Virus record (IMG/VR): IMGVR_UViG_3300032223_000637
Coordinates: 1 to 54,163 of that record
Source of the DNA: a virus
Taxonomy: Duplodnaviria > Caudoviricetes
Direction: 5' to 3' (one strand)
DNA: 54,163 nucleotides
Part shown: one piece after another, positions 1 to 54,163 of the stretch
Position numbering within the stretch: the stretch's first letter is position 1
Layout: every line of letters begins with the position of its first letter
Program-made: the position numbers and the translations under genes
The notes under the pieces: model-generated
Database searches by the model: none
Told to the model about the DNA's origin: nothing
What the model saw: only the letters and a program-made list of their open reading frames with translations

Positions 1-503
1 GGGCCATAGGGAACTTTGTTTGCTTCTACAAAATAATTTGCATAGAATGCCTTAGCCAACGGAATGTCATTTCCTATGATAGTTTTAAGATAAACATCCT
101 TGGCACGTTCTTGTCGCATTATAGAAGTGATCCTGCCCATATCTAACTGATTTATAGGAACATTGTCCATATCAGTCCAACCATCTAACCAAGGAGCATA
201 GTCGGTTTGCAGTGCGTGTATGAATTCGGTGCCCTCTCCTGCCCAGTCTGTAAACTTGCCAGCCATCTTAGGTGTAGCATTAACACGGCGAACAAAATCC
301 TCAGCGTCAATTTTAAGATGTTTTAGTAGTCCGATAAATGTAGAAGTTCCGCTTTCGCCTGCGATAATCGGAGGACGTTCAGGATCTTCAACTACAGTTA
401 CACTGAGAGTTGGCCAGTTTCTTTTTAAGAATAATGCAGTTAACCATCCTGCACTGCCTCCTCCGAGCACAACTGCTTTAGAATTTGTATTGAAGCGATT
501 CAT
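1..503 (-). CDS. Flavin-dependent tryptophan-halogenase-like protein (N-terminal part only; runs off the window edge)
   Basis: Not in the ORF track. Manual translation from ATG at 503 gives MNRFNTNSKAVVLGGGSAGWLTALFLKRNWP...PIIAGESG...NATPKMAGKFTDW: GxGxxG FAD motif plus the conserved Lys region. Overlaps the stop of the adjacent halogenase. Confidence 0.85.
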   Translation of the reverse strand, partial: MNRFNTNSKAVVLGGGSAGWLTALFLKRNWPTLSVTVVEDPERPPIIAGESGTSTFIGLLKHLKIDAEDFVRRVNATPKMAGKFTDWAGEGTEFIHALQTDYAPWLDGWTDMDNVPINQLDMGRITSIMRQERAKDVYLKTIIGNDIPLAKAFYANYFVEANKVPYG

Positions 504-1983
504 ATCTTTCCTTGATTTTTTCTAGACATACACGATGAGGCCAAGTTTCTACATTGTCGGTATACTGAGTATTTTCTCTCATTATCTCATTGTTGATTTC
601 GATGTACTTGTGCATCTGGCTTTCATATTTTTCTTTGATTTTTTCTGTGTTAAACATACGAAGCCCGTGCATTACCTGAGTATAACTTAGCTGGGTAAAC
701 AACTGCATTGGATGATTAAAATAATGCGGATGCGGCATATGATTCTTAAAGTAGTCTAGATAATCTTTATTGAAATCAGTGATAGCCATTTCGTTTTTAC
801 ACCAGCGCCAAAACTCTGTATCACTGCGTTCTGTGAAATAGTGCAGCTGAATAAAGTCGACAATATTCTTGGCAACAACACTCATATCTTGATTGTATTT
901 CTTCGGAGCGATGTCTGATCCTTTTTCATAAAAGAATATCGCAGGCAACAGCATAAATGACTGCTGTATTGTTGTGCCTATGCTGCTGGCCTCTAATGGC
1001 TCGACGAATATTCCGCTGAGTCCTATGCTGACACAGTTCTTAATCCAAAATTCTTCAACATATCCCGCACCAAATTTTACTCTACGACCAATCTTAAGCT
1101 CGTCAGTGATGCCTAGATTATTAGCATAATGCTGTGATACTTCATCGTAGGCTTTGGTTTCATCTATGAAACTATCACAGAATACATAACCATTACCAAA
1201 TCTTTCCTGTGTGGGAATGCGCCACACCCATCCGCTGCTTAATGCAGTTGATTCTGTGTAACTTGGAATTTCTTCTTTGTATCCTGTAGGAAAAGCCAAT
1301 GCTGAATTCATTGGCAGTTGGTTAGTACAGTCGATCCACTTGGCTCCTAGTTTAGAAGCAATCACTCTGCGGAAGCCACTACAGTCAACAAAGAAATCAT
1401 AACTGTGTGTTGTGTTGTCTTTGTCTAGCAACTCTTTGACATAGCCTTGCTCGTCTAGAATTACATCGTTGATTTCTGTATCTACAATATTGATGTTACG
1501 TTCTTTACAGAGTCTATGTAGGTAGTCGTTTAACTTGAATGTGTCAAAATGATACTGCGCAAATATTTCGTGCAGCGGCTCTGGATGTCTGCTGAGTTTA
1601 CTCCATTTAAAACAAGTATCTAAAGGATCGTAGTTGTTGGCAACCATATGGATCCAAGTAAAAGGCAAGCCGTTTTCTTTGCTGTGTCCACCAAATGTTT
1701 CCATCAGGCTGTGGAAATAGTGTGTGCCGTCGCCGTGCCAATCTGTAAACTTAATGCCCATCTTAAACGTAGCACCTGTTTCTCTAACAAGATCAGTAAC
1801 GTTAACGTCAATGTGTTGGATAAATTTACGCCAGTGTTCTGTAGATCCTTCACCTACACCAATAATACCTAGTTGGCTAGACTCGATCATTGTAATTTTA
1901 AGATCAGGATAGGCTTTGCGCATCATAAGAGCAACAACACAACCGCTGGTGCCACCGCCTAAAATACATAATGAATCTATCAT
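478..1983 (-). CDS. Flavin-dependent tryptophan-halogenase family protein (PrnA/RebH-like)
   Basis: GGGTSG, IGVGEGS, ATFKMGIKF (catalytic Lys position), FVDCSGF, GWVWRIP (WxWxIP), FVEPLEAS; 501 aa. Confidence 0.9.
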   Translation of the reverse strand: MIDSLCILGGGTSGCVVALMMRKAYPDLKITMIESSQLGIIGVGEGSTEHWRKFIQHIDVNVTDLVRETGATFKMGIKFTDWHGDGTHYFHSLMETFGGHSKENGLPFTWIHMVANNYDPLDTCFKWSKLSRHPEPLHEIFAQYHFDTFKLNDYLHRLCKERNINIVDTEINDVILDEQGYVKELLDKDNTTHSYDFFVDCSGFRRVIASKLGAKWIDCTNQLPMNSALAFPTGYKEEIPSYTESTALSSGWVWRIPTQERFGNGYVFCDSFIDETKAYDEVSQHYANNLGITDELKIGRRVKFGAGYVEEFWIKNCVSIGLSGIFVEPLEASSIGTTIQQSFMLLPAIFFYEKGSDIAPKKYNQDMSVVAKNIVDFIQLHYFTERSDTEFWRWCKNEMAITDFNKDYLDYFKNHMPHPHYFNHPMQLFTQLSYTQVMHGLRMFNTEKIKEKYESQMHKYIEINNEIMRENTQYTDNVETWPHRVCLEKIKERYESLQYKF

Positions 1984-3467
1984 AGTTTATAAACCTTATC
2001 TGAATAACGCTCTTTGACAATATTTACAGCTTCTCTACTGGTGTAGAATTTTGTGTCTTTTTCCGACGGCACTGTTGAGTAATGATATCTCACAGCTTCT
2101 ATGAAATGATGAAAGTGCGTATCATATTGCTGTTTGATTTTTTCTACATCGAACATTCTAAGTCCGTGCATTACCTGCACCCAATTTAAAATATCGTAGA
2201 TACAATAGTTTGTAGTAGGCAGTGCCAATTGATTGATAAAATTAGTTTTAAAGATTTCTAAATGTTCAGCATTGAAATCTGTCATTTTTAAATTGTTTTT
2301 ACACCAACGCCAAAATTCTGTGTCATTGCGTTCTGTGAAATAATGCAGTTGTATAAAATCTAAGATGTTGGTCATAACTTCGTCGAAAATCTTATTGTAA
2401 TGTTTTTCTGTTACAGTATCGTTGCGCTGCCAGGTCGACAGTGCACCAGCTAAAACTCGTGACTGTTGTACTGTTGTTGATATGCTGCTGGCTTCTAATG
2501 GTTCTACAAAACTGCTACTCAGCCCAACACTGACACAGTTCTTAACCCAAAACTTATCGACCTTTCCGGAAACAAAGTTGACCTTACGTGCGATTTTAAT
2601 GGGATCGGCAAACTCTTTTTGTATTTCAGCGATAGCCTGATCTTCGGAAATAAATCGATCACTGAAAACATAGCCGTTGCCAAATCTATCCTGTACAGGA
2701 CTGCGCCAATGCCATCCGCTGCTCAATGCTTTGGCTAGGGTGTATGGCGGAATTTCTTCTTGATAAGGACTAGGAAATGCGATAGCTGAATTCATTGGCA
2801 GATACTCTGACCAATCTACCCAAGTAGTTCCTAGCTTAGAAGCGATCACTCTGCGGAATCCACTGCTGTCTATGAAAAAATCAGCAGCATATTTGTTATT
2901 GTCAGTGTCAACAATAGACTCTACAAAGCCTTCTTGATCCAAAACAGCATCTACGATTTCAGCTTCAATGACTTCTATGTCACGTTCGCTGCATTTACCT
3001 AAGAAAAACGCATTTAGTTTTTCGCTGTCAAAATGGAATTGATAAAAATTATCAGCCAGCGGTTCTGCGTGTAGCCCACGCATCGCTAGATCCCAATGCA
3101 TCTTACTGTTGTCAATGCCGTCACGGATCATAGACATCATCGTGTAAGGACAGCCAGTGTAGGGATCTTGCACAGCCATATATTCCGGTAAACTGTGGAA
3201 GTAGTGTGTACCATCACCGTGCCAGTTTTCGAACTTAATGCCGCCTTTGAGTGTGGCGCCACACTCTTTGATGATTTCCCAATTGGCGATTCCTGTAGCC
3301 TTGGCAAACAAATCCCAGTGTTCTGTAGAGCCTTCGCCGACGCCGATGGTTCCTATCTTAGTTGATTTAACAACTGTGATTTTTAAATTAGGCAATGATG
3401 CTCGAAGATATAGCGCAGTCATTAGTCCTGCATTGCCGCCACCAAGCACAGTTAGTGTTTTAATCAT
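1980..3467 (-). CDS. Flavin-dependent tryptophan-halogenase family protein (paralog)
   Basis: GGGNAG, IGVGEGS, ATLKGGIKF, FIDSSGF, GWHWRSP, FVEPLEAS; clearly paralogous to 478..1983; ATGA-type overlaps. Confidence 0.9.
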   Translation of the reverse strand: MIKTLTVLGGGNAGLMTALYLRASLPNLKITVVKSTKIGTIGVGEGSTEHWDLFAKATGIANWEIIKECGATLKGGIKFENWHGDGTHYFHSLPEYMAVQDPYTGCPYTMMSMIRDGIDNSKMHWDLAMRGLHAEPLADNFYQFHFDSEKLNAFFLGKCSERDIEVIEAEIVDAVLDQEGFVESIVDTDNNKYAADFFIDSSGFRRVIASKLGTTWVDWSEYLPMNSAIAFPSPYQEEIPPYTLAKALSSGWHWRSPVQDRFGNGYVFSDRFISEDQAIAEIQKEFADPIKIARKVNFVSGKVDKFWVKNCVSVGLSSSFVEPLEASSISTTVQQSRVLAGALSTWQRNDTVTEKHYNKIFDEVMTNILDFIQLHYFTERNDTEFWRWCKNNLKMTDFNAEHLEIFKTNFINQLALPTTNYCIYDILNWVQVMHGLRMFDVEKIKQQYDTHFHHFIEAVRYHYSTVPSEKDTKFYTSREAVNIVKERYSDKVYKL

Positions 3468-4072
3468 AGGTCTACTTGTATAGTTGCTTTAGAGTCAGTG
3501 GCTAGATTGTGATTAACTTTACCTGTAGGGAATGTATTGAAACTAATGATAAATCTATCAAGCTGACCAAAGTGTGTAGGACTGCTGTGGAACAACCAAC
3601 TTGGAAATATAATTAATTTTCCTGGTACAGCATCTGAAGTAATTGAAGAATTATAGTCGTGTCGCAGTACTTCTAGTTGAGCAAACGCTCGCTGTGTTAC
3701 TGGATCTTCAAACAAGGTAGGTGCACCGTCAGTGGCATAGTATACTCCGCTGTACATACTCATAGAATGTCTATGATAGTTCTGATACATTGACTCTTTG
3801 CCTATGGCTACATTGAACCAACTGTTGATAATCTCAATTTTATCACAGTCGTATTTCATTGTTACACGGATTTCTTCCAGACATTCGCGGAACCAATCAA
3901 ACAATGGTTCAAAGTCTGGATCTTTATGTAGGTCTGCTAGTACACTGATGTTGGTGTTTTTCTTTACAGGCGCAGTGGTCATACGCTCTAGCTTACCAAC
4001 TAGTTCGTAGTTGTCTATGTTAGGATTGTTGAATACAAAAACTTCAACAGGAAAAAGATTTAGTATTTCCAT
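3464..4072 (-). CDS. Putative 2OG-Fe(II) oxygenase (TIGR02466-like)
   Basis: SWFN...HRH...SGVYY...GKLIIFPSWLFH...RFIISFN pattern. Confidence 0.8.
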   Translation of the reverse strand: MEILNLFPVEVFVFNNPNIDNYELVGKLERMTTAPVKKNTNISVLADLHKDPDFEPLFDWFRECLEEIRVTMKYDCDKIEIINSWFNVAIGKESMYQNYHRHSMSMYSGVYYATDGAPTLFEDPVTQRAFAQLEVLRHDYNSSITSDAVPGKLIIFPSWLFHSSPTHFGQLDRFIISFNTFPTGKVNHNLATDSKATIQVDL

Positions 4073-4650
4073 TAATACTCAACCCAACCTGTTAACAGAT
4101 ATTTTTCACCGCTCAGTGGAGGATTGCCACGATGTGTGTGCGTGAATCCTGCAGGCCAAATTGTCAGTGTGCCTTTGGTTGCAGGTACACGTAGGTTCTG
4201 GTAGAGCCATTCTGTTTCTCCACCTTGCTCTACAGTATTAAGATAGACGCCCCAGGCACAGATGCGAGCAGATCGCTCAATTGCATCTGATTCAAAATGC
4301 CATTGATGATATCCTTCGCCGGGCATTGTTTTTTGTATCTTCATTGATCGTATAGTATGCTTGCCTGCTTCTTGTAGAACGCTGTAATGTTCAAGATATT
4401 CAGACCAGCAATGCCAAAATCTATCCATAAAGAAACCTAGAAATCCTGCTCCCGGACCAAACCGCAGAGATTTTTCATCTAAAACGTAAACACCTTTGTC
4501 ACTTTTATAATGTGCAAGGCCGTCTTTGATTGCTTGTCTTGTGTAACTGAGTTGTAATTGATCTAGTCTATTGAAATGATCAATAATCTGCTGGCACTCG
4601 TTGTCTGTAAGAATGCCGTCCCAGATGCCAATATCTTTTTCTAGTTTCAT
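4072..4650 (-). CDS. 2OG-Fe(II) oxygenase (prolyl-4-hydroxylase-like)
   Basis: GYHQWHFE...YLN..GGET...WPAGFTHTHRGNPP..KY; start moved to ATG 4650 (MKLEKD), uncertain. Confidence 0.85.
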   Translation of the reverse strand: MKLEKDIGIWDGILTDNECQQIIDHFNRLDQLQLSYTRQAIKDGLAHYKSDKGVYVLDEKSLRFGPGAGFLGFFMDRFWHCWSEYLEHYSVLQEAGKHTIRSMKIQKTMPGEGYHQWHFESDAIERSARICAWGVYLNTVEQGGETEWLYQNLRVPATKGTLTIWPAGFTHTHRGNPPLSGEKYLLTGWVEY

Positions 4651-4725
4651 ATTCAATGCAGAACCCTTGTAAACGATACTATATATATCATAAATTAACA
4701 CAGCATATTACTATCCTGGACTCCT

Positions 4726-5319
4726 ATGAACTCTGAAAAAACACTTTGGCCTTTGTTCTCTAAACCAATTTTTAAAACACCTGTTGATGTTTCGGGGTTA
4801 GATCTCAGCAGCGTAGAATGGCTTCCAAATTACAATAATTGGATCAGCAAATCACAGAACATTCTAGAGCAACCTGGATTTGAAAAACTGTCACAGGTAG
4901 TGTTTGACGGAGTCTGTGAATATTTCTATGGTATAATGCAGGCCAGTGAAAAAGTTGAACTAGCGATCACAGAGTCCTGGTTAAACAAAACAGAAAAAGG
5001 ACAGATACACCATAGACATTATCATCCTAACAGCATTTTTTCTGCGATAGTATACCTTGAATCTGAAGGTGAAACAGGGCAAACTAAATTTATTACCAGC
5101 GAATATCAAACCATAGAATACGATATCAACGATTCAAATCTCTACAATTCCAAGAGTTGGAGTATCGCACCTAAGGTTGGAGATATGTTGGTATTTCCTT
5201 CTAGCGTTGAGCATATGGTTACAGAATATCAAGGTAACACTCCACGCATCACACTGAGCTTCAATACATTTTTACGTGGTCAAATCAACTCAATGCCGCT
5301 GACAAGGCTGAGTATTTAA
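4726..5319 (+). CDS. Putative 2OG-Fe(II) oxygenase (TIGR02466-like)
   Basis: SWLN...HYHPNS.FSAIVY...GDMLVFPSSVEH...RITLSFN; paralog of 3464..4072. Confidence 0.82.
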   Translation: MNSEKTLWPLFSKPIFKTPVDVSGLDLSSVEWLPNYNNWISKSQNILEQPGFEKLSQVVFDGVCEYFYGIMQASEKVELAITESWLNKTEKGQIHHRHYHPNSIFSAIVYLESEGETGQTKFITSEYQTIEYDINDSNLYNSKSWSIAPKVGDMLVFPSSVEHMVTEYQGNTPRITLSFNTFLRGQINSMPLTRLSI

Positions 5320-6146
5320 ATTTTAGACTTGGGATACTTGTTTCTAAAGTATTCAAACAGCTGAGTAATTACACGTATTTTATTTCCCACTGAGTCACTT
5401 CTAGGAAATCTGCTGTGATTTGAGAAGGTATAGGCTTCTTCTATTTCTTTTTCAACGTCACCTGCAACATCTACGATAAAATCAACACCACCTTGCTCTA
5501 CAAGTTTACGGCTGATAGGCACATATTGCACTAATGGTGTTCCTGCACGTATCAGGGTCTCGCCCTCAAGTACGTGCCAAAACAATTGGATACTAACAGA
5601 GTGCATATACTTAGGGTCAACGATTCCGATAGCTGCTGTAAATCTAGCTTCGTTGTCGTAGCTCACAGGAATCTGCAATAACAAGATATCATCGCTGGCT
5701 TTGATGCGCCACGGAGTTTCTACTTTAACCGCACTGTGTAGAGTAGGGCGATCTGTGTTGGGAATTTCTTTAGGAATCAAGGGTTCTGTCTGCGCAGGGC
5801 TGTGCCAGCTAACGTAGTAATCTGTGCCGCCAAAGGTATATTTGTCACTGTGACGCTTGAACATAAACGGAGTTTCCCAGTTTAAGTGCTGTACTTCTGG
5901 GCCCGTTTTGATCACGAAATCTGCAGGCGCTCGCATCACAAAACCAGACCTAACCAGTTGTTTGATCGCTGGGCAATTTAATACTACTTGCTTGCCCTGT
6001 TCGGGTCTATTTCGATCTGTTGTTGCTAGACTGTTCCAGTCGCGTTCTACGAGCTTTGACTGTGTTACAGGGTAAACAAGGGCAACGTTCTGATCTAAAC
6101 AATAGAACCTAACCCAGCTTTTTTTCTTTTTAAATAGATTAAACAT
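5316..6146 (-). CDS. Hypothetical phage protein (CPA...GF...AP and GTPLVQY motifs; beta-rich)
   Basis: 276-aa ORF with TAAATA 5 nt upstream of the ATG. Confidence 0.6.
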   Translation of the reverse strand: MFNLFKKKKSWVRFYCLDQNVALVYPVTQSKLVERDWNSLATTDRNRPEQGKQVVLNCPAIKQLVRSGFVMRAPADFVIKTGPEVQHLNWETPFMFKRHSDKYTFGGTDYYVSWHSPAQTEPLIPKEIPNTDRPTLHSAVKVETPWRIKASDDILLLQIPVSYDNEARFTAAIGIVDPKYMHSVSIQLFWHVLEGETLIRAGTPLVQYVPISRKLVEQGGVDFIVDVAGDVEKEIEEAYTFSNHSRFPRSDSVGNKIRVITQLFEYFRNKYPKSKI

Positions 6147-6151
6147 AGTGG

Positions 6152-6157
6152 TATTTA
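6152..6157 (-). promoter_or_regulatory. Late-promoter core TAAATA
   Basis: TAAATA-ccact-ATG on the minus strand. Confidence 0.6.
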
Positions 6158-6203
6158 CACGTTATCTGCACAGTTAACACAAGTCCTGAAAGATGCCGAA
6201 CTG

Positions 6204-6210
6204 ATAAATA
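6204..6210 (+). promoter_or_regulatory. Late-promoter core ATAAATA for the fibre/structural genes
   Basis: Resembles the T4 late promoter TATAAATA; followed by a GAGG SD and ATG 6236. Confidence 0.6.
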
Positions 6211-6235
6211 ATAGGACGAGGAACCTTTAATCACT

Positions 6236-6958
6236 ATGTCTAACTTTAACAGTATCAGATTACTACCAAATTATGATCACACAACTTTAACACGTAAAGT
6301 TGCAGCCAAGGGCGAAGTGTTTTATGACCCAGATACCGTATCTTTGCGAGTATTTGACGGTGCGGTTTCTGGAGGGTACACTCTTTTAAGAGCTGACCTA
6401 AACAACGTATCTGGAACACTACCTGCGGCAAATCTAGCAGGAAATATTCCCAACAGCAAACTAGCTAACCCTACGATAACACTGGGAACTACAGCGGCTT
6501 CACTAGGTGCAACAGTTACTGATATCGCTGGATTGAATTCTATCGCAGCTACAACATTCACTGGTAATTTGTCAGGTACTGCTTCAAGTGTAACCAACGG
6601 TGTTTATACTACAGGCCCACAGACTATCGGTGGTGCTAAAACATTTAGTACGACTATCGTAGGTAATATCAGCGGCAATGCTGGCACAGCATCAAAGCTT
6701 CAAACATCGATAACCATCAACAATCAACCGTTTGATGGATCGACCAGTGTCATTATACCAGCAGATGCAATGATGCTAACTAATGATACTATCGCAGCAA
6801 ATGTTATTCACTCAAGCCTACAAGATGTAGGTACATTGACAAGTTTATCAGTAGCGGGAGCAATAACTGTTCCAACTACCCCAGTTGCTAAAACAGATGC
6901 AACAAACAAAAATTATGTAGACATTAGAGCAGTGGCAATGTCAGTAGCACTAAGTTAA
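6236..6958 (+). CDS. Tail-fibre-like structural protein
   Basis: Thr/Gly/Asn-rich with fibre-type segments FTGNLSGTAS, GNAGTASKL, INNQPFDGS, SSLQDVGTLTSL, DATNKNYVD. Confidence 0.65.
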   Translation: MSNFNSIRLLPNYDHTTLTRKVAAKGEVFYDPDTVSLRVFDGAVSGGYTLLRADLNNVSGTLPAANLAGNIPNSKLANPTITLGTTAASLGATVTDIAGLNSIAATTFTGNLSGTASSVTNGVYTTGPQTIGGAKTFSTTIVGNISGNAGTASKLQTSITINNQPFDGSTSVIIPADAMMLTNDTIAANVIHSSLQDVGTLTSLSVAGAITVPTTPVAKTDATNKNYVDIRAVAMSVALS

Positions 6959-6979
6959 ATTAACCAAGGAAATACCTAA

Positions 6980-9900
6980 ATGTCGAAGAAACAGATTACG
7001 AATTATAAATTTAGTCCAGGCGGAATTCCTCCGGCATACGGTCTATATCCTAATGCAGTGGCATTGTTAACAGCGAACAAATCATTCCTTATCGCTGAGA
7101 TGGATCAATATATTCGCAACCAAATCACAGCAAACGCCAGCAACTCTAGCAGTCCGTACTATGGTTATTCGTACACGACTACAAGATCAAACAAGTGCCA
7201 ACGCGACACAGGGTATATCATTGATGCAATTATCTATGACTTGACCTATGGCGGAAACTCATTAATTTATCAGCAAGCTCAGCGTTTTTATGTCAACGGC
7301 GTCCTCCAGGTTCTTACTCCTGCTGTAGAAGTTGACACGCATACTTGGTTAAGAAACAAGATCACAACTAACATTTTAACAAAAACCAGCTACACAAAAC
7401 TCAACACTCAGCCAACAGCTAATCAGGTCCTATCAGGATCTGCCGGTGAAGCGGGCAGTGCTGCGGTAGTTACTACAGAATACAATGTAGTAATTAATGC
7501 TATCAATACTGGCTTGAGTTCGTTGCCTACAGCCGTTGTTCCAAACAGCCAAGGTGCTAATCTAGCTCCTGACACAGTAACATTATTAGATGCTAATAAA
7601 CGTTTTATTCAAGAAGAAGCCATTGCTTATATCCAATACAACGTAGCCAACAACATTGCGCCTTATGCCTACTATACCTATGACGCTGCAAAATGTCGAC
7701 GTGACGTTAGCTATATTTTAGATGGCTACATCAACGATATCAAACACGGAGGCAATAAAAAGACTGTTAACTATGCTTCGAAATACTTTGAAGGCGGAAT
7801 TCCACAGGTCGATGGCAGTCGTCAGCCTGAGGTCTATGCACATACTTTTATCAAAGATCTAATAGAAAACTATATTTTAGTCAACGTTGCATTTGCTGCT
7901 AGACAGACATCAGTACCACAGACAATTAATTTTTCTGTCAGTGCTGAAGTTTTTGGAACAACGCTAATTTCAACTCTTTCTGGCGTAGTTATTGATGTAA
8001 TTGCCAATGGCTTAACATCTGTACCTTCGATACTAACTAACCAGGGTACAGTTAAGTTCCCAGGATTCTACAAACTAAAAGACCTATTACTAATTACCAA
8101 CACATCACGTAGCGTGATTTTGTATAACTTTGCTGATCCAGCAACCGCAGCACAGATTACCTACAGCGGAGACTTTGACAGCGATTTTCCAGGAGCACTC
8201 TACGGCAACGACAAAGTTACCACAGTAACCTTTGACGTCGACACTACTGGAATGATGATCACCGATCAAATCCAAATTTTCGTTGAAGGCAAAGAACAAA
8301 CAGTACGATTAAATCCGATTGCCACAGACGCAATGGAACGTATGAAAGTAGGTATTCCACAGTCAATGCTTGACGCGGACTTTGAATACGGACTACAGCC
8401 AACTAAGTGGCAGACAGTTTCGATGATGCGTAACTATCCATCTGTTTATGAAATTCCAGGATCAGACCTTCCGGTTGTGTCAGTGACCACTGATGCATCA
8501 TCAGGCACCAGCGGTGTTGGTGCAAGCCAGATTACAGTTACTACTGTAGCTGCACACGGACTAAACGCAGGCGATGTGTTTACAATCAAAGCATTGGCAG
8601 CTTCTGTGTTAGGATTTAGCCGTGCAGAAGGTACATTCCTTGTTGCATCGGTAGTTAGTTCAGTGCAATTTACCTACTATGCAAAATCAAAAGTTGGCAC
8701 AACAAACCCAACTACACTAAGCCAAACATATACACAGTTACGTAAAGCTGGTTTCTATACAGGTGCATCAGTTGGTACACCAAGCTTCAACGTTTACTCA
8801 AATGGTCAAAGCGGTACTATTACTTCAAGTTTAATAACAGCCACTGGTTCAAACTTTATTGGTTTCACAGGTTCACCTCCTCCACAAGGAGCTCCACTAA
8901 CTGGTTCTTCTATTAACTCTGGTACACAGATCACAGCGGTAGTTGGAAGTGGTGGTACGGTTACAACTACACAATTGACCAGCACTGCCAACATTGGTGA
9001 CACACAGATTGTTGTTGCTAGCACCGCTGGCATATTGCCAGGATTGGTATTCAACCGCGGTGATGGCGTTGCTGTACAGGTTCTTGATGTAACCAGCAAC
9101 ACAGTTACACTAAGCGGCACACTAACCAGCTTAATCAATGGTACCAATCAAACCTACACAGAAGTCAACGGCACAGTATCACCCGCAGGCGGCACCGGAG
9201 CAACATTTGCTGTGTCAAGAACGGGCGGTTCATACACCGCAGTGGTCGGATCAAGTAACGGCCAAGGCTACAGCGCCAATGATGCTATTACAATTTTAGG
9301 TAGCAACCTGGGCGGCGCAAGTCCAGCTAACGATGCAACTATCACAGTTTTAACTGCTGCTCCAAAGAACACCGTTGTTGATTTAGACCCAACAACATTA
9401 AATGTCGGCTCAGGCGGTTACAGTGATGCTACTGGTGTGTTGACTGTAGGCGGAACTGGTACTGGTTTAACTGTAGATATCACAACCTCTGCTACGGTCA
9501 TTCAAACGGTTACTGTACGTAATCCAGGCAGCGGTTACACAGTGGGCAATACAGTTACTATCGCAGGCGGTAATGGCGATGCAGTTATCAGCATACTAAC
9601 AGTTGCACCAGGTGGAGATATTCAAACATTTACTATCGGCGGCACGCCAGCGACTGCACCAAGCGTTGGATTTACCAGTGCTATTACACTAAGTGATATA
9701 ACAACTGGAAATATTTCAAACGCCAGCACATCGGTGTCATATACTTCAATCCCAACAATTGAAGTAACATTCTTAAACGCACACGGATTTATTCCAGGCG
9801 ACAGTATTACAGTTGCTATTACCAGTTCAGATACCAATGCTCAACTAGCAGCAGGTGCATATTATGTTGAACAAACTCCAACAACAAGTTCGTTGCGTTA

Positions 9901-12900
9901 CACTGCTAGGGCTCCGGGCACGATCGCTAACACATTAACAGGCATTGTTTATTCAAGACCAGACAGCTACTATGTACACAGACCATATGACGGCGGTGTA
10001 CAACTAGGTACAGGCGGTCCAGCACACGGCGCCACAGCGATTCGTATGAGTAAGAAATATATTCGTTACCAATCTGGTAAAGGTATTATGTACAACACCG
10101 GTGCGCTATTTGCTCCAAGCTATGATATTCAAAGTGTCACAGCGACCGGTACTGCGGTAAACAGCGTTATCACAGTTACCAACGATGACACTGACCACGG
10201 TTGTCAGGTAGGTGCGCAGATTACACTTAACGGTGTAACTACATCCGGTGTAAATGGCGTATACACTGTTGCTTCTATTATCAACGAACGTAGCTTTACA
10301 GTTCGAGCAACGCAGGTGTTAGGTTCTTCGACAATCGTGTTAGGTGATCCTTGCTATATGTCAGTGCTACACTGGCACGGTTCAACTGTTCGTTCTGGTA
10401 CATTCGATGACCAAAACGGTATGTTCTGGCAGTATGATGGTATTAGAATGGCTGTTGTCAAGCGTTCAAGTACCAACCACGTTGCTGGTACAATCAATAT
10501 TGCCACAGATTCAAACTTACTCACTGGTACTAACACAAGATTTACACAGCAGTTGGCTGCAGGCGATCGCGTTGTTATCAAAGGTATGAGTCACGTAGTA
10601 AGTCAAATCGTCAGCGACACTACATTGTATGTAACTCCCGACTATCGTGGAGTTAGCAACGTAGTTGGTGGTAAGATGACCAAGACCATCGACTTGGTTA
10701 TTCCTCAAGAGAATTGGAACCTAGATCCATTAAACGGGTCTGGGCCAAGCGGATACAACATCGACGTAACAAAGATGCAGATGATCGGTATGCAATGGAC
10801 TTGGTACGGTGCTGGATTTATTGACTTTATGTTGCGTGGTTCAGAAGGTAACTACACTTTTGCACACCGTTTCCGTAACTCAAACGTTAACCAAGAAGCA
10901 TATATGCGTTCTGGTAATCAACCTGTTCGCTACGAAGTTATTAATGAAGGTGCTAGAGATAAACTAGTTTCTGCAATTGATTCTTCACAGACAACTATTC
11001 CGTTGACTAATGCTTATTGGTTCCCATCAGCAGGTACTGTTATTATTGAAGCTGAAATGATACGTTACACCGGTAATGATGGTACGAACCTAACAGGGTG
11101 TGTACGTGGAACATCATTATCACAGTTCGTAGCTGGATCAACTAGAACATTCTCAGGTGGTGTGGCATCAGCACACGCTGCCAGCTCGGGTGTTATTTTA
11201 ATTAGTAACACAATTACTCCAATTATCAGTCACTGGGGTTCTGCGTTTATGATTGACGGACAGTTTGACAGTGACCGTGGTTATTTGTTTAACTATGCTT
11301 CTACTGGTATTTCTGTTACAACAGATAAGCAGACAGCTTTCTTGATCCGACTAGCACCTTCAGTGTCTAATGCTGTTGTTGGTGACTTAGGCGAGAAAGA
11401 ATTATTAAATCGTGCGCAGTTGTTGTTACAGACTGTGGCTATTTCCTCAGACGCTGTGTCAGGTAACACAGGCGGTATCGTTGTTGAAGGTGTGTTAAAT
11501 CCACAGAACTATCCAACTGACCCGACTAAGATTACCTGGACTGGACTTGCATCAAGTGCGGCAGGCGGACAACCTAGCTTTGCGCAGGTAGCTGCTGGAG
11601 GTTCTGTAACTTGGTCAGGTAACTTTAGTACAGCAACAGCAACAATTCAAGGTGCGTTTACAACAACATTAACAGCAACATCATTTGCTCCGTCAACTAA
11701 CTCGTTGACAGCAGTTGGATTTAATGCAGTGACTCAAACTGCGGCAGCAACATCGTTTGCTGTGGCAACGTCGGCAACATATAACTCTGCGTTAAGCACA
11801 GCGAGAAACGATTTCTTGATTCCTATGTCGACATATACTACGTTGCAAGGTCAAACACCATTGGCAGTTGGTGATACTATTTCTGCAACAACGTATATCA
11901 CTGGCGGTCAAACAATTACAGGTTTAACTCCGAACTATACTACACTGGCATCTGTGGCCTATGCTAGAATTACGATGAGTGCTGTGGCTAACGCAACATC
12001 ACCGACAGCAGCATCCAACGGTGCGCAGAATATTACAGTGACATTTACCAGCTCTGTGGCAGCAACGTTTGCATCTGCATTGAGTACTGCACGTTCAACA
12101 TTCTTGATCACGCAGACTCAGTATGCTAGTTCAGCGGCAGCAGTCACTGACGTGTTAAGTACAGCAACCTACTTGACAGGAAATCAAACAATTTCTGCTA
12201 GAACACCTAACTATACAACAATCCAAGGTGTGTCATACGCATTGATCCAAACGAGTTCTGCAGCAAACGCTACTAGTGCTTCTGGTTCAGCTAACAGTGT
12301 AACGATAACAGCAACTTCTGCAGCAACAGCAACATATGGCTCTGCACTAAGCACTGCACGTACAGACTTCTTAGTGACAGATACACAATGGTCAGCTAGC
12401 GGTATTTTAGCAGGCGATGGGTTATCAGTGGCAACATATATTACTGGTGGCCAGACAGTGTCTAGTGTTCAAATAGGTTATGTAACTATCAACGCTACTA
12501 GCTATACTAGAGTGGTTATGAGTGCTGCGGCTAACGCAACGTCAACATCGGGTAGTGGCAATAACCAAACAGTAACAGTAACCGCAGCAGGTACTGGCGC
12601 AACTTATCAGAAAACCAACTACTTGTTCTTTACATCAACTAGCTGGTTAGCAACCAATGCCACACTAGGTACCAAAGTTGCTACTGATCAAACAGCGTTC
12701 CCAGCGGGCACATCTGTAGCAGCGGTAAGTTCGAGAACTTTCGGTTCTACCACAGTATATCGTATAACGTTTACTCAAACAACTAACACAACTCTTAATG
12801 CTGCCGGTACATTGAAATTCCAGTTCGGTGCTGCTTATGCGTTACCAGGTGAACAGGTATTCTCGTTCATTAGTAACCCAGGAAACGTTGATAACTTAGA

Positions 12901-13054
12901 TCTAAGTGGATTGAAAGAACTTACTTCAACAAGTATTGGCGGTAGAGGTACATTCCCGAATGGCCCAGACGTATTAGCGATTAACGTTTATAAAACGGCT
13001 GGCTCGGGTACAACAGCTAACGTTATTTTACGTTGGGGTGAAGCGCAGGCTTAA
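6980..13054 (+). CDS. Giant virion structural/fibre protein (2024 aa) with two N-terminal phycobiliprotein-like helical repeats
   Basis: T/S/G/V-rich beta segments, G.GY repeats, three ~100-aa C-terminal repeats, two KCxRD..YI.D.....GGN repeats; AAGGA SD. Confidence 0.75.
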   Translation: MSKKQITNYKFSPGGIPPAYGLYPNAVALLTANKSFLIAEMDQYIRNQITANASNSSSPYYGYSYTTTRSNKCQRDTGYIIDAIIYDLTYGGNSLIYQQAQRFYVNGVLQVLTPAVEVDTHTWLRNKITTNILTKTSYTKLNTQPTANQVLSGSAGEAGSAAVVTTEYNVVINAINTGLSSLPTAVVPNSQGANLAPDTVTLLDANKRFIQEEAIAYIQYNVANNIAPYAYYTYDAAKCRRDVSYILDGYINDIKHGGNKKTVNYASKYFEGGIPQVDGSRQPEVYAHTFIKDLIENYILVNVAFAARQTSVPQTINFSVSAEVFGTTLISTLSGVVIDVIANGLTSVPSILTNQGTVKFPGFYKLKDLLLITNTSRSVILYNFADPATAAQITYSGDFDSDFPGALYGNDKVTTVTFDVDTTGMMITDQIQIFVEGKEQTVRLNPIATDAMERMKVGIPQSMLDADFEYGLQPTKWQTVSMMRNYPSVYEIPGSDLPVVSVTTDASSGTSGVGASQITVTTVAAHGLNAGDVFTIKALAASVLGFSRAEGTFLVASVVSSVQFTYYAKSKVGTTNPTTLSQTYTQLRKAGFYTGASVGTPSFNVYSNGQSGTITSSLITATGSNFIGFTGSPPPQGAPLTGSSINSGTQITAVVGSGGTVTTTQLTSTANIGDTQIVVASTAGILPGLVFNRGDGVAVQVLDVTSNTVTLSGTLTSLINGTNQTYTEVNGTVSPAGGTGATFAVSRTGGSYTAVVGSSNGQGYSANDAITILGSNLGGASPANDATITVLTAAPKNTVVDLDPTTLNVGSGGYSDATGVLTVGGTGTGLTVDITTSATVIQTVTVRNPGSGYTVGNTVTIAGGNGDAVISILTVAPGGDIQTFTIGGTPATAPSVGFTSAITLSDITTGNISNASTSVSYTSIPTIEVTFLNAHGFIPGDSITVAITSSDTNAQLAAGAYYVEQTPTTSSLRYTARAPGTIANTLTGIVYSRPDSYYVHRPYDGGVQLGTGGPAHGATAIRMSKKYIRYQSGKGIMYNTGALFAPSYDIQSVTATGTAVNSVITVTNDDTDHGCQVGAQITLNGVTTSGVNGVYTVASIINERSFTVRATQVLGSSTIVLGDPCYMSVLHWHGSTVRSGTFDDQNGMFWQYDGIRMAVVKRSSTNHVAGTINIATDSNLLTGTNTRFTQQLAAGDRVVIKGMSHVVSQIVSDTTLYVTPDYRGVSNVVGGKMTKTIDLVIPQENWNLDPLNGSGPSGYNIDVTKMQMIGMQWTWYGAGFIDFMLRGSEGNYTFAHRFRNSNVNQEAYMRSGNQPVRYEVINEGARDKLVSAIDSSQTTIPLTNAYWFPSAGTVIIEAEMIRYTGNDGTNLTGCVRGTSLSQFVAGSTRTFSGGVASAHAASSGVILISNTITPIISHWGSAFMIDGQFDSDRGYLFNYASTGISVTTDKQTAFLIRLAPSVSNAVVGDLGEKELLNRAQLLLQTVAISSDAVSGNTGGIVVEGVLNPQNYPTDPTKITWTGLASSAAGGQPSFAQVAAGGSVTWSGNFSTATATIQGAFTTTLTATSFAPSTNSLTAVGFNAVTQTAAATSFAVATSATYNSALSTARNDFLIPMSTYTTLQGQTPLAVGDTISATTYITGGQTITGLTPNYTTLASVAYARITMSAVANATSPTAASNGAQNITVTFTSSVAATFASALSTARSTFLITQTQYASSAAAVTDVLSTATYLTGNQTISARTPNYTTIQGVSYALIQTSSAANATSASGSANSVTITATSAATATYGSALSTARTDFLVTDTQWSASGILAGDGLSVATYITGGQTVSSVQIGYVTINATSYTRVVMSAAANATSTSGSGNNQTVTVTAAGTGATYQKTNYLFFTSTSWLATNATLGTKVATDQTAFPAGTSVAAVSSRTFGSTTVYRITFTQTTNTTLNAAGTLKFQFGAAYALPGEQVFSFISNPGNVDNLDLSGLKELTSTSIGGRGTFPNGPDVLAINVYKTAGSGTTANVILRWGEAQA
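11770..12610 (+). repeat. Three tandem ~95-105-aa protein repeats in the giant protein
   Basis: ATY/FxSALSTARxxFL...TYI/LTGxQT...Y....M/TS..ANATS occurs three times; boundaries approximate. Confidence 0.85.
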
Positions 13055-13323
13055 AGATTTTCACGCCAGGCACGAAGTCTACTATCGATCGCCTGGCGGA
13101 GATCTCTAATTTTTACACGTAGGTCTTCGATTTCGGTTCCGGGTTTTTCGCCTAGAGTCAACCGACCGTGTGCTTCGTCAATGGATTGAACTGTTAATTT
13201 TAGGCTTAGAAGATTTCCTTCTAAAAGTTCCTTTAATTTGTCGTCAGTAACAACGTCAATTTCAGACTTGAATCTCTCATACTCAGTTAAAAATCTTTCT
13301 GATTTAAGTAGCGGTGTGAACAT
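13051..13323 (-). CDS. Hypothetical coiled-coil protein
   Basis: 90-aa helical ORF overlapping the upstream gene. Confidence 0.6.
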   Translation of the reverse strand: MFTPLLKSERFLTEYERFKSEIDVVTDDKLKELLEGNLLSLKLTVQSIDEAHGRLTLGEKPGTEIEDLRVKIRDLRQAIDSRLRAWRENL

Positions 13324-13693
13324 TTACTAACTCCAATATAGTTTCGATCTTTGTGCGGATCAGTTGATTATTTAATGTTGCTTTAAGACCGGGGTGTAGC
13401 TGCTTTGGTAGATAATCTAGATCACACCAAGCAATAGACTGTGCTGTAGTTGTTAAAAACTCTGTGTCAACTAAGCATACATAGGTACCGTACTCAAATC
13501 CACGGTCTTCGCTGAGGTACAATTCAATAGGCAATATCCTACCTTGACTGTAATTGTTTAATAATTCTTGGGCATCTTCTAATAAGATATTTTTCCTAGC
13601 AAACGTCGGTACTGTCCATTTCTCGTTTTCGAGAATCATCAGTACACGTTTGGTATTTTTAGCTAGGAATAATAATCCGGCACGTTGTTGCAT
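13304..13693 (-). CDS. Degenerate Nudix-fold-like protein
   Basis: AGLLFLA..RVLMIL..W and AWCDLDYLPKQLHPGL resemble phage Nudix flanks, but there is no Nudix box; ATG 13693 lies 5 nt after TAAGTA. Confidence 0.45.
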   Translation of the reverse strand: MQQRAGLLFLAKNTKRVLMILENEKWTVPTFARKNILLEDAQELLNNYSQGRILPIELYLSEDRGFEYGTYVCLVDTEFLTTTAQSIAWCDLDYLPKQLHPGLKATLNNQLIRTKIETILELVNVHTAT

Positions 13694-13701
13694 CAACGTA
13701 C

Positions 13702-15192
13702 TTATTTAGGATCGAGTATGAAACCCCAGTAACTTGGCGCATATTCACCTTCAAATGCCTTTAGCCATTCATTACCGGTCCAACGATATTTGATACCTGT
13801 ACGAAGATTTTGGATATAAATCGGCGGATTAAATGTAGTCGGATCAAATACAGTTACCCAATGTGTACCAGTCCAACGAATCACGGTGTTGGCTTTGATA
13901 ATTGGGTCAGACCCATCTAAGTTCTTCCAAGCATCTGGTCCATCATATTGCTGACTATCTCTAATAGTACCACCAACATTAAAGCTGTTATTGACATCAT
14001 CTAACATTAGGTATCTTAATGTTGTAGGAATTTGAGACTGTGATCCGTAGACTTCGATAGGATTAAATTTGTAAGGATCGATAATAGCATCTACAGTACC
14101 TCTTCCGTTGCTGTCTACAGCGCCTAGATCGTTGATTAGTGTATTTGCTGGTACTGTATCCCTATCAAAGGTAACGATGATATGACTAGGATCTACAGGG
14201 TTAATTGCAAAAGTTCCAACCATTGTGTGACCGTTTGGTTGATCGAAATACATTTGACTACCAGCAGTATATCCGCCGCGTGTTTCTAAGACGGCATTCC
14301 AATCAATAGCATTGCCTAGTTTCAATAGTTTCTGATCCAGACCCATTGACAATATTGCCTGCGTTGGATCAGCAATAGTAACATCGTAATCGTAGGGCTG
14401 TCCGTTTGTAGACTTGAACAATAATACTCTATAATTATCTGTAGTCGTGTTGAAGTTGCCTGTGGCTCTGTTGTAAACTAATCCTTCTAGATTTACAACA
14501 TCTCCCGTTTCTGTAAATGCGTTATTAATAATGGCTTTAACAATACCTAAACGTTTAACCTTAGCCGGAGGACTAACCCATATCGGCATATCAAATTCCA
14601 AAGTACAAATATCGATTTCGCTTTCAGCACCTTGCGGAATTTGCCTTGAACTAAAATTAATTGTATTAAGATTTAATACAGTTAAGCTGGTCCAGTCGAT
14701 ATAGTTATCTGTGGTTTGTAATTCTAGGCTTGGGTTGAACAACACAAGGATCTGTTCTAGCAACTGTAATTTTTGATCAGTGCTGCTAGTCCATATATCA
14801 CATTTCATTGTTAATTTAAATGGAGTTGGCTGTAATCTTTCAACCGTATAATTCCCACCTTGAATGTTTTTATATTCAACTAATCCAGTTTCTTCGTTTT
14901 TTGTGTAGGCTCTTTCTCGAATGTTTACCTTGCTAACAAATGTTGGATCACTAAGACGTTCTTTATCAAGTTCTAAACTACCAATATAGCAGGCCATTCT
15001 TGGTACTGTAGACATTTTATTTTCGCTGTTATCTTTGAGTATACCAGCGACCATACGTGTCATATCACCATATAGCACCGGCACATAGCGTTCTTCGGGT
15101 ATATCACCACCGGTCTTATACTTGAAGCCGGTGAATACTCGCATAAACTGCGTTACATATCGGCGAACCTGCCCGTCGTAAAAATAATCCAT
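13702..15192 (-). CDS. gp15: Tail sheath stabilizer/tail terminator, gp15-like with C-terminal extension
   Basis: YFYDGQVRRYVTQF...VP..YG...PTPFKL...QLLEQILVLFNP; next to neck genes. Confidence 0.7.
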   Translation of the reverse strand: MDYFYDGQVRRYVTQFMRVFTGFKYKTGGDIPEERYVPVLYGDMTRMVAGILKDNSENKMSTVPRMACYIGSLELDKERLSDPTFVSKVNIRERAYTKNEETGLVEYKNIQGGNYTVERLQPTPFKLTMKCDIWTSSTDQKLQLLEQILVLFNPSLELQTTDNYIDWTSLTVLNLNTINFSSRQIPQGAESEIDICTLEFDMPIWVSPPAKVKRLGIVKAIINNAFTETGDVVNLEGLVYNRATGNFNTTTDNYRVLLFKSTNGQPYDYDVTIADPTQAILSMGLDQKLLKLGNAIDWNAVLETRGGYTAGSQMYFDQPNGHTMVGTFAINPVDPSHIIVTFDRDTVPANTLINDLGAVDSNGRGTVDAIIDPYKFNPIEVYGSQSQIPTTLRYLMLDDVNNSFNVGGTIRDSQQYDGPDAWKNLDGSDPIIKANTVIRWTGTHWVTVFDPTTFNPPIYIQNLRTGIKYRWTGNEWLKAFEGEYAPSYWGFILDPK

Positions 15193-16457
15193 TAATTATC
15201 TGCCTCTGGTCTAAGGGCCTTTGATAGGCTCTGTTTCTCTTTGGTAACTTGACCGTTAATAACATCTGTCTTGGTGTTATTAATAAATGAAGTTTTCTGT
15301 GTAACTCTTGTTTCTTTACCTTCAAATCTGTTGCCGGAAGTAGTATCGCTATCACCGAGATTACTCATTGTCATACGTACATCATCTTCAATTTTCACCC
15401 AATGTGCTCCATCAAATCTAAACAATCTATTTGGTAGATAGTCTGTGCGTAGACAGAATTGACCTAAGGTAGGATTTAACGGATAAGCAATACCAGAGGT
15501 AAAAGGTGCACCATTACCTGGAACACCGTCGCCTACTAAGTATCCTTGATAATCGTTGTGATCCGGAGATTGGAATACTGACGAAGCAGTAATACCCATA
15601 TATACAGGATCGCCATTTTCATCAACTAACGGATTACCGTTAGCATCTGTGCTAGGTATTAGTAATTCCTGTGTGCTATCTACTGTTACTAGTGCAGCAT
15701 TTCCAGTAAGTGGATCAGTCTGCATTGTGTAATATTTGGTTGTATCATATCCACTCTTAGGTGCATCAGCTTCAGCCTGATCAAGTATTGCTTGGCTGAT
15801 CTGCATTTCTTTTTCATAGGTACTGACAATGTCACGCAGTGTTGTATTGGTAGGGTTACCGTTGGCATCTGTTTGAACCTGATTAAGAATGTCTGCAAAT
15901 TCTTGACTATCTACTAACGGTTTGCATTTTGCACGATATAGATGTGGATACCAAGTTACTGAAAAACCTTCAGCAGCACGGTTAACTTCTTCGATAACAT
16001 AGAAACGCTTCAATGCAAAAGTTAAATCATTGAGTGCATATTCATCTTTTAGGTGTGGCAATTCAATAACATCACCTGCGATAATTTTACGACCAAGTTT
16101 TTCCACAGTATCATTTATATGGAACGTAATAAAAATAGTATCGTTCTGTAAAAATAATCCAAATTGGCTTAAATTGAAATCGATATCTTGTAGGTTATAT
16201 ACTCCTCGCAATAGATATACATCTGGATCGTACTTGCGATCGCGATTTTCTAAGAACAATAGATCTTGTATATTTGTTGGGCTTGCAGTGGAATACGCAG
16301 GCTGCGATGGGCTAGCACCCAAACTAGCAGTTCCGGATCCTATATATCTGTGTACAAGCACATCAACACCGCCAACCTGGAACATTTCCCAGACGGTTTT
16401 ATCGATGAATTTGTAGTCGTTGCCCTTTTCGGGACGGTATAGCGAGAGTCTTGGCAT
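15192..16457 (-). CDS. gp14: Neck protein, gp14-like
   Basis: LFLENRD, SQFGLFLQND, GDVIELP motifs; start MPRLSL at 16457 (16463 also possible) downstream of TAAATA. Confidence 0.6.
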   Translation of the reverse strand: MPRLSLYRPEKGNDYKFIDKTVWEMFQVGGVDVLVHRYIGSGTASLGASPSQPAYSTASPTNIQDLLFLENRDRKYDPDVYLLRGVYNLQDIDFNLSQFGLFLQNDTIFITFHINDTVEKLGRKIIAGDVIELPHLKDEYALNDLTFALKRFYVIEEVNRAAEGFSVTWYPHLYRAKCKPLVDSQEFADILNQVQTDANGNPTNTTLRDIVSTYEKEMQISQAILDQAEADAPKSGYDTTKYYTMQTDPLTGNAALVTVDSTQELLIPSTDANGNPLVDENGDPVYMGITASSVFQSPDHNDYQGYLVGDGVPGNGAPFTSGIAYPLNPTLGQFCLRTDYLPNRLFRFDGAHWVKIEDDVRMTMSNLGDSDTTSGNRFEGKETRVTQKTSFINNTKTDVINGQVTKEKQSLSKALRPEADN

Positions 16458-16464
16458 AGTCATA

Positions 16465-16485
16465 TATTTACCGCTACGATAAATA
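16465..16485. promoter_or_regulatory. Back-to-back divergent late promoters TATTTA-N9-TAAATA
   Basis: tatttaccgctacgataaata lies between the divergent gp14-like and gp13-like starts. Confidence 0.7.
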
Positions 16486-16490
16486 ACAGT

Positions 16491-17249
16491 ATGAGCCAAA
16501 TTGACCAATCAAAACAAGCAGTTTATAACTATTGCAAAGCTATGCTGGGCGATGGTATGATCGACATTGAGCTAGATCCTATCCATTACGAAACAGCATT
16601 AAATCGTGCCCTAGCAACATTCCGTCAACGCAGCGACAACGCTGTGGAAGAAAGTTATGCGTTTTTAACTCTGCAACCAGATACCAACGAATATATTCTT
16701 CCAAAAGAAATCCAACAAGTACGTCAGATTTTCCGTAGGACTATTGGATCACGCACAGGTAGCGGAACGGGTGGTACAGCTTTTGAACCGTTCAACCTAG
16801 CCTATACAAACACCTATTTGTTAAGCTCAACAAATATGGGTGGATTGTTGACCTATGAATTGTTTGCCCAGTATCAAGAAATGGTTGGAAAAATGTTCGG
16901 CGCATTTATTAACTTTACCTGGCATCCACAGAGCCGCAAGTTAATAATTCAACAAAGACCACGTGCGGAAGAAGAAGTTATGCTAATGGTCTACAACGTC
17001 AAACCAGACTTTGCCATCATAGACGATACCTACGCAGGGCAATGGATCAAAGACTACACACTAGCTAACTGCAAAATGATGCTTGGACAAGCACGTGAAA
17101 AGTTTGCGCAGATTGCTGGTCCGCAAGGCGGCTCAGCATTAAACGGTGCAGCAATGAAAACCGAAGCTCAATCCGAAATGGATAAGTTAGTCGACGATCT
17201 AATGAAATTGGTTCCCGGCGGCAGCGGGTATACCTGGATTATCGGTTGA
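16491..17249 (+). CDS. gp13: Neck protein, gp13-like
   Basis: YCKAMLGDGMIDIEL, WIKDYTLA.CK..LG..R.KF..I.GP.GG..LNG. Confidence 0.75.
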   Translation: MSQIDQSKQAVYNYCKAMLGDGMIDIELDPIHYETALNRALATFRQRSDNAVEESYAFLTLQPDTNEYILPKEIQQVRQIFRRTIGSRTGSGTGGTAFEPFNLAYTNTYLLSSTNMGGLLTYELFAQYQEMVGKMFGAFINFTWHPQSRKLIIQQRPRAEEEVMLMVYNVKPDFAIIDDTYAGQWIKDYTLANCKMMLGQAREKFAQIAGPQGGSALNGAAMKTEAQSEMDKLVDDLMKLVPGGSGYTWIIG

Positions 17250-17274
17250 CCTTGTAATTAATCTATAATATAAT
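17246..17274 (+). promoter_or_regulatory. Sigma70-type promoter
   Basis: TTGACC-17 nt-TATAAT upstream of the dNMP kinase. Confidence 0.75.
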
Positions 17275-17294
17275 TGTTCTAAAGGGGACAATTT

Positions 17295-17954
17295 ATGATT
17301 ATAGGAATCTGCGGTTTTATTGGCAGCGGCAAAGATACAGTCGCTGACTATCTAGTTAACTTCCACGAATTTAGACGCGAGAGCTTTGCCAGCACACTCA
17401 AAGATGCTGTGGCAAACGTTTTTGGTTGGGATCGTACAATGCTCGAAGGTCGTACCAAAGAAGCACGTGAATGGCGAGAACAAGTTGATCCTTGGTGGGC
17501 TGAAAGACTAGCAATGCCTACACTAACTCCACGTTGGGTATTACAGTATTGGGGTACTGAAGTATGTCGTAAATCATTCCACGACGATATCTGGATCGCA
17601 AGCCTAGAAAATAAAATCCGTAATTCCAAAGATAACGTTGTAATCAGCGATTGTCGATTCCCTAATGAGATTTCAGCTATTAAAAACGCAGGTGGAACTA
17701 TTATATGGGTTCAAAGGGGCAAATTGCCTGAGTGGTACGAACACGCAATAGCAGCCAACAAAGGCAACAATTTTGCTATCAACGAGATGAAACGCCTAGG
17801 AATACACGCTAGTGAGTGGGCTTGGTTAGGTAGTAAGTTTGACCGAATTATTGATAACAACGGAACTATCGACCAGTTATATCAGCAGTCCGCTAGTTTA
17901 CTAGAAATCAGCGACGAGATCCCCTTGTCTCCAACTCAGCTGTTCCTTGCTTAA
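17295..17954 (+). CDS. Deoxynucleoside monophosphate kinase (T4 gp1-like)
   Basis: IIGICGFIGSGKDTVA P-loop, TPRWVLQYWGTE, VVISDCRFPNE. Confidence 0.92.
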   Translation: MIIGICGFIGSGKDTVADYLVNFHEFRRESFASTLKDAVANVFGWDRTMLEGRTKEAREWREQVDPWWAERLAMPTLTPRWVLQYWGTEVCRKSFHDDIWIASLENKIRNSKDNVVISDCRFPNEISAIKNAGGTIIWVQRGKLPEWYEHAIAANKGNNFAINEMKRLGIHASEWAWLGSKFDRIIDNNGTIDQLYQQSASLLEISDEIPLSPTQLFLA

Positions 17955-18236
17955 AATAACAGCACAGTTAGAACACACAGTTTTTAGATTACTGTGACGA
18001 CAGTTGTTTAGATCCCCGTCTGTGTGAAACACTCTAAACACAGATGAGTGCGGACTTTTAAATCCGCACTTTTCACATTGTGACTTTACTCGATATCCTG
18101 CACGTTGCCATCTAGGTATGCCGTGGTTCAACCCGTGACTCATACAGACCTCACAGAGGCTTCTGTAATAAACCCTGTCATTTTTCTTATAATTAACAGC
18201 TCTAGGACGTTGTCCGCACTTGCAAAGTGGTCTCAT
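17901..18236 (-). CDS. Zn-binding HNH-like protein
   Basis: CKC, CEVC, CEKC, HTDGDLNN...NL..VCSNC; TAAATA 5 nt upstream (18242-18247). Confidence 0.65.
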   Translation of the reverse strand: MRPLCKCGQRPRAVNYKKNDRVYYRSLCEVCMSHGLNHGIPRWQRAGYRVKSQCEKCGFKSPHSSVFRVFHTDGDLNNCRHSNLKTVCSNCAVILSKEQLSWRQGDLVADF

Positions 18237-18303
18237 ATTAATATTTACACCTTTTAAGCCCCTTTTTATGTACGTCTAAGAAGCCAATTTTGCCCAAGAC
18301 CGC

Positions 18304-18309
18304 TAAATA
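18304..18309 (+). promoter_or_regulatory. Late-promoter core TAAATA for sheath/tube
   Basis: cTAAATAc followed by an AGGAG SD and ATG 18341. Confidence 0.6.
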
Positions 18310-18340
18310 CAATGAGCAACTATTACCAGGAGAATAGGGA

Positions 18341-21300
18341 ATGGCATCATTAATATCACCAGGCGTAGCGGTTACGGTAATCGACGAGAGTTTTTACACA
18401 CCTGCAGAACCAGGTACAACACCTCTTATCGTCGTAGCTACGGCAGAGAACAAAATGAATGCTGCTGGCACAGCCACAGCAGCAGGAACATTGAAAGCGA
18501 ATGCTGGTAAAGCATTTAAAATTACCAGTCAGAAAGATCTTATCGATACTTTCGGAGTTCCTTTCTTTGAAAAGACAGCAACAAACAATCCAATACACGG
18601 CGGCGAGCGCAACGAATACGGTCTACTAGCAGCTTACAGCTTGCTGGGCGTTACAAATTCTGTGTTTATTGTACGTGCTGATATTGACTTAGATCAACTA
18701 CAACCACAAACAACGGCACCAGGCGCAGAAGCCAATGACGGCCAATGGTGGGTAGACACATCAAGCACACAATGGGGTATACAAGAATGGAACTCAGCAC
18801 CGTCTACAGTAACAGGCGGTCAAGCATTTAGTACACAAACACCAATCGTGTTAACAAATGATGATGCTGCAAAAATTAACCCAGGTACCGGTGCTCCAAA
18901 ATCTGGTGTTGGATCAGACGGTTCATACGCAGTAGTATTCCAAACTGGTAATGCTTCTGTAGAAGATGCACATATCTACTACAAGAGACCATCAAGCCAT
19001 CCATCAGGAAGTGCTTGGTTACTAGTTGGTAGCGAAGATTGGACAGCCAGCCATCCTACAGTATATTCAAGTGCCAAGATTGGTACGCTAGCAGCTGGTC
19101 AACAATACAAAATCAACGGTAACACAATCACATTAAGTGGTGCTACACGTTCCGCATTGTTAGCAAGTCTAGCAGCAGGTTTTACACCATTAAATTCTCA
19201 AGGCATTTATGGTTTTGTTAGCTCAGCAGAAAAACTATACATCTATTTCAGTGGTAAGAATCAAGGCGATTCTGCTACTAACGATGAATTATCATTAGAA
19301 AACGTTACATCATATAATTGGTCTGTGTTAGGTATCACTGCTGGCACTTACTATGCACCAAAACTACAACAAACTCCACATACACAAGTTCCAGAATGGA
19401 AATCAGATGACACATACGCTCGTCCAACTGGTTCTGTATGGATCAAGACAACATCACCTAACCTAGGTGCTCACGTTCGTGTAAAACAATGGAGCACAGT
19501 AACTAAAGTTTGGACAGATGTTAATGCTCCATTATACGCAAGTACACACGCAGCTGACTATGCCCTAGACAGAGCAGGTGGTGGTGTTAATCTTCCAGTA
19601 GACAGTTTGTTTGTTCAAACTAACGCCTATGAATATAGCGGTGCTAACCAAGCTCCTGGTTCAACTACATTTAGAATCTGGCGCAGAGCAGCTAAAGGTG
19701 CAACAGTTGTAAGTTCACAGAAAGTAACTTCTGGATTCACTGGCGCAACAGCTAAAACATTCACAATCAGTGAATCAGTTGCAGGCGTAAGCACACTAAA
19801 TTCAGTTACAATTACAACAGCAGCATTAGGTGCAGGCAATGGCAACATCAGCGGCGACTTAGACAAGATTGCTCTTGCAATTAACAGCGCAGCCTACAAC
19901 GAATTAACACAAACGGGTCTTAACAATGTAGTAGCAACAGTAAACGATGACTTATCATTTACATTAACTCACACAGCTGGCGGTGAAATTAGAATCACAG
20001 ACAGTGGTGATGGTATTATGGGTCACATTTTTGGTAGCCCTTCAGATGTTTACGCAGGTACAGGTACAGCGAATTTATACGCTGCCCCAGATGCTGCTAA
20101 AAACGGATACGATTATCTTGTATCTAACTGGAGACCACTAGCTAGCGAAAACTTTGCAGTTGCAAAAACAGCTCCATTGAACGAACCACAAGATGGTCAA
20201 CTATGGTACAATCCAACTGTTGGCGAAGTTGACATTATGATCCACAACGGTGTAACTTGGAAAGGTTACAAAAATGTGTATACAGGTTGCAATGGTCCAA
20301 TCATCAGTGCAAGTGCTCCAACTAAACAAGGTGACGGTGTCACAAGTCTAGTTGAAAACGATCTATGGATCAACACATCAGTTATTGAAAACTATCCACA
20401 AATTTATCGTCGTACAAACGGCAAGTGGGTATTGGTTGATTCCGCTGATCAAACAACAGAATCAGGTATCTTGTTTGCAGATGCACGTTACGGTGTAACA
20501 GGTGCGTCAGGCGACACCGCTGGTTCGATCAAAGATCTACTAAGCAGTGACTATCTAGACTTTGATGCTCCAGATCCAGAACTATATCCAAAAGGTATGT
20601 TGTTATGGAACACACGCAGAAGCGGTGGTAACGTAAAACAATACCACAACAGCTATGTTAACGCAAATGCGTTGAACCCACGTATGAGCGATGAATCACA
20701 AAGCGCCTATGCTGACGGGCTATCGGCAGCCGACATTGCTAAACTATACGATCGTTGGGTAACAGCAAGTCCTAACAATGAAGACGGTTCAGGTACATTC
20801 GAACGTCACGCACAACGCTCAATCGTTGTATCTAAACTAAAATCAGTTGTTGATACAAGTGCTGAGATCCGTGATGAAGAACGTCGTAACTTCAACATCA
20901 TTACTTGCCCAGGCTATCCAGAACTAATGGCTAACTTGGTTAACCTAAATATCGATCGCGGTTTAACAGCATTCGTACTAGGCGATACACCATTGCGTCT
21001 AGCAGCTGATGCAACAAGCCTAACAACTTGGGGTACAAACCAGAATCTAGTAACAGACAACGGCGACAATGGTATCGTTACATACGACAACTACTTGGCT
21101 GTATTCTATCCAAACGGTTTCACAACAGATTTGGGTGGTTACAACGCAGTTGTTCCAGCAACACATATGATGTTGAAAACAATTACACTAAGCGACAACG
21201 TAAGTTATCCTTGGTTTGCTCCAGCAGGTACACGCCGTGGTGGTATCGTTAACGCAACAGCAGTTGGTTATATCGATACGGTAAGCGGCGAGTTCCAAAC

Positions 21301-21736
21301 TGTAGCACTAAACAATGGTCAACGTGACACATTGTATGACTTGAAGATTAACCCAATTGCATTCTTTAACGGTGTTGGTCTAGTCAACTATGGTCAGAAG
21401 ACTCGTGATCCAAACGCTAGCGCATTAGATCGTATCAACGTAGCACGTCTAGTTGTTTACCTACGTAGCCAACTAAACAAACTTGCTCGTCCATACATCT
21501 TTGAACCTAATGATAAGATCACACGTGACGAAATCAAACAAGCCTGCGAGAGCTTGTTATTGGAATTAGTAGGTCTAAGAGCCCTCTATGACTTTGCTGT
21601 TGTTTGCGATGACAGCAACAACACACCAAGCAGAATTGATCGTAATGAGCTATGGGTAGACATTGCAATTAGTCCTGTGAAGGCTGTAGAGTTTATCTAC
21701 ATTCCATTACGTGTTAAAAATACAGGAGCAATTTAA
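18341..21736 (+). CDS. gp18: Tail sheath protein (enlarged, 1131 aa)
   Basis: LISPGVAVTVIDES N-terminus; YPWFAPAGTRRG, RINVARL, FEPND, VVCDDSNN, P.KAVEFIYIP C-terminus. Confidence 0.95.
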   Translation: MASLISPGVAVTVIDESFYTPAEPGTTPLIVVATAENKMNAAGTATAAGTLKANAGKAFKITSQKDLIDTFGVPFFEKTATNNPIHGGERNEYGLLAAYSLLGVTNSVFIVRADIDLDQLQPQTTAPGAEANDGQWWVDTSSTQWGIQEWNSAPSTVTGGQAFSTQTPIVLTNDDAAKINPGTGAPKSGVGSDGSYAVVFQTGNASVEDAHIYYKRPSSHPSGSAWLLVGSEDWTASHPTVYSSAKIGTLAAGQQYKINGNTITLSGATRSALLASLAAGFTPLNSQGIYGFVSSAEKLYIYFSGKNQGDSATNDELSLENVTSYNWSVLGITAGTYYAPKLQQTPHTQVPEWKSDDTYARPTGSVWIKTTSPNLGAHVRVKQWSTVTKVWTDVNAPLYASTHAADYALDRAGGGVNLPVDSLFVQTNAYEYSGANQAPGSTTFRIWRRAAKGATVVSSQKVTSGFTGATAKTFTISESVAGVSTLNSVTITTAALGAGNGNISGDLDKIALAINSAAYNELTQTGLNNVVATVNDDLSFTLTHTAGGEIRITDSGDGIMGHIFGSPSDVYAGTGTANLYAAPDAAKNGYDYLVSNWRPLASENFAVAKTAPLNEPQDGQLWYNPTVGEVDIMIHNGVTWKGYKNVYTGCNGPIISASAPTKQGDGVTSLVENDLWINTSVIENYPQIYRRTNGKWVLVDSADQTTESGILFADARYGVTGASGDTAGSIKDLLSSDYLDFDAPDPELYPKGMLLWNTRRSGGNVKQYHNSYVNANALNPRMSDESQSAYADGLSAADIAKLYDRWVTASPNNEDGSGTFERHAQRSIVVSKLKSVVDTSAEIRDEERRNFNIITCPGYPELMANLVNLNIDRGLTAFVLGDTPLRLAADATSLTTWGTNQNLVTDNGDNGIVTYDNYLAVFYPNGFTTDLGGYNAVVPATHMMLKTITLSDNVSYPWFAPAGTRRGGIVNATAVGYIDTVSGEFQTVALNNGQRDTLYDLKINPIAFFNGVGLVNYGQKTRDPNASALDRINVARLVVYLRSQLNKLARPYIFEPNDKITRDEIKQACESLLLELVGLRALYDFAVVCDDSNNTPSRIDRNELWVDIAISPVKAVEFIYIPLRVKNTGAI

Positions 21737-21738
21737 TT

Positions 21739-22389
21739 ATGCCAATTACCTCGTTAAACAACTTTACAGTACCAACTAACGGAAGTGTTAGCAGCCAAGT
21801 GCTCCTGATGCCTAAGCTAAAGTATCGCTTTAGAGTGACACTTTTAGGTTTCGGTGTAGCAGCAGCAACAGAACTAACAAAACAAGTAGCAGATGTTACT
21901 AGACCAAAAGTATCATTTGAAGAAATGCCAATCGACGTATACAACTCAAAGGTATACTTGGCTGGTAAGTACTCATTTGAGACTATTACATTAACACTAC
22001 GTGATGATGCAAGTGGTCAAGTACAGGCACTAGTTGGTCAACAAATCCAGAAACAATTCGACTTTATGGAACAGGCTTCTGCACGTTCTGGTATCGATTA
22101 CAAGTTCACAATGCGTATCGAAGTACTAGACGGTGGAAATGGTACACTAACACCAAACGTTCTAGAAACAATCAACCTATATGGCTGCTTTGTACAAAAC
22201 GCAGACTACGGCGATTTGAACTACGGTACAAATGAACCAGCAACAGTTGCTCTAACAGTCCGCTTCGATAATATGGAACAGTGGGCAGCAGGACAAACAG
22301 CAGCAAGCATCGCAGGTGGTATTGGTGCAGCGGTTGGTCGTCAAGTAGCTACAGAGGCTATCACTGGTGCATTAGGCGCACAAGGCTAA
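21739..22389 (+). CDS. gp19: Tail tube protein
   Basis: Directly after the sheath gene; PKLKYRFRV, YLAGK..FETITLTLRDD, LYGCF, gp19-like size. Confidence 0.85.
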   Translation: MPITSLNNFTVPTNGSVSSQVLLMPKLKYRFRVTLLGFGVAAATELTKQVADVTRPKVSFEEMPIDVYNSKVYLAGKYSFETITLTLRDDASGQVQALVGQQIQKQFDFMEQASARSGIDYKFTMRIEVLDGGNGTLTPNVLETINLYGCFVQNADYGDLNYGTNEPATVALTVRFDNMEQWAAGQTAASIAGGIGAAVGRQVATEAITGALGAQG

Positions 22390-22403
22390 ACTCCTTAACT
22401 CAG

Positions 22404-22432
22404 AAAAGCCCGGTTTTATACCGGGTTTTTTT
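22404..22432 (+). terminator. Rho-independent terminator
   Basis: aaaagcccggt-tttat-accgggttttttt. Confidence 0.85.
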
Positions 22433-22438
22433 GTGGCA

Positions 22439-22444
22439 TAAATA
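22439..22444 (+). promoter_or_regulatory. Late-promoter core TAAATA
   Basis: TAAATA-ttatt-ATG(22450). Confidence 0.65.
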
Positions 22445-22449
22445 TTATT

Positions 22450-23547
22450 ATGGCCAACTACTTTACACAATTTCTTAACGGCGTAGGCGCCGGTGTTACA
22501 CATCCGAAGGGGATGGTGAACAACTGGGAACACGCCTCTAGATTATTTGTCGACGATACATTTAGACTTAGTCCACGCACTAAGTTTCTGTACTATGCAC
22601 GTTTTGAAATAGACAAGACTGCGTTAAGGTCGCCTGCATTTACACAACAGCACCAAGAAGAATTTAATGTATTGATCAAATCAGCCGATCTGCCTAAATT
22701 TACATTTGACAGCGTTGTTAAGAACCAATACAACAGAAAGAAAATCTTTTACAAAGCGATTAACTATGATCCAGTAACTATCACAATGCACGATGATAGC
22801 AATGGTATTGTTAATGCTCTCTGGGCATTGTACTATGGATATTATGTTGCTGATCGATTAAATCCTAATCAGGCCTACGGTGCTACAAATTATCGTGCAA
22901 CTAAAACACAGTTAGATAATTTTAGATATGGACTAGACAACAGTATTACAACACCATTTTTTAAATCTATCAGTATCTATACAATGAGCCGCAGAAGATT
23001 CAGTGGATACAAATTAGTAAACCCAAAAATTAAAACTTGGTCAACAGGTAACGTAGACTACAGTGCTAGTGAATTTAACGAAATGCAGATGACAGTAGAG
23101 TATGAATCTGTTCAATACACCTCAGGTATTGTTAAGACGAATTCACCAAAAGGATTTGCAACATTGCACTACGATAATCGTCCAAGTCCACTAAGTGTTG
23201 CAGGTGGCGGTGTAGCAACATTAACTGGTGATGGCGGTGTGCTAGATGGACTGGAAAGCATATTCGGTGATTTGTCTAGTGGTACTACATTTAATAGCTT
23301 CGGCGGATTCCTTGGAACTGCTGTATCTGCTATTAATACCTACAAGAATTTTAATTCGTTAACATCTGCACAATTAAAGAGTGAAGCTATTAACATCCTA
23401 AGTAATCCAAGAAATATATCAACAGCGATATCAACTGTCGGCGGAGTTGTCGGCGCAATATTCCCGTCAAACTCCAGCACTAATGAATCTACCACAGGCA
23501 GTCCAAAGGTAATGATAGCTGGTGACAACACTGGAAATATAGCATAA
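22450..23547 (+). CDS. Tail-tube-like baseplate/tube initiator protein (gp48/gp54-like)
   Basis: KSADLPK...QYNRK...YDPVTITMHDD...LVNP.I...MTVEYE tube-fold pattern; position after the tube gene. Confidence 0.55.
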   Translation: MANYFTQFLNGVGAGVTHPKGMVNNWEHASRLFVDDTFRLSPRTKFLYYARFEIDKTALRSPAFTQQHQEEFNVLIKSADLPKFTFDSVVKNQYNRKKIFYKAINYDPVTITMHDDSNGIVNALWALYYGYYVADRLNPNQAYGATNYRATKTQLDNFRYGLDNSITTPFFKSISIYTMSRRRFSGYKLVNPKIKTWSTGNVDYSASEFNEMQMTVEYESVQYTSGIVKTNSPKGFATLHYDNRPSPLSVAGGGVATLTGDGGVLDGLESIFGDLSSGTTFNSFGGFLGTAVSAINTYKNFNSLTSAQLKSEAINILSNPRNISTAISTVGGVVGAIFPSNSSTNESTTGSPKVMIAGDNTGNIA

Positions 23548-23912
23548 TGGCAACAAATTTACCAATCTATAATGCATCTGACAGTGCTGCTGGTACAAAG
23601 TTATTCTTTGATAACTACGGCCAAGAACCTTTACAGTTTGCAGCATCTGAAGTTGATGCTACTATTTCTTTTTTCAAAGGCAAAGGCTTTGATGATGATG
23701 CTGCACAGATCGTGGCAGCCACTCTTTTAAAACAGGCCAAGCTAGATGGTACTCCTATTTTTAAAATCTTAGATACTATCGGAAATTTTGACCAGCTTGA
23801 TCTAAGTTCGCTAGTTGGAGAAGTATTGAACAACAATAGAACTCCAACATCAACATTGGGGTTTAGAGTTACTCCGGTTATTCCGAATCAAATTAGAAAT
23901 ATTTACGCATAA
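23547..23912 (+). CDS. Hypothetical protein
   Basis: 121-aa ORF with TAATG coupling at both ends. Confidence 0.7.
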   Translation: MATNLPIYNASDSAAGTKLFFDNYGQEPLQFAASEVDATISFFKGKGFDDDAAQIVAATLLKQAKLDGTPIFKILDTIGNFDQLDLSSLVGEVLNNNRTPTSTLGFRVTPVIPNQIRNIYA

Positions 23913-24352
23913 TGCCTAAGTTTGCACAGGGTCGGTTTGATATGAAAAATCCCGACAAGTATGTTGGAAAGAAAACACCTTTGGCTCGCAGCAGTTGGGA
24001 ATTTGTTTTTATGCGTATGCTCGATGAGCATCCAGGAGTACAGAGTTGGGCTAGCGAAAGCATACAAATACCCTATAGAGATCCGTTAACTGGAAAGCCT
24101 ACAATATATGTTCCTGATTTCTTTATTGTTTACGTCGACAAAGACAAAAACAAACACGCAGAAGTTGTAGAAGTTAAACCTAGTAGTCATACATTCATAG
24201 AAGCTGTGGGAAAAAGTAAATACAATCAGGCCCAATATGTTAAAAATATGGCCAAATGGGAAGCCGCTGGAAAGTGGTGCAAACAGCAAGGTGTTAGATT
24301 TAGGGTAATTACCGAAAATGATATTTTTAATCAGGGCGGCAAACGGAAATAA
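23912..24352 (+). CDS. gp4: Head completion nuclease (T4 gp4-like, TnsA-like PD-(D/E)xK)
   Basis: NPDKYVG..RSSWE..W.SE..IPY..YVPDF..EVKP..KW.AA..F.VITE. Confidence 0.85.
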   Translation: MPKFAQGRFDMKNPDKYVGKKTPLARSSWEFVFMRMLDEHPGVQSWASESIQIPYRDPLTGKPTIYVPDFFIVYVDKDKNKHAEVVEVKPSSHTFIEAVGKSKYNQAQYVKNMAKWEAAGKWCKQQGVRFRVITENDIFNQGGKRK

Positions 24353-24359
24353 GTAAAGT

Positions 24360-24833
24360 ATGACTAAAAAATTAGAAGAACTCTTTAATCTAGAAAGCAC
24401 TAAGCCCGAAGAAAAACCGGTAGAAGTTCCTGTGCATCAGGAAGTTCGTAGCCTTGACGACAGCTTCAAAGCAGTTGAAAAGATCACTAGAGATTTGCCG
24501 CAGATCCAAGAACTAGAAAGCATTGACGAAAAAGAGCTAGATCATTTAGCATCAAAAGCTGAAAAAGCCTACGATGATCTAATGGACCTAGGAATGAACG
24601 TAGAAGTTCGTTACAGTAGTAGAATCTTTGAAGTAGCTAGCTCTATGATGAGCAATGCGATTGCTGCCAAAACAGCCAAAATTGACAAGAAACTAAAAGC
24701 TGTAGATATGCAGCTGAAAAAATATAAGATTGACAAAGACAACAACGAAGATCCTAATAATGTTCTAAATGGCCAGGGTTACGTGATTACAGACCGTAAC
24801 GAACTGCTCAAGAAATTGGGTCAAAAGGAATAA
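24360..24833 (+). CDS. Putative terminase small subunit (gp16-like)
   Basis: Helical 157 aa with RIFEVAS and C-terminal TDRNELLK; upstream of the large terminase; TAAGTA 4 nt before ATG. Confidence 0.45.
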   Translation: MTKKLEELFNLESTKPEEKPVEVPVHQEVRSLDDSFKAVEKITRDLPQIQELESIDEKELDHLASKAEKAYDDLMDLGMNVEVRYSSRIFEVASSMMSNAIAAKTAKIDKKLKAVDMQLKKYKIDKDNNEDPNNVLNGQGYVITDRNELLKKLGQKE

Positions 24834-24841
24834 ATACTACT

Positions 24842-25447
24842 ATGAAAACTTTTAAAGAATATCTAACCGAAAGCAAAAAAGTCTACAGCTTTAAGATTAA
24901 AGTTGCAGGTGAAGTTCCAGAAAAATTCGAGGAAAGCCTAAAAACTAGACTCGGACGCTGTAACGTTTTGACTTTGGAAAAACAAGCATCTACTCCGATC
25001 CAGGCATTGCCCATCGACTTTCCAGAACTAAAAAACTGTGAAGTTTCGATCTATGAAATGATCTGCGAGTATCCACTTATCGCTGATGAAATTAAACACG
25101 AACTAGTAGCATTAGAAATGTGCCCAACTCACTTCCGTGTTAAAAACTCATCAGATCCAACAGAAGAATACCAAGCAACAATGAACGAGCTACAAAGCGA
25201 CTCAGCATTGTTGACCGACGACAAATACAAAGAAGCAGGCAAAGTAAAACAAAAAGATTACTTTGGTGCAGATTACAACAAAGGTTTCTTAAAAGACTTA
25301 GAGAAAGTAGCTAAGGCACGTAAGAAAGAACTAGGACAAAAAGATATCAAGGGCGGCGAAAAAGACGCAGGTCTTGATTTCGGTAGTGCGTCAAAGAGTC
25401 CTGTAGGTTCACACCAAAACACGATTCCAGACCCTATCAAAGGATAA
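24842..25447 (+). CDS. Hypothetical protein, probable internal head protein
   Basis: N-terminus MKTFKEYLTES resembles the T4 capsid-targeting sequence; TAAATA(24831-24836)-ctact-ATG. Confidence 0.65.
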   Translation: MKTFKEYLTESKKVYSFKIKVAGEVPEKFEESLKTRLGRCNVLTLEKQASTPIQALPIDFPELKNCEVSIYEMICEYPLIADEIKHELVALEMCPTHFRVKNSSDPTEEYQATMNELQSDSALLTDDKYKEAGKVKQKDYFGADYNKGFLKDLEKVAKARKKELGQKDIKGGEKDAGLDFGSASKSPVGSHQNTIPDPIKG

Positions 25448-25453
25448 AAACAA

Positions 25454-26356
25454 ATGAACTTTCAAGATCTATACAAAAAGATTGCCTCATTAGACCAACC
25501 AGTTGCAGAAGCTGCAATTGAAGAATGCGGTGAACCAATGATGCCAGGTGCAATGTCAACCCCACATCAACCACCTTCAATGAGCATCAATGTGAATGCA
25601 CAAGGTATGGATGACATTTCCGAACTAATGAAGCTATTGGCTAAAATCAATCCAGAATCTGGACCAACACCGTTAGCTGGCAACGAGCCACAAATTGAAA
25701 TTGAACCAATGGACAAGCCAGTAGGCTTGCCAGGTGTTCCAAGCAATGCTCCTCCAATGGGTGATATTCTAAAATCACTAAGCGATATTGACAGCAAAGA
25801 AGAACCAGAGAATGATGGTAAAGACATTGACGGTGTTGACATCGGCGGACACGAAGAGCCAGATATGGATAATATGGGCGGCCCTAGCGACCACGATGCT
25901 GACAATCAAGACGAGCCAGAAGACGAAAGTCAAGGCTTTGACCCAGAGCAACCAGAAGGAGGTGGCGCTGGTGCAGGCGATATCAATAGCGATGACGAGC
26001 AAGAAGAAGCCTGGGCAAATGCTACTCCAGGTGCAGACGGTCCAGAAATCAAAGATGTAGATTATATGGTCAAACAAATTTCCGGTGGTATGAATCGTGA
26101 AAAGGGCCAATACAAGCACAGCTATAAAGCAGGTGATAATCCAATGGCAATGCCAGAAAGCGATTTACGTGCTATGATCAAAGCTGAGTTGAACAGCCGT
26201 TTACAGGCTATCAAAGAAGGCCGTGACGAAGGCAAGCCAGGCAAGAACTTTGCTAAGATTGCTAAGTCAGCAGGCAAACACTACGGCAGCAAAGAAGCTG
26301 GTGAACGTGTAGCAGGTGCTGTTCGTGCTAAGTTAGCCAAAGCTGGCAAACTATAA
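25454..26356 (+). CDS. Acidic, Pro-rich low-complexity protein with a basic C-terminal module
   Basis: 300 aa; D/E/P-rich middle; ends GKPGKNFAKIAKSAGKHYGSKEAGERVAGAVRAKLAKAGKL. Confidence 0.7.
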   Translation: MNFQDLYKKIASLDQPVAEAAIEECGEPMMPGAMSTPHQPPSMSINVNAQGMDDISELMKLLAKINPESGPTPLAGNEPQIEIEPMDKPVGLPGVPSNAPPMGDILKSLSDIDSKEEPENDGKDIDGVDIGGHEEPDMDNMGGPSDHDADNQDEPEDESQGFDPEQPEGGGAGAGDINSDDEQEEAWANATPGADGPEIKDVDYMVKQISGGMNREKGQYKHSYKAGDNPMAMPESDLRAMIKAELNSRLQAIKEGRDEGKPGKNFAKIAKSAGKHYGSKEAGERVAGAVRAKLAKAGKL

Positions 26357-26372
26357 GAGTTTAACGCTCGCC

Positions 26373-26400
26373 AAATAGGCTCTTCGGAGCCTATTTTTTT
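26373..26400 (+). terminator. Rho-independent terminator with a cUUCGg tetraloop
   Basis: aaataggctc-ttcg-gagcctattttttt. Confidence 0.9.
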
Positions 26401-26413
26401 CATTAAATAAAGT

Positions 26414-28000
26414 ATGGCAAAAAGTTTAGACGGCGTATTAATTAAGAAAGCTCATAAGCAAGATCGTTATACTCTTGAAGAAGTAAAACATCTTGAAGCG
26501 TGTATGGATCCAGTTACTGGACCATTATACTTTATGACGCACTTCTTGAAAATTCAGCACCCTGTGCGCGGTGCTATCGATTTCAAACCTTACGAATATC
26601 AGGTAAGACTTATCGAAGCATATCATAATCACAAAGATGTGATCGCTATGTTACCTAGACAGATGGGTAAAACTACCTGTGCCTGCGGATACTTATTATG
26701 GTTTACAATGTTTGTACCTGAAGCACAGGTGCTGATTGCTGCTCACAAGTATGAAGGTGCGCAGGACATTATGAATCGCTATCGCTATGGTTATGAAAAC
26801 CTACCCGACTTCATTCGTGCAGGTGTTATCAGCTATAACAGAAATACAATCGAATACGACAATGGAGCACGTATTCAAGCAACAACAACTACAGAAAATA
26901 CCGGTCGTGGTAAGTCTTTATCACTGATTTACTGTGATGAGTTTGCGTTCGTTCAGCCTCCAGAAAAAGCCAAAGAGTTTTGGACTGCGTTATCGCCAAC
27001 ATTGTCAACAGGTGGTCGTGCTATTATTACATCAACACCGAACTCAGACGAAGATCAGTTCGCTATGATTTGGACTGAAGCCAACAAAAAGTTTGATGAG
27101 TTTGGCAACGAGCAAGAGCTAGGTGTTAACGGATTCTTCCCTTATTTTGCTACTTGGGATGAACACCCAGATCGAGACGATGCTTGGGCAGCGGTTGAAC
27201 GTGCTAAGATTGGTGAGGAACGTTTCCGCCGTGAATTTGATTGTGAATTCTTGATCTTTGATGAAACGTTAATCAACGCAGTAAAACTAGCAGAACTCAA
27301 GGGTAATGATCCTGTAATGACAATGGGACAAACACGTTGGTACAAAGACGTCGATCCTAGAGCAACATACCTCGTATCATTAGATCCCAGCCTAGGTACA
27401 GGTGGCGACTACGGTGCTATACAGGTCTACGAAATGCCTAGTATGATACAGGTAGCAGAGTGGCATCATAATCTAACTCCTGTGCAGAATCAAGTCAAGC
27501 ATATGAGAGAGATCCTAAAGTACATACAAGAACGATCTGCAGAAAAAGGTGGCAGTCCGCAAATATATTACAGTGTTGAAAATAATAATATTGGTGAAGC
27601 CGCGTTGATTGTTATCAGCGATATTGGTGAAGAAAACTTTCCAGGACTGTTCTTAAGTGAACCTATACGCAAAGGACACGTTCGTAAGTTCCGTAAAGGA
27701 TTTAACACTACACACCGTACAAAAGTAGCTACTTGTAGCCAACTTAAGAATCTACTAGAAACCAACAAAATGAAGATCAATTCCAAAGCATTGATTTCTG
27801 AACTAAAAACATTCGTTGCTAGCGGGCTTGGATTCAAAGCCAAAAGCGGTGAGCACGATGACCTAGTAAGCTCTACACTGCTGATCATACGTATGGCGGA
27901 TGTACTAGCAGACTGGGATCCTAAGATCTACGAAAAAATGACTGAAAAAATCACAGAGGAACAGATGCCTCTACCAATCTTTATTAGCACAGGGTTTTGA
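26414..28000 (+). CDS. gp17: Terminase large subunit
   Basis: PRQMGKTT Walker A, LIYCDEFAF Walker B, IITSTPN, SLDPS.G.GGD nuclease, HDDLV; TAAATA 4 nt upstream. Confidence 0.96.
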   Translation: MAKSLDGVLIKKAHKQDRYTLEEVKHLEACMDPVTGPLYFMTHFLKIQHPVRGAIDFKPYEYQVRLIEAYHNHKDVIAMLPRQMGKTTCACGYLLWFTMFVPEAQVLIAAHKYEGAQDIMNRYRYGYENLPDFIRAGVISYNRNTIEYDNGARIQATTTTENTGRGKSLSLIYCDEFAFVQPPEKAKEFWTALSPTLSTGGRAIITSTPNSDEDQFAMIWTEANKKFDEFGNEQELGVNGFFPYFATWDEHPDRDDAWAAVERAKIGEERFRREFDCEFLIFDETLINAVKLAELKGNDPVMTMGQTRWYKDVDPRATYLVSLDPSLGTGGDYGAIQVYEMPSMIQVAEWHHNLTPVQNQVKHMREILKYIQERSAEKGGSPQIYYSVENNNIGEAALIVISDIGEENFPGLFLSEPIRKGHVRKFRKGFNTTHRTKVATCSQLKNLLETNKMKINSKALISELKTFVASGLGFKAKSGEHDDLVSSTLLIIRMADVLADWDPKIYEKMTEKITEEQMPLPIFISTGF

Positions 28001-28011
28001 TAAATATAACT

Positions 28012-29889
28012 ATGGACGCAAGAAACAACATAGCCACCGATTTATTCTATAAAATTAGAAGCCGTTTCACCGGGTTAAAACTAGGTGAAGAAACTGGGCA
28101 GATCACAATCAACCCAGAAGAAGCAAGATTCTTTGATTTTGATTATATGGAAGGCGAAAAACCAATCGGACACGTTAGTATTAGCCTAGCTGAACCCAAT
28201 TCAATGAAGGTTTATTTCAGCCACGGCATTACAGAAGCTATGGATGGCGCACAAAAAGATAACTGGTACGGTTTCTTGAAAGAATTAAGAATGTTTGCCA
28301 AGCGCAGACTATTGAATTTTGACACACGTGATATTGCCAAGGACAATCTTGATAAGCGAGATTATGAATTTTTAAGTCAATATTCACAACCAAAACCAAC
28401 ATCAAACGATATGATAACTACACCCGTCGGAGAAAGCATTATGGCAGAAAGCAGCTTATATGGCACAAAAACTATGAGCTATCAAAAGCTAATGGACACA
28501 AGATTGATTATTAAACACAGTCAAGCATTAGCAGATGATATGGTACCAGGAGCACGTTCAAGAAACATTTCAGCATTGTTTGTTGAAAACCAAGACGGCG
28601 AACGTTTTAAATATCCTTTCATTCACCTAGCAGGCGCTCGTGCAATGCAACGTCACGTAGCCAATGGCGGTAAGCCATATGATGCGATAGGTGAAAGCAT
28701 TATTAAGATGAGCGAGGAAATTGCTCAACTAAGAAGTTTCAGCAACTATGTTGTTCGTAATGATTTGATGAATAGTCAAACCAATAATATCGTTGAACGT
28801 AGTACAGGCGCATTAGATCACTTACGCGATCAAATTAAAAATCTATCAAAACAAAGTCACTACGAGGCATACAGAGAAAGTTTCCAGGCACAAACACCAA
28901 TGGAAGTTCCACAAGACGTAGTAGAAGATTTCACAGAAAAATTCACAGTTAAGAATTTTAAAGAAGATATCGCTTCAGTATTTCCAGTACTGTATCGCCT
29001 AATGAAAGAAAGCGAAGTAGGCTACTCCGACATAGTCGCAATGACCACACACGATGAAATAGCAAATGAAGAACAAGAACCTACAAATTACGATCCATTT
29101 GCCAAGTTTGAAGCTTGGGCAATGGGTTTAGGCGAAGATAGCGCAATCCAAAGCCAAGATCCTGAAGAACAACAGGCGGCAATGCAACAGTTACAAGAAC
29201 TAGTGAGTCAACATTTTCCAGCAGGCGTAGATGGCAATAACGCTATCCAAAGCCTAAAAGGAATCATTGAAGATCCACAATTAGATCAGGCTATCAAAGA
29301 ACAGTCACAACAAGACCCAGACAGTTGCTGCAGAGGTCTAGTTAAAGATTGGTTAGAAGCAAACGCACCAGAGGTGTTAGAGCAATTAGATTTTGGTGAC
29401 TTTGTTGATGATCAAGATATGGACGGTCAACCAGATGGCGCACAAGCACCAGCTGAACCAACAGGCGGACAAGAACAACCAGCACAGCCAGAAGAAGAGG
29501 CAGCTGATCCTAATCATCCAGAATATGACAAACAAGATGATTACGATTTACCTCCGTCTGCAAGAGGCAAAGGCACAGACAAGTATAGATTACCAGATAC
29601 CAAAAAACACGATGACCGTCACGCTCGTGATTTCCGCAAGCGTTCAGGTCAAGAAGAATCAATGGATATCAAAGAAATTGCAGAATTTGTACATAGCTTC
29701 TATGACAAAGATTCAGGCACATTCCCTAAAGGGCCAGAAGGCGTTGCAGTTATGGTAGGCAAGAAGTTTGGAGAACAGGCTGAGCAAGTAGCTCGTAAAT
29801 TCGTAGAAAGAATGGCTCCACATCAAACAACTGAGCAAAATCCAGAATTACAAGAATTAATGCGCATCAAAGAATTATCAGGCATTTAA
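28012..29889 (+). CDS. Large hypothetical late protein with an acidic C-terminal half
   Basis: ATG 28012 lies 5 nt after TAAATA(28001-28006); ends ELMRIKELSGI. Confidence 0.75.
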   Translation: MDARNNIATDLFYKIRSRFTGLKLGEETGQITINPEEARFFDFDYMEGEKPIGHVSISLAEPNSMKVYFSHGITEAMDGAQKDNWYGFLKELRMFAKRRLLNFDTRDIAKDNLDKRDYEFLSQYSQPKPTSNDMITTPVGESIMAESSLYGTKTMSYQKLMDTRLIIKHSQALADDMVPGARSRNISALFVENQDGERFKYPFIHLAGARAMQRHVANGGKPYDAIGESIIKMSEEIAQLRSFSNYVVRNDLMNSQTNNIVERSTGALDHLRDQIKNLSKQSHYEAYRESFQAQTPMEVPQDVVEDFTEKFTVKNFKEDIASVFPVLYRLMKESEVGYSDIVAMTTHDEIANEEQEPTNYDPFAKFEAWAMGLGEDSAIQSQDPEEQQAAMQQLQELVSQHFPAGVDGNNAIQSLKGIIEDPQLDQAIKEQSQQDPDSCCRGLVKDWLEANAPEVLEQLDFGDFVDDQDMDGQPDGAQAPAEPTGGQEQPAQPEEEAADPNHPEYDKQDDYDLPPSARGKGTDKYRLPDTKKHDDRHARDFRKRSGQEESMDIKEIAEFVHSFYDKDSGTFPKGPEGVAVMVGKKFGEQAEQVARKFVERMAPHQTTEQNPELQELMRIKELSGI

Positions 29890-29927
29890 AGATTGTTCGT
29901 TGCGGTTAGGGTGGATTAAGCACCCGG

Positions 29928-29956
29928 AAGAAGGGCACTAGGTGCCCTTTCTTTTT
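29928..29956 (+). terminator. Rho-independent terminator
   Basis: aagaagggcac-tag-gtgccctttcttttt. Confidence 0.85.
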
Positions 29957-30063
29957 GGACAAATTAAATTAAACTTTATTGTCAACGTTTAGTCCTACTA
30001 GAGCGTTATATATATACGCAGGGAAGATTCTTTGCGTACAACAACCATAAAGGAAACTTTAAA

Positions 30064-30264
30064 ATGAAAAAAGTAATCGCAATTTTCGCAACATTGTTCG
30101 CAGTATCAGCTTTTGCAGCAGATGCTCCTAAAGCACCAGCAGCAGCTCCAGCAGCAAGCGCCCCAGCGAAAGCAGAGGTTAAGCCTGTCAAAAGCGAAAA
30201 GAAAGAACATAAAAAGGCTGAGTCAAAAGCCGCTACTGCTCCTACAGCACCAGCAGCTAAGTGA
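30064..30264 (+). CDS. Small secreted Ala/Pro/Lys-rich protein
   Basis: Sec signal peptide MKKVIAIFATLFAVSAFA/A; AAGGA SD; low-complexity mature region. Confidence 0.85.
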   Translation: MKKVIAIFATLFAVSAFAADAPKAPAAAPAASAPAKAEVKPVKSEKKEHKKAESKAATAPTAPAAK

Positions 30265-30419
30265 TGATGATGACGTCATTGTCGACGATGACGTTACATT
30301 TGGTCGCAATCGAAGAGCTTACGAATTTGGTAAACTTGTACACGAAGAAGCAGTTTTATCAGAGTATGTAAAATTTAGATTGTGGCTAGCAAGACAATTA
30401 GCGTTAGCTAAGTATCAGG

Positions 30420-30448
30420 AAAAGTGGGCTTGACCCACTTTTTCTTTT
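30420..30448 (+). terminator. Rho-independent terminator
   Basis: aaaagtggg-cttga-cccactttttctttt. Confidence 0.8.
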
Positions 30449-30483
30449 GGTGAAAAATAGTCAAAATTATTTCAAGAAATGTG

Positions 30484-30512
30484 TTGACTTTACTAAATAA
30501 AAAGCACATAAT
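30484..30512 (+). promoter_or_regulatory. Composite promoter for gp32: sigma70-type with a nested late TAAATA
   Basis: TTGACT-17 nt-CATAAT; TAAATA at 30494-30499 inside the spacer. Confidence 0.65.
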
Positions 30513-30568
30513 AATAACTGTGCATAAGGCATATAAACATTTTAGGCATAACATAGGAGGCATATAAA

Positions 30569-31543
30569 ATGGCTACATTAGCAGAAATTCGCGCTAAACT
30601 TCAAGAAGCGCAAGGTAAGTCCACAGGACAATCAAGCGGCGGCGACAACGCAATTTACCCCCACTGGAATATGCAAGAAGGCAAAGAAGCCGTAGTACGT
30701 TTCTTACCTGACGGCAATCCAAACAACACATTCTTCTGGGTTGAACGTGCAATGATTAAACTACCATTTGCAGGTATCAAAGGGGAAACAGACAGCAAAC
30801 AAGTTCAAGTACAAGTTCCTTGTGTGGAAATGTATAATGATGGTTCAGTATGTCCAATTCTTTCAGAAGTACGTGGCTGGTTTAAAGATAAATCATTAGA
30901 AGAAATGGGTCGTAAATATTGGAAGAAACGTTCATACATCTTCCAAGGCTTCATCGTTGAAGATCCGCTTAAAGAAGATAAGACACCAGAGAATCCAATC
31001 CGTAGATTCATCATCGGTCCTCAAATCTATCAAATCATCCGTTCAGCACTTATGGATCCAGAGTTGGAAGAATTGCCAACTGACTTTCTACGTGGTGTAG
31101 ATTTCCGTATCGCTAAGACATCAAAAGGTGGCTTTGCTGATTACTCTACAAGTAAATGGTCACGTCGTGAACGTGCTTTGACAGATATTGACAAGGCAGC
31201 GATTGAAGCTCACGGCTTGTTTAACTTGTCAGACTTCCTACCTAAGAAACCAACAGACGTTGAGTTGAAAGTTATGAAGGAAATGTTTGAAGCGTCAGTA
31301 GACGGTGAAGCATATGATATGGAACGTTGGGGTCAATACTTCAAACCAGCCGGTATGAGTGCCGCAACTGGTGATCCACATCGTGCAACTGCCAACACCG
31401 CAACTCCAGCGGCTCCAGCAAGTGAAGACTACGATGACGAGCCAGTAGCAAAGACAGCACCAGCGGCTGCTCCTAGCACTGCGTCAGCAGATAACAGTCG
31501 TGCCCAAGACATCTTGGCAATGATTCGTAATCGTCAAAAGTAA
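30569..31543 (+). CDS. gp32: Single-stranded DNA-binding protein
   Basis: AVVRFLPDG, C....CP, YWKKRSY, G.DF...KT..GGFADY..SKW, acidic tail. Confidence 0.9.
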   Translation: MATLAEIRAKLQEAQGKSTGQSSGGDNAIYPHWNMQEGKEAVVRFLPDGNPNNTFFWVERAMIKLPFAGIKGETDSKQVQVQVPCVEMYNDGSVCPILSEVRGWFKDKSLEEMGRKYWKKRSYIFQGFIVEDPLKEDKTPENPIRRFIIGPQIYQIIRSALMDPELEELPTDFLRGVDFRIAKTSKGGFADYSTSKWSRRERALTDIDKAAIEAHGLFNLSDFLPKKPTDVELKVMKEMFEASVDGEAYDMERWGQYFKPAGMSAATGDPHRATANTATPAAPASEDYDDEPVAKTAPAAAPSTASADNSRAQDILAMIRNRQK

Positions 31544-31551
31544 TATAAAGC

Positions 31552-31581
31552 AAGAGTGCGGGTAATCTCGCACTCTTATTC
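31552..31581 (+). terminator. Stem-loop, probable terminator or processing site
   Basis: aagagtgcggg-taat-ctcgcactctt. Confidence 0.65.
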
Positions 31582-31598
31582 ACTCTAGGAGAATAACA

Positions 31599-31790
31599 AT
31601 GGCAAAACTAACTAAACTTGCAAAAGTAAATGAATCTATCACTATCAATCGTTATGACAATGGTTGGATGGTAGAAGTGGGCGGTCGCGATGATGAAAGC
31701 GAATGGAAAAACGCTAAGATCCTTTGTAATACAGAAGAAGAAATGCTTGCTGTAGTACAAGAATGGAATACTATGGAGTTAGATCAATAA
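31599..31790 (+). CDS. Small hypothetical protein
   Basis: 63 aa; AGGAG SD; TAATG coupling to uvsX. Confidence 0.75.
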   Translation: MAKLTKLAKVNESITINRYDNGWMVEVGGRDDESEWKNAKILCNTEEEMLAVVQEWNTMELDQ

Positions 31791-32869
31791 TGGCTAAAGC
31801 ATTTGACATTTCTAAATTTAGAAAGTCAATCACTAAGTCTATTGAAGGTCTAAGTATTGGTTTTAACGATCCTAAAGATTGGGTTTCGACCAATAACTTT
31901 GCACTCAACTATTTGATTAGTGGCGACTTCTACAAAGGTATACCTTTAGGTAAAGTAACTGTATTCGCAGGCGAATCCGGCGCAGGTAAATCATTTATCT
32001 GTTCAGGTAATCTTGTTGCTAACGCACAGAAAGCAGGCATCTATCCTATCTTAATTGATACAGAAAATGCTCTAGACGAAGATTGGTTAAAGGCACTTGA
32101 TGTTGATACAAGCCCAGATAAGTTGTTGAAACTTAATATGGCAATGATCGACGATGTGGCTAAAACTATCACTGAGTTCGTTGCAGAATACAAAACAATG
32201 AACGAAGAAGATCGTCCAAAGATCTTGTTTGTTATTGACTCGCTAGGTATGTTGCTAACCCCAACAGACGTTAATCAGTTTGAAGCAGGTGATTTGAAAG
32301 GTGATATGGGCCGTAAGCCTAAAGCACTGACAGCACTGGTTCGTAACTGTGTTAATATGTTTGGTAGTTACAATATCGGTCTTGTAGCAACTAATCACAC
32401 ATACGCTTCACAAGATATGTTTGATCCAGATGACAAGATCAGTGGTGGTCAAGGCTTTATCTATGCAAGTTCGATTGTAGTAGCAATGCGCAAATTGAAA
32501 CTTAAAGAAGATGAAGATGGTAATAAGATTTCAGAAGTCAAGGGTATTCGTGCCGCCTGTAAGGTAATGAAGACACGCTACGCTAAACCTTTTGAAAGTG
32601 TACAAGTAAAAATTCCTTACGAAACAGGTATGAATCCATATAGTGGACTGGTCGACTTGTTTGAAGGCAAAGGGTTGCTCAAGAAGGAAGGAAATAGCCT
32701 TGTATACACAACTGCTGATGGGGAGATCATCAAACAGTTCCGCAAAGCCTGGGAAAGAAATGAAAATGAAGGACTTGATAAAGTTATGCAAGACATTTCT
32801 AAACACGGTGAAAAATCCGTTTCAGAGATAACTACTACAGTTGAACCTGAAACGGAGGGAGCTGAATGA
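31790..32869 (+). CDS. uvsX: RecA-like recombinase
   Basis: AGESGAGKS Walker A, IDTENA, VIDSLG, TNHTY, SGGQG; start moved to ATG 31790. Confidence 0.95.
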   Translation: MAKAFDISKFRKSITKSIEGLSIGFNDPKDWVSTNNFALNYLISGDFYKGIPLGKVTVFAGESGAGKSFICSGNLVANAQKAGIYPILIDTENALDEDWLKALDVDTSPDKLLKLNMAMIDDVAKTITEFVAEYKTMNEEDRPKILFVIDSLGMLLTPTDVNQFEAGDLKGDMGRKPKALTALVRNCVNMFGSYNIGLVATNHTYASQDMFDPDDKISGGQGFIYASSIVVAMRKLKLKEDEDGNKISEVKGIRAACKVMKTRYAKPFESVQVKIPYETGMNPYSGLVDLFEGKGLLKKEGNSLVYTTADGEIIKQFRKAWERNENEGLDKVMQDISKHGEKSVSEITTTVEPETEGAE

Positions 32870-33108
32870 AGGACGACTTAATTGCCGATCTTTGGAATAT
32901 TGTTTCTGAACATATTCCAGAAAAACAAAAGAAAGATGTATCCGCAGACTTTGTAAATGCCTTGTTAGATCACGGTATCAAAGAGTCTGTTTTAGATAAC
33001 TTACTTGGAATCGATCCTTACCTAGACCAAGCCATTGAGTATGCAACTGATGGCGATGACTATGGTGAAGATGAAGGTGACGAGTATGACGATTATGATG
33101 AGGCTTAA
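32866..33108 (+). CDS. Small acidic hypothetical protein
   Basis: 80 aa; translationally coupled on both sides. Confidence 0.75.
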   Translation: MKDDLIADLWNIVSEHIPEKQKKDVSADFVNALLDHGIKESVLDNLLGIDPYLDQAIEYATDGDDYGEDEGDEYDDYDEA

Positions 33109-33563
33109 TGAACTGGTACGATAAAGTTTCTAAGGATATTAGTAATATCCCAGATGCCGTGGCTTATTATGAAGCCGAATTACAGGCAGCAAAAGTAGAT
33201 ACTCGCATAGCGGGAAACTTAGAGAAAGCTGCTGCTAATATGCCTGGCATTGTAGAAAACCGATTCAACCAGCTTCAAGAAATCGAAGCGATTCTAGAGT
33301 ATTTGAATATTGAATTGCGTCGACTCAGAAGCAGTCATTTTCGTAAGTATCTTGAAAACTATCAAAGGTCCTTGTCTTCTAGAGACTGTGAAAAGTTTGT
33401 AGAAGGCGAGGCCGATGTAGTTGATTTTGAAAAAATTATCAATGACTTTGCCTTATTACGCAACAAATGGCTAGGCATTATCAAAGCACTTGACATTAAA
33501 CAATGGCAAGTATCTAACATCGTTAAACTAAGAACTGCTGGTCTGGAAGACGCTACCCTATAA
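33108..33563 (+). CDS. uvsY: Recombination mediator, UvsY-like
   Basis: Coiled coil, KFVEGEADV, GIIKALDIKQWQVSNIVKLR.AG C-terminus; near uvsX. Confidence 0.75.
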   Translation: MNWYDKVSKDISNIPDAVAYYEAELQAAKVDTRIAGNLEKAAANMPGIVENRFNQLQEIEAILEYLNIELRRLRSSHFRKYLENYQRSLSSRDCEKFVEGEADVVDFEKIINDFALLRNKWLGIIKALDIKQWQVSNIVKLRTAGLEDATL

Positions 33564-33573
33564 AGTACGTAGA

Positions 33574-33579
33574 TAAATA
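33574..33579 (+). promoter_or_regulatory. Late-promoter core TAAATA heading the glycan operon
   Basis: gaTAAATAt followed by a GGAG SD and ATG 33594. Confidence 0.55.
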
Positions 33580-33593
33580 TCTTGGGAGAGCTT

Positions 33594-34208
33594 ATGAAAG
33601 AACCAAGATTAACTAGAGTATTTTTTGATAGTATATGGCAAGGGCCTCCGGGGTTCTACGTTGAAATCGGTGCGTGGGATGGTCGAAGAAAGAACAGTAC
33701 CATTTTGCTTGAGAAGGCAGGATGGGATGGTGTTTGTATCGAAGCATCTCCTGTAAGCTACCAACAATTAATCAAAAATAGAAAATGCCGCTGTCTTAAT
33801 GTAGCGGTATATGATCGCGACGGCGAAGTAGATTTTGCTGTATTTCCAGATAGACCAGAATGGAATGGCATCATCGAAACCTACGATGCACTGCATATGG
33901 AACTCTTTGAAAGCGATGAGCCTAGGAGAGGATCTCGTTCGTCTGATGCTACTGAACTAATCAAAGTTCCCTGCAAGTCGTGGAATAGTTTAGAGCTCCC
34001 GTCACATATTGATTATCTTCAAATTGACGTTGAAGGCGCCGAATTAGCAATACTTCAATGTATCGATTGGTCAACTACAACTATAAAATATATCTGTCTA
34101 GAAGATAACAATAGACACAAAGGTTTTACAGATTATCAAGATTTTATGGAAAGCATCGGCTATCACGCAATCGCTAGTCAACACGTGGATTGGTTATATA
34201 CAAAATGA
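33594..34208 (+). CDS. FkbM-family SAM-dependent methyltransferase
   Basis: FYVEIGAWDG..SN-like T..LE..GW.G.CIE, IDYLQIDVEGAE. Confidence 0.88.
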   Translation: MKEPRLTRVFFDSIWQGPPGFYVEIGAWDGRRKNSTILLEKAGWDGVCIEASPVSYQQLIKNRKCRCLNVAVYDRDGEVDFAVFPDRPEWNGIIETYDALHMELFESDEPRRGSRSSDATELIKVPCKSWNSLELPSHIDYLQIDVEGAELAILQCIDWSTTTIKYICLEDNNRHKGFTDYQDFMESIGYHAIASQHVDWLYTK

Positions 34209-34966
34209 AAAAGATCGTACTCATCACAGGCGGATTTGATCCTATACACTCAGGACACATTTCCTATATCAAAGAAGCAAAATCACTAGGTGATATTCTA
34301 GTCGTAGGCATCAACAGCGATGCTTGGCTAGAACGTAAAAAAGGTCGGGCGTTTATGCCTTATCGTGAACGATCGGCAGTGATTCATAATATTATAGGAG
34401 TTGACTTTGTTATCGATTTCGACGACAGCGATGGCTCCGCAAAACACGCAATCGAAATGGTTCGTAAAAGTTATCCTACAGATCAAATCATTTTTGCCAA
34501 CGGCGGGGATCGCACACATTTAGATATTCCGGAAATGGATATCAAAGATGATAATTTAATCTTTGCATTTGGTGTCGGTGGCTTTGACAAACAAAATTCC
34601 AGTCGTTGGATTTTACAAGAATGGAAAGCACCTAAGACAGAAAGACCTTGGGGATACTATCGTGTACTTCACGAAGTACCTGGTATGAAAGTCAAAGAAC
34701 TAACAATTAATCCAGGACAAAAGCTCAGTATGCAACGACATCAATTTCGTGCAGAATACTGGATTGTCAGTGAAGGTCGTGCTAATGTTAACAGTATAAT
34801 GCCTGGTGGTTATTCATTACCAACGACTGAATTAGCAAAGCACGAGGAATACAAAGTACCAGTTAACGAATGGCATCAACTGTGCAACACCAGCGATGAA
34901 CCGGTTAAGATTGTAGAAATACAATACGGAGAACAGTGTATAGAAGAGGATATCGAACGCAAATGA
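34205..34966 (+). CDS. Cytidylyltransferase-like domain fused to a mannose-6-phosphate-isomerase-type cupin
   Basis: TGGFDPIHSGH (HxGH), VGINSD, NGGDR; C-terminal RPWG, LSMQRH..RAEYW, WHQL.N, EIQYG..EEDIER. Confidence 0.88.
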   Translation: MKKIVLITGGFDPIHSGHISYIKEAKSLGDILVVGINSDAWLERKKGRAFMPYRERSAVIHNIIGVDFVIDFDDSDGSAKHAIEMVRKSYPTDQIIFANGGDRTHLDIPEMDIKDDNLIFAFGVGGFDKQNSSRWILQEWKAPKTERPWGYYRVLHEVPGMKVKELTINPGQKLSMQRHQFRAEYWIVSEGRANVNSIMPGGYSLPTTELAKHEEYKVPVNEWHQLCNTSDEPVKIVEIQYGEQCIEEDIERK

Positions 34967-35646
34967 TACCAGTGTTTATTGGCTACGATCCTAGAGAAGC
35001 TATAGCTTTCCACGTCTGTGTCAATAGTATTATTAGACACGCAAGTCAACCTGTGCAGATTATTCCTGTGGCATTAAATCTTTTTAAAGATTACACAGAA
35101 TCACACAATGACGGAAGTAATACTTTTATATACAGTAGATTTTTAGTTCCGTATTTGATGCATTGGCAGGACTGGGCGATCTTCATCGACGGTGATATGA
35201 TTGTTCGAGACGACATCGTAAAACTTTGGGAACTAAGAGAACTAGACAAAGATGTAATGGTTGTCAAACACGATTATAAGACTAAGATGAAAACAAAATA
35301 TCTTGGTTCAAAGAATGAAGACTATCCAAGAAAGAACTGGTCTAGTGTTATACTTTGGAATTGCAGTAGCTTTCCTAATAGAAAACTCACTCCGGAGTTT
35401 GTACAAAATTCACCAGGATCTGTGCTACATAGATTCAGTTGGATCGACGATAGTCGCATCGGAGAACTTCCGAAAGAGTGGAATTGGTTGCCAGACGAGT
35501 ATGGTCCTAATCCAGATGCCAAGCTGCTACACTATACACTAGGCACACCTAGTTTCCACGAGTTTGCTACAACGCCAATGGGTGACGAATGGCATAGAGA
35601 GCGAATTTTTACCGAATACTGCCAGCAAAATGATCTTCCTAAGTAA
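34963..35646 (+). CDS. Glycosyltransferase (GT-A, GT8-like)
   Basis: VFIGYDPRE, F.YSRFLVP, FIDGDM (DxD), YPRKNWSSV, WNWL, HYTLG.P. Confidence 0.85.
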   Translation: MIPVFIGYDPREAIAFHVCVNSIIRHASQPVQIIPVALNLFKDYTESHNDGSNTFIYSRFLVPYLMHWQDWAIFIDGDMIVRDDIVKLWELRELDKDVMVVKHDYKTKMKTKYLGSKNEDYPRKNWSSVILWNCSSFPNRKLTPEFVQNSPGSVLHRFSWIDDSRIGELPKEWNWLPDEYGPNPDAKLLHYTLGTPSFHEFATTPMGDEWHRERIFTEYCQQNDLPK

Positions 35647-36406
35647 AGATGGAGTTGACGAATACGTCAATATGTTTGCCCGAGGTATGGGGTGCGAGCC
35701 TACTGATACCAATGATTTTGTCTATGAAGATAGCAGTGATCCTATTGTGTTACGTGGAATACTTAAACACAAGATAATGAAACAGTGTTGGGCCGATGGC
35801 CGAGATTTCTACTACATCGATACTGGGTATTTTGGCAACGAAGGCACGTGGAAATATTGGCATAGGATCGTAAAAAATAATCTACAACACGGTGAAATCA
35901 TTACAAGACCCGATGATAGATTTAAAAAATTCAACAAGACATTTCAACCTTGGAAGAAGAATGGCAGTAAAATTCTAATTGCTAAACCAGACGAAAAACC
36001 CTGCAAGTTCTATAATATTGACCTAGACAAGTGGGTAGAACAAACTGTTGATAACATTAAGAAATACACCGACAGACCAGTAGTAGTACGTGAACGAGCA
36101 CCGAAAAGAATAGATAGAATCAAAACTGATACTCTACAAGAAGCCTTAGACAATGATGTGTTTGCTCTTGTAACATTTAACAGTGTAGCTGCGGTAGAGA
36201 GTGTTTTTCACGGTATACCGGCATTTACACTTGCACCAGCAAATGCCGCAAGTCCAGTGGCTCTACAAGATCTAAGTCTAATAGAAAATCCATACTATCC
36301 AGATTATGATAAATTATATGCTTGGGGTTGTCATTTAGCCTACGGACAATTTCACGTTAATGAATTGAAAGATGGATCGGCAATGAGGATATTATTAGAT
36401 GAGTAA
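35630..36406 (+). CDS. GT-B-like protein resembling capsule-synthesis (KpsS/KpsC-like) domains
   Basis: YIDTGYF, TDRPVVVR, LVTFNSVAAVES...GIP; paralog of 36399..37319 and 38908..39744. Confidence 0.55.
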   Translation: MIFLSKDGVDEYVNMFARGMGCEPTDTNDFVYEDSSDPIVLRGILKHKIMKQCWADGRDFYYIDTGYFGNEGTWKYWHRIVKNNLQHGEIITRPDDRFKKFNKTFQPWKKNGSKILIAKPDEKPCKFYNIDLDKWVEQTVDNIKKYTDRPVVVRERAPKRIDRIKTDTLQEALDNDVFALVTFNSVAAVESVFHGIPAFTLAPANAASPVALQDLSLIENPYYPDYDKLYAWGCHLAYGQFHVNELKDGSAMRILLDE

Positions 36407-37319
36407 AACTGTAGCAGTCTATTATGCTGGCATTCCTCCTAACAATACTAATCTTGAAAAAAGATATGTGTTAGAAAAATTTGCACAAGGAGTGCGTACT
36501 TCTGACGACAATGTAAAAGAAGAAAATGGAATGACTTATTATCCCACTGATCTTGCAGTGATACAAGGTTGGGTACACGAAAACAGCAAAGGTACTCCTC
36601 ATTTAAATTTTAGAAATCACGTTATTACAGAACAGTCTCGTGCCGGAAATCATACACTGGCCATTGACAGCAATTTGTTTTTATATAGAGATCCTGGAAA
36701 CACTCAAACATATCTAAGATTTAGTTTAGATGGAATTTTTCCAACGACTGGTTGCTATTTTAATGACACAGTTAATGACACACAGTGGAACAAAATAAAA
36801 CGTGATCTAAACATAGATTTAAAACCGTGGAGACGCAATGACGGCTACATACTTCTTTGCTTACAAAGAAATGGCGGCTGGTCTATGAAAGGATTAAACG
36901 TTATGCAGTGGATGTACGACACTGTTGGGGAGATCCGCAAGCATACCGATAGGGATATCATAGTTAGAGGCCATCCAGGTGATAGATCCAAGAAACACTA
37001 TCTTAAATTTAACATACCGGGCGTTCACCTTAGCAGAAATGAAAATATTTTAGATGATTTTGCCAATGCCTGGGCTACCGTTACATACAATAGTTCTCCA
37101 GGAGTGGCCAGTGCCATCGAAGGAATTCCGGTCTTTGTCACAGACCCTACTCCAAAAAACAGTCAGGCATACGATGTGGCAAATTTGAATTTGGGAGACA
37201 TCGAAAAACCGTTATTACCTCAACGAGAAGAGTGGATTAAGAAAATTAGTATGAGTCATTTCAGTTTTAGAGATTTAGAATCAGGAGAAGCCTGGAAAAT
37301 TATTCGAGAATACCTATGA
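36399..37319 (+). CDS. GT-B-like protein (KpsS/KpsC-like)
   Basis: ILLCLQ, TDRDIIVRGHP, VTYNSSPGVASAIEGIPVF. Confidence 0.58.
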   Translation: MSKTVAVYYAGIPPNNTNLEKRYVLEKFAQGVRTSDDNVKEENGMTYYPTDLAVIQGWVHENSKGTPHLNFRNHVITEQSRAGNHTLAIDSNLFLYRDPGNTQTYLRFSLDGIFPTTGCYFNDTVNDTQWNKIKRDLNIDLKPWRRNDGYILLCLQRNGGWSMKGLNVMQWMYDTVGEIRKHTDRDIIVRGHPGDRSKKHYLKFNIPGVHLSRNENILDDFANAWATVTYNSSPGVASAIEGIPVFVTDPTPKNSQAYDVANLNLGDIEKPLLPQREEWIKKISMSHFSFRDLESGEAWKIIREYL

Positions 37320-38125
37320 AAAAATTTGCAGTATGTACAACATTCAATAAAGCCGGTTATAAACGATACGGTCAGCGTATGATCCAAAGTTTCTTAAAAA
37401 ATTGGCCTGGTGATGTCGATTTATATGTCTACGCTGAGGATTGTATAGTAGAGGAAACTGCTGACAATTTAATTTTACGTAGTTGTGAAAAAGATTTACC
37501 GGATCTAATGGCATTTAAAGAACAATGGAAAGATGTTCCTAAGGCCAACGGCGATGTAACCAAAGATCCTGTAAGATCCTCAAGAAAAGATCGAGGAAAA
37601 GGTTTTAAATGGGATGCTGTGAGATTTTCTCACAAGGTGTATTCTATATTCCACTGTGCTAAAAATTGTAAATCTCAAATATTGTTGTGGATGGATGCTG
37701 ATATGTTCTGCCATAGTCCTATTAGCTTAGAAGAAATAGAAAAACTCTGCCCTGATGACCAAGACCTGTGTTTTCTTGGTAGAAAACGTAAATTCAGCGA
37801 GTGTGGACTGTATGCTATGAATTTAAATTCAGCAATGCTTCGTACTTTTTTAAACGAGTTTCAAAGAATGTACGACAATGCAGAGCGAGGAATATTTTAT
37901 CTAGATGAATGGCACGACAGTTTTGTATTTGACGCTGTTAGACAAAAAATGCCATTTCTCAAACAGCTAAATTGGAGCGAAGGACTAATCACAGGTGAAG
38001 GTCATCCGTTGATTAACACTGCTTGGGGTGCATACATCGATCATCTCAAGGGAGCAAGGAAAGATACAGGTAAATCACACCAAGGTGATCTAATTGTTGC
38101 TCGAACAGAACCATATTGGAATTAA
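37316..38125 (+). CDS. Putative glycosyltransferase (GT-A, DxD)
   Basis: RFSHKVYSI, LLWMDAD, SECG, WHDS.VFD, HLKG. Confidence 0.65.
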   Translation: MKKFAVCTTFNKAGYKRYGQRMIQSFLKNWPGDVDLYVYAEDCIVEETADNLILRSCEKDLPDLMAFKEQWKDVPKANGDVTKDPVRSSRKDRGKGFKWDAVRFSHKVYSIFHCAKNCKSQILLWMDADMFCHSPISLEEIEKLCPDDQDLCFLGRKRKFSECGLYAMNLNSAMLRTFLNEFQRMYDNAERGIFYLDEWHDSFVFDAVRQKMPFLKQLNWSEGLITGEGHPLINTAWGAYIDHLKGARKDTGKSHQGDLIVARTEPYWN

Positions 38126-38126
38126 A

Positions 38127-38918
38127 ATGAAAAAATTTGCCTGTATAACGTCAATGAACCAAGAGTATTTTGACCACGTGGGTCGAGCCTGCGTTGAAAC
38201 CTACGCAAACTTCTGGCCAAGAAATATTACTTTATATGTCTACAACGAGTATATGCCATTTTTTAAGAAACGCAAGAACATTGCTGAATTTAGATGGGAT
38301 GTTCTAGGAGAAGAATTTGAAAAATTCTGTGATAGAACCGATAATTCAAGAATTGTAACATTTGCTAAGAAAGCATTTCCAATTATACACGCAATGGAGT
38401 ATCTAGACTGTGATAGATTAATCTGGATCGATGCAGATGTCTCAACAAAAATGCCAATCAATCAACAGTTACTGGATATGATAAGTCCAGACGATGTATT
38501 AAGCACACATTTTGGTGTTAAACACGAATGGCCAAGCGAAGATGATCCAGACAGGATTAGTTTTAGTTGCGAAACAGGATTTTTTATCTTAAACAAACGT
38601 CATCCGATGTTTGAAGATTTCAAAAATCTCTATAGAGATTATTACACACAAGATCTAGGCTACGATTTACGTAGATTCTATGACGGTGAAGTATATGGTG
38701 CTGTAGTTAATGAACTAGAGCAACGTGGTGCAAAGATGTTTGAACTAAATCCAGAACAAACACATAAAACTCCAATACCACGTAGTGTGATTGCTCCATA
38801 TCTACAGCATTACAAAGCAGGAGCCAAGGACTCGATAAGCAATGAGGAAATTCTTGCATTGATTGACGAAAAACAATCCATAAGAGAGAAAATGGAAGGC
38901 GACCCTGATGAAGTTTAG
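38127..38918 (+). CDS. Putative glycosyltransferase (paralog of 37316..38125)
   Basis: Same MKKFA start, FAKKAF, LIWIDAD, CETGFF, YDG.VY, HYKA. Confidence 0.65.
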   Translation: MKKFACITSMNQEYFDHVGRACVETYANFWPRNITLYVYNEYMPFFKKRKNIAEFRWDVLGEEFEKFCDRTDNSRIVTFAKKAFPIIHAMEYLDCDRLIWIDADVSTKMPINQQLLDMISPDDVLSTHFGVKHEWPSEDDPDRISFSCETGFFILNKRHPMFEDFKNLYRDYYTQDLGYDLRRFYDGEVYGAVVNELEQRGAKMFELNPEQTHKTPIPRSVIAPYLQHYKAGAKDSISNEEILALIDEKQSIREKMEGDPDEV

Positions 38919-39744
38919 ACTATACCGAGAACACGGTGCATTGAACAGTGTGCCTATTTTTGATGCCTTTGAACAGGGATTGAAAAAATTAGGCCACACG
39001 GTTGTTGACAGCAATGAAGATGTAGCAGTGATATGGTCAATTTTGTGGAATGGACGTATGAATGCCAATAAAATGGTCTATGATGAATGCCAACGTAACA
39101 ACAAGCCAGTGTTGATTCTTGAAGTTGGCACATTGAAAAGAGGTAAGACCTGGAAGGTATCTATCAATCATATCAATAGATTAGGCACGTTTGGTAACGA
39201 TTCTGACCTCGATGAAAATAGACCACAAAAATTAGGAATTTCGCTGAAAGAGCCGAAAACTATCCGACGTCGAGAAATACTAATTGCCTGCCAACACGAA
39301 CGCAGTTTGCAGTGGGAGGGGATGCCACCTATGAGTCATTGGGTATCGAGTATGGTTAGTCAGATCAAATCTCATACTGATCGGCACATAGTGGTGAGAC
39401 CCCATCCAAGGTCGTCTCTACCACTAACTACCTCAGATTTTACGGTGTCTGTACCTAAACGTGTTACAGACTCTTATGACGACTTTGACATCGACTATGA
39501 CTATCATTGTGTAGTCAACCACAACAGTGGTCCAGCTGTACAAGCAGCTATCGAAGGTGTACCAGTGATATGTGACTCATCAAGTTTAGCCGGAATTTTG
39601 AGTGGAAAATTTGAAGAAATTGAAAATATCATATTGCCTGATAGAACTGAATGGTTTTTGAAACTAGCTCACACTGAATGGCTTGAAGAAGAAATTGCGC
39701 AAGGCATACCACTACAAAGGTTAGAAAAATATTTAAAAGGTTGA
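38908..39744 (+). CDS. GT-B-like protein (KpsS/KpsC-like)
   Basis: ILIACQ, TDRHIVVRPHP, VVNHNSGPAVQAAIEGVPV. Confidence 0.58.
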   Translation: MKFRLYREHGALNSVPIFDAFEQGLKKLGHTVVDSNEDVAVIWSILWNGRMNANKMVYDECQRNNKPVLILEVGTLKRGKTWKVSINHINRLGTFGNDSDLDENRPQKLGISLKEPKTIRRREILIACQHERSLQWEGMPPMSHWVSSMVSQIKSHTDRHIVVRPHPRSSLPLTTSDFTVSVPKRVTDSYDDFDIDYDYHCVVNHNSGPAVQAAIEGVPVICDSSSLAGILSGKFEEIENIILPDRTEWFLKLAHTEWLEEEIAQGIPLQRLEKYLKG

Positions 39745-39769
39745 CATTCAGTATTGCTGGTGCTATACT
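39741..39769 (+). promoter_or_regulatory. Sigma70-type promoter (extended -10)
   Basis: TTGACA-17 nt-TATACT with TGn; ATG 6 nt downstream. Confidence 0.8.
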
Positions 39770-39775
39770 GAATAA

Positions 39776-40963
39776 ATGCTAGAATCAACCTTCATCGAAG
39801 ACGTCTTTATCGAATTTTATGACTTTGCCAATGCCAACTGCATTGTTATAAATCAGGCGGATCAATCAGCTTGCCATAGTTTTGCCACAGTAATCGAAAG
39901 TGGTAAACACCTTACAGAGGCTCAAGGAAACTACATCCTAAAAATCCTCGAAAAACACAAAAAATCGATGGTGATGGCCGGTTTTGATTATCGCAATATT
40001 TTACTATCCGATCTCAAATGGAAAAATCCGTTTCGTGTAATAGATCTAAGTAAAAAGATTTATGTAGAAAAAAACAAAGATGGAAAAATTTTCGTTTGTC
40101 TTAAATTTCCATATCAGTTGAAGAAAGAATTTGAGACAGAAATTGAAAAACGTGGAAATTTTGCCTCCGAATGGGATCCTGAAAAGAAAATTAGAATTTT
40201 AGATATCTACGAAACCAATCTCATTCAACTCTATGAATTTGCTCTAAAACATAATTTCGAAATCGACGAAACGCTGTTAATAGCTCTTGGCGAAGTTGAA
40301 GAAATTTGGCAAAATTCTGAGGAAATTTTACCAGGTTGTGAATTGACTGCTAACTGGATAACATTGTTCAATTGCACTAGTGAAATTGACGAATGGTGGA
40401 AGAATCGCAGCACAGGAAATTACAATTCTGATTTATTGTTGGCAAAAAGTATGGGTTATACCTACACCGGAAAACCCCTTACTGTGGTGGAAGAAATAGC
40501 GGTATCTGACAACAATCATTTTTGGATCAAAGACTACAAAACTTTTTTCAATCTCACGAGAGAAGTTGACGGCAAGGTAGTTTACGTTATCGATCGTGCA
40601 AGTTCGCCAGTTGAAACCACTAAAGAGTACATTACAAATTTGATAGAAAATGGGGTAGAAAAATCCCAAATTCGCGTGTGCTTTAGACTTGAAAAGAATG
40701 ACGATAAGACCGGGTTTAATCAATGGGTCAAAGACGAAGGCTATGGCGGCAGCATTGATAATGCAAAGTTTTATATTTTCAACGGCAAGCCTGCAAAGTG
40801 GTTGTTTAAAGATATAAATTCTGTTAAAATACTAGTTAGTAATAACGTTTATCCACAGACAGGCCCTATCACAAGAGATTGGTTTGACTATCATCCTTGT
40901 GTGATTTATCTTGGAAATGTTAAGCCTACTGAAGTGAGGAATAAGAAAATTGTCGAGTTGTAA
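39776..40963 (+). CDS. Hypothetical protein upstream of uvsW
   Basis: 395-aa ORF with no motif I recognise. Confidence 0.75.
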   Translation: MLESTFIEDVFIEFYDFANANCIVINQADQSACHSFATVIESGKHLTEAQGNYILKILEKHKKSMVMAGFDYRNILLSDLKWKNPFRVIDLSKKIYVEKNKDGKIFVCLKFPYQLKKEFETEIEKRGNFASEWDPEKKIRILDIYETNLIQLYEFALKHNFEIDETLLIALGEVEEIWQNSEEILPGCELTANWITLFNCTSEIDEWWKNRSTGNYNSDLLLAKSMGYTYTGKPLTVVEEIAVSDNNHFWIKDYKTFFNLTREVDGKVVYVIDRASSPVETTKEYITNLIENGVEKSQIRVCFRLEKNDDKTGFNQWVKDEGYGGSIDNAKFYIFNGKPAKWLFKDINSVKILVSNNVYPQTGPITRDWFDYHPCVIYLGNVKPTEVRNKKIVEL

Positions 40964-42404
40964 ACTCATAATCAAAGATGAAGTCAATATTAAAGTCGAA
41001 GGACTTAGTATTGAAACACGAAGAAAAATCGTCAACAAATTAAAGTTTGATTTACCATATGCTCGCCATATGCCAGCATATAAACTCGGACGTTGGGACG
41101 GAACAAAAACATATTTTGGCATTGGTGGCAACGGTTTCCTTGCACATCTTGATGTGATACTTCCTATCATCGAAGACTCTGGATATGAGATAGAAGTCGA
41201 AGATCTTAGACAACATCGAGACATTAAATTCCAACCAGTAGATGAAAACTATTGGGCTGATAAAGGTAAGACTTGGCCTAAAGGACATCCAGAGGCCGGT
41301 AAGCCTATCGTACTACGTGACTATCAATATGATGTTGTCAATAAGTTTTTAGAGAATCCGCAAAGTCTACAAGAAGTAGCAACTGGTGCTGGCAAAACCA
41401 TTACAACTGCTACATTAAGTGCGTTGTGTGAACCATACGGACGCACAATGGTAATTGTTCCTAACAAGAGTTTAGTTGTACAAACAGAAGAAGATTATAT
41501 TAACCTAGGATTAGATGTTGGTGTATATTTCGGCGATAGAAAAGAACTAGGTCGCACACATACTATCTGCACGTGGCAAAGTCTTAATGTATTGGATAAG
41601 AAAAGTTTTGATCAAGATACTATGACGTTGGCAGAATTTGCCGAAGGTGTAAACGCAATTATCATTGACGAAGTACACCAAGCTAAAGCAGATGTACTGA
41701 CAAAACTACTAACACAGAATTTTAGAAACTGTTCTATCCGTTGGGGACTAACAGGAACTGTGCCTAAAGAAGCTTGGGAATTCCAAGGCATACTAGCTAG
41801 CATTGGACCTGTAATTAATCAAGTATCAGCAAACGATTTACAAGAAAAAGGTGTATTAGCAAACCTGCAGATTAATGTATTACAGACCAGCGAAGTTCAG
41901 GTATTTAGAAGTTTTGCAGACGAATACGCATTTTTGGTAACTGACGATTCTAGGATTACTTGGATGGCAAATAAAATAAAAGAATTCAGTGCCACTGGTA
42001 ACACTCTGGTATTAATCAATAGAATTGACACAGGAAATAAGTTAATTGAACGTATTCCAGATGCCGTGTTCGTCAGTGGTGGAATGAAACTCGACGATAG
42101 GAAAGAAGAATATGACGAAATTAAAACCAGTGATAATAAGATTATTGTGGCAACATACGGAGTGGCTGCTGTGGGGATTAACATTCCTCGTATTTTTAAT
42201 CTTGTTTTGGTGGAGCCTGGAAAATCTTTTGTCCGTGTTATCCAAAGCATTGGGCGTGGGATAAGAAAAGCCGAAGATAAAGACTTCGTACAGATCTGGG
42301 ACATCACTAGTGCCTGCAAATATTCAAAGCGACATTTAACAGAAAGAAAGAAATACTATAAGGATGCCAAGTATCCTTTTACAATAACCAAGGTAACTAT
42401 ATGA
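40950..42404 (+). CDS. uvsW: SF2 DNA helicase, UvsW-like
   Basis: LRDYQ, ATGAGKT, IIDEVH, GLTGT, VGINIP, QSIGRGIR; TTG start with a GAGGA SD. Confidence 0.92.
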   Translation: MSSCKLIIKDEVNIKVEGLSIETRRKIVNKLKFDLPYARHMPAYKLGRWDGTKTYFGIGGNGFLAHLDVILPIIEDSGYEIEVEDLRQHRDIKFQPVDENYWADKGKTWPKGHPEAGKPIVLRDYQYDVVNKFLENPQSLQEVATGAGKTITTATLSALCEPYGRTMVIVPNKSLVVQTEEDYINLGLDVGVYFGDRKELGRTHTICTWQSLNVLDKKSFDQDTMTLAEFAEGVNAIIIDEVHQAKADVLTKLLTQNFRNCSIRWGLTGTVPKEAWEFQGILASIGPVINQVSANDLQEKGVLANLQINVLQTSEVQVFRSFADEYAFLVTDDSRITWMANKIKEFSATGNTLVLINRIDTGNKLIERIPDAVFVSGGMKLDDRKEEYDEIKTSDNKIIVATYGVAAVGINIPRIFNLVLVEPGKSFVRVIQSIGRGIRKAEDKDFVQIWDITSACKYSKRHLTERKKYYKDAKYPFTITKVTI

Positions 42405-42907
42405 GAATTTTAACATTAAACAATACGGCGTTTGACCTAAACGACCTACCAGATGAGGTAGATGAGGATACAAGGTTCAGTGTACTTGATAACAGCAGTC
42501 CCAATGAACCAGATTTCTTTTTTATGCCTTTGATCTTCCTAGAGTCGTTTAACAGTCCTGCGATCCTATTAAATATTGGTGGATATGAAATACAAATGCC
42601 ATTAGATTGGTGTATGGTAGTAGGCGATAAAGAGTGCGGACTAGACCCAGAAGTACTACCTCTTACCAGCATCAATGAACGTGGGTTTGATGCATTTATT
42701 TTTAATCCGGTTAAAGGATTCAAAGCAGAATTTATGAACATCGAGATAGTTAATATCTTCCAAGATGTTAAATGGTATTTTCCAAAGATGAAAAATGGTC
42801 AGTTGCTAACTGTACCATTACACGATGGCGAGAACCCGCCCTGTGCTTATTTTGTCAAAGAAGTGAGTCGTCAGAGTGAGGTATTGCAATTAGATAAGAT
42901 TCTATAA
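42401..42907 (+). CDS. Hypothetical protein
   Basis: 168-aa beta-rich ORF; ATGA overlap with uvsW. Confidence 0.7.
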   Translation: MRILTLNNTAFDLNDLPDEVDEDTRFSVLDNSSPNEPDFFFMPLIFLESFNSPAILLNIGGYEIQMPLDWCMVVGDKECGLDPEVLPLTSINERGFDAFIFNPVKGFKAEFMNIEIVNIFQDVKWYFPKMKNGQLLTVPLHDGENPPCAYFVKEVSRQSEVLQLDKIL

Positions 42908-42908
42908 T

Positions 42909-43205
42909 ATGGGACAACTTAAGCCAGACGCAACATACATTTACGAAAGAGCAGATGGTGTTACCTATGCTCGAGAATTTGGTGCATTGCCAAATGAACG
43001 TTTTCCGATTGGCTGGGACTATCGACCAGATGATCCAAATTTTGATCCTCGTACCAGCGATGGCCGACCACTGCACGATCATTTAATGGAAGACAAATTA
43101 TGGGGCGATGTTCGACGAGAGGCAAGGACTAATCCTGTCTTGCGAGATGCGTTAGATCGTGCTATACTAATATATCACTTGAGTAAAAAAGATGGGACAG
43201 AATAA
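42909..43205 (+). CDS. Hypothetical protein
   Basis: 98-aa ORF within the operon. Confidence 0.7.
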   Translation: MGQLKPDATYIYERADGVTYAREFGALPNERFPIGWDYRPDDPNFDPRTSDGRPLHDHLMEDKLWGDVRREARTNPVLRDALDRAILIYHLSKKDGTE

Positions 43206-43671
43206 ACACGTAGACCTTTTTAAGGATATGATTCCAGCAGTAGATCTTGGATTACGAGATCTATGGGATGCAGCCACTGAAGAAGGCAAGAAAGAAATCA
43301 AAGGCGATTTCTGGAATCTCAATCGTTATATCAGTAACGTAAAAAGTTCTGATAGAGAATTGAAAGAACACTTCTTGCTAACAACAAATGAGTTCTATAA
43401 CAAGAATTGGAATGACATTCAGAAGCATCCAAAGTTAGTTTGGCAGACTCTTTGTATGGCCAGCCACGAAACTAAGAAAACATATTTTCACGAATGGCTT
43501 CCGCTGAAGCGTGAGAAAAACAAGAAGGAAGAGTTTCTAGCAGAATTATTTCCGGATATGAAAAGAGCAGACATAGAAACATTGGCTGCAATTACAACAG
43601 ACAAAGAAGTTAAGGCATACTGTGAGAAACTTGGTTGGGACAAAAAACAAATCAATGCAATTAAACTATAA
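43192..43671 (+). CDS. Possible clamp-loader small subunit (gp62-like)
   Basis: LNRYIS...NEFYN...HP.L....L....F.EW pattern, size and replication context. Confidence 0.4.
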   Translation: MGQNKHVDLFKDMIPAVDLGLRDLWDAATEEGKKEIKGDFWNLNRYISNVKSSDRELKEHFLLTTNEFYNKNWNDIQKHPKLVWQTLCMASHETKKTYFHEWLPLKREKNKKEEFLAELFPDMKRADIETLAAITTDKEVKAYCEKLGWDKKQINAIKL

Positions 43672-44338
43672 ATGCGAATACTGTAAAAAACTGTTTGCCA
43701 AAGAAAAAACTTTGGGCGTACACGTTTGTGAACAGAAGCGTCGTCATTTATCAAAGACAGAAAAGCACGTTCAGGCCGGACTGTTGACGTTCCAAAGATT
43801 TTATGATTTTACCAACAAAGGAAAAACTCCAAAGACCTTTGATGATTTTGCAGATAGTCCTTACTATACTGCCTTTGTGAAGTTTGGAAGTTTTTTAGTT
43901 AATACAGCACCAATATATCCAGAAATGTTTATTGACTTTGTTATACGAAGTGGTGTAAAATTAGATCATTGGTGCAGAGATGAATTATATGATCAATATG
44001 TGTCAGAATTGATAAAGAAAGAACCTGCAGATGGAGCCATACAACGAACCATCAAAACAATGATGGATTGGGCTGATGCTAACTCTGCTCCGTGGGAACA
44101 TTATTTTCAATATGTGAACTTAAATAGGGCCACCCACGATATTAAAGAAGGTTTGATATCGCCGTGGGTATTGTTAAATACCAAATCAGGAAAAGAATTG
44201 CTGAAGAGGATGAATGATGAACAGTTAGAAATTGTAGGTCCTGTAATTGATCCACAATTTTGGATACGTAGATTCAAGGCTTTGCCCGCTGATATTGAGC
44301 TGGTAAAGGACATCATCAAGGAAGCTAAAATTCTATAA
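43655..44338 (+). CDS. Zn-finger protein (C2H2/C2HC-like N-terminus)
   Basis: YKCEYCKKLFAKEKTLGVHVC; start moved to ATG 43655. Confidence 0.65.
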   Translation: MQLNYKCEYCKKLFAKEKTLGVHVCEQKRRHLSKTEKHVQAGLLTFQRFYDFTNKGKTPKTFDDFADSPYYTAFVKFGSFLVNTAPIYPEMFIDFVIRSGVKLDHWCRDELYDQYVSELIKKEPADGAIQRTIKTMMDWADANSAPWEHYFQYVNLNRATHDIKEGLISPWVLLNTKSGKELLKRMNDEQLEIVGPVIDPQFWIRRFKALPADIELVKDIIKEAKIL

Positions 44339-44343
44339 AATAT

Positions 44344-44568
44344 ATGCCAAAAAGACTAAAAGAAGAAATAATTGAAGAAGAATTAAAAGAGAATGAAGAA
44401 TTCATTTCTAGAGATGATATAGAGATAGAGGTTGTAGTTGGCAATGAATCCCCAGATGTCTATGTTAAGTTCAGCGGATTTGAAGACGAAGAAGATGCAG
44501 AAGAATACGCACAATTTTTAGCAGACACGCTGCCATTATTGCTGTTCGAAACAACGAGGTTAAATTAA
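44344..44568 (+). CDS. Small, highly acidic protein
   Basis: 74 aa, very Glu/Asp-rich. Confidence 0.65.
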   Translation: MPKRLKEEIIEEELKENEEFISRDDIEIEVVVGNESPDVYVKFSGFEDEEDAEEYAQFLADTLPLLLFETTRLN

Positions 44569-44750
44569 TGAAAGAAAGAACACTGAAAGACGGAACTCAA
44601 GTCGAAGAACTCGATTTTCCAATCACATTAGAAGTACATACCAAATGTCCAAGTAAATGGAAACTTGTTGACTTAGAAACAGGCGAGGAGTATATTGGTG
44701 TTAATACCATTGAACCATATCGCCAGTGGAAGCGAACTAACAATGCCTGA
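44568..44750 (+). CDS. Small hypothetical protein
   Basis: 60 aa; TKCPSKWKLVDLETGE; TAATG coupling. Confidence 0.65.
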   Translation: MKERTLKDGTQVEELDFPITLEVHTKCPSKWKLVDLETGEEYIGVNTIEPYRQWKRTNNA

Positions 44751-45321
44751 TATCGACATAGACTTCGTAGATAGAGAACAAGCATTATCTCTATTCAAAC
44801 ATACCAGAGCTAGCAGAGAAGAAGATTCGAAACTAGTTAAACATAATACTGGTGTGTATTTTCACGAAGTTCCAGTCAATGCTTTAGACAACGTCTGTGC
44901 TGTTCCTTATGAACAAGCAGAAGAAAGAGGATATTTTAAAGTAGACTTCCTCAATGTCAGTATCTATAAAGGTGTGAGAGATGAAGCACATCTTGAAAAA
45001 TTAATGGAGACAGAACCACTATGGGATCTACTGGAACAGGACGAATTCACGAATCTGCTCTTTCACGTGAATGGGCACGGGCACGTATTGAGGAAAATGA
45101 AACCGAAAAATATAGAAGAGCTCGCGGCTTGTCTGGCAATAATACGTCCGGCGAAAAAGCATCTGTTTGGCCGGCCGTGGACAGAAGTATTAAAAGAAGT
45201 ATGGACGAAACCAACGACTGAAGATTATTATTTTAAGAAGTCACACGCTATTGCGTATGCCACTGCGATTGTGGTACAAATGAATTTAATTTGTGAAGGT
45301 GTTAGTTACGAATTTAGTTAG
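44743..45321 (+). CDS. Miniature DNA polymerase III alpha (DnaE/family C)-like protein, 192 aa
   Basis: PDIDIDF, KHNTGV, GYFKVDFL, LFHV, LAIIRP, YYFKKSHAIAYA in DnaE order. Confidence 0.85.
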   Translation: MPDIDIDFVDREQALSLFKHTRASREEDSKLVKHNTGVYFHEVPVNALDNVCAVPYEQAEERGYFKVDFLNVSIYKGVRDEAHLEKLMETEPLWDLLEQDEFTNLLFHVNGHGHVLRKMKPKNIEELAACLAIIRPAKKHLFGRPWTEVLKEVWTKPTTEDYYFKKSHAIAYATAIVVQMNLICEGVSYEFS

Positions 45322-45689
45322 GTTGCTTTTCTAACTAGCGTAATGCTCTTACGTTTAATTCGTTTAACAATAATATCATTTAAGCTAGTACACGGTCCTA
45401 AGATTACCTTGACATCCTTGGTACTGAAATTTCGTATAGCATAACGGAATGCTATAATCTCTTTGTTTAAGAAAATATTAATAGGAATTTGCCTGTTTGA
45501 TTCCCACCACCAAACTTCGCCTAATTCCAAGAATTTACGTTTTTCTTCATCAGTTTTAATAGCAGTATAATCGTAGAGACTAGTAACAGCAGAATCTTGG
45601 TTGATTATGATGCCCACGTATTCTTGGTTAACGTGTGTTATTATACTGATAAACGGGAAGTTGTCTTGTAGGTTTTCTGTTATTCTCAT
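45318..45689 (-). CDS. Hypothetical protein
   Basis: 123 aa; EYVGII, WWWESNRQIPINIFL; convergent overlap with the mini-DnaE. Confidence 0.7.
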   Translation of the reverse strand: MRITENLQDNFPFISIITHVNQEYVGIIINQDSAVTSLYDYTAIKTDEEKRKFLELGEVWWWESNRQIPINIFLNKEIIAFRYAIRNFSTKDVKVILGPCTSLNDIIVKRIKRKSITLVRKAT

Positions 45690-45718
45690 CGATAAATACT
45701 ATAAAGGTCCGCTAATGT

Positions 45719-46840
45719 ATGCAATTTAATTCAGTTTATTTATATCCAAATAAGATAGACGTATTCACAAATGCGTTAGCTTCCTGGCAAACAGAGAGGT
45801 ATCGTAGAGTGTATAATCGTAATCTAAAAGTGTTTCGAGGGGTAGACAATCGCATTGATCTACAAGTTCGTAATTCTGACCAAAAATCTGCTGACATTAC
45901 CGGCTCCGTTTTGGTATTTAACATCGTAGCCAGGGAGACCAAGGACTTAGTGATTAAGAAAGACTGTATCACTGTCGCAGCATCTACCGGCAAGGTTTAT
46001 GTAACGTTTACAGAAGCTGATTTGTTGGCTCTTGAAAATGGATTCTACAACTACAGTGTTATACAAGAAGTAAGAGAAGCAATTCCTGATACAGACACAT
46101 ATCGTGTTGTTACAAGAACTCCAATGTTCGTTGATAGCCAGTACGGTGCTGTTGCGACCTTGGAAATATCCGGTGATATCTCCGGTGATGTACAATCTAG
46201 TATCGTAGTAACAGAGTTTTCTTACACAGACCCTGTGGCCTATGGATACACAACACCTCCATCTTTTATCAGCAGTATTATCAGCGGATCACCTAACTTA
46301 TCTACTCCACAAAGTCTACATACCTTTGCATTTTATTGCACAGATTACAGAGGTAAAATTACTATCCAAGGAAGTATGAGCAACAGCTCTACTCCAGAGA
46401 ATGAGTTAACTAGCTGGTATGATATTCCAGATAGTGCTATGAGTCCTGGAGGTAACAATTTTGATCCAGCTGGTGCAACAGTAACCTACAGAAACGTAGT
46501 AGGCAAATGGAATTGGTTTAGAGTTAAACAGATAGCCAAACAGGGCAGTTCTGCTCAATTTACAATACAACAAACATCAGGTGGTAGCTATGTCGTTAAC
46601 CTAGATCAAGCCGGAGAAAACTACAAAGTATCCGAACGTGTTTATATTTCCGGAGCAGATCTAGGTGGAGTTGATGGTGTTAACGATCTAAACATAACAG
46701 TTACCAATATTGCAGGCAATGGCGAAATAACCGGCTTTACCTGGACTGGCGCATCTATCGTAGGTTATAAAACCTTTGTGAAATTAGGATTTAAATCGCC
46801 AACTGACCGCGGAACACTTGACAAGATACTATACAGATAA
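45719..46840 (+). CDS. Putative virion/baseplate-associated structural protein
   Basis: Beta-rich; GADLGG....NDLNITV segment resembles GSNLGG....NDATITV in the giant protein; TAAATA at 45693-45698. Confidence 0.5.
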   Translation: MQFNSVYLYPNKIDVFTNALASWQTERYRRVYNRNLKVFRGVDNRIDLQVRNSDQKSADITGSVLVFNIVARETKDLVIKKDCITVAASTGKVYVTFTEADLLALENGFYNYSVIQEVREAIPDTDTYRVVTRTPMFVDSQYGAVATLEISGDISGDVQSSIVVTEFSYTDPVAYGYTTPPSFISSIISGSPNLSTPQSLHTFAFYCTDYRGKITIQGSMSNSSTPENELTSWYDIPDSAMSPGGNNFDPAGATVTYRNVVGKWNWFRVKQIAKQGSSAQFTIQQTSGGSYVVNLDQAGENYKVSERVYISGADLGGVDGVNDLNITVTNIAGNGEITGFTWTGASIVGYKTFVKLGFKSPTDRGTLDKILYR

Positions 46841-46846
46841 TATACT
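46818..46846 (+). promoter_or_regulatory. Sigma70-type promoter
   Basis: TTGACA-17 nt-TATACT; ATG 6 nt downstream. Confidence 0.8.
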
Positions 46847-46852
46847 GTATGT

Positions 46853-47863
46853 ATGACTCTGGTTGTTGATACATTTCGAACGCTAATCCCGCCACGTGCT
46901 AAATCGAGCCCATCTGGCTGGACTAGTTTCAATGCCCCGTGTTGCCATCATCGAGGACATAGTCAAGATAATCGTAAACGCGGCGGACTAAGGTTTGACC
47001 AAGGTATCGTTTATAATTGCTTCAATTGTAAATTCACAGCTAGTTGGTTACCAGGAAGACCATTATCCGGTAAATTCCAAAGCCTATGCCGTTGGATGGG
47101 CGCAAGCGACGACACAGTCAAGCAAATGGTCTTTGAAGCACTCAAGACCGAATCCCCAGAATATGAACATAAAGTAGAAGAGCCAAAGTTAACGTTTGAG
47201 CCAAAAGCCTTGCCGGAAGGTTCGCTGTCTCTAAAAGAGTGGGCAGGTATGGTAGACGACTTACCAGAAGAGTACAAAGAAAAATTCATAGGAGTTTTAG
47301 GATATATTGTTGATCGAGGATATGATCCTTATGATGGCAATTTCTATTGGAGTCCTGGTGACGGATACAGTGATCGGGTGCTAATACCGTTTACATATCA
47401 AGGTAAAATAGTAGGAAATACGGCACGTAAAATAACAGACGGACGCCCAAAATATCTATCAGATCAACATCCACATTTTGTGTTTAATGTTGACGCACAA
47501 TTAGAATCACACAAGTATGTATTTGTCACAGAAGGACCATTTGACGCCCTTGCGATCGGCGGGGTTGCACTTCTCACTAACGATGTTGCCGAACAACAAG
47601 AACGAATAATTAATAGTCTAGGCAGTGAAGTTATTGTGATACCAGATCAAGACGAAGCAGGCCTAGTGCTAATTAAACGAGCAATTGAGTGTGATTGGGC
47701 TGTGGCATTTCCAAATTGGGATAGTGATGTAAAGGACGTTGCTGATGCTGTACAGCGATATGGACGATTGTTTGTAACAGTAGATGCTATCAAGACAGCA
47801 CAGAAAGGTGAGATCAAACTTACTATGGCTTTAAAGCAATTAGAACAGAGATTGAAACGATGA
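46853..47863 (+). CDS. gp61: DNA primase (gp61-like)
   Basis: Zn-binding CC...YNCFNC, R.LIPF...G.TAR, PKY, TOPRIM VTEGPFDA and PDQDEAG, KDV. Confidence 0.88.
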   Translation: MTLVVDTFRTLIPPRAKSSPSGWTSFNAPCCHHRGHSQDNRKRGGLRFDQGIVYNCFNCKFTASWLPGRPLSGKFQSLCRWMGASDDTVKQMVFEALKTESPEYEHKVEEPKLTFEPKALPEGSLSLKEWAGMVDDLPEEYKEKFIGVLGYIVDRGYDPYDGNFYWSPGDGYSDRVLIPFTYQGKIVGNTARKITDGRPKYLSDQHPHFVFNVDAQLESHKYVFVTEGPFDALAIGGVALLTNDVAEQQERIINSLGSEVIVIPDQDEAGLVLIKRAIECDWAVAFPNWDSDVKDVADAVQRYGRLFVTVDAIKTAQKGEIKLTMALKQLEQRLKR

Positions 47864-47964
47864 TTAAAAAACTTCTAGCATTAATTAAAAATTATAGAGA
47901 GGAAAGGGCTTTTAAAAAGAAGCTGGCAGAAATGCGTAAACGTGACCCTTTCATTTACAAATGA
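47860..47964 (+). CDS. 34-aa basic peptide
   Basis: MIKKLLALIKNYREERAFKKKLAEMRKRDPFIYK; ATGA overlaps at both ends; below the ORF-track cutoff. Confidence 0.65.
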   Translation: MIKKLLALIKNYREERAFKKKLAEMRKRDPFIYK

Positions 47965-49430
47965 TTACCTGGGGCGTATCAGCAGGAGCCCATAATGCTG
48001 CCCTTGCCGTATTCAAAGACGATGAGTTGGTATTTGCCAGTTCGTCAGAAAGATTTAGTAAAATTAAAAATGATCCAGACCTGTGTCACGAACTAGTTAA
48101 TCACGCAATTAACTTACACGGTCGACCAAATGAAGTATGCTGGTATGAGCGTCCGGTAAAAAAAGCCTTTAGAAAACTATTTGCAAAACAAGGTTGGCAA
48201 TTAGAAAATCTAAAAATGTATATGAATAGGTTTGCTGTAACTGCACCTATTAAAACCTGCGATCATCATCTCAGTCACGCTGCTGGCGGTTTCTACACAA
48301 GTCCATTTGAAGAAGCCTGCGTATTAGTAATTGATGCCATTGGTGAATTTAAAACCTGCAGTATATGGTCAGCTAGAAAGGATAAACTGACCTACATCTC
48401 TGGGTTAGATTATCCAACTAGTGCTGGATTGTTTTATTCAGCAATGACACAACGAGTAGGTCTTAAACCTATTGAAGAAGAATATATCCTTATGGGTATG
48501 GCAGCATATGGCAATGCTAATCGTTTATCTAGGGATATGCTGACAGATTTTATCTCATTCCCAAATGACGATTATCAAAATCCTTTTCGTCTTAAACAAA
48601 ATCTCCATAGGGGATGTGACTGGTGGCGGCCTGAATTGAATACGCAACAAGACTTTTACGATATTGCCGCTGCCACCCAATCTATCTACGAGATGATGTT
48701 TGAAAGAACTTTATATAAAGCAATGGATTCTGTTGGCAGTGAAAATCTAGTGTTAATGGGAGGGTGTGCATTAAACTGTGCTGCCAACTCAATAGCCTAC
48801 AAGTATTTCAAGAACGTATGGATTATGCCGGCACCAGGAGATGATGGTTCGGCTATCGGTGCGGTATTAGCACACAAAAAGAAGCATATCAATTGGACTG
48901 GTCCTTATCTAGGCTATGACATAAAGCCAACAGCAACTAACGAAGAAATTGTCGAGTATCTATTAGAAAATAAGATCTGCGGAGTTGCACGTGGCCCTGC
49001 AGAGTTTGGTCCACGAGCCTTAGGTAATCGTAGTTTGTTGGCGGATCCTAGAGATTTGACTATAAAGAAAGAAGTCAACAAAATAAAACAACGCCAACAG
49101 TTTAGACCATTTGCTCCGGCAGTGTTAGAAGAGTTTGCCAATGATCATTTTGATATGCCAACTAACTCAACCCCATATATGCAATATGCTGTGAAGTGTA
49201 AAACACCTAAAACATATCCAGCTATTGTACACGAAGACGGGACCAGTAGAGTTCAGACAGTGCCCGATGATGGATCACCTTTTAGAATGTTGTTAGAAGA
49301 ATGGTATCAGAAATCTGGTTCTCCTATGTTGTTGAATACCAGCCTTAACATCAAAGGACAACCTATGGTAAATGATGCTGCTGATTCTCGCAATTTTGAA
49401 AGCCTATATGGTGTTAAAGTGTTTAACTAG
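47961..49430 (+). CDS. Carbamoyltransferase (CmcH/NodU/TobZ family)
   Basis: ERFS.IKND, HHLSHAA, VIDAIGE, EYILMGMAAYG, GGCALNC, EFGPRALGNRSLLADP, FRPFAP, VHEDGTSRVQ, LLNTSLN. Confidence 0.95.
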   Translation: MITWGVSAGAHNAALAVFKDDELVFASSSERFSKIKNDPDLCHELVNHAINLHGRPNEVCWYERPVKKAFRKLFAKQGWQLENLKMYMNRFAVTAPIKTCDHHLSHAAGGFYTSPFEEACVLVIDAIGEFKTCSIWSARKDKLTYISGLDYPTSAGLFYSAMTQRVGLKPIEEEYILMGMAAYGNANRLSRDMLTDFISFPNDDYQNPFRLKQNLHRGCDWWRPELNTQQDFYDIAAATQSIYEMMFERTLYKAMDSVGSENLVLMGGCALNCAANSIAYKYFKNVWIMPAPGDDGSAIGAVLAHKKKHINWTGPYLGYDIKPTATNEEIVEYLLENKICGVARGPAEFGPRALGNRSLLADPRDLTIKKEVNKIKQRQQFRPFAPAVLEEFANDHFDMPTNSTPYMQYAVKCKTPKTYPAIVHEDGTSRVQTVPDDGSPFRMLLEEWYQKSGSPMLLNTSLNIKGQPMVNDAADSRNFESLYGVKVFN

Positions 49431-49434
49431 AGTG

Positions 49435-49440
49435 TATAAT
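49435..49440 (+). promoter_or_regulatory. -10 box TATAAT ahead of the helicase
   Basis: TATAAT-taaagt-ATG(49447); no good -35 element. Confidence 0.5.
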
Positions 49441-49446
49441 TAAAGT

Positions 49447-50862
49447 ATGATTAAAGATTACGGAATAGAAGTACAGAAGTTATATCTAGAAATTATGTTA
49501 TCAGATGCTGAAACGTTTGTGCGTTGTCAAGGCATCTTTGACCATACTTTGTTTGATCGTAAACTTCAAGATGCAGCAGAGTTTATGAACACCTATGCCA
49601 GAGAGTATAATGTGTTGCCAGACTACAATATGGTTAATGCTAGTTGTAGAACAGATCTAGTGAAACCAGAAGACCTTAAAGATGGCCATATGGATTGGTT
49701 TATGGACGAGTTCGAACAGTTCACTCGTCACAAAGCATTGGAACGTGCGATTATTAATTCAGCAGACCTGTTAGAAAAACACGACTACGGTGCTGTTGAA
49801 GTTATGGTCAAAGAAGCAGTACAGATCGGTCTTGCCAAGGATATGGGCACAGATTACTTTGCTGATCCACGCAGTCGATTGATGAAGATCAAGGACAAGA
49901 ACGGACAAGTAAGTACTGGTTGGCCGACATTAGACAAACGTTTGTTTGGTGGTATGAACCGCGGAGAGTTGAATATCTTTGCAGGTGGTTCAGGAGCAGG
50001 TAAGTCGCTATTCTTAGCGAACCTAGGAGTGAATTGGGCACTACAGGGGTTGAACGTAGTTTACCTTACATTGGAACTTTCTGAAGAGTTAGTGTCAATG
50101 CGTATCGATGCAATGCTAACAGGCATTCCAACAAAAGAGATTTTCAAAGACTTAGATGATGTTGAGATGAAAGTTAGAATCATCGGTAAGAAATCTGGTG
50201 CAATGCAGATCAAGTATATGCCGTCTGGGAAAACCGCAAATGATCTAAGAGCGTATTTGAAAGAGTTTGAAATTAAAACTGGACGCAAAGTTGATGTGTT
50301 GTTAGTTGACTATTTAGACTTGTTGATGCCTGTGAGCAAGAAGATTAGCCCGGCAGACTTGTTTATCAAAGACAAGTATGTATCAGAAGAACTGCGTAAC
50401 CTAGCAGTTGAAAAGAACTGTGTGTTTGTCACAGCGGCACAGTTAAATCGTGGGGCTGTTGAAGAAGTTGAATTTGATCACAGTCATATTTCAGGCGGTT
50501 TGTCAAAGATTCAAACAGCAGATAACGTGTTTGGTATCTTTACATCACGAGCAATGCGTGAACGTGGACGCTATCAAATTCAGTTAATGAAAACTCGTTC
50601 ATCAAGCGGTGTTGGTATGAAAGTTGATTTAGAGTTTAATCTAGAAAGCCTTAAGATCACAGACCTGCCAGAAGATGAACAAGAAAGCAATGGTGCAACA
50701 TCTAGAGGTGCTAGTTCAATTATTGACAGCATCAAACGTAAAACAGAAATCACACAGCGTGAAGAACCCACAGATGGTGCTCCTGTTGGCAAAGTACGTG
50801 CTACCGTAGAATCCACAAAACTACGTGAAATTTTAAACAGTATGGGCGGAGATGAAGAGTAG
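49447..50862 (+). CDS. gp41: Replicative DnaB-like helicase
   Basis: STGW..LD..L.GG, GGSGAGKS, TLELSE, VDYLDL, AAQLNR, MKTR. Confidence 0.93.
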   Translation: MIKDYGIEVQKLYLEIMLSDAETFVRCQGIFDHTLFDRKLQDAAEFMNTYAREYNVLPDYNMVNASCRTDLVKPEDLKDGHMDWFMDEFEQFTRHKALERAIINSADLLEKHDYGAVEVMVKEAVQIGLAKDMGTDYFADPRSRLMKIKDKNGQVSTGWPTLDKRLFGGMNRGELNIFAGGSGAGKSLFLANLGVNWALQGLNVVYLTLELSEELVSMRIDAMLTGIPTKEIFKDLDDVEMKVRIIGKKSGAMQIKYMPSGKTANDLRAYLKEFEIKTGRKVDVLLVDYLDLLMPVSKKISPADLFIKDKYVSEELRNLAVEKNCVFVTAAQLNRGAVEEVEFDHSHISGGLSKIQTADNVFGIFTSRAMRERGRYQIQLMKTRSSSGVGMKVDLEFNLESLKITDLPEDEQESNGATSRGASSIIDSIKRKTEITQREEPTDGAPVGKVRATVESTKLREILNSMGGDEE

Positions 50863-51112
50863 AAGTTTTACAGTTTTAGAGTGGTTTACCGAACATCCAA
50901 ACAGTATTTTACACCCAGATGCGTTAGATATAGATTGGCCCAAGGTACAACGTGAAGCAGGGCCAGAGCATATCAAATGGTTAATGAAGCAGGATAAAAC
51001 CCGCTGTCAAATGATCTTAGAAAAAGATCAAAAGCAAGGTAAAAGCCGATTAGTAGCGGAATTTTACGATGAAGGACTTGCTGTTGACTACGTGCTGCTT
51101 TGGGCTAAATAA
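50852..51112 (+). CDS. Hypothetical protein
   Basis: 86 aa, overlapping the helicase stop. Confidence 0.6.
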   Translation: MKSRSFTVLEWFTEHPNSILHPDALDIDWPKVQREAGPEHIKWLMKQDKTRCQMILEKDQKQGKSRLVAEFYDEGLAVDYVLLWAK

Positions 51113-51116
51113 CAGT

Positions 51117-51485
51117 ATGAAAATATCTGAAATACTCGTTGAGGGCGGAAAAAGCAAACTAAGCGATCCGGCCCAGGCTGCACTAAAAGGTGCAATGACC
51201 ACCCCAGATGCTAACAACAATGCAGGTGATGCCTACAAAAGCTATCGCTTTGGTATTGCACTAGCAGGTGCTCCAGAATACCCAACTAAAGCTACCAACG
51301 ATATCGGCGGAGATCCTTTAATCACTCTCTACACCGACGAAGAGTTTGAGATGGTACAGTATGCTGCCAAACAATCAAATGTTGGCAAGATCAAGCGCCT
51401 AACTTCGATGAGATCCGAAGAAAAGAAAGATACCTATAAAACCAGCCCAGTGGCAAAACCCAAGAAAAACCGCTTCGGAGTTTAA
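51117..51485 (+). CDS. Hypothetical late protein (MKISEILVE start)
   Basis: ATG 51117 lies 5 nt after TAAATA(51106-51111). Confidence 0.7.
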   Translation: MKISEILVEGGKSKLSDPAQAALKGAMTTPDANNNAGDAYKSYRFGIALAGAPEYPTKATNDIGGDPLITLYTDEEFEMVQYAAKQSNVGKIKRLTSMRSEEKKDTYKTSPVAKPKKNRFGV

Positions 51486-51486
51486 G

Positions 51487-52191
51487 ATGTGGTTGCGTGA
51501 ATTTGCTCCCAGTTATTTCGTTACAGTAAACAGAGACCTAAATCCCAAGATTTGGCAGGGTACTGAGCTTGATCCCACAGTAGCACACAAGCTGAAGATG
51601 ATCGCTGAAAAGTTTCAAGAATTCCTTGGTGTGGACCTTGATGTCATAGACTATACAATCACAGGTTCCAATGCTAACTACACCTGGACTAAGTTTTCAG
51701 ATCTAGACCTACACATATTGGTCAACGGTGAGATCACTGATGCACAACGTGAACTGTTCAATGCCAAAAAGGCACTCTGGGCAGAACATCACAATATCAC
51801 TATCAAAGGCATACCTGTTGAGTGTTATGTACAGGGATCAGCTGAGCCACATCATTCAACAGGTGTGTATTCAGTGGCTAAAAACAAGTGGCTAGAGCAG
51901 CCTAAAAAATCTAAACCCAGCGTTGATGATGCTGTGGTCAAAGCCAAGATGGACAGCCTAGTACACGATGTAGCAGCAGCAATGGCTTCAGGCAGCATCA
52001 AGAAAATCGAAACAGTCAAAGAGCGTATTACCAATATGCGCAAGTCAGGACTGGAACGTGCTGGTGAATGGTCAGTGGAAAACCTAGTATTCAAAGGTCT
52101 ACGCAACCTAGGTATCATCGACGAGTTGTCGGAGAAAATCCGCGAATTGGAAGACCGAGAACTAAGTCTGGAAAGCCGAAATTTGACATAG
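51487..52191 (+). CDS. Pol-beta-superfamily nucleotidyltransferase-like protein
   Basis: hG[GS]x9-13DhD signature: ITGSNANYTWTKFSDLDLHI; third carboxylate in PVECY. Confidence 0.7.
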   Translation: MWLREFAPSYFVTVNRDLNPKIWQGTELDPTVAHKLKMIAEKFQEFLGVDLDVIDYTITGSNANYTWTKFSDLDLHILVNGEITDAQRELFNAKKALWAEHHNITIKGIPVECYVQGSAEPHHSTGVYSVAKNKWLEQPKKSKPSVDDAVVKAKMDSLVHDVAAAMASGSIKKIETVKERITNMRKSGLERAGEWSVENLVFKGLRNLGIIDELSEKIRELEDRELSLESRNLT

Positions 52192-52234
52192 TCGATAAAT
52201 ACGCATATAATTAATTTACTATGCGAGCACGACT

Positions 52235-52681
52235 ATGTTACACATCATCAACAATCTAGAAGACAATTTCCTAAAACTAATCAAAGACGATCCTGTTCGT
52301 CCTGAGATTCCTGTTGAACAGCGAGTCAATGACAACAGCCGAATCTTCGTGCTCAAAGATGACAACGGCGAACCTCTAGCAGTGACCTGTGTGAAGTTTC
52401 TAGCAGGCATTCCCGCTTCAGTAAACGACCTTGCAGACACAGTGGTCAACACCAATACCGCAGTGTTCTACACTATTTGGAGTTATGCTGCTGGTGCTGG
52501 TAAACGCCTAATTGAAGAAGCACAACAGCAGATCCAAACTGAACAGCCAGAAGTCAAGACCTATGTAACACTGTCGCCAAAGACTGAAATGGCTCGACGT
52601 TTCCACCACAAAAACGGTGCTGTGACCTATCGCGAAAACGCAGACACTGTGAACTATCTCTACGGCCATAATCATCAGTAA
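52235..52681 (+). CDS. GNAT-like hypothetical protein
   Basis: FYTIWSY..GAGKRLI...TLSP...ARRFHHKNGA resembles GNAT motifs A/B. Confidence 0.5.
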   Translation: MLHIINNLEDNFLKLIKDDPVRPEIPVEQRVNDNSRIFVLKDDNGEPLAVTCVKFLAGIPASVNDLADTVVNTNTAVFYTIWSYAAGAGKRLIEEAQQQIQTEQPEVKTYVTLSPKTEMARRFHHKNGAVTYRENADTVNYLYGHNHQ

Positions 52682-52711
52682 TTGTGTTTTTCATAGTATA
52701 AGTAATGTACT

Positions 52712-52960
52712 ATGTTAATAAGACAATTTCGTAAATGGTGGGCCGCCCAGGATCACCAATGGGACAGCCCGTTCATCGATGGCTATACCGCTGATCAATA
52801 CACAGACCTACGTGTTCGTGAACAGATCACACGTGAGTATCAGGCACGTTACTGCTCGGGACCTACACCATTTACACACCCTGAACAGTTTGATCCCTTG
52901 AACCCTCCCTTGGGCTACAAGTACGATCCCTACTATGAACTTTGGATAAAAACACCGTGA
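52712..52960 (+). CDS. Hypothetical protein
   Basis: 82 aa; TAAGTA 7 nt upstream. Confidence 0.55.
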   Translation: MLIRQFRKWWAAQDHQWDSPFIDGYTADQYTDLRVREQITREYQARYCSGPTPFTHPEQFDPLNPPLGYKYDPYYELWIKTP

Positions 52961-53136
52961 CAGAGACACATCAAAGAACCATCGCTCGTGCGATCAGCTA
53001 TAGAATCATAGCACTGTTGATCACTGCCTTATGGACAGGCTTCAGTGATGCTGTGATCATACACATCATACTAACAGCCATACACTACGGCCACGAGCGC
53101 CTATGGATGCGAATTAATTGGGGACGTACACAATGA
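52957..53136 (+). CDS. DUF2061-like small membrane protein
   Basis: ETHQRTIARAISYRIIA...YGHERLW.RI.WG; GTGA overlap. Confidence 0.7.
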   Translation: MTETHQRTIARAISYRIIALLITALWTGFSDAVIIHIILTAIHYGHERLWMRINWGRTQ

Positions 53137-53483
53137 CCTTAGAACAGATCGTATTAGCAGTAGGAGTTTGGGCAGTACTTATGGTAATCTGCTATACACA
53201 CAGTGGTTGGCAGAATATGCGTGACTGCTATGGTATGTGGTTTACACGGGAATATTGGACCAACTACAACACCGTGGAGTTTGTCAGCTGGGTAGCCAAG
53301 GCCATTATCATCATTCCGGGCTTGATCTTTGGCATACAGATTTGGCAGCTATACTATCTAACACTGTTGACCAGCGTTACTTTAATCTGGGCCAGCCGCA
53401 AGAAAGCCTTGCCTACACTAGTGGGATTTAACACTATGTGGGCCTGGTTGAGCTTGATGGTCTTGGCGCAGCATTGGTTGTGA
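53133..53483 (+). CDS. Multi-pass membrane protein
   Basis: Three to four hydrophobic segments; ATGA overlap. Confidence 0.7.
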   Translation: MTLEQIVLAVGVWAVLMVICYTHSGWQNMRDCYGMWFTREYWTNYNTVEFVSWVAKAIIIIPGLIFGIQIWQLYYLTLLTSVTLIWASRKKALPTLVGFNTMWAWLSLMVLAQHWL

Positions 53484-53487
53484 TGCA

Positions 53488-53540
53488 GGCGAAGCCGGAG
53501 CGCGATTTTTCCACGCGAAGCGTTAAGCGCAGATTTTTTA
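53488..53540. repeat. Two degenerate tandem units, each with a GCGAAGC mini-hairpin
   Basis: ggcGAAgcc-ggagcgcgattttt / acgcGAAgcgt-taagcgcagattttt. Confidence 0.7.
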
Positions 53541-53562
53541 AAGAGAGTTATACTAGCATATT

Positions 53563-54156
53563 ATGAACATATATACCCTAGAAGACATCAAAGTCATCGA
53601 CACTTTTATCCCCGAGCACTATCAACGTAGTCTCAACGGTTTTTTACTGAGCCCCGAGTTTCCACTATACCGAAACAACGGGACAGCCTACGATCGTGTA
53701 GAACGTGTGACCGCAGATATGCCCGTGTACTTAGATTCAAAGACACGCGAGCATACGCAGTACGTACACAGTTTCGCAGCACGTGGAGAAATAGACAGCC
53801 AATTCTGGCCAAGAGTAGCACCCTTGTTCTTCGAACTAGAACGCAGACTCGGTAGAGAATGCCGTATACTACGCTGTAAGCTAAACCTCAATACACAAGA
53901 TCGCGAATTCGCTGAAGATGAACACTATCCCGCACACATTGATGTAGCACAGAAAGACTGTGTGACTGCTATCTACTATGTCACAGATTCAGACGGTGAT
54001 ACCATATTCTACAACGATGATATGACTGAAATGACTCGTGTAACTCCCAAGCAGGGACAGTTAGTATACTTTCCTTGTAGAGTTCGTCACGCTGGACAGC
54101 CACCTAGAAACACACAGTATCGTATGGTAATCAACTTTAACGTCAAGCTGGTATAA
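53563..54156 (+). CDS. 2OG-Fe(II) oxygenase-like protein
   Basis: R.KLN, PAHID (HxD), TAIYYV.DSDG.T, H.G..P....R.VINFN. Confidence 0.8.
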   Translation: MNIYTLEDIKVIDTFIPEHYQRSLNGFLLSPEFPLYRNNGTAYDRVERVTADMPVYLDSKTREHTQYVHSFAARGEIDSQFWPRVAPLFFELERRLGRECRILRCKLNLNTQDREFAEDEHYPAHIDVAQKDCVTAIYYVTDSDGDTIFYNDDMTEMTRVTPKQGQLVYFPCRVRHAGQPPRNTQYRMVINFNVKLV

Positions 54157-54159
54157 ATA
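54152..54159 (+). promoter_or_regulatory. T4-type late promoter TATAAATA
   Basis: Exact match at the window end; downstream gene not visible. Confidence 0.55.
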
Positions 54160-54163
54160 CAAC

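Follow-up and report, generated by a model that had tools for sequence, protein, structure and literature searches.

What could have removed every copy of the tetranucleotide CATG from a long stretch of phage DNA? The window considered here, that is, the whole contig of 54,163 bp, had been described in an earlier note as apparently free of CATG, and exact counting bears this out, with 0 copies on both strands against 159-257 expected across models. Base composition predicts 195.6 copies, and the comparisons with Markov and codon expectations that the note had proposed give the same picture: 158.6 under a second-order Markov model, and about 147 in coding frames from the contig's own codon usage in other contexts (81 x 0.59 + 155 x 0.38 + 86 x 0.47). 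Dinucleotide-preserving shuffles (n = 100) contained a mean of 256.7 copies (sd 14.2) and none was site-free. The 2,139 bases of non-coding DNA likewise hold 0 copies. The palindromes that the note had found easily by eye are present in 68-274 copies each (GATC 274, AGCT 175, GTAC 177, TGCA 226, GGCC 68, CCGG 74). Equal depletion of all palindromic 4-mers, which it had named as a contrary case, is not seen: the next most depleted palindrome, CGCG, occurs 27 times against 60 under the Markov model and is low throughout the phage family (median observed/expected ratio, o/e, 0.25), and no short word besides CATG is comparably missing from the contig. None of the one-letter neighbors of CATG is inflated (e.g. 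CACG 159 vs 144, TATG 319 vs 270), so a single systematic base-call error cannot account for the gap. In a separate assembly of the probable source run X1 (Logan contigs), positions 20000-29000 of the contig recur with 0 differences.

The contig belongs to a T4-related jumbo myophage of virulent type that is known from metagenomes only, and its genes are listed in Table 1. The CheckV completeness estimate places it at ~15% of a genome, which for 54 kb suggests a genome size of roughly 360 kb; relatives are as large as 281,658 bp at 80% completeness. The best cultured match of the terminase large subunit (TerL) is Pseudomonas phage PA5oct, with 54.2% identity over 98% of the protein. The sugar-modification cassette contains no DNA methyltransferase and has variable equivalents in G004 and G009, two further CATG-free contigs. 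The halogenase paralogues served as bait for fetching CATG-free contigs of a sister lineage.

Table 1. Predicted genes and gene blocks of the 54,163-bp contig.
Feature	Coordinates	Strand	Match or remark
Halogenases, flavin-dependent (Trp-type), three tandem paralogues	3..3467	-	PF04820, E 1e-103, 4e-101, 1e-19
Halogenase paralogues, limits	3-503 (cut by contig end), 478-1983, 1980-3467	-	
Tail sheath stabilizer, T4 gp15-like	13702..15192	-	PF16724 E 7e-27; marker for relatives
Small Cys-rich 111-aa ORF	17901..18236	-	sub-threshold HNH similarity
Tail sheath, 1,131 aa	18341..21736	+	PF17482; phrog_4542 (sheath and tail tube genes together)
Tail tube proteins, after sheath	21739-22389, 22450-23547		
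Small protein with TnsA-like fold, equivalent of head closure (T4 gp4-like)	23912..24352	+	PF08722 E 5e-22; phrog_218 E 5e-38
Terminase large subunit, T4 type	26414..28000	+	PF03237/PF17289; marker for identity and relatives
gp32-like SSB	30569-31543	+	recombination/replication block 30569..33563
UvsX/RecA-like	31763-32869	+	recombination/replication block
UvsY-like	33108-33563	+	recombination/replication block
Sugar-modification cassette: FkbM methyltransferase, cytidylyltransferase-cupin, GT8-like and GT2-like glycosyltransferases	33582..38125	+	
Toprim primase-like ORF	46853-47863	+	
Carbamoyltransferase	47961-49430	+	
DnaB-like helicase	49447-50862	+	marker for relatives

The removal of CATG is wholly synonymous and leaves the proteins untouched in all three frame contexts. 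Among genes called with a simple greedy ORF picker, histidine before G is written CAC 81 times and CAT 0 times, while CAT makes up 140 of the 238 histidine codons in other contexts. Codons ending in C or T end in T before ATG in all 155 cases (C 0), compared to C in 3,449 of 9,040 elsewhere, and NCN codons before TGN end in A in 0 of 86 cases, compared to 1,753 of 3,738 elsewhere. The constrained codon pairs that the earlier note had suspected are therefore exact, and no C stands before any of the 44 ATG starts. Which base is replaced depends on the frame: the T at position 3 by C, the C at position 1 by T, and the A at position 2 by any base. At conserved positions shared with the contig, non-purged relatives use CAT-G in 7/17 (L001) and 9/20 (L002) cases and NNC-ATG in 14/32 (L001) and 11/34 (L002).

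This codon choice is still being maintained. The contig shares 80% DNA identity with the sister lineage (G007, G011), and 3,254 of 8,025 same-residue codons differ between them (41%); that the sister contigs are CATG-free despite this difference indicates that selection is still acting. Histidine before G is CAC on both sides in 30/30 pairs and a pyrimidine before Met is T on both sides in 59/59, whereas control contexts differ in 37/91 (His) and 1,177/3,645 (pyrimidine) pairs. Observed over expected CATG counts in contigs of other datasets are 0/170 (G092), 0/99 (G093), 0/67 (G094), 0/16 (G095), 0/66 (G007) and 0/57 (G011).

Among 240 related loci, CATG o/e spans 0 to about 1.5, with expectations for relatives taken from base composition only; these loci are not independent, as many of them come from near-identical phages or lie on the same contig as another. 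The loss of CATG is lineage-specific: close relatives with 94-95% TerL identity (L001, L002, L004, L006) retain the word at o/e 0.76-0.91, and in the nearest clade of the gp15 tree it is AATT that has been purged (11/146), with CATG kept. On trees of 81 rows each, the CATG-purged state requires 3 changes (TerL), 4 (DnaB) and 3 (gp15). With purging set at an o/e below 0.1, palindromic tetranucleotides are purged in 81 of 3,636 tests across 241 family sequences and non-palindromic ones in 0 of 28,823; the purged words are GTAC (17 times), CATG (14), CTAG (13), AGCT (13), CGCG (10), AATT (6), TGCA (4), ACGT (3) and GCGC (1). Such palindrome-only purging across the family is a signature of Type II restriction. 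The loss of RCATGY is nested within that of CATG, as in every locus the depletion of RCATGY equals or exceeds that of other CATG contexts and the reverse is seen in none; G041 has 0 RCATGY against ~95 expected alongside 212 other CATG sites, and G003 has 0 against ~88 alongside 43. Depletion of CATG is also graded (o/e 0.6, 0.3, 0.1, 0) in genomes without detectable methylases. A literature search found no description, for any phage family, of so many alternative purged words or of a nested RCATGY/CATG series.

We consider it likely, at roughly three chances in four, that CATG has been purged by purifying selection at synonymous sites, most likely against a host Type II enzyme that cuts unmethylated CATG (NlaIII/FatI-like). 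In this scenario, a Type II endonuclease of the host population would cut unmethylated CATG in incoming phage DNA, each CATG would be a chance of cutting ahead of protection by the host methylase, and each lost site would make a successful infection more likely. The pattern of word loss suggests a host-encoded restriction enzyme as the cutter, and the narrower RCATGY is probably the target of related or co-occurring enzymes (NspI-like). The unseen 85% of the genome would be equally CATG-free, for a total of about 1,300 lost sites. CATG-specific restriction was the first of two causes offered in the earlier note, and the synonymous, maintained, lineage-specific, palindrome-only and RCATGY-nested character of the loss speaks well, if indirectly, for it, although neither a host nor a cognate enzyme was found.

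The note's other cause was a CATG nuclease of the phage itself. Such an enzyme could be an orphan endonuclease or part of a restriction-modification pair and would destroy host or competitor DNA, as CviAII does for chloroviruses, while the phage genome is purged for safety. An unprotected self-encoded cutter would demand total absence, and CATG is at 0 rather than merely few; in addition, ~85% of the phage genome is unseen and several contig ORFs are still without a family match, which leaves room for such a gene. We nevertheless regard this cause as unlikely, as it finds no support in the contig (~15% of the genome) or in ~4 Mb of related contigs. No ORF within the 54-kb contig matched restriction-type nuclease or DNA methylase families. 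Both ORFs with a nuclease-like fold were rejected as candidates: the HNH-like ORF as a core gene that occurs in 83/240 related loci at every CATG level, and the TnsA-like ORF as one conserved in purged and non-purged loci alike (64 of the 83 loci L001-L083). Gene presence does not track the purge, with homologues of 61/61 contig ORFs found in relatives of CATG o/e at least 0.5. Searches for the PvuII family matched 0/49 records (control genomes likewise gave no match), and those for HNH_2 also 0/49. A scan of 20 accessory ORFs from G004 and G009, both CATG-free, gave no match to a nuclease family; ~12 matched sugar-modifying, small-molecule methyltransferase or NifU families, and 7 are without a match. 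Lineages with partial depletion (o/e 0.1-0.5) keep residual sites without a detectable methylase, which an active self-cutter would not permit, and many different cutters would be needed for the GTAC, CTAG, AGCT, AATT and other purges of sister lineages. The broader version, whereby the unseen 85% encodes an unprotected CATG endonuclease directed at host or rival DNA and sister lineages likewise carry GTAC, CTAG, AGCT and AATT cutters, strikes us as slightly less probable still; if true, "restriction without modification" would be a means of attack common to this jumbo phage family. Protective methylases are also scarce: among 48 records, all fragments, D12-class and C5 methylases were each found in 0 and an N6_N4 methylase in 1, with 0/4 in the sister contigs, and the single carrier (G032) is not CATG-depleted (85 observed vs 78 expected). 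This is a phage family with almost no DNA methylases, which depends on site loss instead.

Alternatively, the cutter may come from a CATG restriction-modification system on a rival mobile element within the host cells, for instance a prophage, a plasmid, a satellite or a co-infecting virus. Type II restriction-modification systems are themselves mobile, and the patchy, fast-switching purged words among close relatives fit such systems, but the present data fit a cutter on the host chromosome just as well, and we consider this origin unlikely. Highly improbable are explanations that involve no DNA cutting at all: mutational bias such as deamination of methylated C in CATG, constraints that act on RNA structure or translation starts, or an artefact of sequencing or assembly. 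The word CATG includes ATG, and on some platforms methylated motifs can lead to systematic base-call errors; beyond this, nothing specific speaks for them. The frame-dependent replacements and the lack of any inflated neighbor cannot be put down to a single type of mutation or a single miscall. CATG is just as absent from either strand, from each of the three frames and from non-coding DNA, and the proteins remain conserved. The same absence recurs in other assemblies and datasets, and purges that are confined to palindromes and differ between lineages are not predicted by any translational constraint.

If selection by a host Type II enzyme is the cause, the missing word could point to the host, as the earlier note had suggested, but no host was reached. 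Relatives have (probably) been mis-binned into Polynucleobacter, Crocinitomicaceae and betaproteobacterial MAGs, and these relatives are non-purged. On this lead, strong CATG depletion was looked for in 20 Polynucleobacter genomes and found in none, a weak test with one 20-kb stretch each (o/e 0.63-1.49). More broadly, this abundant, uncultured, lake-associated jumbo phage family offers an unusually clean natural experiment: site loss can be seen at every stage between none and complete, the palindrome that is gone varies among sister lineages, and RCATGY either went earlier than CATG or was eliminated to a greater extent. A purged "taboo word" may serve as a signature that links uncultured phages to hosts with the matching methylome motif, and host methylome motifs are readable directly from long-read metagenomes. 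The graded series could feed models of the site-by-site removal of about a thousand sites by selection, and digesting virome DNA with a CATG cutter should enrich such genomes in the uncut high-molecular-weight fraction.

The erasure of CATG is a known kind of phenomenon, namely textbook anti-restriction, and Staphylococcus phage K, which is without GATC, is the classic example of restriction-site avoidance. According to Rusinov et al. 2018 (PMC6286503), avoidance occurs mainly at orthodox Type II sites and in non-temperate phages, and about one viral genome in ten shows complete or near-complete elimination. As in restriction-site avoidance by virulent dsDNA phages, the contig has wholly lost a Type II palindrome by silent changes, and it comes from a non-temperate-type phage with no protective methylase in the part seen. 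It differs from known cases in that the cognate enzyme is deduced from the pattern and in the jumbo scale of the putative ~360 kb genome, with perhaps ~1,300 sites. Chlorovirus PBCV-1, whose biology likewise turns on a CATG cutter (CviAII), encodes both nuclease and methylase and protects itself by methylation; in contrast, no such genes were found in the contig, and protection consists of the absence of sites. PA5oct (vB_PaeM_PA5oct, Wroclawvirus, 286,783 bp) is, like the contig's phage, a T4-related jumbo myophage, with neck, sheath, structural genes and TerL ordered as in the contig, and sequence comparison places our phage as its distant relative (Wroclawvirus / Arenbergviridae); a 41.6-kb stretch of PA5oct has 82 CATG against 124 expected and thus no purge. 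Among Type IIP enzymes, NlaIII recognizes CATG, NspI RCATGY and SphI GCATGC (PMC6449724, PMC7653180), and PMC2441816 and PMC2699513 assign all three to the HNH superfamily with a 4-base staggered cut. FatI is a CATG cutter too, with the same word as is purged here, and the words of NlaIII and NspI, as words and not as genes, match the purged CATG and RCATGY exactly, their nesting included.

Neither strand of the 54,163-base window contains CATG. Base composition alone predicts 195.6 copies, a second-order Markov model predicts 158.6, and 100 dinucleotide-preserving shuffles gave an expectation of 256.7 (sd 14.2), with sites present in every one of the 100. The earlier note had reported this absence by eye, put the chance expectation at about 200 copies, and named GATC, AGCT, GTAC, TGCA, GGCC and CCGG as easy to find; the full count, also when set against the Markov expectation, bears it out, and those six words occur 274, 175, 177, 226, 68 and 74 times, respectively. 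Nor are palindromes depleted alike, as the remaining fifteen palindromic tetranucleotides stand at 0.29-1.40 of their composition expectation. Within the window no 5-mer or 6-mer is depleted beyond z = -3.5 except those containing CATG, and no one-letter neighbor of CATG is inflated. A 9-kb portion of the window (see table) shows 0 differences from an independent assembly of sequencing run X1, which as the probable source of the window is not an independent sample. The absence of CATG is real and extreme.

To see how the word is avoided, codon usage was tabulated in 61 ORFs called by a simple greedy picker, which cover 96% of the window and for which background codon frequencies predict approximately 147 in-frame CATG sites. 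Histidine followed by a codon starting with G is always CAC (81 CAC, 0 CAT), whereas CAT is used in 140 of 238 other contexts. Codons ending in C or T end in T whenever methionine follows (155 T, 0 C), against 3,449 C in 9,040 other contexts, and NCN codons preceding TGN never end in A (0/86, compared with 1,753/3,738 elsewhere). The first two of these patterns are the codon-pair constraints that the earlier note had described, and they prove to be exact. None of 44 ATG starts has a C directly 5' of it, and CATG is likewise missing from the 2,139 non-coding bases. All three in-frame routes to CATG are thus avoided by synonymous choice, leaving the proteins unaffected.

This state is actively maintained and is more than mere inheritance. 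Contigs of a sister lineage from other datasets share approximately 80% DNA identity with the window and have a TerL 95% identical to its own, and their observed/expected (o/e) CATG counts are 0/170 (G092), 0/99 (G093), 0/67 (G094), 0/16 (G095), 0/66 (G007) and 0/57 (G011). Between the window and G007/G011, 3,254 of 8,025 codons for the same residue differ (41%), so that silent sites have largely turned over; in control contexts, 37 of 91 His codons and 1,177 of 3,645 C/T-ending codons differ. Nevertheless, CAC is retained in both lineages at 30/30 conserved His-G pairs, and a T-ending codon at 59/59 conserved pairs with Met. At equivalent positions, two close relatives that keep CATG (L001 and L002) use CAT-G in 7/17 and 9/20 cases and NNC-ATG in 14/32 and 11/34. 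Fixation in the face of silent turnover, at positions where relatives do use CATG, shows that the strong selection proposed in the earlier note is still acting.

The window is the sole contig of its record. CheckV estimates its completeness at 15%, and for 54 kb this implies a genome of approximately 360 kb. It encodes T4-type virion proteins (gp15-like, sheath, tube and head-closure proteins, and TerL), replication proteins (gp32-like, UvsX-like, UvsY-like, a helicase, a Toprim protein and a DnaB-like helicase), three flavin-dependent halogenases, several 2OG-Fe(II) oxygenases, a sugar-modification cassette and a carbamoyltransferase, and contains no tRNA genes. The best cultured match to TerL is that of the Pseudomonas jumbo phage PA5oct (54.2% identity over 98% of the protein), followed by those of Agrobacterium and Sinorhizobium jumbo phages. 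No near-identical phage was found among 50,697 records. A TerL search of IMG/VR gives 369 uncultured relatives, a gp15 search 367 and a DnaB search at least 595, and the longest related contig is 281,658 bp (80% complete). The halogenase/oxygenase cluster is shared with the sister contig G092, where there are five halogenase paralogs; both have many oxygenase paralogs of about 200 aa, and giant ORFs adjoin the cluster, one of 2,024 aa in the window and, in G092, one of 3,317 aa and another of at least 2,182 aa. The cluster may serve to modify virion fibers or a small molecule. The sugar cassette includes FkbM-type and other SAM methyltransferases, GT8/GT2/GT29-like glycosyltransferases, a cytidylyltransferase-cupin protein and an NAD epimerase.

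Locations of features in the window and in related contigs
Feature	Location	Strand	Remark
Segment compared with assembly of run X1	window 20000-29000
Halogenase/oxygenase cluster	window 3-5319 and 53563-54156; G092 (L394-L396) ~8,300-25,600
Sugar-modification cassette, hypervariable	window 33582-40963; G009 (L255) 3588-19739; G004 (L253/L254) 17380-21655		Content varies by lineage
ORFs adjoining sugar cassette	window 35564-37319, 38094-40963		Several without family match
111-aa Cys-rich HNH-like ORF	window 17901-18236	minus	Sub-threshold Pfam match
50-aa ORF given by longest-ORF picking	window 18105-18257		In place of the 111-aa ORF
TnsA-like ORF	window 23912-24352		Head-closure (T4 gp4-like) gene
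N6_N4-type methylase gene (343 aa) and 245-aa ORF	G032 (L245, L308) 14,831-17,230		Inserted beside 169-aa HNH ORF
GC-richer end of G001	G001 (L246-L249) 60,000-78,913		Equivalent of G003 from ~92,000

To place the loss among relatives, we examined 240 related loci, made up of the best 80 matches each for TerL, DnaB and gp15, with expectations from base composition only; these loci are not independent, since many come from almost identical phages or from different parts of a single contig. Among the best 80 of the 369 TerL loci, CATG is missing from 3 and stands at o/e 0.2-0.5 in 7, the others reaching up to 1.49, and values of 0.76-0.91 are found in four relatives that share 94-95% TerL identity with the window. 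Of the 160 loci for DnaB and gp15, 7 lack CATG altogether, 3 fall below 0.1, 15 lie at 0.1-0.3 and 13 at 0.3-0.5. Quick maximum-likelihood trees, each with 81 rows, require the purged state to change 3 times for TerL (at least 2 of these forced by well-supported branches), 4 times for DnaB and 3 times for gp15. Counts over whole contigs bear these levels out, at 0/76 (G004), 0/88 (G009), 20/209 (G002) and 42/285 (G001), and at 43/353 over 100 kb of G003. In G001, from a lineage with o/e ~0.12-0.15, the final 19 kb holds 23 of the 42 residual sites; this region has 46-50% GC (40% overall), is crowded with small ORFs, and may be recently acquired unpurged DNA or an assembly chimera.

CATG is one of several words lost in this family. 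Taking as purged any tetranucleotide with o/e <0.1 where at least 15 copies are expected, we found 81 purges in 3,636 palindromic tests and 0 in 28,823 tests of the 120 non-palindromic classes across the window and the 240 loci. By word, GTAC is purged in 17 of these 241 sequences, CATG in 14, CTAG and AGCT in 13 each, CGCG in 10, AATT in 6, TGCA in 4, ACGT in 3 and GCGC in 1; GATC, TTAA, CCGG, GGCC and TCGA are never purged. Clades differ in the word they lack, each word marking its own: for example, GTAC is at 0 in L031/L034/L040/L042 and L175-L184, CTAG in L121/L152/L155/L187, AGCT in L077/L116/L118, ACGT in L030/L156 and GCGC in L128, while AATT is reduced to ~0.075 in L164-L168/L194 and TGCA to ~0.09 in L008/L016/L048. 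The clade nearest to the window by gp15, which falls within a fully supported group of 11 rows, retains CATG but shows AATT at 11/146, and the 160-kb contig G035 lacks CTAG, has AGCT at 0.16 and is almost devoid of RCATGY. At least one purged word besides CGCG is found in 61 of the 240 loci. Unlike these lineage-specific purges, the scarcity of CGCG (median o/e 0.25 over the 240 loci) and the excess of GATC (1.46) and TGCA (1.38) are family-wide compositional traits.

Partly depleted lineages lose the narrower word RCATGY first or most completely. According to excerpts of earlier papers, CATG is the recognition word of NlaIII and FatI and RCATGY that of NspI (PMC6449724, PMC7653180), and NlaIII, NspI and SphI are HNH-superfamily enzymes that cut with a four-base stagger (PMC2441816, PMC2699513). 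When loci are binned by the o/e of their non-RCATGY CATG sites, RCATGY stands at 0.03 (6 observed, 176 expected) where other CATG stands at 0.23 (bin 0.1-0.3), at 0.18 against 0.39 (bin 0.3-0.5) and at 0.40 against 0.62 (bin 0.5-0.7). Its depletion always equals or exceeds that of other CATG contexts, the reverse occurring in no locus. Single contigs follow the same pattern: G041 (L286-L291, 114 kb) has 0 RCATGY of ~95 expected and 212 other CATG sites, G003 (L261-L265) has 0 of ~88 and 43 others, and G035 (L292-L299) has 5 of ~138. As to the flanks of residual sites, 35 of 43 in G003 are CCATG/CATGG (~61% expected among non-RCATGY sites; a small count), and in the clade L236/L239/L241/L243 most are flanked as CATGA/TCATG, these being few sites on contigs that are not independent.

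The selective agent is most likely orthodox Type II enzymes that cut the double-stranded DNA of the phage, here at CATG. Such cutters, met in lineage-specific hosts, would lead to the loss of different palindromes in each lineage, and a cost paid per site, as under host restriction, would produce graded site loss. Type II cutting is favored because only palindromes are purged, the word is specific to lineages, RCATGY is nested within CATG, the changes are made at silent sites, and selection continues. That the CATG restriction is encoded by the host, or at least resident in the cell (including on a mobile element), has in our estimation a probability of roughly 0.75-0.85. A cause other than restriction, or an artefact, is very improbable: the three codon contexts require three different base changes with no effect on the proteins, so that neither a single mutational bias nor a single base-calling error can account for the pattern.

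The earlier note had named, besides a restriction system specific for CATG, a nuclease carried by the phage itself, and only the former is supported, indirectly, by the palindrome-only, lineage-specific and silent nature of the loss; no such nuclease appears in the window or in ~4 Mb of relatives' fragments. The window is approximately 15% of the genome, which leaves room for such a gene, yet we consider it unlikely that one drove the purge, as the graded series of site loss occurs in genomes without detectable methylases, and an unprotected self-cutter would tolerate no residual sites. Each of the 61 window ORFs has a homolog in one or more relatives with CATG o/e of at least 0.5, and no match to a DNA methylase or restriction-type nuclease family was found among these ORFs. 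The two window ORFs with nuclease-like folds are core genes, present at all CATG levels. One, the TnsA-like ORF, was discarded as a candidate on being recognized as a head-closure gene, present in 64 of 83 loci whether purged or not. Weak HNH matches, which at first seemed concentrated in CATG-poor contigs, were traced to the other, a 111-aa ORF found in 83 of 240 loci (55-100% identity) at CATG o/e from 0 to 1.29 and thus without association to the purge. This ORF lies antisense between a dNMP kinase and the sheath gene, and may be a junction-resolving nuclease.

In the 48-49 related records, which are all fragmentary, searches gave 0/48 for D12 methylases (and 0/5 in another search), 0/48 for C5 methylases and 0/49 for HNH_2. 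The PvuII family was matched in 0/1, 0/5 and 0/43 records, a weak negative since control genomes were also silent. N6_N4 methylases were found in 1/48 (and in 0/4 sister contigs), namely in G032, whose CATG is normal and which has no purged tetranucleotide over 46 kb; the HNH ORF beside its methylase also occurs in G034, G037 and G042 without a methylase. A Pfam scan of 20 accessory ORFs from the CATG-free contigs G004 and G009 gave no nuclease match: approximately 12 are sugar-modifying enzymes, small-molecule methyltransferases or NifU, 7 are without match, and one has a sub-threshold match only.

Three MAGs, titled Betaproteobacteria TMED41, Crocinitomicaceae and Polynucleobacter, contain relatives by TerL on short contigs whose CATG is normal, and in 20 Polynucleobacter genomes the 20 kb around recA has CATG o/e of 0.63-1.49. 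Only 6% of sampled window words are present in four lake-water metagenome runs, and a lake habitat is no more than a hint, because what three of these runs (X2-X4) contain are relatives, 91-96% identical and in pieces no longer than 813 bp.

Restriction-site avoidance as an explanation is already known in kind. No title or abstract that we found concerns a CATG-free phage or palindrome avoidance in jumbo phages, although the supplementary tables of Rusinov et al. 2018 lie outside that scope and may list CATG cases; two jumbo-phage papers (PMC12619734, PMC13573597) yielded nothing on this phage family or on site avoidance. The interest lies in a complete purge in a jumbo genome, in the nesting of RCATGY within CATG, and in a family-wide mosaic of taboo words, which reaches beyond the finding of the earlier note; together they make this family a favorable natural setting in which to study the effect of restriction on phage genomes. 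Rusinov et al. 2018 (PMC6286503) describe avoidance as occurring mainly at orthodox Type II sites and in non-temperate phages, and as total or almost total in roughly one viral genome in ten. The purge of CATG described here matches their general picture of restriction-site avoidance.

Follow-up and report, generated by a model that had tools for sequence, protein, structure and literature searches.

What does a phage do with domains that resemble the light-harvesting proteins of photosynthesis? The 54,163-nucleotide stretch of viral DNA analyzed here (the window) carries a gene whose product begins with two such domains, continues with a conserved body, and carries repeats in its C-terminal part (Table 1). 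A first-pass annotation, made from the DNA letters, had proposed that these are two phycobiliprotein-like domains in a virion protein, each with the cysteine motif that attaches bilin pigments, and that they might carry a tetrapyrrole on the particle or be a reused structural module.

Table 1. Coordinates of the 2024-residue protein gene, its parts and its neighbours in the window
Feature	Position	Strand	Remarks
240-aa neighbour upstream, weak match to a tail fibre protein	6236..6958	+	phrog_1833 'tail fiber protein', E=4.5e-7
Whole gene, tail-region virion-type protein, 2024 aa	6980..13054	+	frame open throughout
Domain 1, aa 19-192, predicted phycobiliprotein-type globin domain	7034..7555	+	domain profile E=6.8e-56
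C-x-R-D of domain 1 (Cys73-Gln-Arg75-Asp76)	7196..7207	+	HMMER alignment; Cys codon 7196-7198
Domain 2, aa 193-358, second copy	7556..8053	+	domain profile E=3.5e-61
C-x-R-D of domain 2 (Cys239-Arg-Arg241-Asp242)	7694..7705	+	same alignment column as Cys73; Cys codon 7694-7696
Conserved body, aa 359-1407	8054..11200	+	common to cyanophage virion structural proteins without phycobiliprotein-like domain
About three diverged protein repeats, ~90-96 aa each	11747..12619	+	A-L-S-T-A-R at aa 1604, 1700 and 1789; limits approximate
Downstream neighbour, gp15-type tail sheath stabiliser	13702..15192	-	PF16724 T4-gp15_tss, E=7e-27; phrog_227
Head-tail adaptor	16491-17249		further neighbour
Sheath	18341-21736		further neighbour
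Tube	21739-22389		further neighbour

The two domains form an internal repeat that is far beyond chance, with 34% identity over 164 columns between residues 21-190 and 191-367 (E=4e-23). The helical repeats had been placed 166 residues apart, which is exactly the distance between Cys73 and Cys239, and the stretches quoted for them are present at residues 72-92 (K-C-Q-R-D...) and 238-258 (K-C-R-R-D...). The extent first given for the pair, 7040..8040, is slightly too narrow, as the profile limits run from 7034 to 8053. Domains of this family are about 165-175 residues long. A search of all six frames of the window with the domain profile revealed no third copy.

Sequence comparison of single domains yields marginal scores. 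Against the phycobiliprotein family PF00502, the whole protein reaches 15.6 bits, domain 1 alone 17.4 bits and the six-frame search 16.7 bits, and all three fall below the curated cut-off of 22.2 bits. The best match of domain 1 among PDB sequences has E=0.024. Such values would be compatible with a chance or convergent likeness, in which phycobiliproteins and an unrelated helical repeat coincide in a short motif. However, phycobiliproteins constitute 17 of the 19 PDB matches of domain 1 at E<=10, and a profile of 37 family domains retrieves phycocyanin alpha chains as its top 13 PDB matches (best E=0.0045). At E<=1, PF00502 matches 10 of these 37 domains (best 4.3e-4) whereas any other family matches at most two, and a precomputed PF00502 match is present in 5 of 120 among the homologues listed. 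The earlier count of 10 identities in 21 positions was reproduced when HMMER aligned domain 1 with R-phycocyanin alpha (1f99_A); the shared residues are K, C, R, D, G, Y, Y, L, G and G.

Structure prediction points in the same direction. The AF2 model of domain 1 (pLDDT 94.8, pTM 0.90) returns phycobiliproteins throughout among the Foldseek matches listed, with E only about 7e-3. A Foldseek-independent aligner applied to 48,161 chains places phycobiliprotein or ApcE chains in the top eight positions (Z 13.3-11.3), although Z must be read with care because helical models can reach about 14 in this aligner without kinship. Far-red allophycocyanin (8or7_A) superimposes with Z 13.3 and an rmsd of 2.2 A over 120 residues, and phycoerythrin beta (2vjh_B) with Z 14.6 and 2.2 A over 132 residues. 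In a second structural comparison, every one of the 50 matches listed is a chain of the phycobiliprotein type, including one under the title 'bacterial fluorescent protein', and Z rises to 14.6. High Z values and the marginal scores above are what a chance likeness would have in its favour, but independent methods all select phycobiliproteins, the whole globin core is aligned, and the motif lies in register. We therefore consider chance likeness very improbable. The fold predicted for domain 1 is globin-like and specifically phycobiliprotein-like, as first proposed, and we place the domain in the bilin-binding globin superfamily, which holds the phycobiliproteins and their BBAG paralogues.

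Domain 2 joins this superfamily by way of domain 1. On its own it has a single PDB match at E<=10, which is not a phycobiliprotein. It probably belongs there because of its likeness to domain 1 and because of the two-domain model (pLDDT 88.0, pTM 0.87), in which both domains show the same pattern of six helices and a small hairpin. Thus, the proposal of two phycobiliprotein-like domains is supported for domain 1 by PDB, profile and structure matches, including a modelled phycobiliprotein globin core, and for domain 2 the identity with domain 1 and the two-domain model suggest the same core.

One familiar element appears to be missing. In phycobiliproteins, the N-terminal X-Y hairpin pairs alpha with beta subunits. 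In most alignments, model residue 1-5 of the phage domain pairs with chain residue 28-34, so that, judged by alignment ranges and the predicted model, the hairpin is lacking. Domain 1 has only 18 residues ahead of it, and domain 2 is joined to it directly. Our tentatively preferred reading is that the domains may be self-attaching bilin-binding modules on a virion fibre. The lost hairpin is one of several features that favour a different explanation, which we judge nearly as likely: a phycobiliprotein-derived helical domain would have been recruited as a rigid, stackable fibre block, with copy numbers from two to over 30 in a protein, and would bind no tetrapyrrole.

The conserved motif bears on both explanations. 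In the profile alignment, Cys84, Arg86 and Asp87 are the C-phycocyanin alpha residues opposite the cysteine, arginine and aspartate of the phage domains, as had been claimed (positions are the chain numbers printed by HMMER). According to the accessible part of Rockwell et al. 2023 (PMC10151467), the cysteine of C-x-R-D is the residue linked covalently to the bilin, which the other two contact through hydrogen bonds. The entire 2024-residue protein contains only five cysteines. Among 413 family domains, which are just 16-35% identical to each other, the cysteine is present in 408, the arginine in 404 and the aspartate in 412. A wider sample of 1522 domains has the cysteine in 1449 and the full C-x-R-D in 1418. 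Conservation of the cysteine in homologues, on which the first-pass annotation had staked its proposal, is therefore high in both samples. A single buried cysteine that persists in some 95% of over 1500 domains, at less than 35% identity, is hard to account for by packing alone, and what is conserved is precisely the triad that contacts the bilin, in register. Both observations argue against a pigment-free block. However, residues outside the motif that are not phycobiliprotein hallmarks are equally invariant (Asp87 in 413, Asn93 in 396 and Gln149 in 392 of the 413 domains), and several invariant residues have no phycobiliprotein counterpart. C-x-R-D might thus belong to a different conserved network. 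If the domain is a structural block, the motif together with Asp87, G-G-N at 91-93 and Gln149 would form an internal polar network or a contact between domains or chains.

Losses of the cysteine are also informative. The 73 losses are clustered in 32 of 145 proteins, where 55.7 +/- 3.0 would be expected (clustering this strong arose in 0 of 5000 permutations). Part of it could stem from copies that had lost the cysteine before they were duplicated in tandem. One relative (L023) lacks both cysteines, yet its two domains reach E=4e-37 and 5e-53, which shows that the fold does not require the motif. Cys-less domains likewise persist in another protein (P0233, 8 of 11). Their persistence is compatible with a purely structural role, yet a fold that survives loss of the motif also argues that the motif serves something besides folding.

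A third explanation is that the pocket holds heme, biliverdin or another tetrapyrrole non-covalently, or a metal through the cysteine and aspartate, or that the domains act during infection, for instance as a bilin or heme sink, rather than as a pigment carrier on the particle. After the phycobiliproteins, the next-best structural matches are the heme-binding sensor globins 4zva_A and 4uiq_A (Z 10.5), followed by the biliverdin/B12 photocobilin 8j2w_B (Z 9.7). In addition, BBAG-2 binds biliverdin without CXRD (PMC10151467, in the text available). However, the family alignment has no histidine among columns conserved at 60% or more, and consequently the globin-type proximal heme ligand is missing. 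This sets the phage family apart from sensor globins of the globin-coupled and RsbR type, whose Z is also lower than that of phycobiliproteins (10.5 versus 13.3). The conserved triad is that used for covalent bilins, and the body of the protein that carries the domain is, by homology, a virion structural protein. These considerations make a different ligand or an intracellular role improbable.

Is the protein part of the virion? Residues 354-1394 match phrog_5838, 'virion structural protein', with E=5.9e-225. In tblastn searches, residues 359-1407 are 44.7% identical to S-CAM1 SXBG_00214 over 98% of the query and 34% identical to S-PM2p175. Both of these proteins are annotated 'virion structural protein', and cyanophages account for 96 of the 103 records that match the body. 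The phycobiliprotein-like domain is absent from the SXBG_00214 and S-PM2p175 loci at E<=1. By this comparison, the two domains are an N-terminal cassette apparently added to a virion structural protein whose cyanophage counterparts lack it. In favour of a structural block, the module is fused to different virion proteins, and the orthologous S-CAM1 and S-PM2 bodies do not have it. Residues 359-2024 have no match among PDB sequences at E<=0.01. The C-terminal repeats sit in a region rich in threonine, alanine and serine, and Tandem Repeats Finder reports none in the DNA of the gene.

The neighbourhood of the gene is consistent with this assignment. Its 240-residue upstream neighbour has no Pfam match, and S-CAM1 likewise has a small tail-fibre gene immediately upstream of its homologue. 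Homologues of gp13, gp14 and gp15 adjoin the gene, and the gp15-type neighbour places it in the neck/tail module. Thus, the designation as a virion protein is retained in the form of a putative virion-type tail-region protein, and its two grounds are the homology of residues 359-1407 and the gene position beside gp13/gp14/gp15. Orthologues along the full length, with 56-68% identity, are encoded by the related viral contigs G001, G002 and G003, and that of G001 is 68% identical over residues 1-1550. A metagenome scan produced 26 relatives, the best of them 68% identical, whereas the ESM Atlas contributed only low-scoring viral clusters.

The domain family extends well beyond these orthologues. 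Close homologues carry 2 to 18 domains per protein, and a wide search found up to 41 matched stretches per protein in a family of 1613 protein clusters. So wide a spread in copy number is expected of a spacer, which again favours the structural block. We also found 16 short proteins (74-326 residues) with the domain, of which 15 are on contigs shorter than 3 kb and one is on a 9.6-kb contig. They resemble fragments cut at contig ends and thus provide no evidence for a free single-domain form, and the search that found them works by shared words, so that distant candidates may escape it.

All 129 phage records that match the domain family are cyanophages. In T4-like cyanophages, giant proteins of the tail, baseplate or fibres carry the same family in repeated form, with examples in S-RSM4 (SRSM4_146, two domain matches), S-PM2 (Q5GQW5), S-CAM1, S-WAM2 and S-H9-1, and fold matches in BFVD include cyanophage tail proteins, S-PM2 among them. 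The protein studied here differs in having two copies only, at the very N-terminus, on a different carrier protein and in a jumbo-phage lineage in which neither psbA nor cpeT was found and the FDBR is of the pcyX type.

The first-pass annotation had assumed a cyanophage setting, which the core genes do not bear out. The terminase and sheath are closest to those of the jumbo phages PA5oct, Phosso and Atu_ph07, and genomes of the lineage measure roughly 360-400 kb, of which the window covers about 15%. A search of 10 related records, including a complete one, found no psbA gene. A T4-like cyanophage was rejected on these grounds, namely the PA5oct-type terminase and sheath and the absence of psbA. 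Judging from its genes, the phage resembles a PA5oct-type jumbo lineage rather than a typical cyanophage, an assignment that is new here. The fibre body and the accessory genes are cyanophage-like, so more than one kind of host may be considered. No tRNA genes were found within the window.

If the domains bind a bilin, where would the pigment come from? There is no hemO, FDBR or lyase gene among the genes of the window. A search for ho1/pcyA/pebS/cpeT-like genes had been suggested, and when run on relatives it was positive for hemO plus pcyX and negative for cpeT and cpeS. The contig G001 carries an Hsp20-ClpS-HemO-FDBR arrangement as well as a full-length orthologue of the 2024-residue gene, about 76 kb away. 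Its FDBR is of the PcyX type (5owg_A, E=1.9e-67) and 50% identical to that of the Pelagibacter phage Mosig, and its HemO, aligned to human HO-2, keeps the proximal histidine and the G-D-L-x-G-G-Q motif. The same hemO-pcyX cassette is present in G006, whose terminase is 83% identical to that of the window, and in the complete 399,796-bp genome G010. From these features, the cassette of the relatives appears intact. Heme oxygenase and FDBR are thus encoded in the same genome as the domain, though not adjacent to it, in G001, G006 and G010, and they were not sighted in the partial G002 and G003. No cassette occurs in the 38% of the genome covered by G003 (terminase 91% identical) or in the 56% covered by G002 (83%). 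These two are the closest large relatives by terminase.

The association is not without exceptions. The domain is present in 7 of 12 large pcyX-positive viral contigs, all 7 being among the 8 contigs with a completeness of 35% or more, counts that represent one phage lineage with no independent control. The pcyX-positive contig G009 (191 kb) has no domain match. Mosig, with a complete genome that includes hemO-pcyX, has no domain match at E<=0.01, so the cassette also serves at least one different purpose. An iron-supply role has been discussed for it in the available portion of PMC11480375, which would suit a ligand other than a covalent bilin. The same portion describes the purpose of phage hemO-pcyX as unknown and its benefit as speculative, with a BBAG-type acceptor as one possibility. 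For the structural block, the lineage poses a difficulty in that it has a bilin pathway, no other evident acceptor and no psbA. In favour of that block, CpeT was found in 0 of 7 and CpeS in 0 of 5 related viral records, complete G010 included.

Because no known lyase (CpeT or CpeS) was found in these records, attachment of a pigment would be self-catalysed, and there are precedents among BBAGs. BBAG-1 and BBAG-3 carry CXRD and bind bilins without lyases, as reported in the accessible text of Rockwell et al. (PMC10151467), and a BBAG with phycoerythrobilin (PEB) made by phage PebS absorbs at 552 nm (PMC13446030, from the part available). If the phage domains are bilin-binding modules, each would take up a linear tetrapyrrole during assembly in the infected cell. 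A covalent link would form through Cys73 or Cys239, with the arginine and aspartate holding the pigment, in a self-catalysed reaction as in BBAG-1 and BBAG-3. The pigment would most likely be PEB, which the HemO and PcyX of the lineage itself would produce from host heme, and the fibre would then bear a light-absorbing group on the particle. The most speculative step is that this pigment might act as a light sensor or photoprotectant affecting adsorption. The full proposal, in which particles of this lineage are covalently pigmented with self-made PEB on fibre cysteines that serves as a sensor or shield on the free virion, is one that we regard as doubtful. Sites available for it number two in the 2024-residue protein and at least 33 in two proteins of the complete relative G010.

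Comparison with known systems helps to define what is distinctive. Light-harvesting alpha and beta subunits (PF00502; 1i7y_A, 2vjh_B, 8or7_A) share with the phage domain a globin-like core, the C-x-R-D in the Cys84 register and their length. The phage domain differs in scoring below the Pfam cut-off, in lacking the X-Y hairpin and any lyase gene found, in having the additional invariant Asp87, Asn93 and Gln149, and in being a tandem module of a 2024-residue protein rather than a free subunit. The bilin-binding domain of ApcE (4xxi_A, 7eyd_19, 7sc7_BD; Z 11.8-12.0) is also embedded in a large multidomain protein, but ApcE has one such domain rather than two, resides inside the phycobilisome and is not viral. 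Pigment attachment in ApcE is independent of lyases, and its attachment cysteine is at a different position. BBAGs are phycobiliprotein paralogues outside photosynthesis in heterotrophic bacteria, with CXRD in BBAG-1 and BBAG-3 as in the phage, and their genomes also encode HO and FDBR, as do those of the phage relatives (PMC10151467, as far as its available text describes them). As likewise described there, BBAGs are small cellular proteins beside HO/FDBR genes, whereas the phage domains are part of a virion-type protein. No BBAG-titled entry appears in our PDB sequence or structure match lists. The phage hemO-pcyX systems already known (PcyX 5owg; Mosig; PMC11480375) correspond to the enzyme pair of G001, G006 and G010, which is not in the window.

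We found no report of phage virions with a phycobiliprotein-like or bilin-binding domain, or of pigmented phage particles, in the main texts of mostly freely accessible journals; the latter gap would also be expected if the domain is a structural block. Chen et al. 2020 (PMC7674155) do not mention heme oxygenase, bilin, phycocyanobilin, curli or tryptophan halogenase, and a bioRxiv AlphaFold 3 preprint on cyanophages does not mention phycobili-, phycocyanin, allophycocyanin or globin. The S-CREM2 paper mentions phage lyase genes only. Some cyanophages adsorb in a light-dependent manner that is independent of host photosynthesis. In the accessible part of PMC6628666, this is ascribed to light-sensitive receptors and/or tail fibres, and no photoreceptor is known. 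The same domain family is present in tail proteins of light-dependent adsorbers, including S-PM2.

These findings offer a candidate acceptor for the puzzling phage hemO-pcyX within the phage's own fibre proteins. If the proposal is true, an unexplained enzyme pair would gain its own acceptor in phages without a visible link to photosynthesis, and a candidate photoreceptor would be named for light-dependent cyanophage adsorption. If no pigment binds, a photosynthetic antenna fold would have been reused as a fibre building block throughout this large family. If pigment does bind, this would be the first pigment-bearing phage particle as far as the literature searched shows, as well as a compact and possibly self-attaching bilin-binding module, and the history of phycobiliproteins would widen beyond cells.

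Both stretches that the first-pass annotation had read as phycobiliprotein-like repeats lie at the N-terminus of the 2024-aa product, and the cysteines of their C-x-R-D motifs, Cys73 and Cys239, are indeed 166 residues apart. The two halves share 34% identity over 164 columns (E=4e-23), their limits were set with a family-derived profile, and a search with the domain profile revealed no further copy elsewhere in the window. The Thr/Ala/Ser-rich C-terminal part of the protein carries about three diverged protein repeats of ~90-96 aa each, which leave no trace at the DNA level, and this region is possibly the receptor-binding end.

Coordinates of the domain-bearing gene, other window features and related loci
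Feature	Record	Position	Strand	Size
Domain-bearing ORF	window	6980-13054	+	2024 aa
Domain 1	2024-aa protein	aa 19-192
Domain 2	2024-aa protein	aa 193-358
C-terminal repeats	window	11747-12619 (aa ~1590-1880)
Halogenase and oxygenase/endonuclease V-like genes	window	478-5319 and 53563-54156
GT8-like glycosyltransferase	window	34936-35646
Five consecutive ORFs	window	35564-39744		269-306 aa
First paralogue group	window	35564/36399/38908
Second paralogue group	window	37316/38094
Malonyl-CoA decarboxylase-like ORF	window	52235-52681		148 aa
Cys-less domain pair	L023 (related viral locus)	6010-7029
DnaK to PcyX gene row	L035 (G001:C1:148000-167000)	~6359-16705
Source of the 6682-aa and 4122-aa ORFs	L117, L118 (G010 segments)	G010:C1:103000-122999, 355000-368000

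The lines of evidence on the nature of the domain are weak singly and all point in one direction, to a phycobiliprotein-type domain. The sole Pfam match of the whole protein is PF00502, at 15.6 bits and below the cut-off of 22.2. Of 19 matches that a single-sequence search of the PDB gave at E<=10, 17 were to chains of phycocyanin or of allophycocyanin, with a best E of 0.024. A profile built on 37 domains, drawn both from the window and from related viral loci, improved the best PDB match to E=0.0045; phycocyanin alpha made up all of the first 13 matches, and the alignment, which covers CpcA residues 39-104, places the phage C-x-R-D on Cys84-x-Arg86-Asp87. When these 37 domains were scanned singly, PF00502 was matched at E<=1 by 10 and any other family by at most two. 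Domain 2 by itself has no phycobiliprotein match by sequence in the PDB, and thus its assignment is inferred from domain 1.

The AlphaFold2 model built from the same alignment has six helices (pLDDT 94.8, pTM 0.90). Foldseek against the PDB returned only phycobiliproteins among the matches listed (best E=7e-3, TM 0.47-0.60), none of them at E<=0.001. An independent aligner run on 48,161 representative chains ranked phycobiliprotein or ApcE chains as the top eight (Z 13.3-11.3; 8or7_A superposes with an rmsd of 2.2 A over 120 aa), followed by heme sensor globins (Z 10.5) and photocobilins (Z 9.7), although helical models may reach such Z values by chance. For a model of both domains (pLDDT 88.0, pTM 0.87), all 50 matches listed are phycobiliprotein-type chains, each aligned to domain 1, with 2vjh_B the best (Z 14.6, rmsd 2.2 A, 132 aa). 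We rest the assignment on the fact that sequence and structure agree, rather than on Z alone, and a chance resemblance to phycobiliproteins is very improbable.

Most structural alignments start at chain residue 28-34, and therefore the domain corresponds to a globin core without the X-Y hairpin. Because it lacks this hairpin and falls below the score cut-off, the two respects in which it departs from PF00502 membership, it is classed in the bilin-binding globin superfamily, where we have filed it as a new variant and not as a phycobiliprotein proper. Its relatives include phycobiliproteins and the BBAGs (bilin biosynthesis-associated globins); its mode of working may be like theirs.

The remainder of the protein offers an identifiable carrier. 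The phrog_5838 family ('virion structural protein') is matched by residues 359-1407. Cyanophages account for 96 of the 103 records similar to this segment, including S-CAM1 SXBG_00214 (44.7% identity over 98% of length) and S-PM2p175 (34%), both annotated as virion structural proteins. In S-CAM1, a small tail-fibre gene, SXBG_00214, gp13, gp14 and gp15 follow in that order, and this gene neighbourhood recurs in the window, where some of the genes are inverted. No phycobiliprotein-like domain was found at the S-CAM1 and S-PM2 loci, and thus the two-domain cassette is an N-terminal addition in the lineage of the window. Three related contigs contain full-length orthologues, cassette included (G003, 65%; G001, 68%; G002, 56% identity). 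Homology and gene position suggest that the 2024-aa product is a virion protein. An intracellular role for the domains, or the binding of another ligand, is unlikely.

The window represents ~15% of the genome of an uncultured myovirus (CheckV estimate) and encodes sheath, tube, neck, terminase, gp32, UvsX/UvsY, helicase, primase, tryptophan halogenases and 2OG-Fe(II) oxygenases. The fibre body is cyanophage-like, and so is the halogenase, whose nearest isolates are cyanophages in 59 of 70 records (best 38.9%); the terminase and sheath point elsewhere. The terminase is closest to that of Pseudomonas phage PA5oct (54%), then Sinorhizobium phage Phosso, Agrobacterium phage Atu_ph07 and Pectobacterium phage CBB, and the sheath agrees (PA5oct, Phosso, Atu_ph07). 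Searches for psbA/psbD were negative in all 10 related records, including G010, a contig of 399,796 bp rated 100% complete. Related contigs reach 266-400 kb. Terminase identities of the relatives to the window are 91% (G003), 83% (G002, G006) and 62-64% (G004, G001, G010, G009). Isolates that carry the phycobiliprotein-like domain are cyanophages in 129 of 129 records. The genome is a mosaic of a jumbo-phage-like core and cyanophage-like fibre and accessory genes.

Several other window genes deserve mention. Two tryptophan-halogenase genes are in tandem, and there are four 2OG-Fe(II) oxygenase or endonuclease V-like genes. Five consecutive ORFs without a Pfam or PHROG match form two paralogue groups (21-27% identity, E 8e-16 to 2e-8; and 24%, E 2e-16), adjoined by a GT8-like glycosyltransferase gene. 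A short ORF matches the malonyl-CoA decarboxylase C-terminal domain (PF05292, E=3.6e-8), which is unusual in a phage.

The domain family is large. Residues 1-360 retrieved 376 proteins of 1113-3542 aa, and the query plus 120 of these contain 500 domain matches, mostly two each and at most 18. When 1.84 billion representatives were searched exhaustively with the profile, 1613 clusters matched at E<=1e-3, of which 684 also passed E<=1e-30, and single proteins had as many as 41 matched stretches. Short domain-bearing proteins are few (16 found) and look like contig-end fragments. In the complete G010 genome there are 38 domain matches; within the two G010 segments analysed, C-x-R-D is present in 28 of 34 motif-covering domains of a 6682-aa ORF, which has at least that many, and in five of five of a 4122-aa ORF.

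Among 413 unique domains of a closer set, 408 retain the Cys, 404 the Arg and 412 the Asp. A wider sample came from the 150 best representatives, less five that the closer set already included, which left 145; of its 1522 domains in which the Cys column is occupied, Cys is present in 1449 and complete C-x-R-D in 1418. Asp87, G-G-N 91-93 and Gln149, which are not phycobiliprotein hallmarks, are as invariant as C-x-R-D. In L023, which is 45% identical to the N-terminus of the window protein, both Cys are substituted and both domains are still strong profile matches; thus C-x-R-D is dispensable for the fold. It is quite possible that the domain is a pigment-free structural module. The Cys losses are clustered, with 73 losses in 32 proteins versus 55.7 +/- 3.0 expected (0 of 5000 permutations); for example, 8 of the 11 domains of one family protein, P0233, lack Cys. 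Retention or loss of C-x-R-D thus goes with the individual protein, the pattern expected of a shared optional function. Alternatively, tandem duplication passing on a Cys loss might cause part of the clustering.

No bilin gene lies within the 54-kb window. In G001, the contig with the 68%-identical orthologue, a heme oxygenase gene is directly followed by one for a ferredoxin-dependent bilin reductase (FDBR), with DnaK, Hsp20 and ClpS upstream, and the Hsp20-ClpS-HemO-FDBR block recurs in G006 and the complete G010. By its match to 5owg_A (E=1.9e-67) the reductase is of the PcyX type; it shares 50% identity with the enzyme of Pelagibacter phage Mosig, and the G001 HemO retains the proximal His and G-D-L-x-G-G-Q motif when aligned to human HO-2. 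In the G001 locus, DnaK, Hsp20, ClpS, HemO and PcyX stand in a row; after PcyX comes a curli-type set, made up of CsgF, CsgG carrying an SH3 tail, two proteins with curlin repeats and one with a FecR domain, and then RimK. Phage curli genes were known earlier from pelagimyophages (PMC7029224); here they lie within a jumbo lineage.

PcyX relatives are encoded by 395 stretches of viral contigs. Among 12 large contigs from the best 80 PcyX-positive ones, seven carry the domain at E<=1e-10, all of them among the eight that are >=35% complete. These positives all belong to one lineage and thus are not independent observations. The complete Mosig genome has the bilin cassette and G009 (191 kb) has pcyX, and no domain was found in either. 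The closest large relatives, G002 and G003, show no bilin cassette in their partial sequence. All these points weigh against a strict coupling of the cassette to the domain. Searches for T-type and S-type lyases were negative (CpeT in 0 of 7, CpeS in 0 of 5 related viral records). BBAG-1 and BBAG-3, which share CXRD with the phage domain, bind bilins without a lyase (PMC10151467) and might serve as a model for lyase-free attachment.

Our full-text literature searches, within the passages they returned, yielded no report of phycobiliprotein-like domains in phage particles. Of the two papers nearest to this subject, the BBAG paper, in those passages, mentions phages only for PcyX (PMC10151467), and the other names BBAGs only as a hypothetical acceptor (PMC11480375). 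The window contributes a minimal cassette, two copies at the N-terminus of a carrier protein that can be identified, from a jumbo lineage in which psbA was not found; a full-length orthologue and an intact-looking hemO-pcyX pair lie on one contig. Homology, site conservation and a pigment pathway in relatives are established here. Beyond that, we tentatively favor a model in which bilin made by the phage in the infected cell would be taken up by the domains and bound at their Cys without a lyase, and the phage particle would then present the pigment through its fibre. Because light-dependent adsorption of cyanophages, for which host photosynthesis is not needed, may reside in the tail fibres (PMC6628666), light-gated adsorption is offered, purely as a suggestion, as the role that a fibre pigment might have.

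Follow-up and report, generated by a model that had tools for sequence, protein, structure and literature searches.

What can a 192-residue protein with the motifs of bacterial DNA polymerase III alpha (Pol III alpha, DnaE) be doing in a phage? The question is raised by an open reading frame (ORF) in a 54,163-nucleotide stretch of DNA from an uncultivated member of the Caudoviricetes (IMG/VR record IMGVR_UViG_3300032223_000637; hereafter the window). An initial annotation, made from the sequence alone, had read its product either as a minimal nucleotidyltransferase or as one subunit of a split polymerase. The second alternative is the one favoured here by a separate partner gene in relatives, by natural fusions and by complex prediction. 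Taken as a whole, the protein is likely to be the C-terminal unit (C-unit) of a two-gene split Pol III alpha-like nucleotidyltransferase, completed by an N-terminal unit (N-unit). Such a module would be typical of RaK2/PA5oct/Atu_ph07-like ("group 2.2") jumbo myoviruses.

Family, fold and genome setting of the probable C-terminal unit

The ORF is unbroken and carries PDIDIDF (residues 2-8), KHNTGV (33-38), KVDFL (66-70), LAIIRP (131-136) and YFKKSHAIAYA (163-173), just as first annotated (Table 1). Its first residues, MPDIDIDF (1-8), set the start exactly at the DxD strand, and the G(R)GS nucleotide-binding element (GRGS) is absent from the 192-aa ORF, which begins after it. The 8-nt overlap of its ATG with the TGA of a 60-aa ORF (ATGCCTGA) is compatible with translational coupling of the C-unit to that ORF, which precedes the C-unit in 28 of 80 related loci and has a C-terminal match to phrog_4098 (E 1.3e-11).

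Table 1. Coordinates of the C-unit gene, its motif codons and neighbouring genes in the window.
Feature	Position	Strand	Remarks
Superfamily-2 DNA helicase	40950..42404	+	phrog_16 "DNA helicase", E 1.9e-77
238-aa upstream neighbour, phrog_11058	43622..44338	+	Conserved; weak C2H2-like N-terminus
60-aa ORF upstream of C-unit	44568..44750	+	TGA overlaps C-unit ATG, 8 nt
Very probable C-terminal unit (metal-binding and abbreviated fingers) of split minimal Pol III alpha	44743..45321	+	192 aa and TAG stop
D3-I-D5-I-D7 codons, DxDxD strand	44749..44763	+	Aligns to MPDIDTDF strand starting at Taq Pol III alpha residue 461
K66-V-D68 codons, third carboxylate D68	44938..44946	+	Aligned to KFDFL strand of E. 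coli DnaE
R135-P136-A-K138 codons, RPG-type finger motif	45145..45156	+	Aligned to ALFRPG of E. coli DnaE
K165-K166-S167-H168 codons, FNKSH-type finger motif	45235..45246	+	Aligned to FNKSH of E. coli and Taq Pol III alpha
123-aa convergent downstream neighbour, phrog_11637	45318..45689	-	Stop overlaps C-unit stop
DnaG-type DNA primase	46853..47863	+	phrog_47, E 1.2e-30
DnaB-like replicative helicase	49447..50862	+	phrog_19, E 1.8e-70

We assign the ORF with high confidence to the C-unit family of split minimal Pol III alpha. Residues 3-185 match positions 8-193 of phrog_11778 ("DNA polymerase", 197 positions) at E 9.6e-68. At least 7996 of the 8000 candidates scored in the protein collection match the C-unit, the 120 matches listed being 188-199 aa long, and so do 96 phage records, all at 80% coverage or more, of which the 40 listed measure 141-490 kb. 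The copy in the window is at most 55% identical to that of any isolate and 86% identical to the nearest metagenomic copy among the matches listed; megablast of window positions 40000-50000 against isolate phages gave no match. A single-sequence Pfam search with the ORF returned DNA_pol3_finger only, below the cut-off (18.5 versus 22 bits), phmmer against cellular DnaE gave a weak match (E 0.005), and hhalign of the C-unit profile with one partial cellular DnaE aligned the DxD stretch alone. Searched against the PDB, a profile of 91 homologues matched only Pol III alpha chains (nine of nine distinct sequences, best E 4.4e-5).

The comparison of a predicted structure with Pol III alpha, which the initial annotation had proposed, pointed the same way. 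The AlphaFold model of the C-unit (pLDDT 96.8, pTM 0.89) has its best structural match in 3e0d_A (Z 9.6, rmsd 3.6), with 188 of 192 residues aligned and model residues 1-190 corresponding to residues 461-841 of the Thermus (Taq) enzyme. All of the top 15 matches are DnaE or PolC, hence family C (Z 5.9-9.6), the next entry being unrelated (Z 3.7), and the top matches in Foldseek were Pol III alpha in 14 of 14 cases. On E. coli DnaE, model residues 1-189 fall on residues 400-781, a span of about 381 residues, as in Taq, which agrees with the roughly 360 first estimated. About 190 residues inside this span, which make up the thumb and a portion of the fingers, are without counterpart in the C-unit; in the alignment of the profile with PDB sequences, the gaps relative to E. 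coli DnaE lie between residues 641 and 743 and before 538. Because these residues are missing from within the matching span, the C-unit is not simply truncated, and to this extent the earlier description of an internal deletion stands. The word "deleted", however, presumes an evolutionary direction, and Iyer et al. (2021; PMC7824862) take the minimal form to be ancestral-like.

Held against a strict definition of family C, the protein complies in part. A Pol-beta-like palm with the catalytic triad, homologous to Pol III alpha, is present. A complete palm including the GS motif is not found on one chain, the motif being on another protein in relatives; an N-terminal PHP domain is absent from the window and from seven related genomes or contigs (none in three isolates or four long contigs); and the thumb, full fingers and C-terminal clamp/OB region are lacking, the chain ending at the equivalent of E. 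coli residue 781 or Taq residue 841. The clamp-binding, OB and tau-binding parts of DnaE lie beyond about E. coli residue 781. The statement that the family C catalytic motifs are kept was therefore right about the descent from DnaE and the conserved Asp triad, but not about the first palm strand and helix with G(R)GS, which are absent.

Conservation is concentrated where catalysis would require it. Among 91 diverse homologues, K66 and D68 are invariant, D3 and D5 are each found in 89 and D7 in 87, and in the finger motifs R135 is found in 90, P136 in 91, K165 in 83 and H168 in 88. Of 3240 pairs, 286 had unsaturated dS, and these gave dN/dS values of 0.036-0.350 with a median of 0.151. That large portions of the parent enzyme are missing would be in keeping with a DnaE descendant that is either a catalytically dead remnant or a replisome protein with a purely structural or regulatory role, and so would the literature searched, in which we found no report of enzymatic activity, template-directed synthesis included, for any member. 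Yet it is precisely the catalytic residues that are nearly invariant (D3, D5, D68 and K66, together with the GRGSS of a G-x-G-R-G-S-S motif that is invariant in 82 N-units), dN/dS is low, and 81 of 81 close genes are intact. We consider such a non-catalytic protein highly improbable.

An assembly artefact and gene decay, both of which the initial annotation had raised against its own reading, are ruled out by intact homologues of similar length and by the retained Asp triad: the ORF is intact at 188-193 codons in all 80 IMG/VR loci examined, and D3, D5 and D68 are kept in each of the 81 close genes.

The C-unit gene lies between a helicase gene and primase/DnaB genes in the window and in the three complete isolate genomes of Phosso, Atu_ph07 and PA5oct, to which the window, also encoding a tail sheath and a terminase, is syntenic. 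Its position suggests that the superfamily-2 helicase is UvsW-like. The phrog_11058 gene precedes the C-unit gene, in the same orientation, in 80 of 80 IMG/VR loci, and it lies upstream in PA5oct too; the phrog_11637 gene follows the C-unit gene in the opposite orientation in 79 of 80 loci and is likewise found in all three isolates. PDB sequence searches with these two conserved neighbours returned nothing below E 0.3. The family B polymerase that was expected of such phages is indeed encoded by relatives (three of three isolates, three of four long contigs); neither PolB nor PHP was found in the window, a 54-kb fragment that is about 15% complete.

The partner unit and its predicted pairing

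A search with PF07733 uncovered a second gene, that of the N-unit, in all three complete isolate genomes. Its products are 169-177 aa long and end with ...GVGRGS...EFL[NKE], and the C-unit starts with (M)PDIDIDF. In relatives the N-unit is a separate gene of 161-177 aa, 31-224 kb away from the C-unit gene; it falls into phrog_11127 (E 2.2e-50) and covers positions 21-95 of PF07733, and at least 7989 of the 8000 candidates scored in the protein collection match it. Four of the seven long IMG/VR contigs with a C-unit contain an N-unit, among them the sole contig that is 100% complete, and none was found in the other three (38-79% complete). Within the 54-kb window, tblastn with three N-units gave a best E of 0.096 and PF07733 at E up to 10 gave nothing, in a record that is about 15% complete; because the partner gene is absent from the window, the partnership for this virus rests on its relatives. 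Natural fusions are rare: in three clusters of 375-376 aa, N and C are joined in one frame.

Complex prediction was run with the C-unit and the N-unit of a relative whose own C-unit is 68% identical to that of the window. An ipSAE of 0.90 was reached in three of three runs, against 0.00 for the best of three controls, although, the two chains being the halves of an often-solved single-chain fold, the model may have scored well by remembering DnaE and not because this pair binds. In calibration, the mark of the tool was reached by 58 of 80 solved complexes and by 2 of 110 mismatched pairs. The runs agreed in at least 97% of contacts, with a partner pLDDT of at least 77. The predicted pairing is a beta-sheet completion, in which C-unit residues 6-8 contact N-unit residues 126-127, and the interface covers C-unit residues 1-9, around the active-site strand. 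The fused form was modelled less well (mean pLDDT 64.6): its N half is usable and matches the DnaE palm, starting at residue 271 in E. coli or 290 in Taq, whereas its C half is poor (below 50 for residues 182-279), and the complete module therefore lacks a confident model in one piece.

These results bear directly on the first alternative of the initial annotation, a 192-aa protein that acts alone as a minimal nucleotidyltransferase. One compact, confident fold holding all three carboxylates speaks for it. However, the chain begins at the DxD strand, and because it is without the first palm strand and helix and their G(R)GS motif, independent activity is unlikely. In relatives that motif is on a separate, co-occurring protein encoded by a distant gene, and it is fused to the C-unit in the three clusters; the predicted N/C interface, moreover, lies around the active-site strand with which the C-unit opens. 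We give the stand-alone enzyme very little credence.

Splitting of DnaE has a familiar precedent in cyanobacteria, where two genes encode halves that are ligated by intein-mediated protein trans-splicing. The phage module likewise builds a family C polymerase from two separate genes, but here the split falls within the catalytic core. An intein-mediated split was ruled out, as neither junction carries any additional sequence. With the junctions lying directly in polymerase sequence and leaving no room for intein halves, assembly of the phage units must be non-covalent.

Proposed activity of the two units

In the mechanism that we propose, the C-unit contributes two strands with the D3, D5 and D68 carboxylates, the invariant K66 and shortened fingers (RP-x-K, KKSH), and the missing core element would come from the separate protein of about 160-180 aa, which seems to end exactly where the C-unit begins. 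As suggested by the predicted complex, the two may join non-covalently by beta-sheet completion into one active site. The heterodimer would then be the active enzyme, and would probably extend a primer along a template. Lacking a thumb as well as clamp-binding and proofreading parts, it would be distributive, and its role beside the family B replicase could lie in short-patch work such as primer extension or hand-off, gap filling or repair. We predict an active heterodimeric nucleotidyltransferase with moderate confidence. The further step to a templated DNA polymerase is more tentative, and we place it somewhat short of an even call; given that the thumb is missing, as is about half of the matching finger span, synthesis on a template cannot be taken for granted.

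The units might instead assemble into an active Pol-beta-type nucleotidyltransferase that copies no template and serves for 3'-end tailing of DNA or RNA, or makes a nucleotide product or signal. Priming, end processing and nucleotide signalling, the roles that the initial annotation had considered, are conjectural. The roughly 190 residues of the DnaE span without counterpart include the thumb that holds primer and template, and these phages already possess a complete family B replicase. In addition, the catalytic triad and GS motif are common to the whole Pol-beta-like superfamily, many template-independent enzymes included, which counts in favour of this possibility. What remains outside the palm, however, is the DnaE fingers, with RP-x-K and KKSH conserved in 82-91 of 91 homologues, and in DnaE this element lies beside the template and the incoming nucleotide. 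Only family C polymerases, and no other nucleotidyltransferases, figure among the best structural matches, and the gene sits among replication genes. We therefore regard template-independent activity as distinctly unlikely, and retain the Pol III alpha-like heterodimer acting on primer and template as the working proposal. The DNA-holding functions that it is missing might be supplied by the conserved phrog_11058 (238 aa) and phrog_11637 (123 aa) neighbours.

Known systems and significance

The initial annotation had implied novelty, which does not hold: comparative genomics had already led to the description of a split minimal Pol III alpha in group 2.2 jumbo phages (Iyer, Anantharaman, Krishnan, Burroughs and Aravind, 2021, Viruses 13:63; PMC7824862). 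In the passages of that paper that concern the module, a C-terminal Mg- and template-binding unit is encoded apart from an N-terminal NTP-binding unit, as in the window's family, and it occurs in the same phage group, where a family B polymerase accompanies it and other Pol III domains are missing, as in the window's relatives; cooperation with the family B enzyme is proposed there (PMC7824862). The counterparts of the two units are phrog_11778 (C) and phrog_11127 (N). There is no essential difference between that module and the copy in the window, which comes from an uncultivated relative; the gene is an environmental member of an already published kind. As far as those passages go, our analysis adds where exactly the split falls, that fused forms occur naturally, estimates of selection and a predicted interface. 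In the PA5oct omics paper, the terms "DNA polymerase" and "gp220" do not occur.

With DnaE and PolC (2hnh, 2hpi, 3e0d, 3f2b) the C-unit shares the Pol-beta-like palm and its three carboxylates, a lysine preceding the third Asp, and the RPG and NKSH motifs of the fingers, over 172-190 aligned residues (Z 5.9-9.6). Unlike them, it has no PHP, thumb, distal fingers or anything after about E. coli residue 781, and the palm of the phage module is spread over two polypeptides of about 350-370 aa in total, as against more than 1100 aa. Both units are also distantly homologous to the full-length phage Pol III alpha (phrog_405; E 5.7e-9 for the C-unit and 1.2e-9 for the N-unit) of group 3.2 jumbo phages, which, in the part of the survey devoted to it, is host-like, single-chain, equipped with PHP and the sole replicase (PMC7824862). 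The module described here differs from that enzyme in being minimal and split, and in coming on top of a family B polymerase.

The C-unit is widespread in jumbo phages, with 427 clusters at 50% identity and at least 7996 at 90%. With its partner, it could be the smallest known template-copying family C polymerase, a putative non-covalent heterodimer of some 350 aa, devoid of thumb, PHP, OB and clamp-binding parts, that would operate alongside the family B replicase of an abundant and very large environmental clade of jumbo phages. This is a possibility on the doubtful side. From the split point, the fused forms found in nature and the predicted interface, an assay can be designed directly, with co-expressed units or with a fused form.

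Bacteria replicate with family C polymerases, which are not related to the archaeal and eukaryotic replicative enzymes and whose origin is an old open question. A split, strongly conserved minimal Pol III alpha core would reveal how little enzyme catalysis needs, and the module would make plain what role falls to an additional, unrelated polymerase where a family B replicase is present. Should it prove to be the smallest template-copying family C polymerase, it would provide a naturally split polymerase scaffold and a living model of the pre-cellular core behind bacterial Pol III alpha.

The C-unit as a minimal Pol III alpha homologue

The initial annotation had picked out five DnaE-like motifs in the C-unit, the 192-aa ORF of the window, and all of them are present in its translation. 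Its resemblance to DnaE is far above chance level. It matches phrog_11778 ("DNA polymerase", 197 positions) with E 9.6e-68, and a PDB search with a 91-homologue profile returned Pol III alpha chains only (9/9 distinct sequences, best E 4.4e-5), KIDxL aligning to KFDFL, IRP to FRPG and FKKSH to FNKSH of E. coli DnaE. The signal of the single sequence is weak: DNA_pol3_finger was the sole Pfam match, at 18.5 bits and under the 22-bit cut-off, and phmmer gave E 0.005 against Taq Pol III alpha. An AlphaFold2 model made from 88 homologues was very confident (mean pLDDT 96.8, pTM 0.89). Pol III alpha provided all 14 top PDB chains in Foldseek (best E 4.5e-4, TMq 0.51), and family C polymerases all 15 top entries in VIA-align, the next entry being unrelated (Z 3.7). 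Model residues 1-190 aligned to Taq 3e0d_A 461-841 (Z 9.6, rmsd 3.6, 188 residues), and residues 1-189 to both E. coli 2hnh 400-781 (Z 8.8, rmsd 4.0, 183 residues) and PolC 3f2b 971-1296 (Z 9.3, rmsd 3.4, 186 residues).

By structural alignment, the ~190 residues of the C-unit correspond to a DnaE span of ~381 residues. Profile alignment to E. coli DnaE places one gap before residue 538 and another between 641 and 743; by the domain limits of DnaE, the segments absent there are the thumb and a portion of the fingers. The earlier statement that the gene is not a simple truncation of DnaE stands as a description, and the short form may reflect either deletion or a primitive state. The C-unit ends at about the equivalent of E. 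coli residue 781, and the distal fingers and C-terminal region are therefore absent.

Among 91 diverse full-length homologues, K66, D68 and P136 are invariant (91/91), followed by R135 (90/91), D3, D5 and G37 (89/91 each), H34 and H168 (88/91 each), D7 (87/91) and K165 (83/91). The window gene and its counterparts in 80 close loci are without exception intact (81/81), at 188-193 codons, and every one retains D3, D5, D7, K66, D68, R135, P136 and H168. These counts exclude both decay of the Asp triad (D3, D5, D68) among homologues and an assembly artefact as the cause of the short length. Of 3240 gene pairs, 286 had 0.05 < dS < 1.5 and gave a median Nei-Gojobori dN/dS of 0.151 (range 0.036-0.350); the remaining 2944 were saturated. 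The family comprises 427 clusters (50% identity) at E <= 0.001 and 282 at <= 1e-10. At the 90% identity level 7996 of 8000 scored candidates match the C-unit, the 120 matches listed being 188-199 aa long, and 565 of 599 matched IMG/VR stretches encode a relative. In one protein of 233 aa (P0263) the first ~113 residues are a C-unit and the rest is unrelated sequence; the contig may be chimeric, or the gene copy disrupted.

Features of the window and motifs of the C-unit
Feature	Position	Strand	Remark
Two tandem tryptophan-halogenase-like genes	478-3467	-	phrog_2928, E ~1e-104 each
Virion structural protein	6980-13054	+	2024 aa; phrog_5838, E 5.9e-225
Tail sheath	18341-21736		1131 aa
DNA helicase	40950-42404		replication block
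Several small unknown genes	between DNA helicase and phrog_11058 gene
phrog_11058 gene	43622-44338	+	238 aa, weak C2H2-like start; before C-unit
C-unit ORF	44743-45321	+	uninterrupted translation, 192 residues then TAG
PDIDIDF	C-unit residues 2-8
KHNTGV	C-unit residues 33-38
KVDFL	C-unit residues 66-70
LAIIRP	C-unit residues 131-136
YFKKSHAIAYA	C-unit residues 163-173
phrog_11637 gene	45318-45689	-	123 aa, convergent, after C-unit; stop codon overlaps C-unit TAG
Structural protein gene	between phrog_11637 gene and primase
Primase	46853-47863		replication block
Nol-like carbamoyltransferase gene	47961-49430	+	phrog_1601, E 1.3e-101; between primase and DnaB
DnaB helicase	49447-50862		replication block

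A separately encoded other half in relatives

In DnaE, and generally in Pol-beta-like nucleotidyltransferases, a triphosphate-holding G-S motif lies on a strand and helix that precede the DxD strand. The first residues of the C-unit are exactly this DxD strand. A search with PF07733 found the strand-helix G-S piece as a separate gene in 3/3 complete isolate genomes with a C-unit. This N-unit has 177 aa in Phosso, 169 aa in PA5oct and 177 aa in Atu_ph07, belongs to phrog_11127 (E 2.2e-50) and covers PF07733 positions 21-95. All three share the terminus ...VWGVGRGSSVASYVLFLIG.H.V.S..Y.LD..EFL[NKE]-stop, and every one of 82 aligned N-units keeps G-x-G-R-G-S-S. The module is split, with catalytic residues conserved on both halves. 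An intein-mediated split is ruled out, because neither the N-unit nor the C-unit junction holds spare sequence. The first 60-70 residues of the N-unit (1 to ~60 in P0396 of the complete metagenomic relative G004, 1-72 in the fused protein P0237) fall outside the DnaE palm alignment and the Pfam match and form a small extra N-terminal domain.

The distance between the two genes is 31-34 kb in RaK2, 121Q and CBB and 43.5 kb in PA5oct, but 182 kb in Atu_ph07 and 224 kb in Phosso; four long IMG/VR contigs that stand closer to the window have them 160-185 kb apart. No N-unit was found within the 54-kb window, which is the entire record (~15% complete), as the distances of 31-224 kb in relatives predict. 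For this virus the partnership is a prediction from relatives.

Several observations suggest that the halves act together. The N-unit accompanies the C-unit in 3/3 isolates and in 4/7 long IMG/VR contigs, including the sole 100%-complete one; the three contigs without it are 38%, 56% and 79% complete. In the phage collection the host groups are alike for N and C (for instance Escherichia with 34 records each, Erwinia with 8 each and Salmonella with 8 each). In total 96 records match C and 121 match N, the N total including weak matches to full-length DnaE phages. Natural N-C fusions, in one frame with a short linker, occur in three metagenomic clusters (P0237, P0399, P0400; 375-376 aa, 78-81% mutual identity) on short contigs of 2.4-5.9 kb. 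They are rare (3/16 matches within that length range) and offer ready-made constructs for activity testing. The model of the fused form was usable in its N half only, where residues 72/73-182 match the beginning of the DnaE palm, from residue 271 onwards in E. coli, 290 in Taq and 818 in PolC (Z 8.0-13.0), all 13 entries listed being family C.

Complex prediction paired the C-unit of the window with a substitute N-unit, that of G004, using alignments of homologues for both; the C-units of G004 and the window are 68% identical. All three runs scored 0.90, against 0.00 for the best of three controls; in calibration the mark was reached by 58/80 solved complexes and 2/110 mismatched pairs. Contact agreement between runs was at least 97% and partner pLDDT at least 77. 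The predicted complex joins C residues 6-8, which adjoin the catalytic Asps, to N residues 126-127, which immediately precede GRGS; this is the sheet completion expected of a single Pol-beta-like core. The pass may instead reflect model memory of DnaE, because N and C are halves of a fold often solved as one chain.

Replication context and possible function

The C-unit gene lies within a replication block, the gene order of which is common to Phosso, Atu_ph07 and PA5oct. Its ATG is inside the final codons of an upstream 60-aa ORF (ATGCCTGA; 8-nt overlap), which makes translational coupling plausible. The phrog_11058 gene is upstream in 80/80 IMG/VR loci and the phrog_11637 gene downstream, on the opposite strand, in 79/80. 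Family and solved-structure searches found no recognisable relative of either product, and both are candidate accessory subunits. In the window a Nol-like gene follows the primase; in Phosso and PA5oct the next gene is an annotated helicase or of helicase size. Elsewhere in the window, the structural protein of 2024 aa and the tail sheath of 1131 aa indicate a jumbo myovirus, and the tryptophan-halogenase-like genes represent an unusual auxiliary function in a phage.

A family B polymerase coexists with the C-unit in 3/3 isolates and 3/4 long contigs, including the complete one, and the search for a PHP domain in these related genomes found none (0/3 and 0/4). The family B enzyme is in one frame in Phosso (L006, 1013 aa) and G004 (901 aa), and in two frames in Atu_ph07 (L004/L009, 418 + 578 aa) and PA5oct (L005/L010, 825 + 379 aa, ~2.5 kb apart).

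We propose that the N-unit and C-unit would assemble non-covalently into one active site. GRGS of the N-unit would hold the triphosphate, D3, D5 and D68 of the C-unit would bind two Mg ions, and K66, RP-x-K and KKSH would contact the nascent pair. Such an enzyme would be distributive and fit for short-patch synthesis, because the thumb, clamp-binding and proofreading parts are missing. It probably performs nucleotidyl transfer of some kind, with or without a template; that it carries out templated synthesis is a more tentative suggestion.

The C-unit gene belongs to the split module described by Iyer et al., 2021 (PMC7824862), and genome papers label the pieces merely as "DNA polymerase III" subunits (PMC11895373; PMC11242549). 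In the full texts searched, no biochemical study of the split module was found. The window gene, striking and correctly observed in the initial annotation, is a new environmental member of this already described kind. Iyer et al., 2021 (PMC7824862) propose that the split minimal Pol III alpha might work together with the family B polymerase, either to synthesise one of the strands or in repair, and that it may model the ancestral enzyme.
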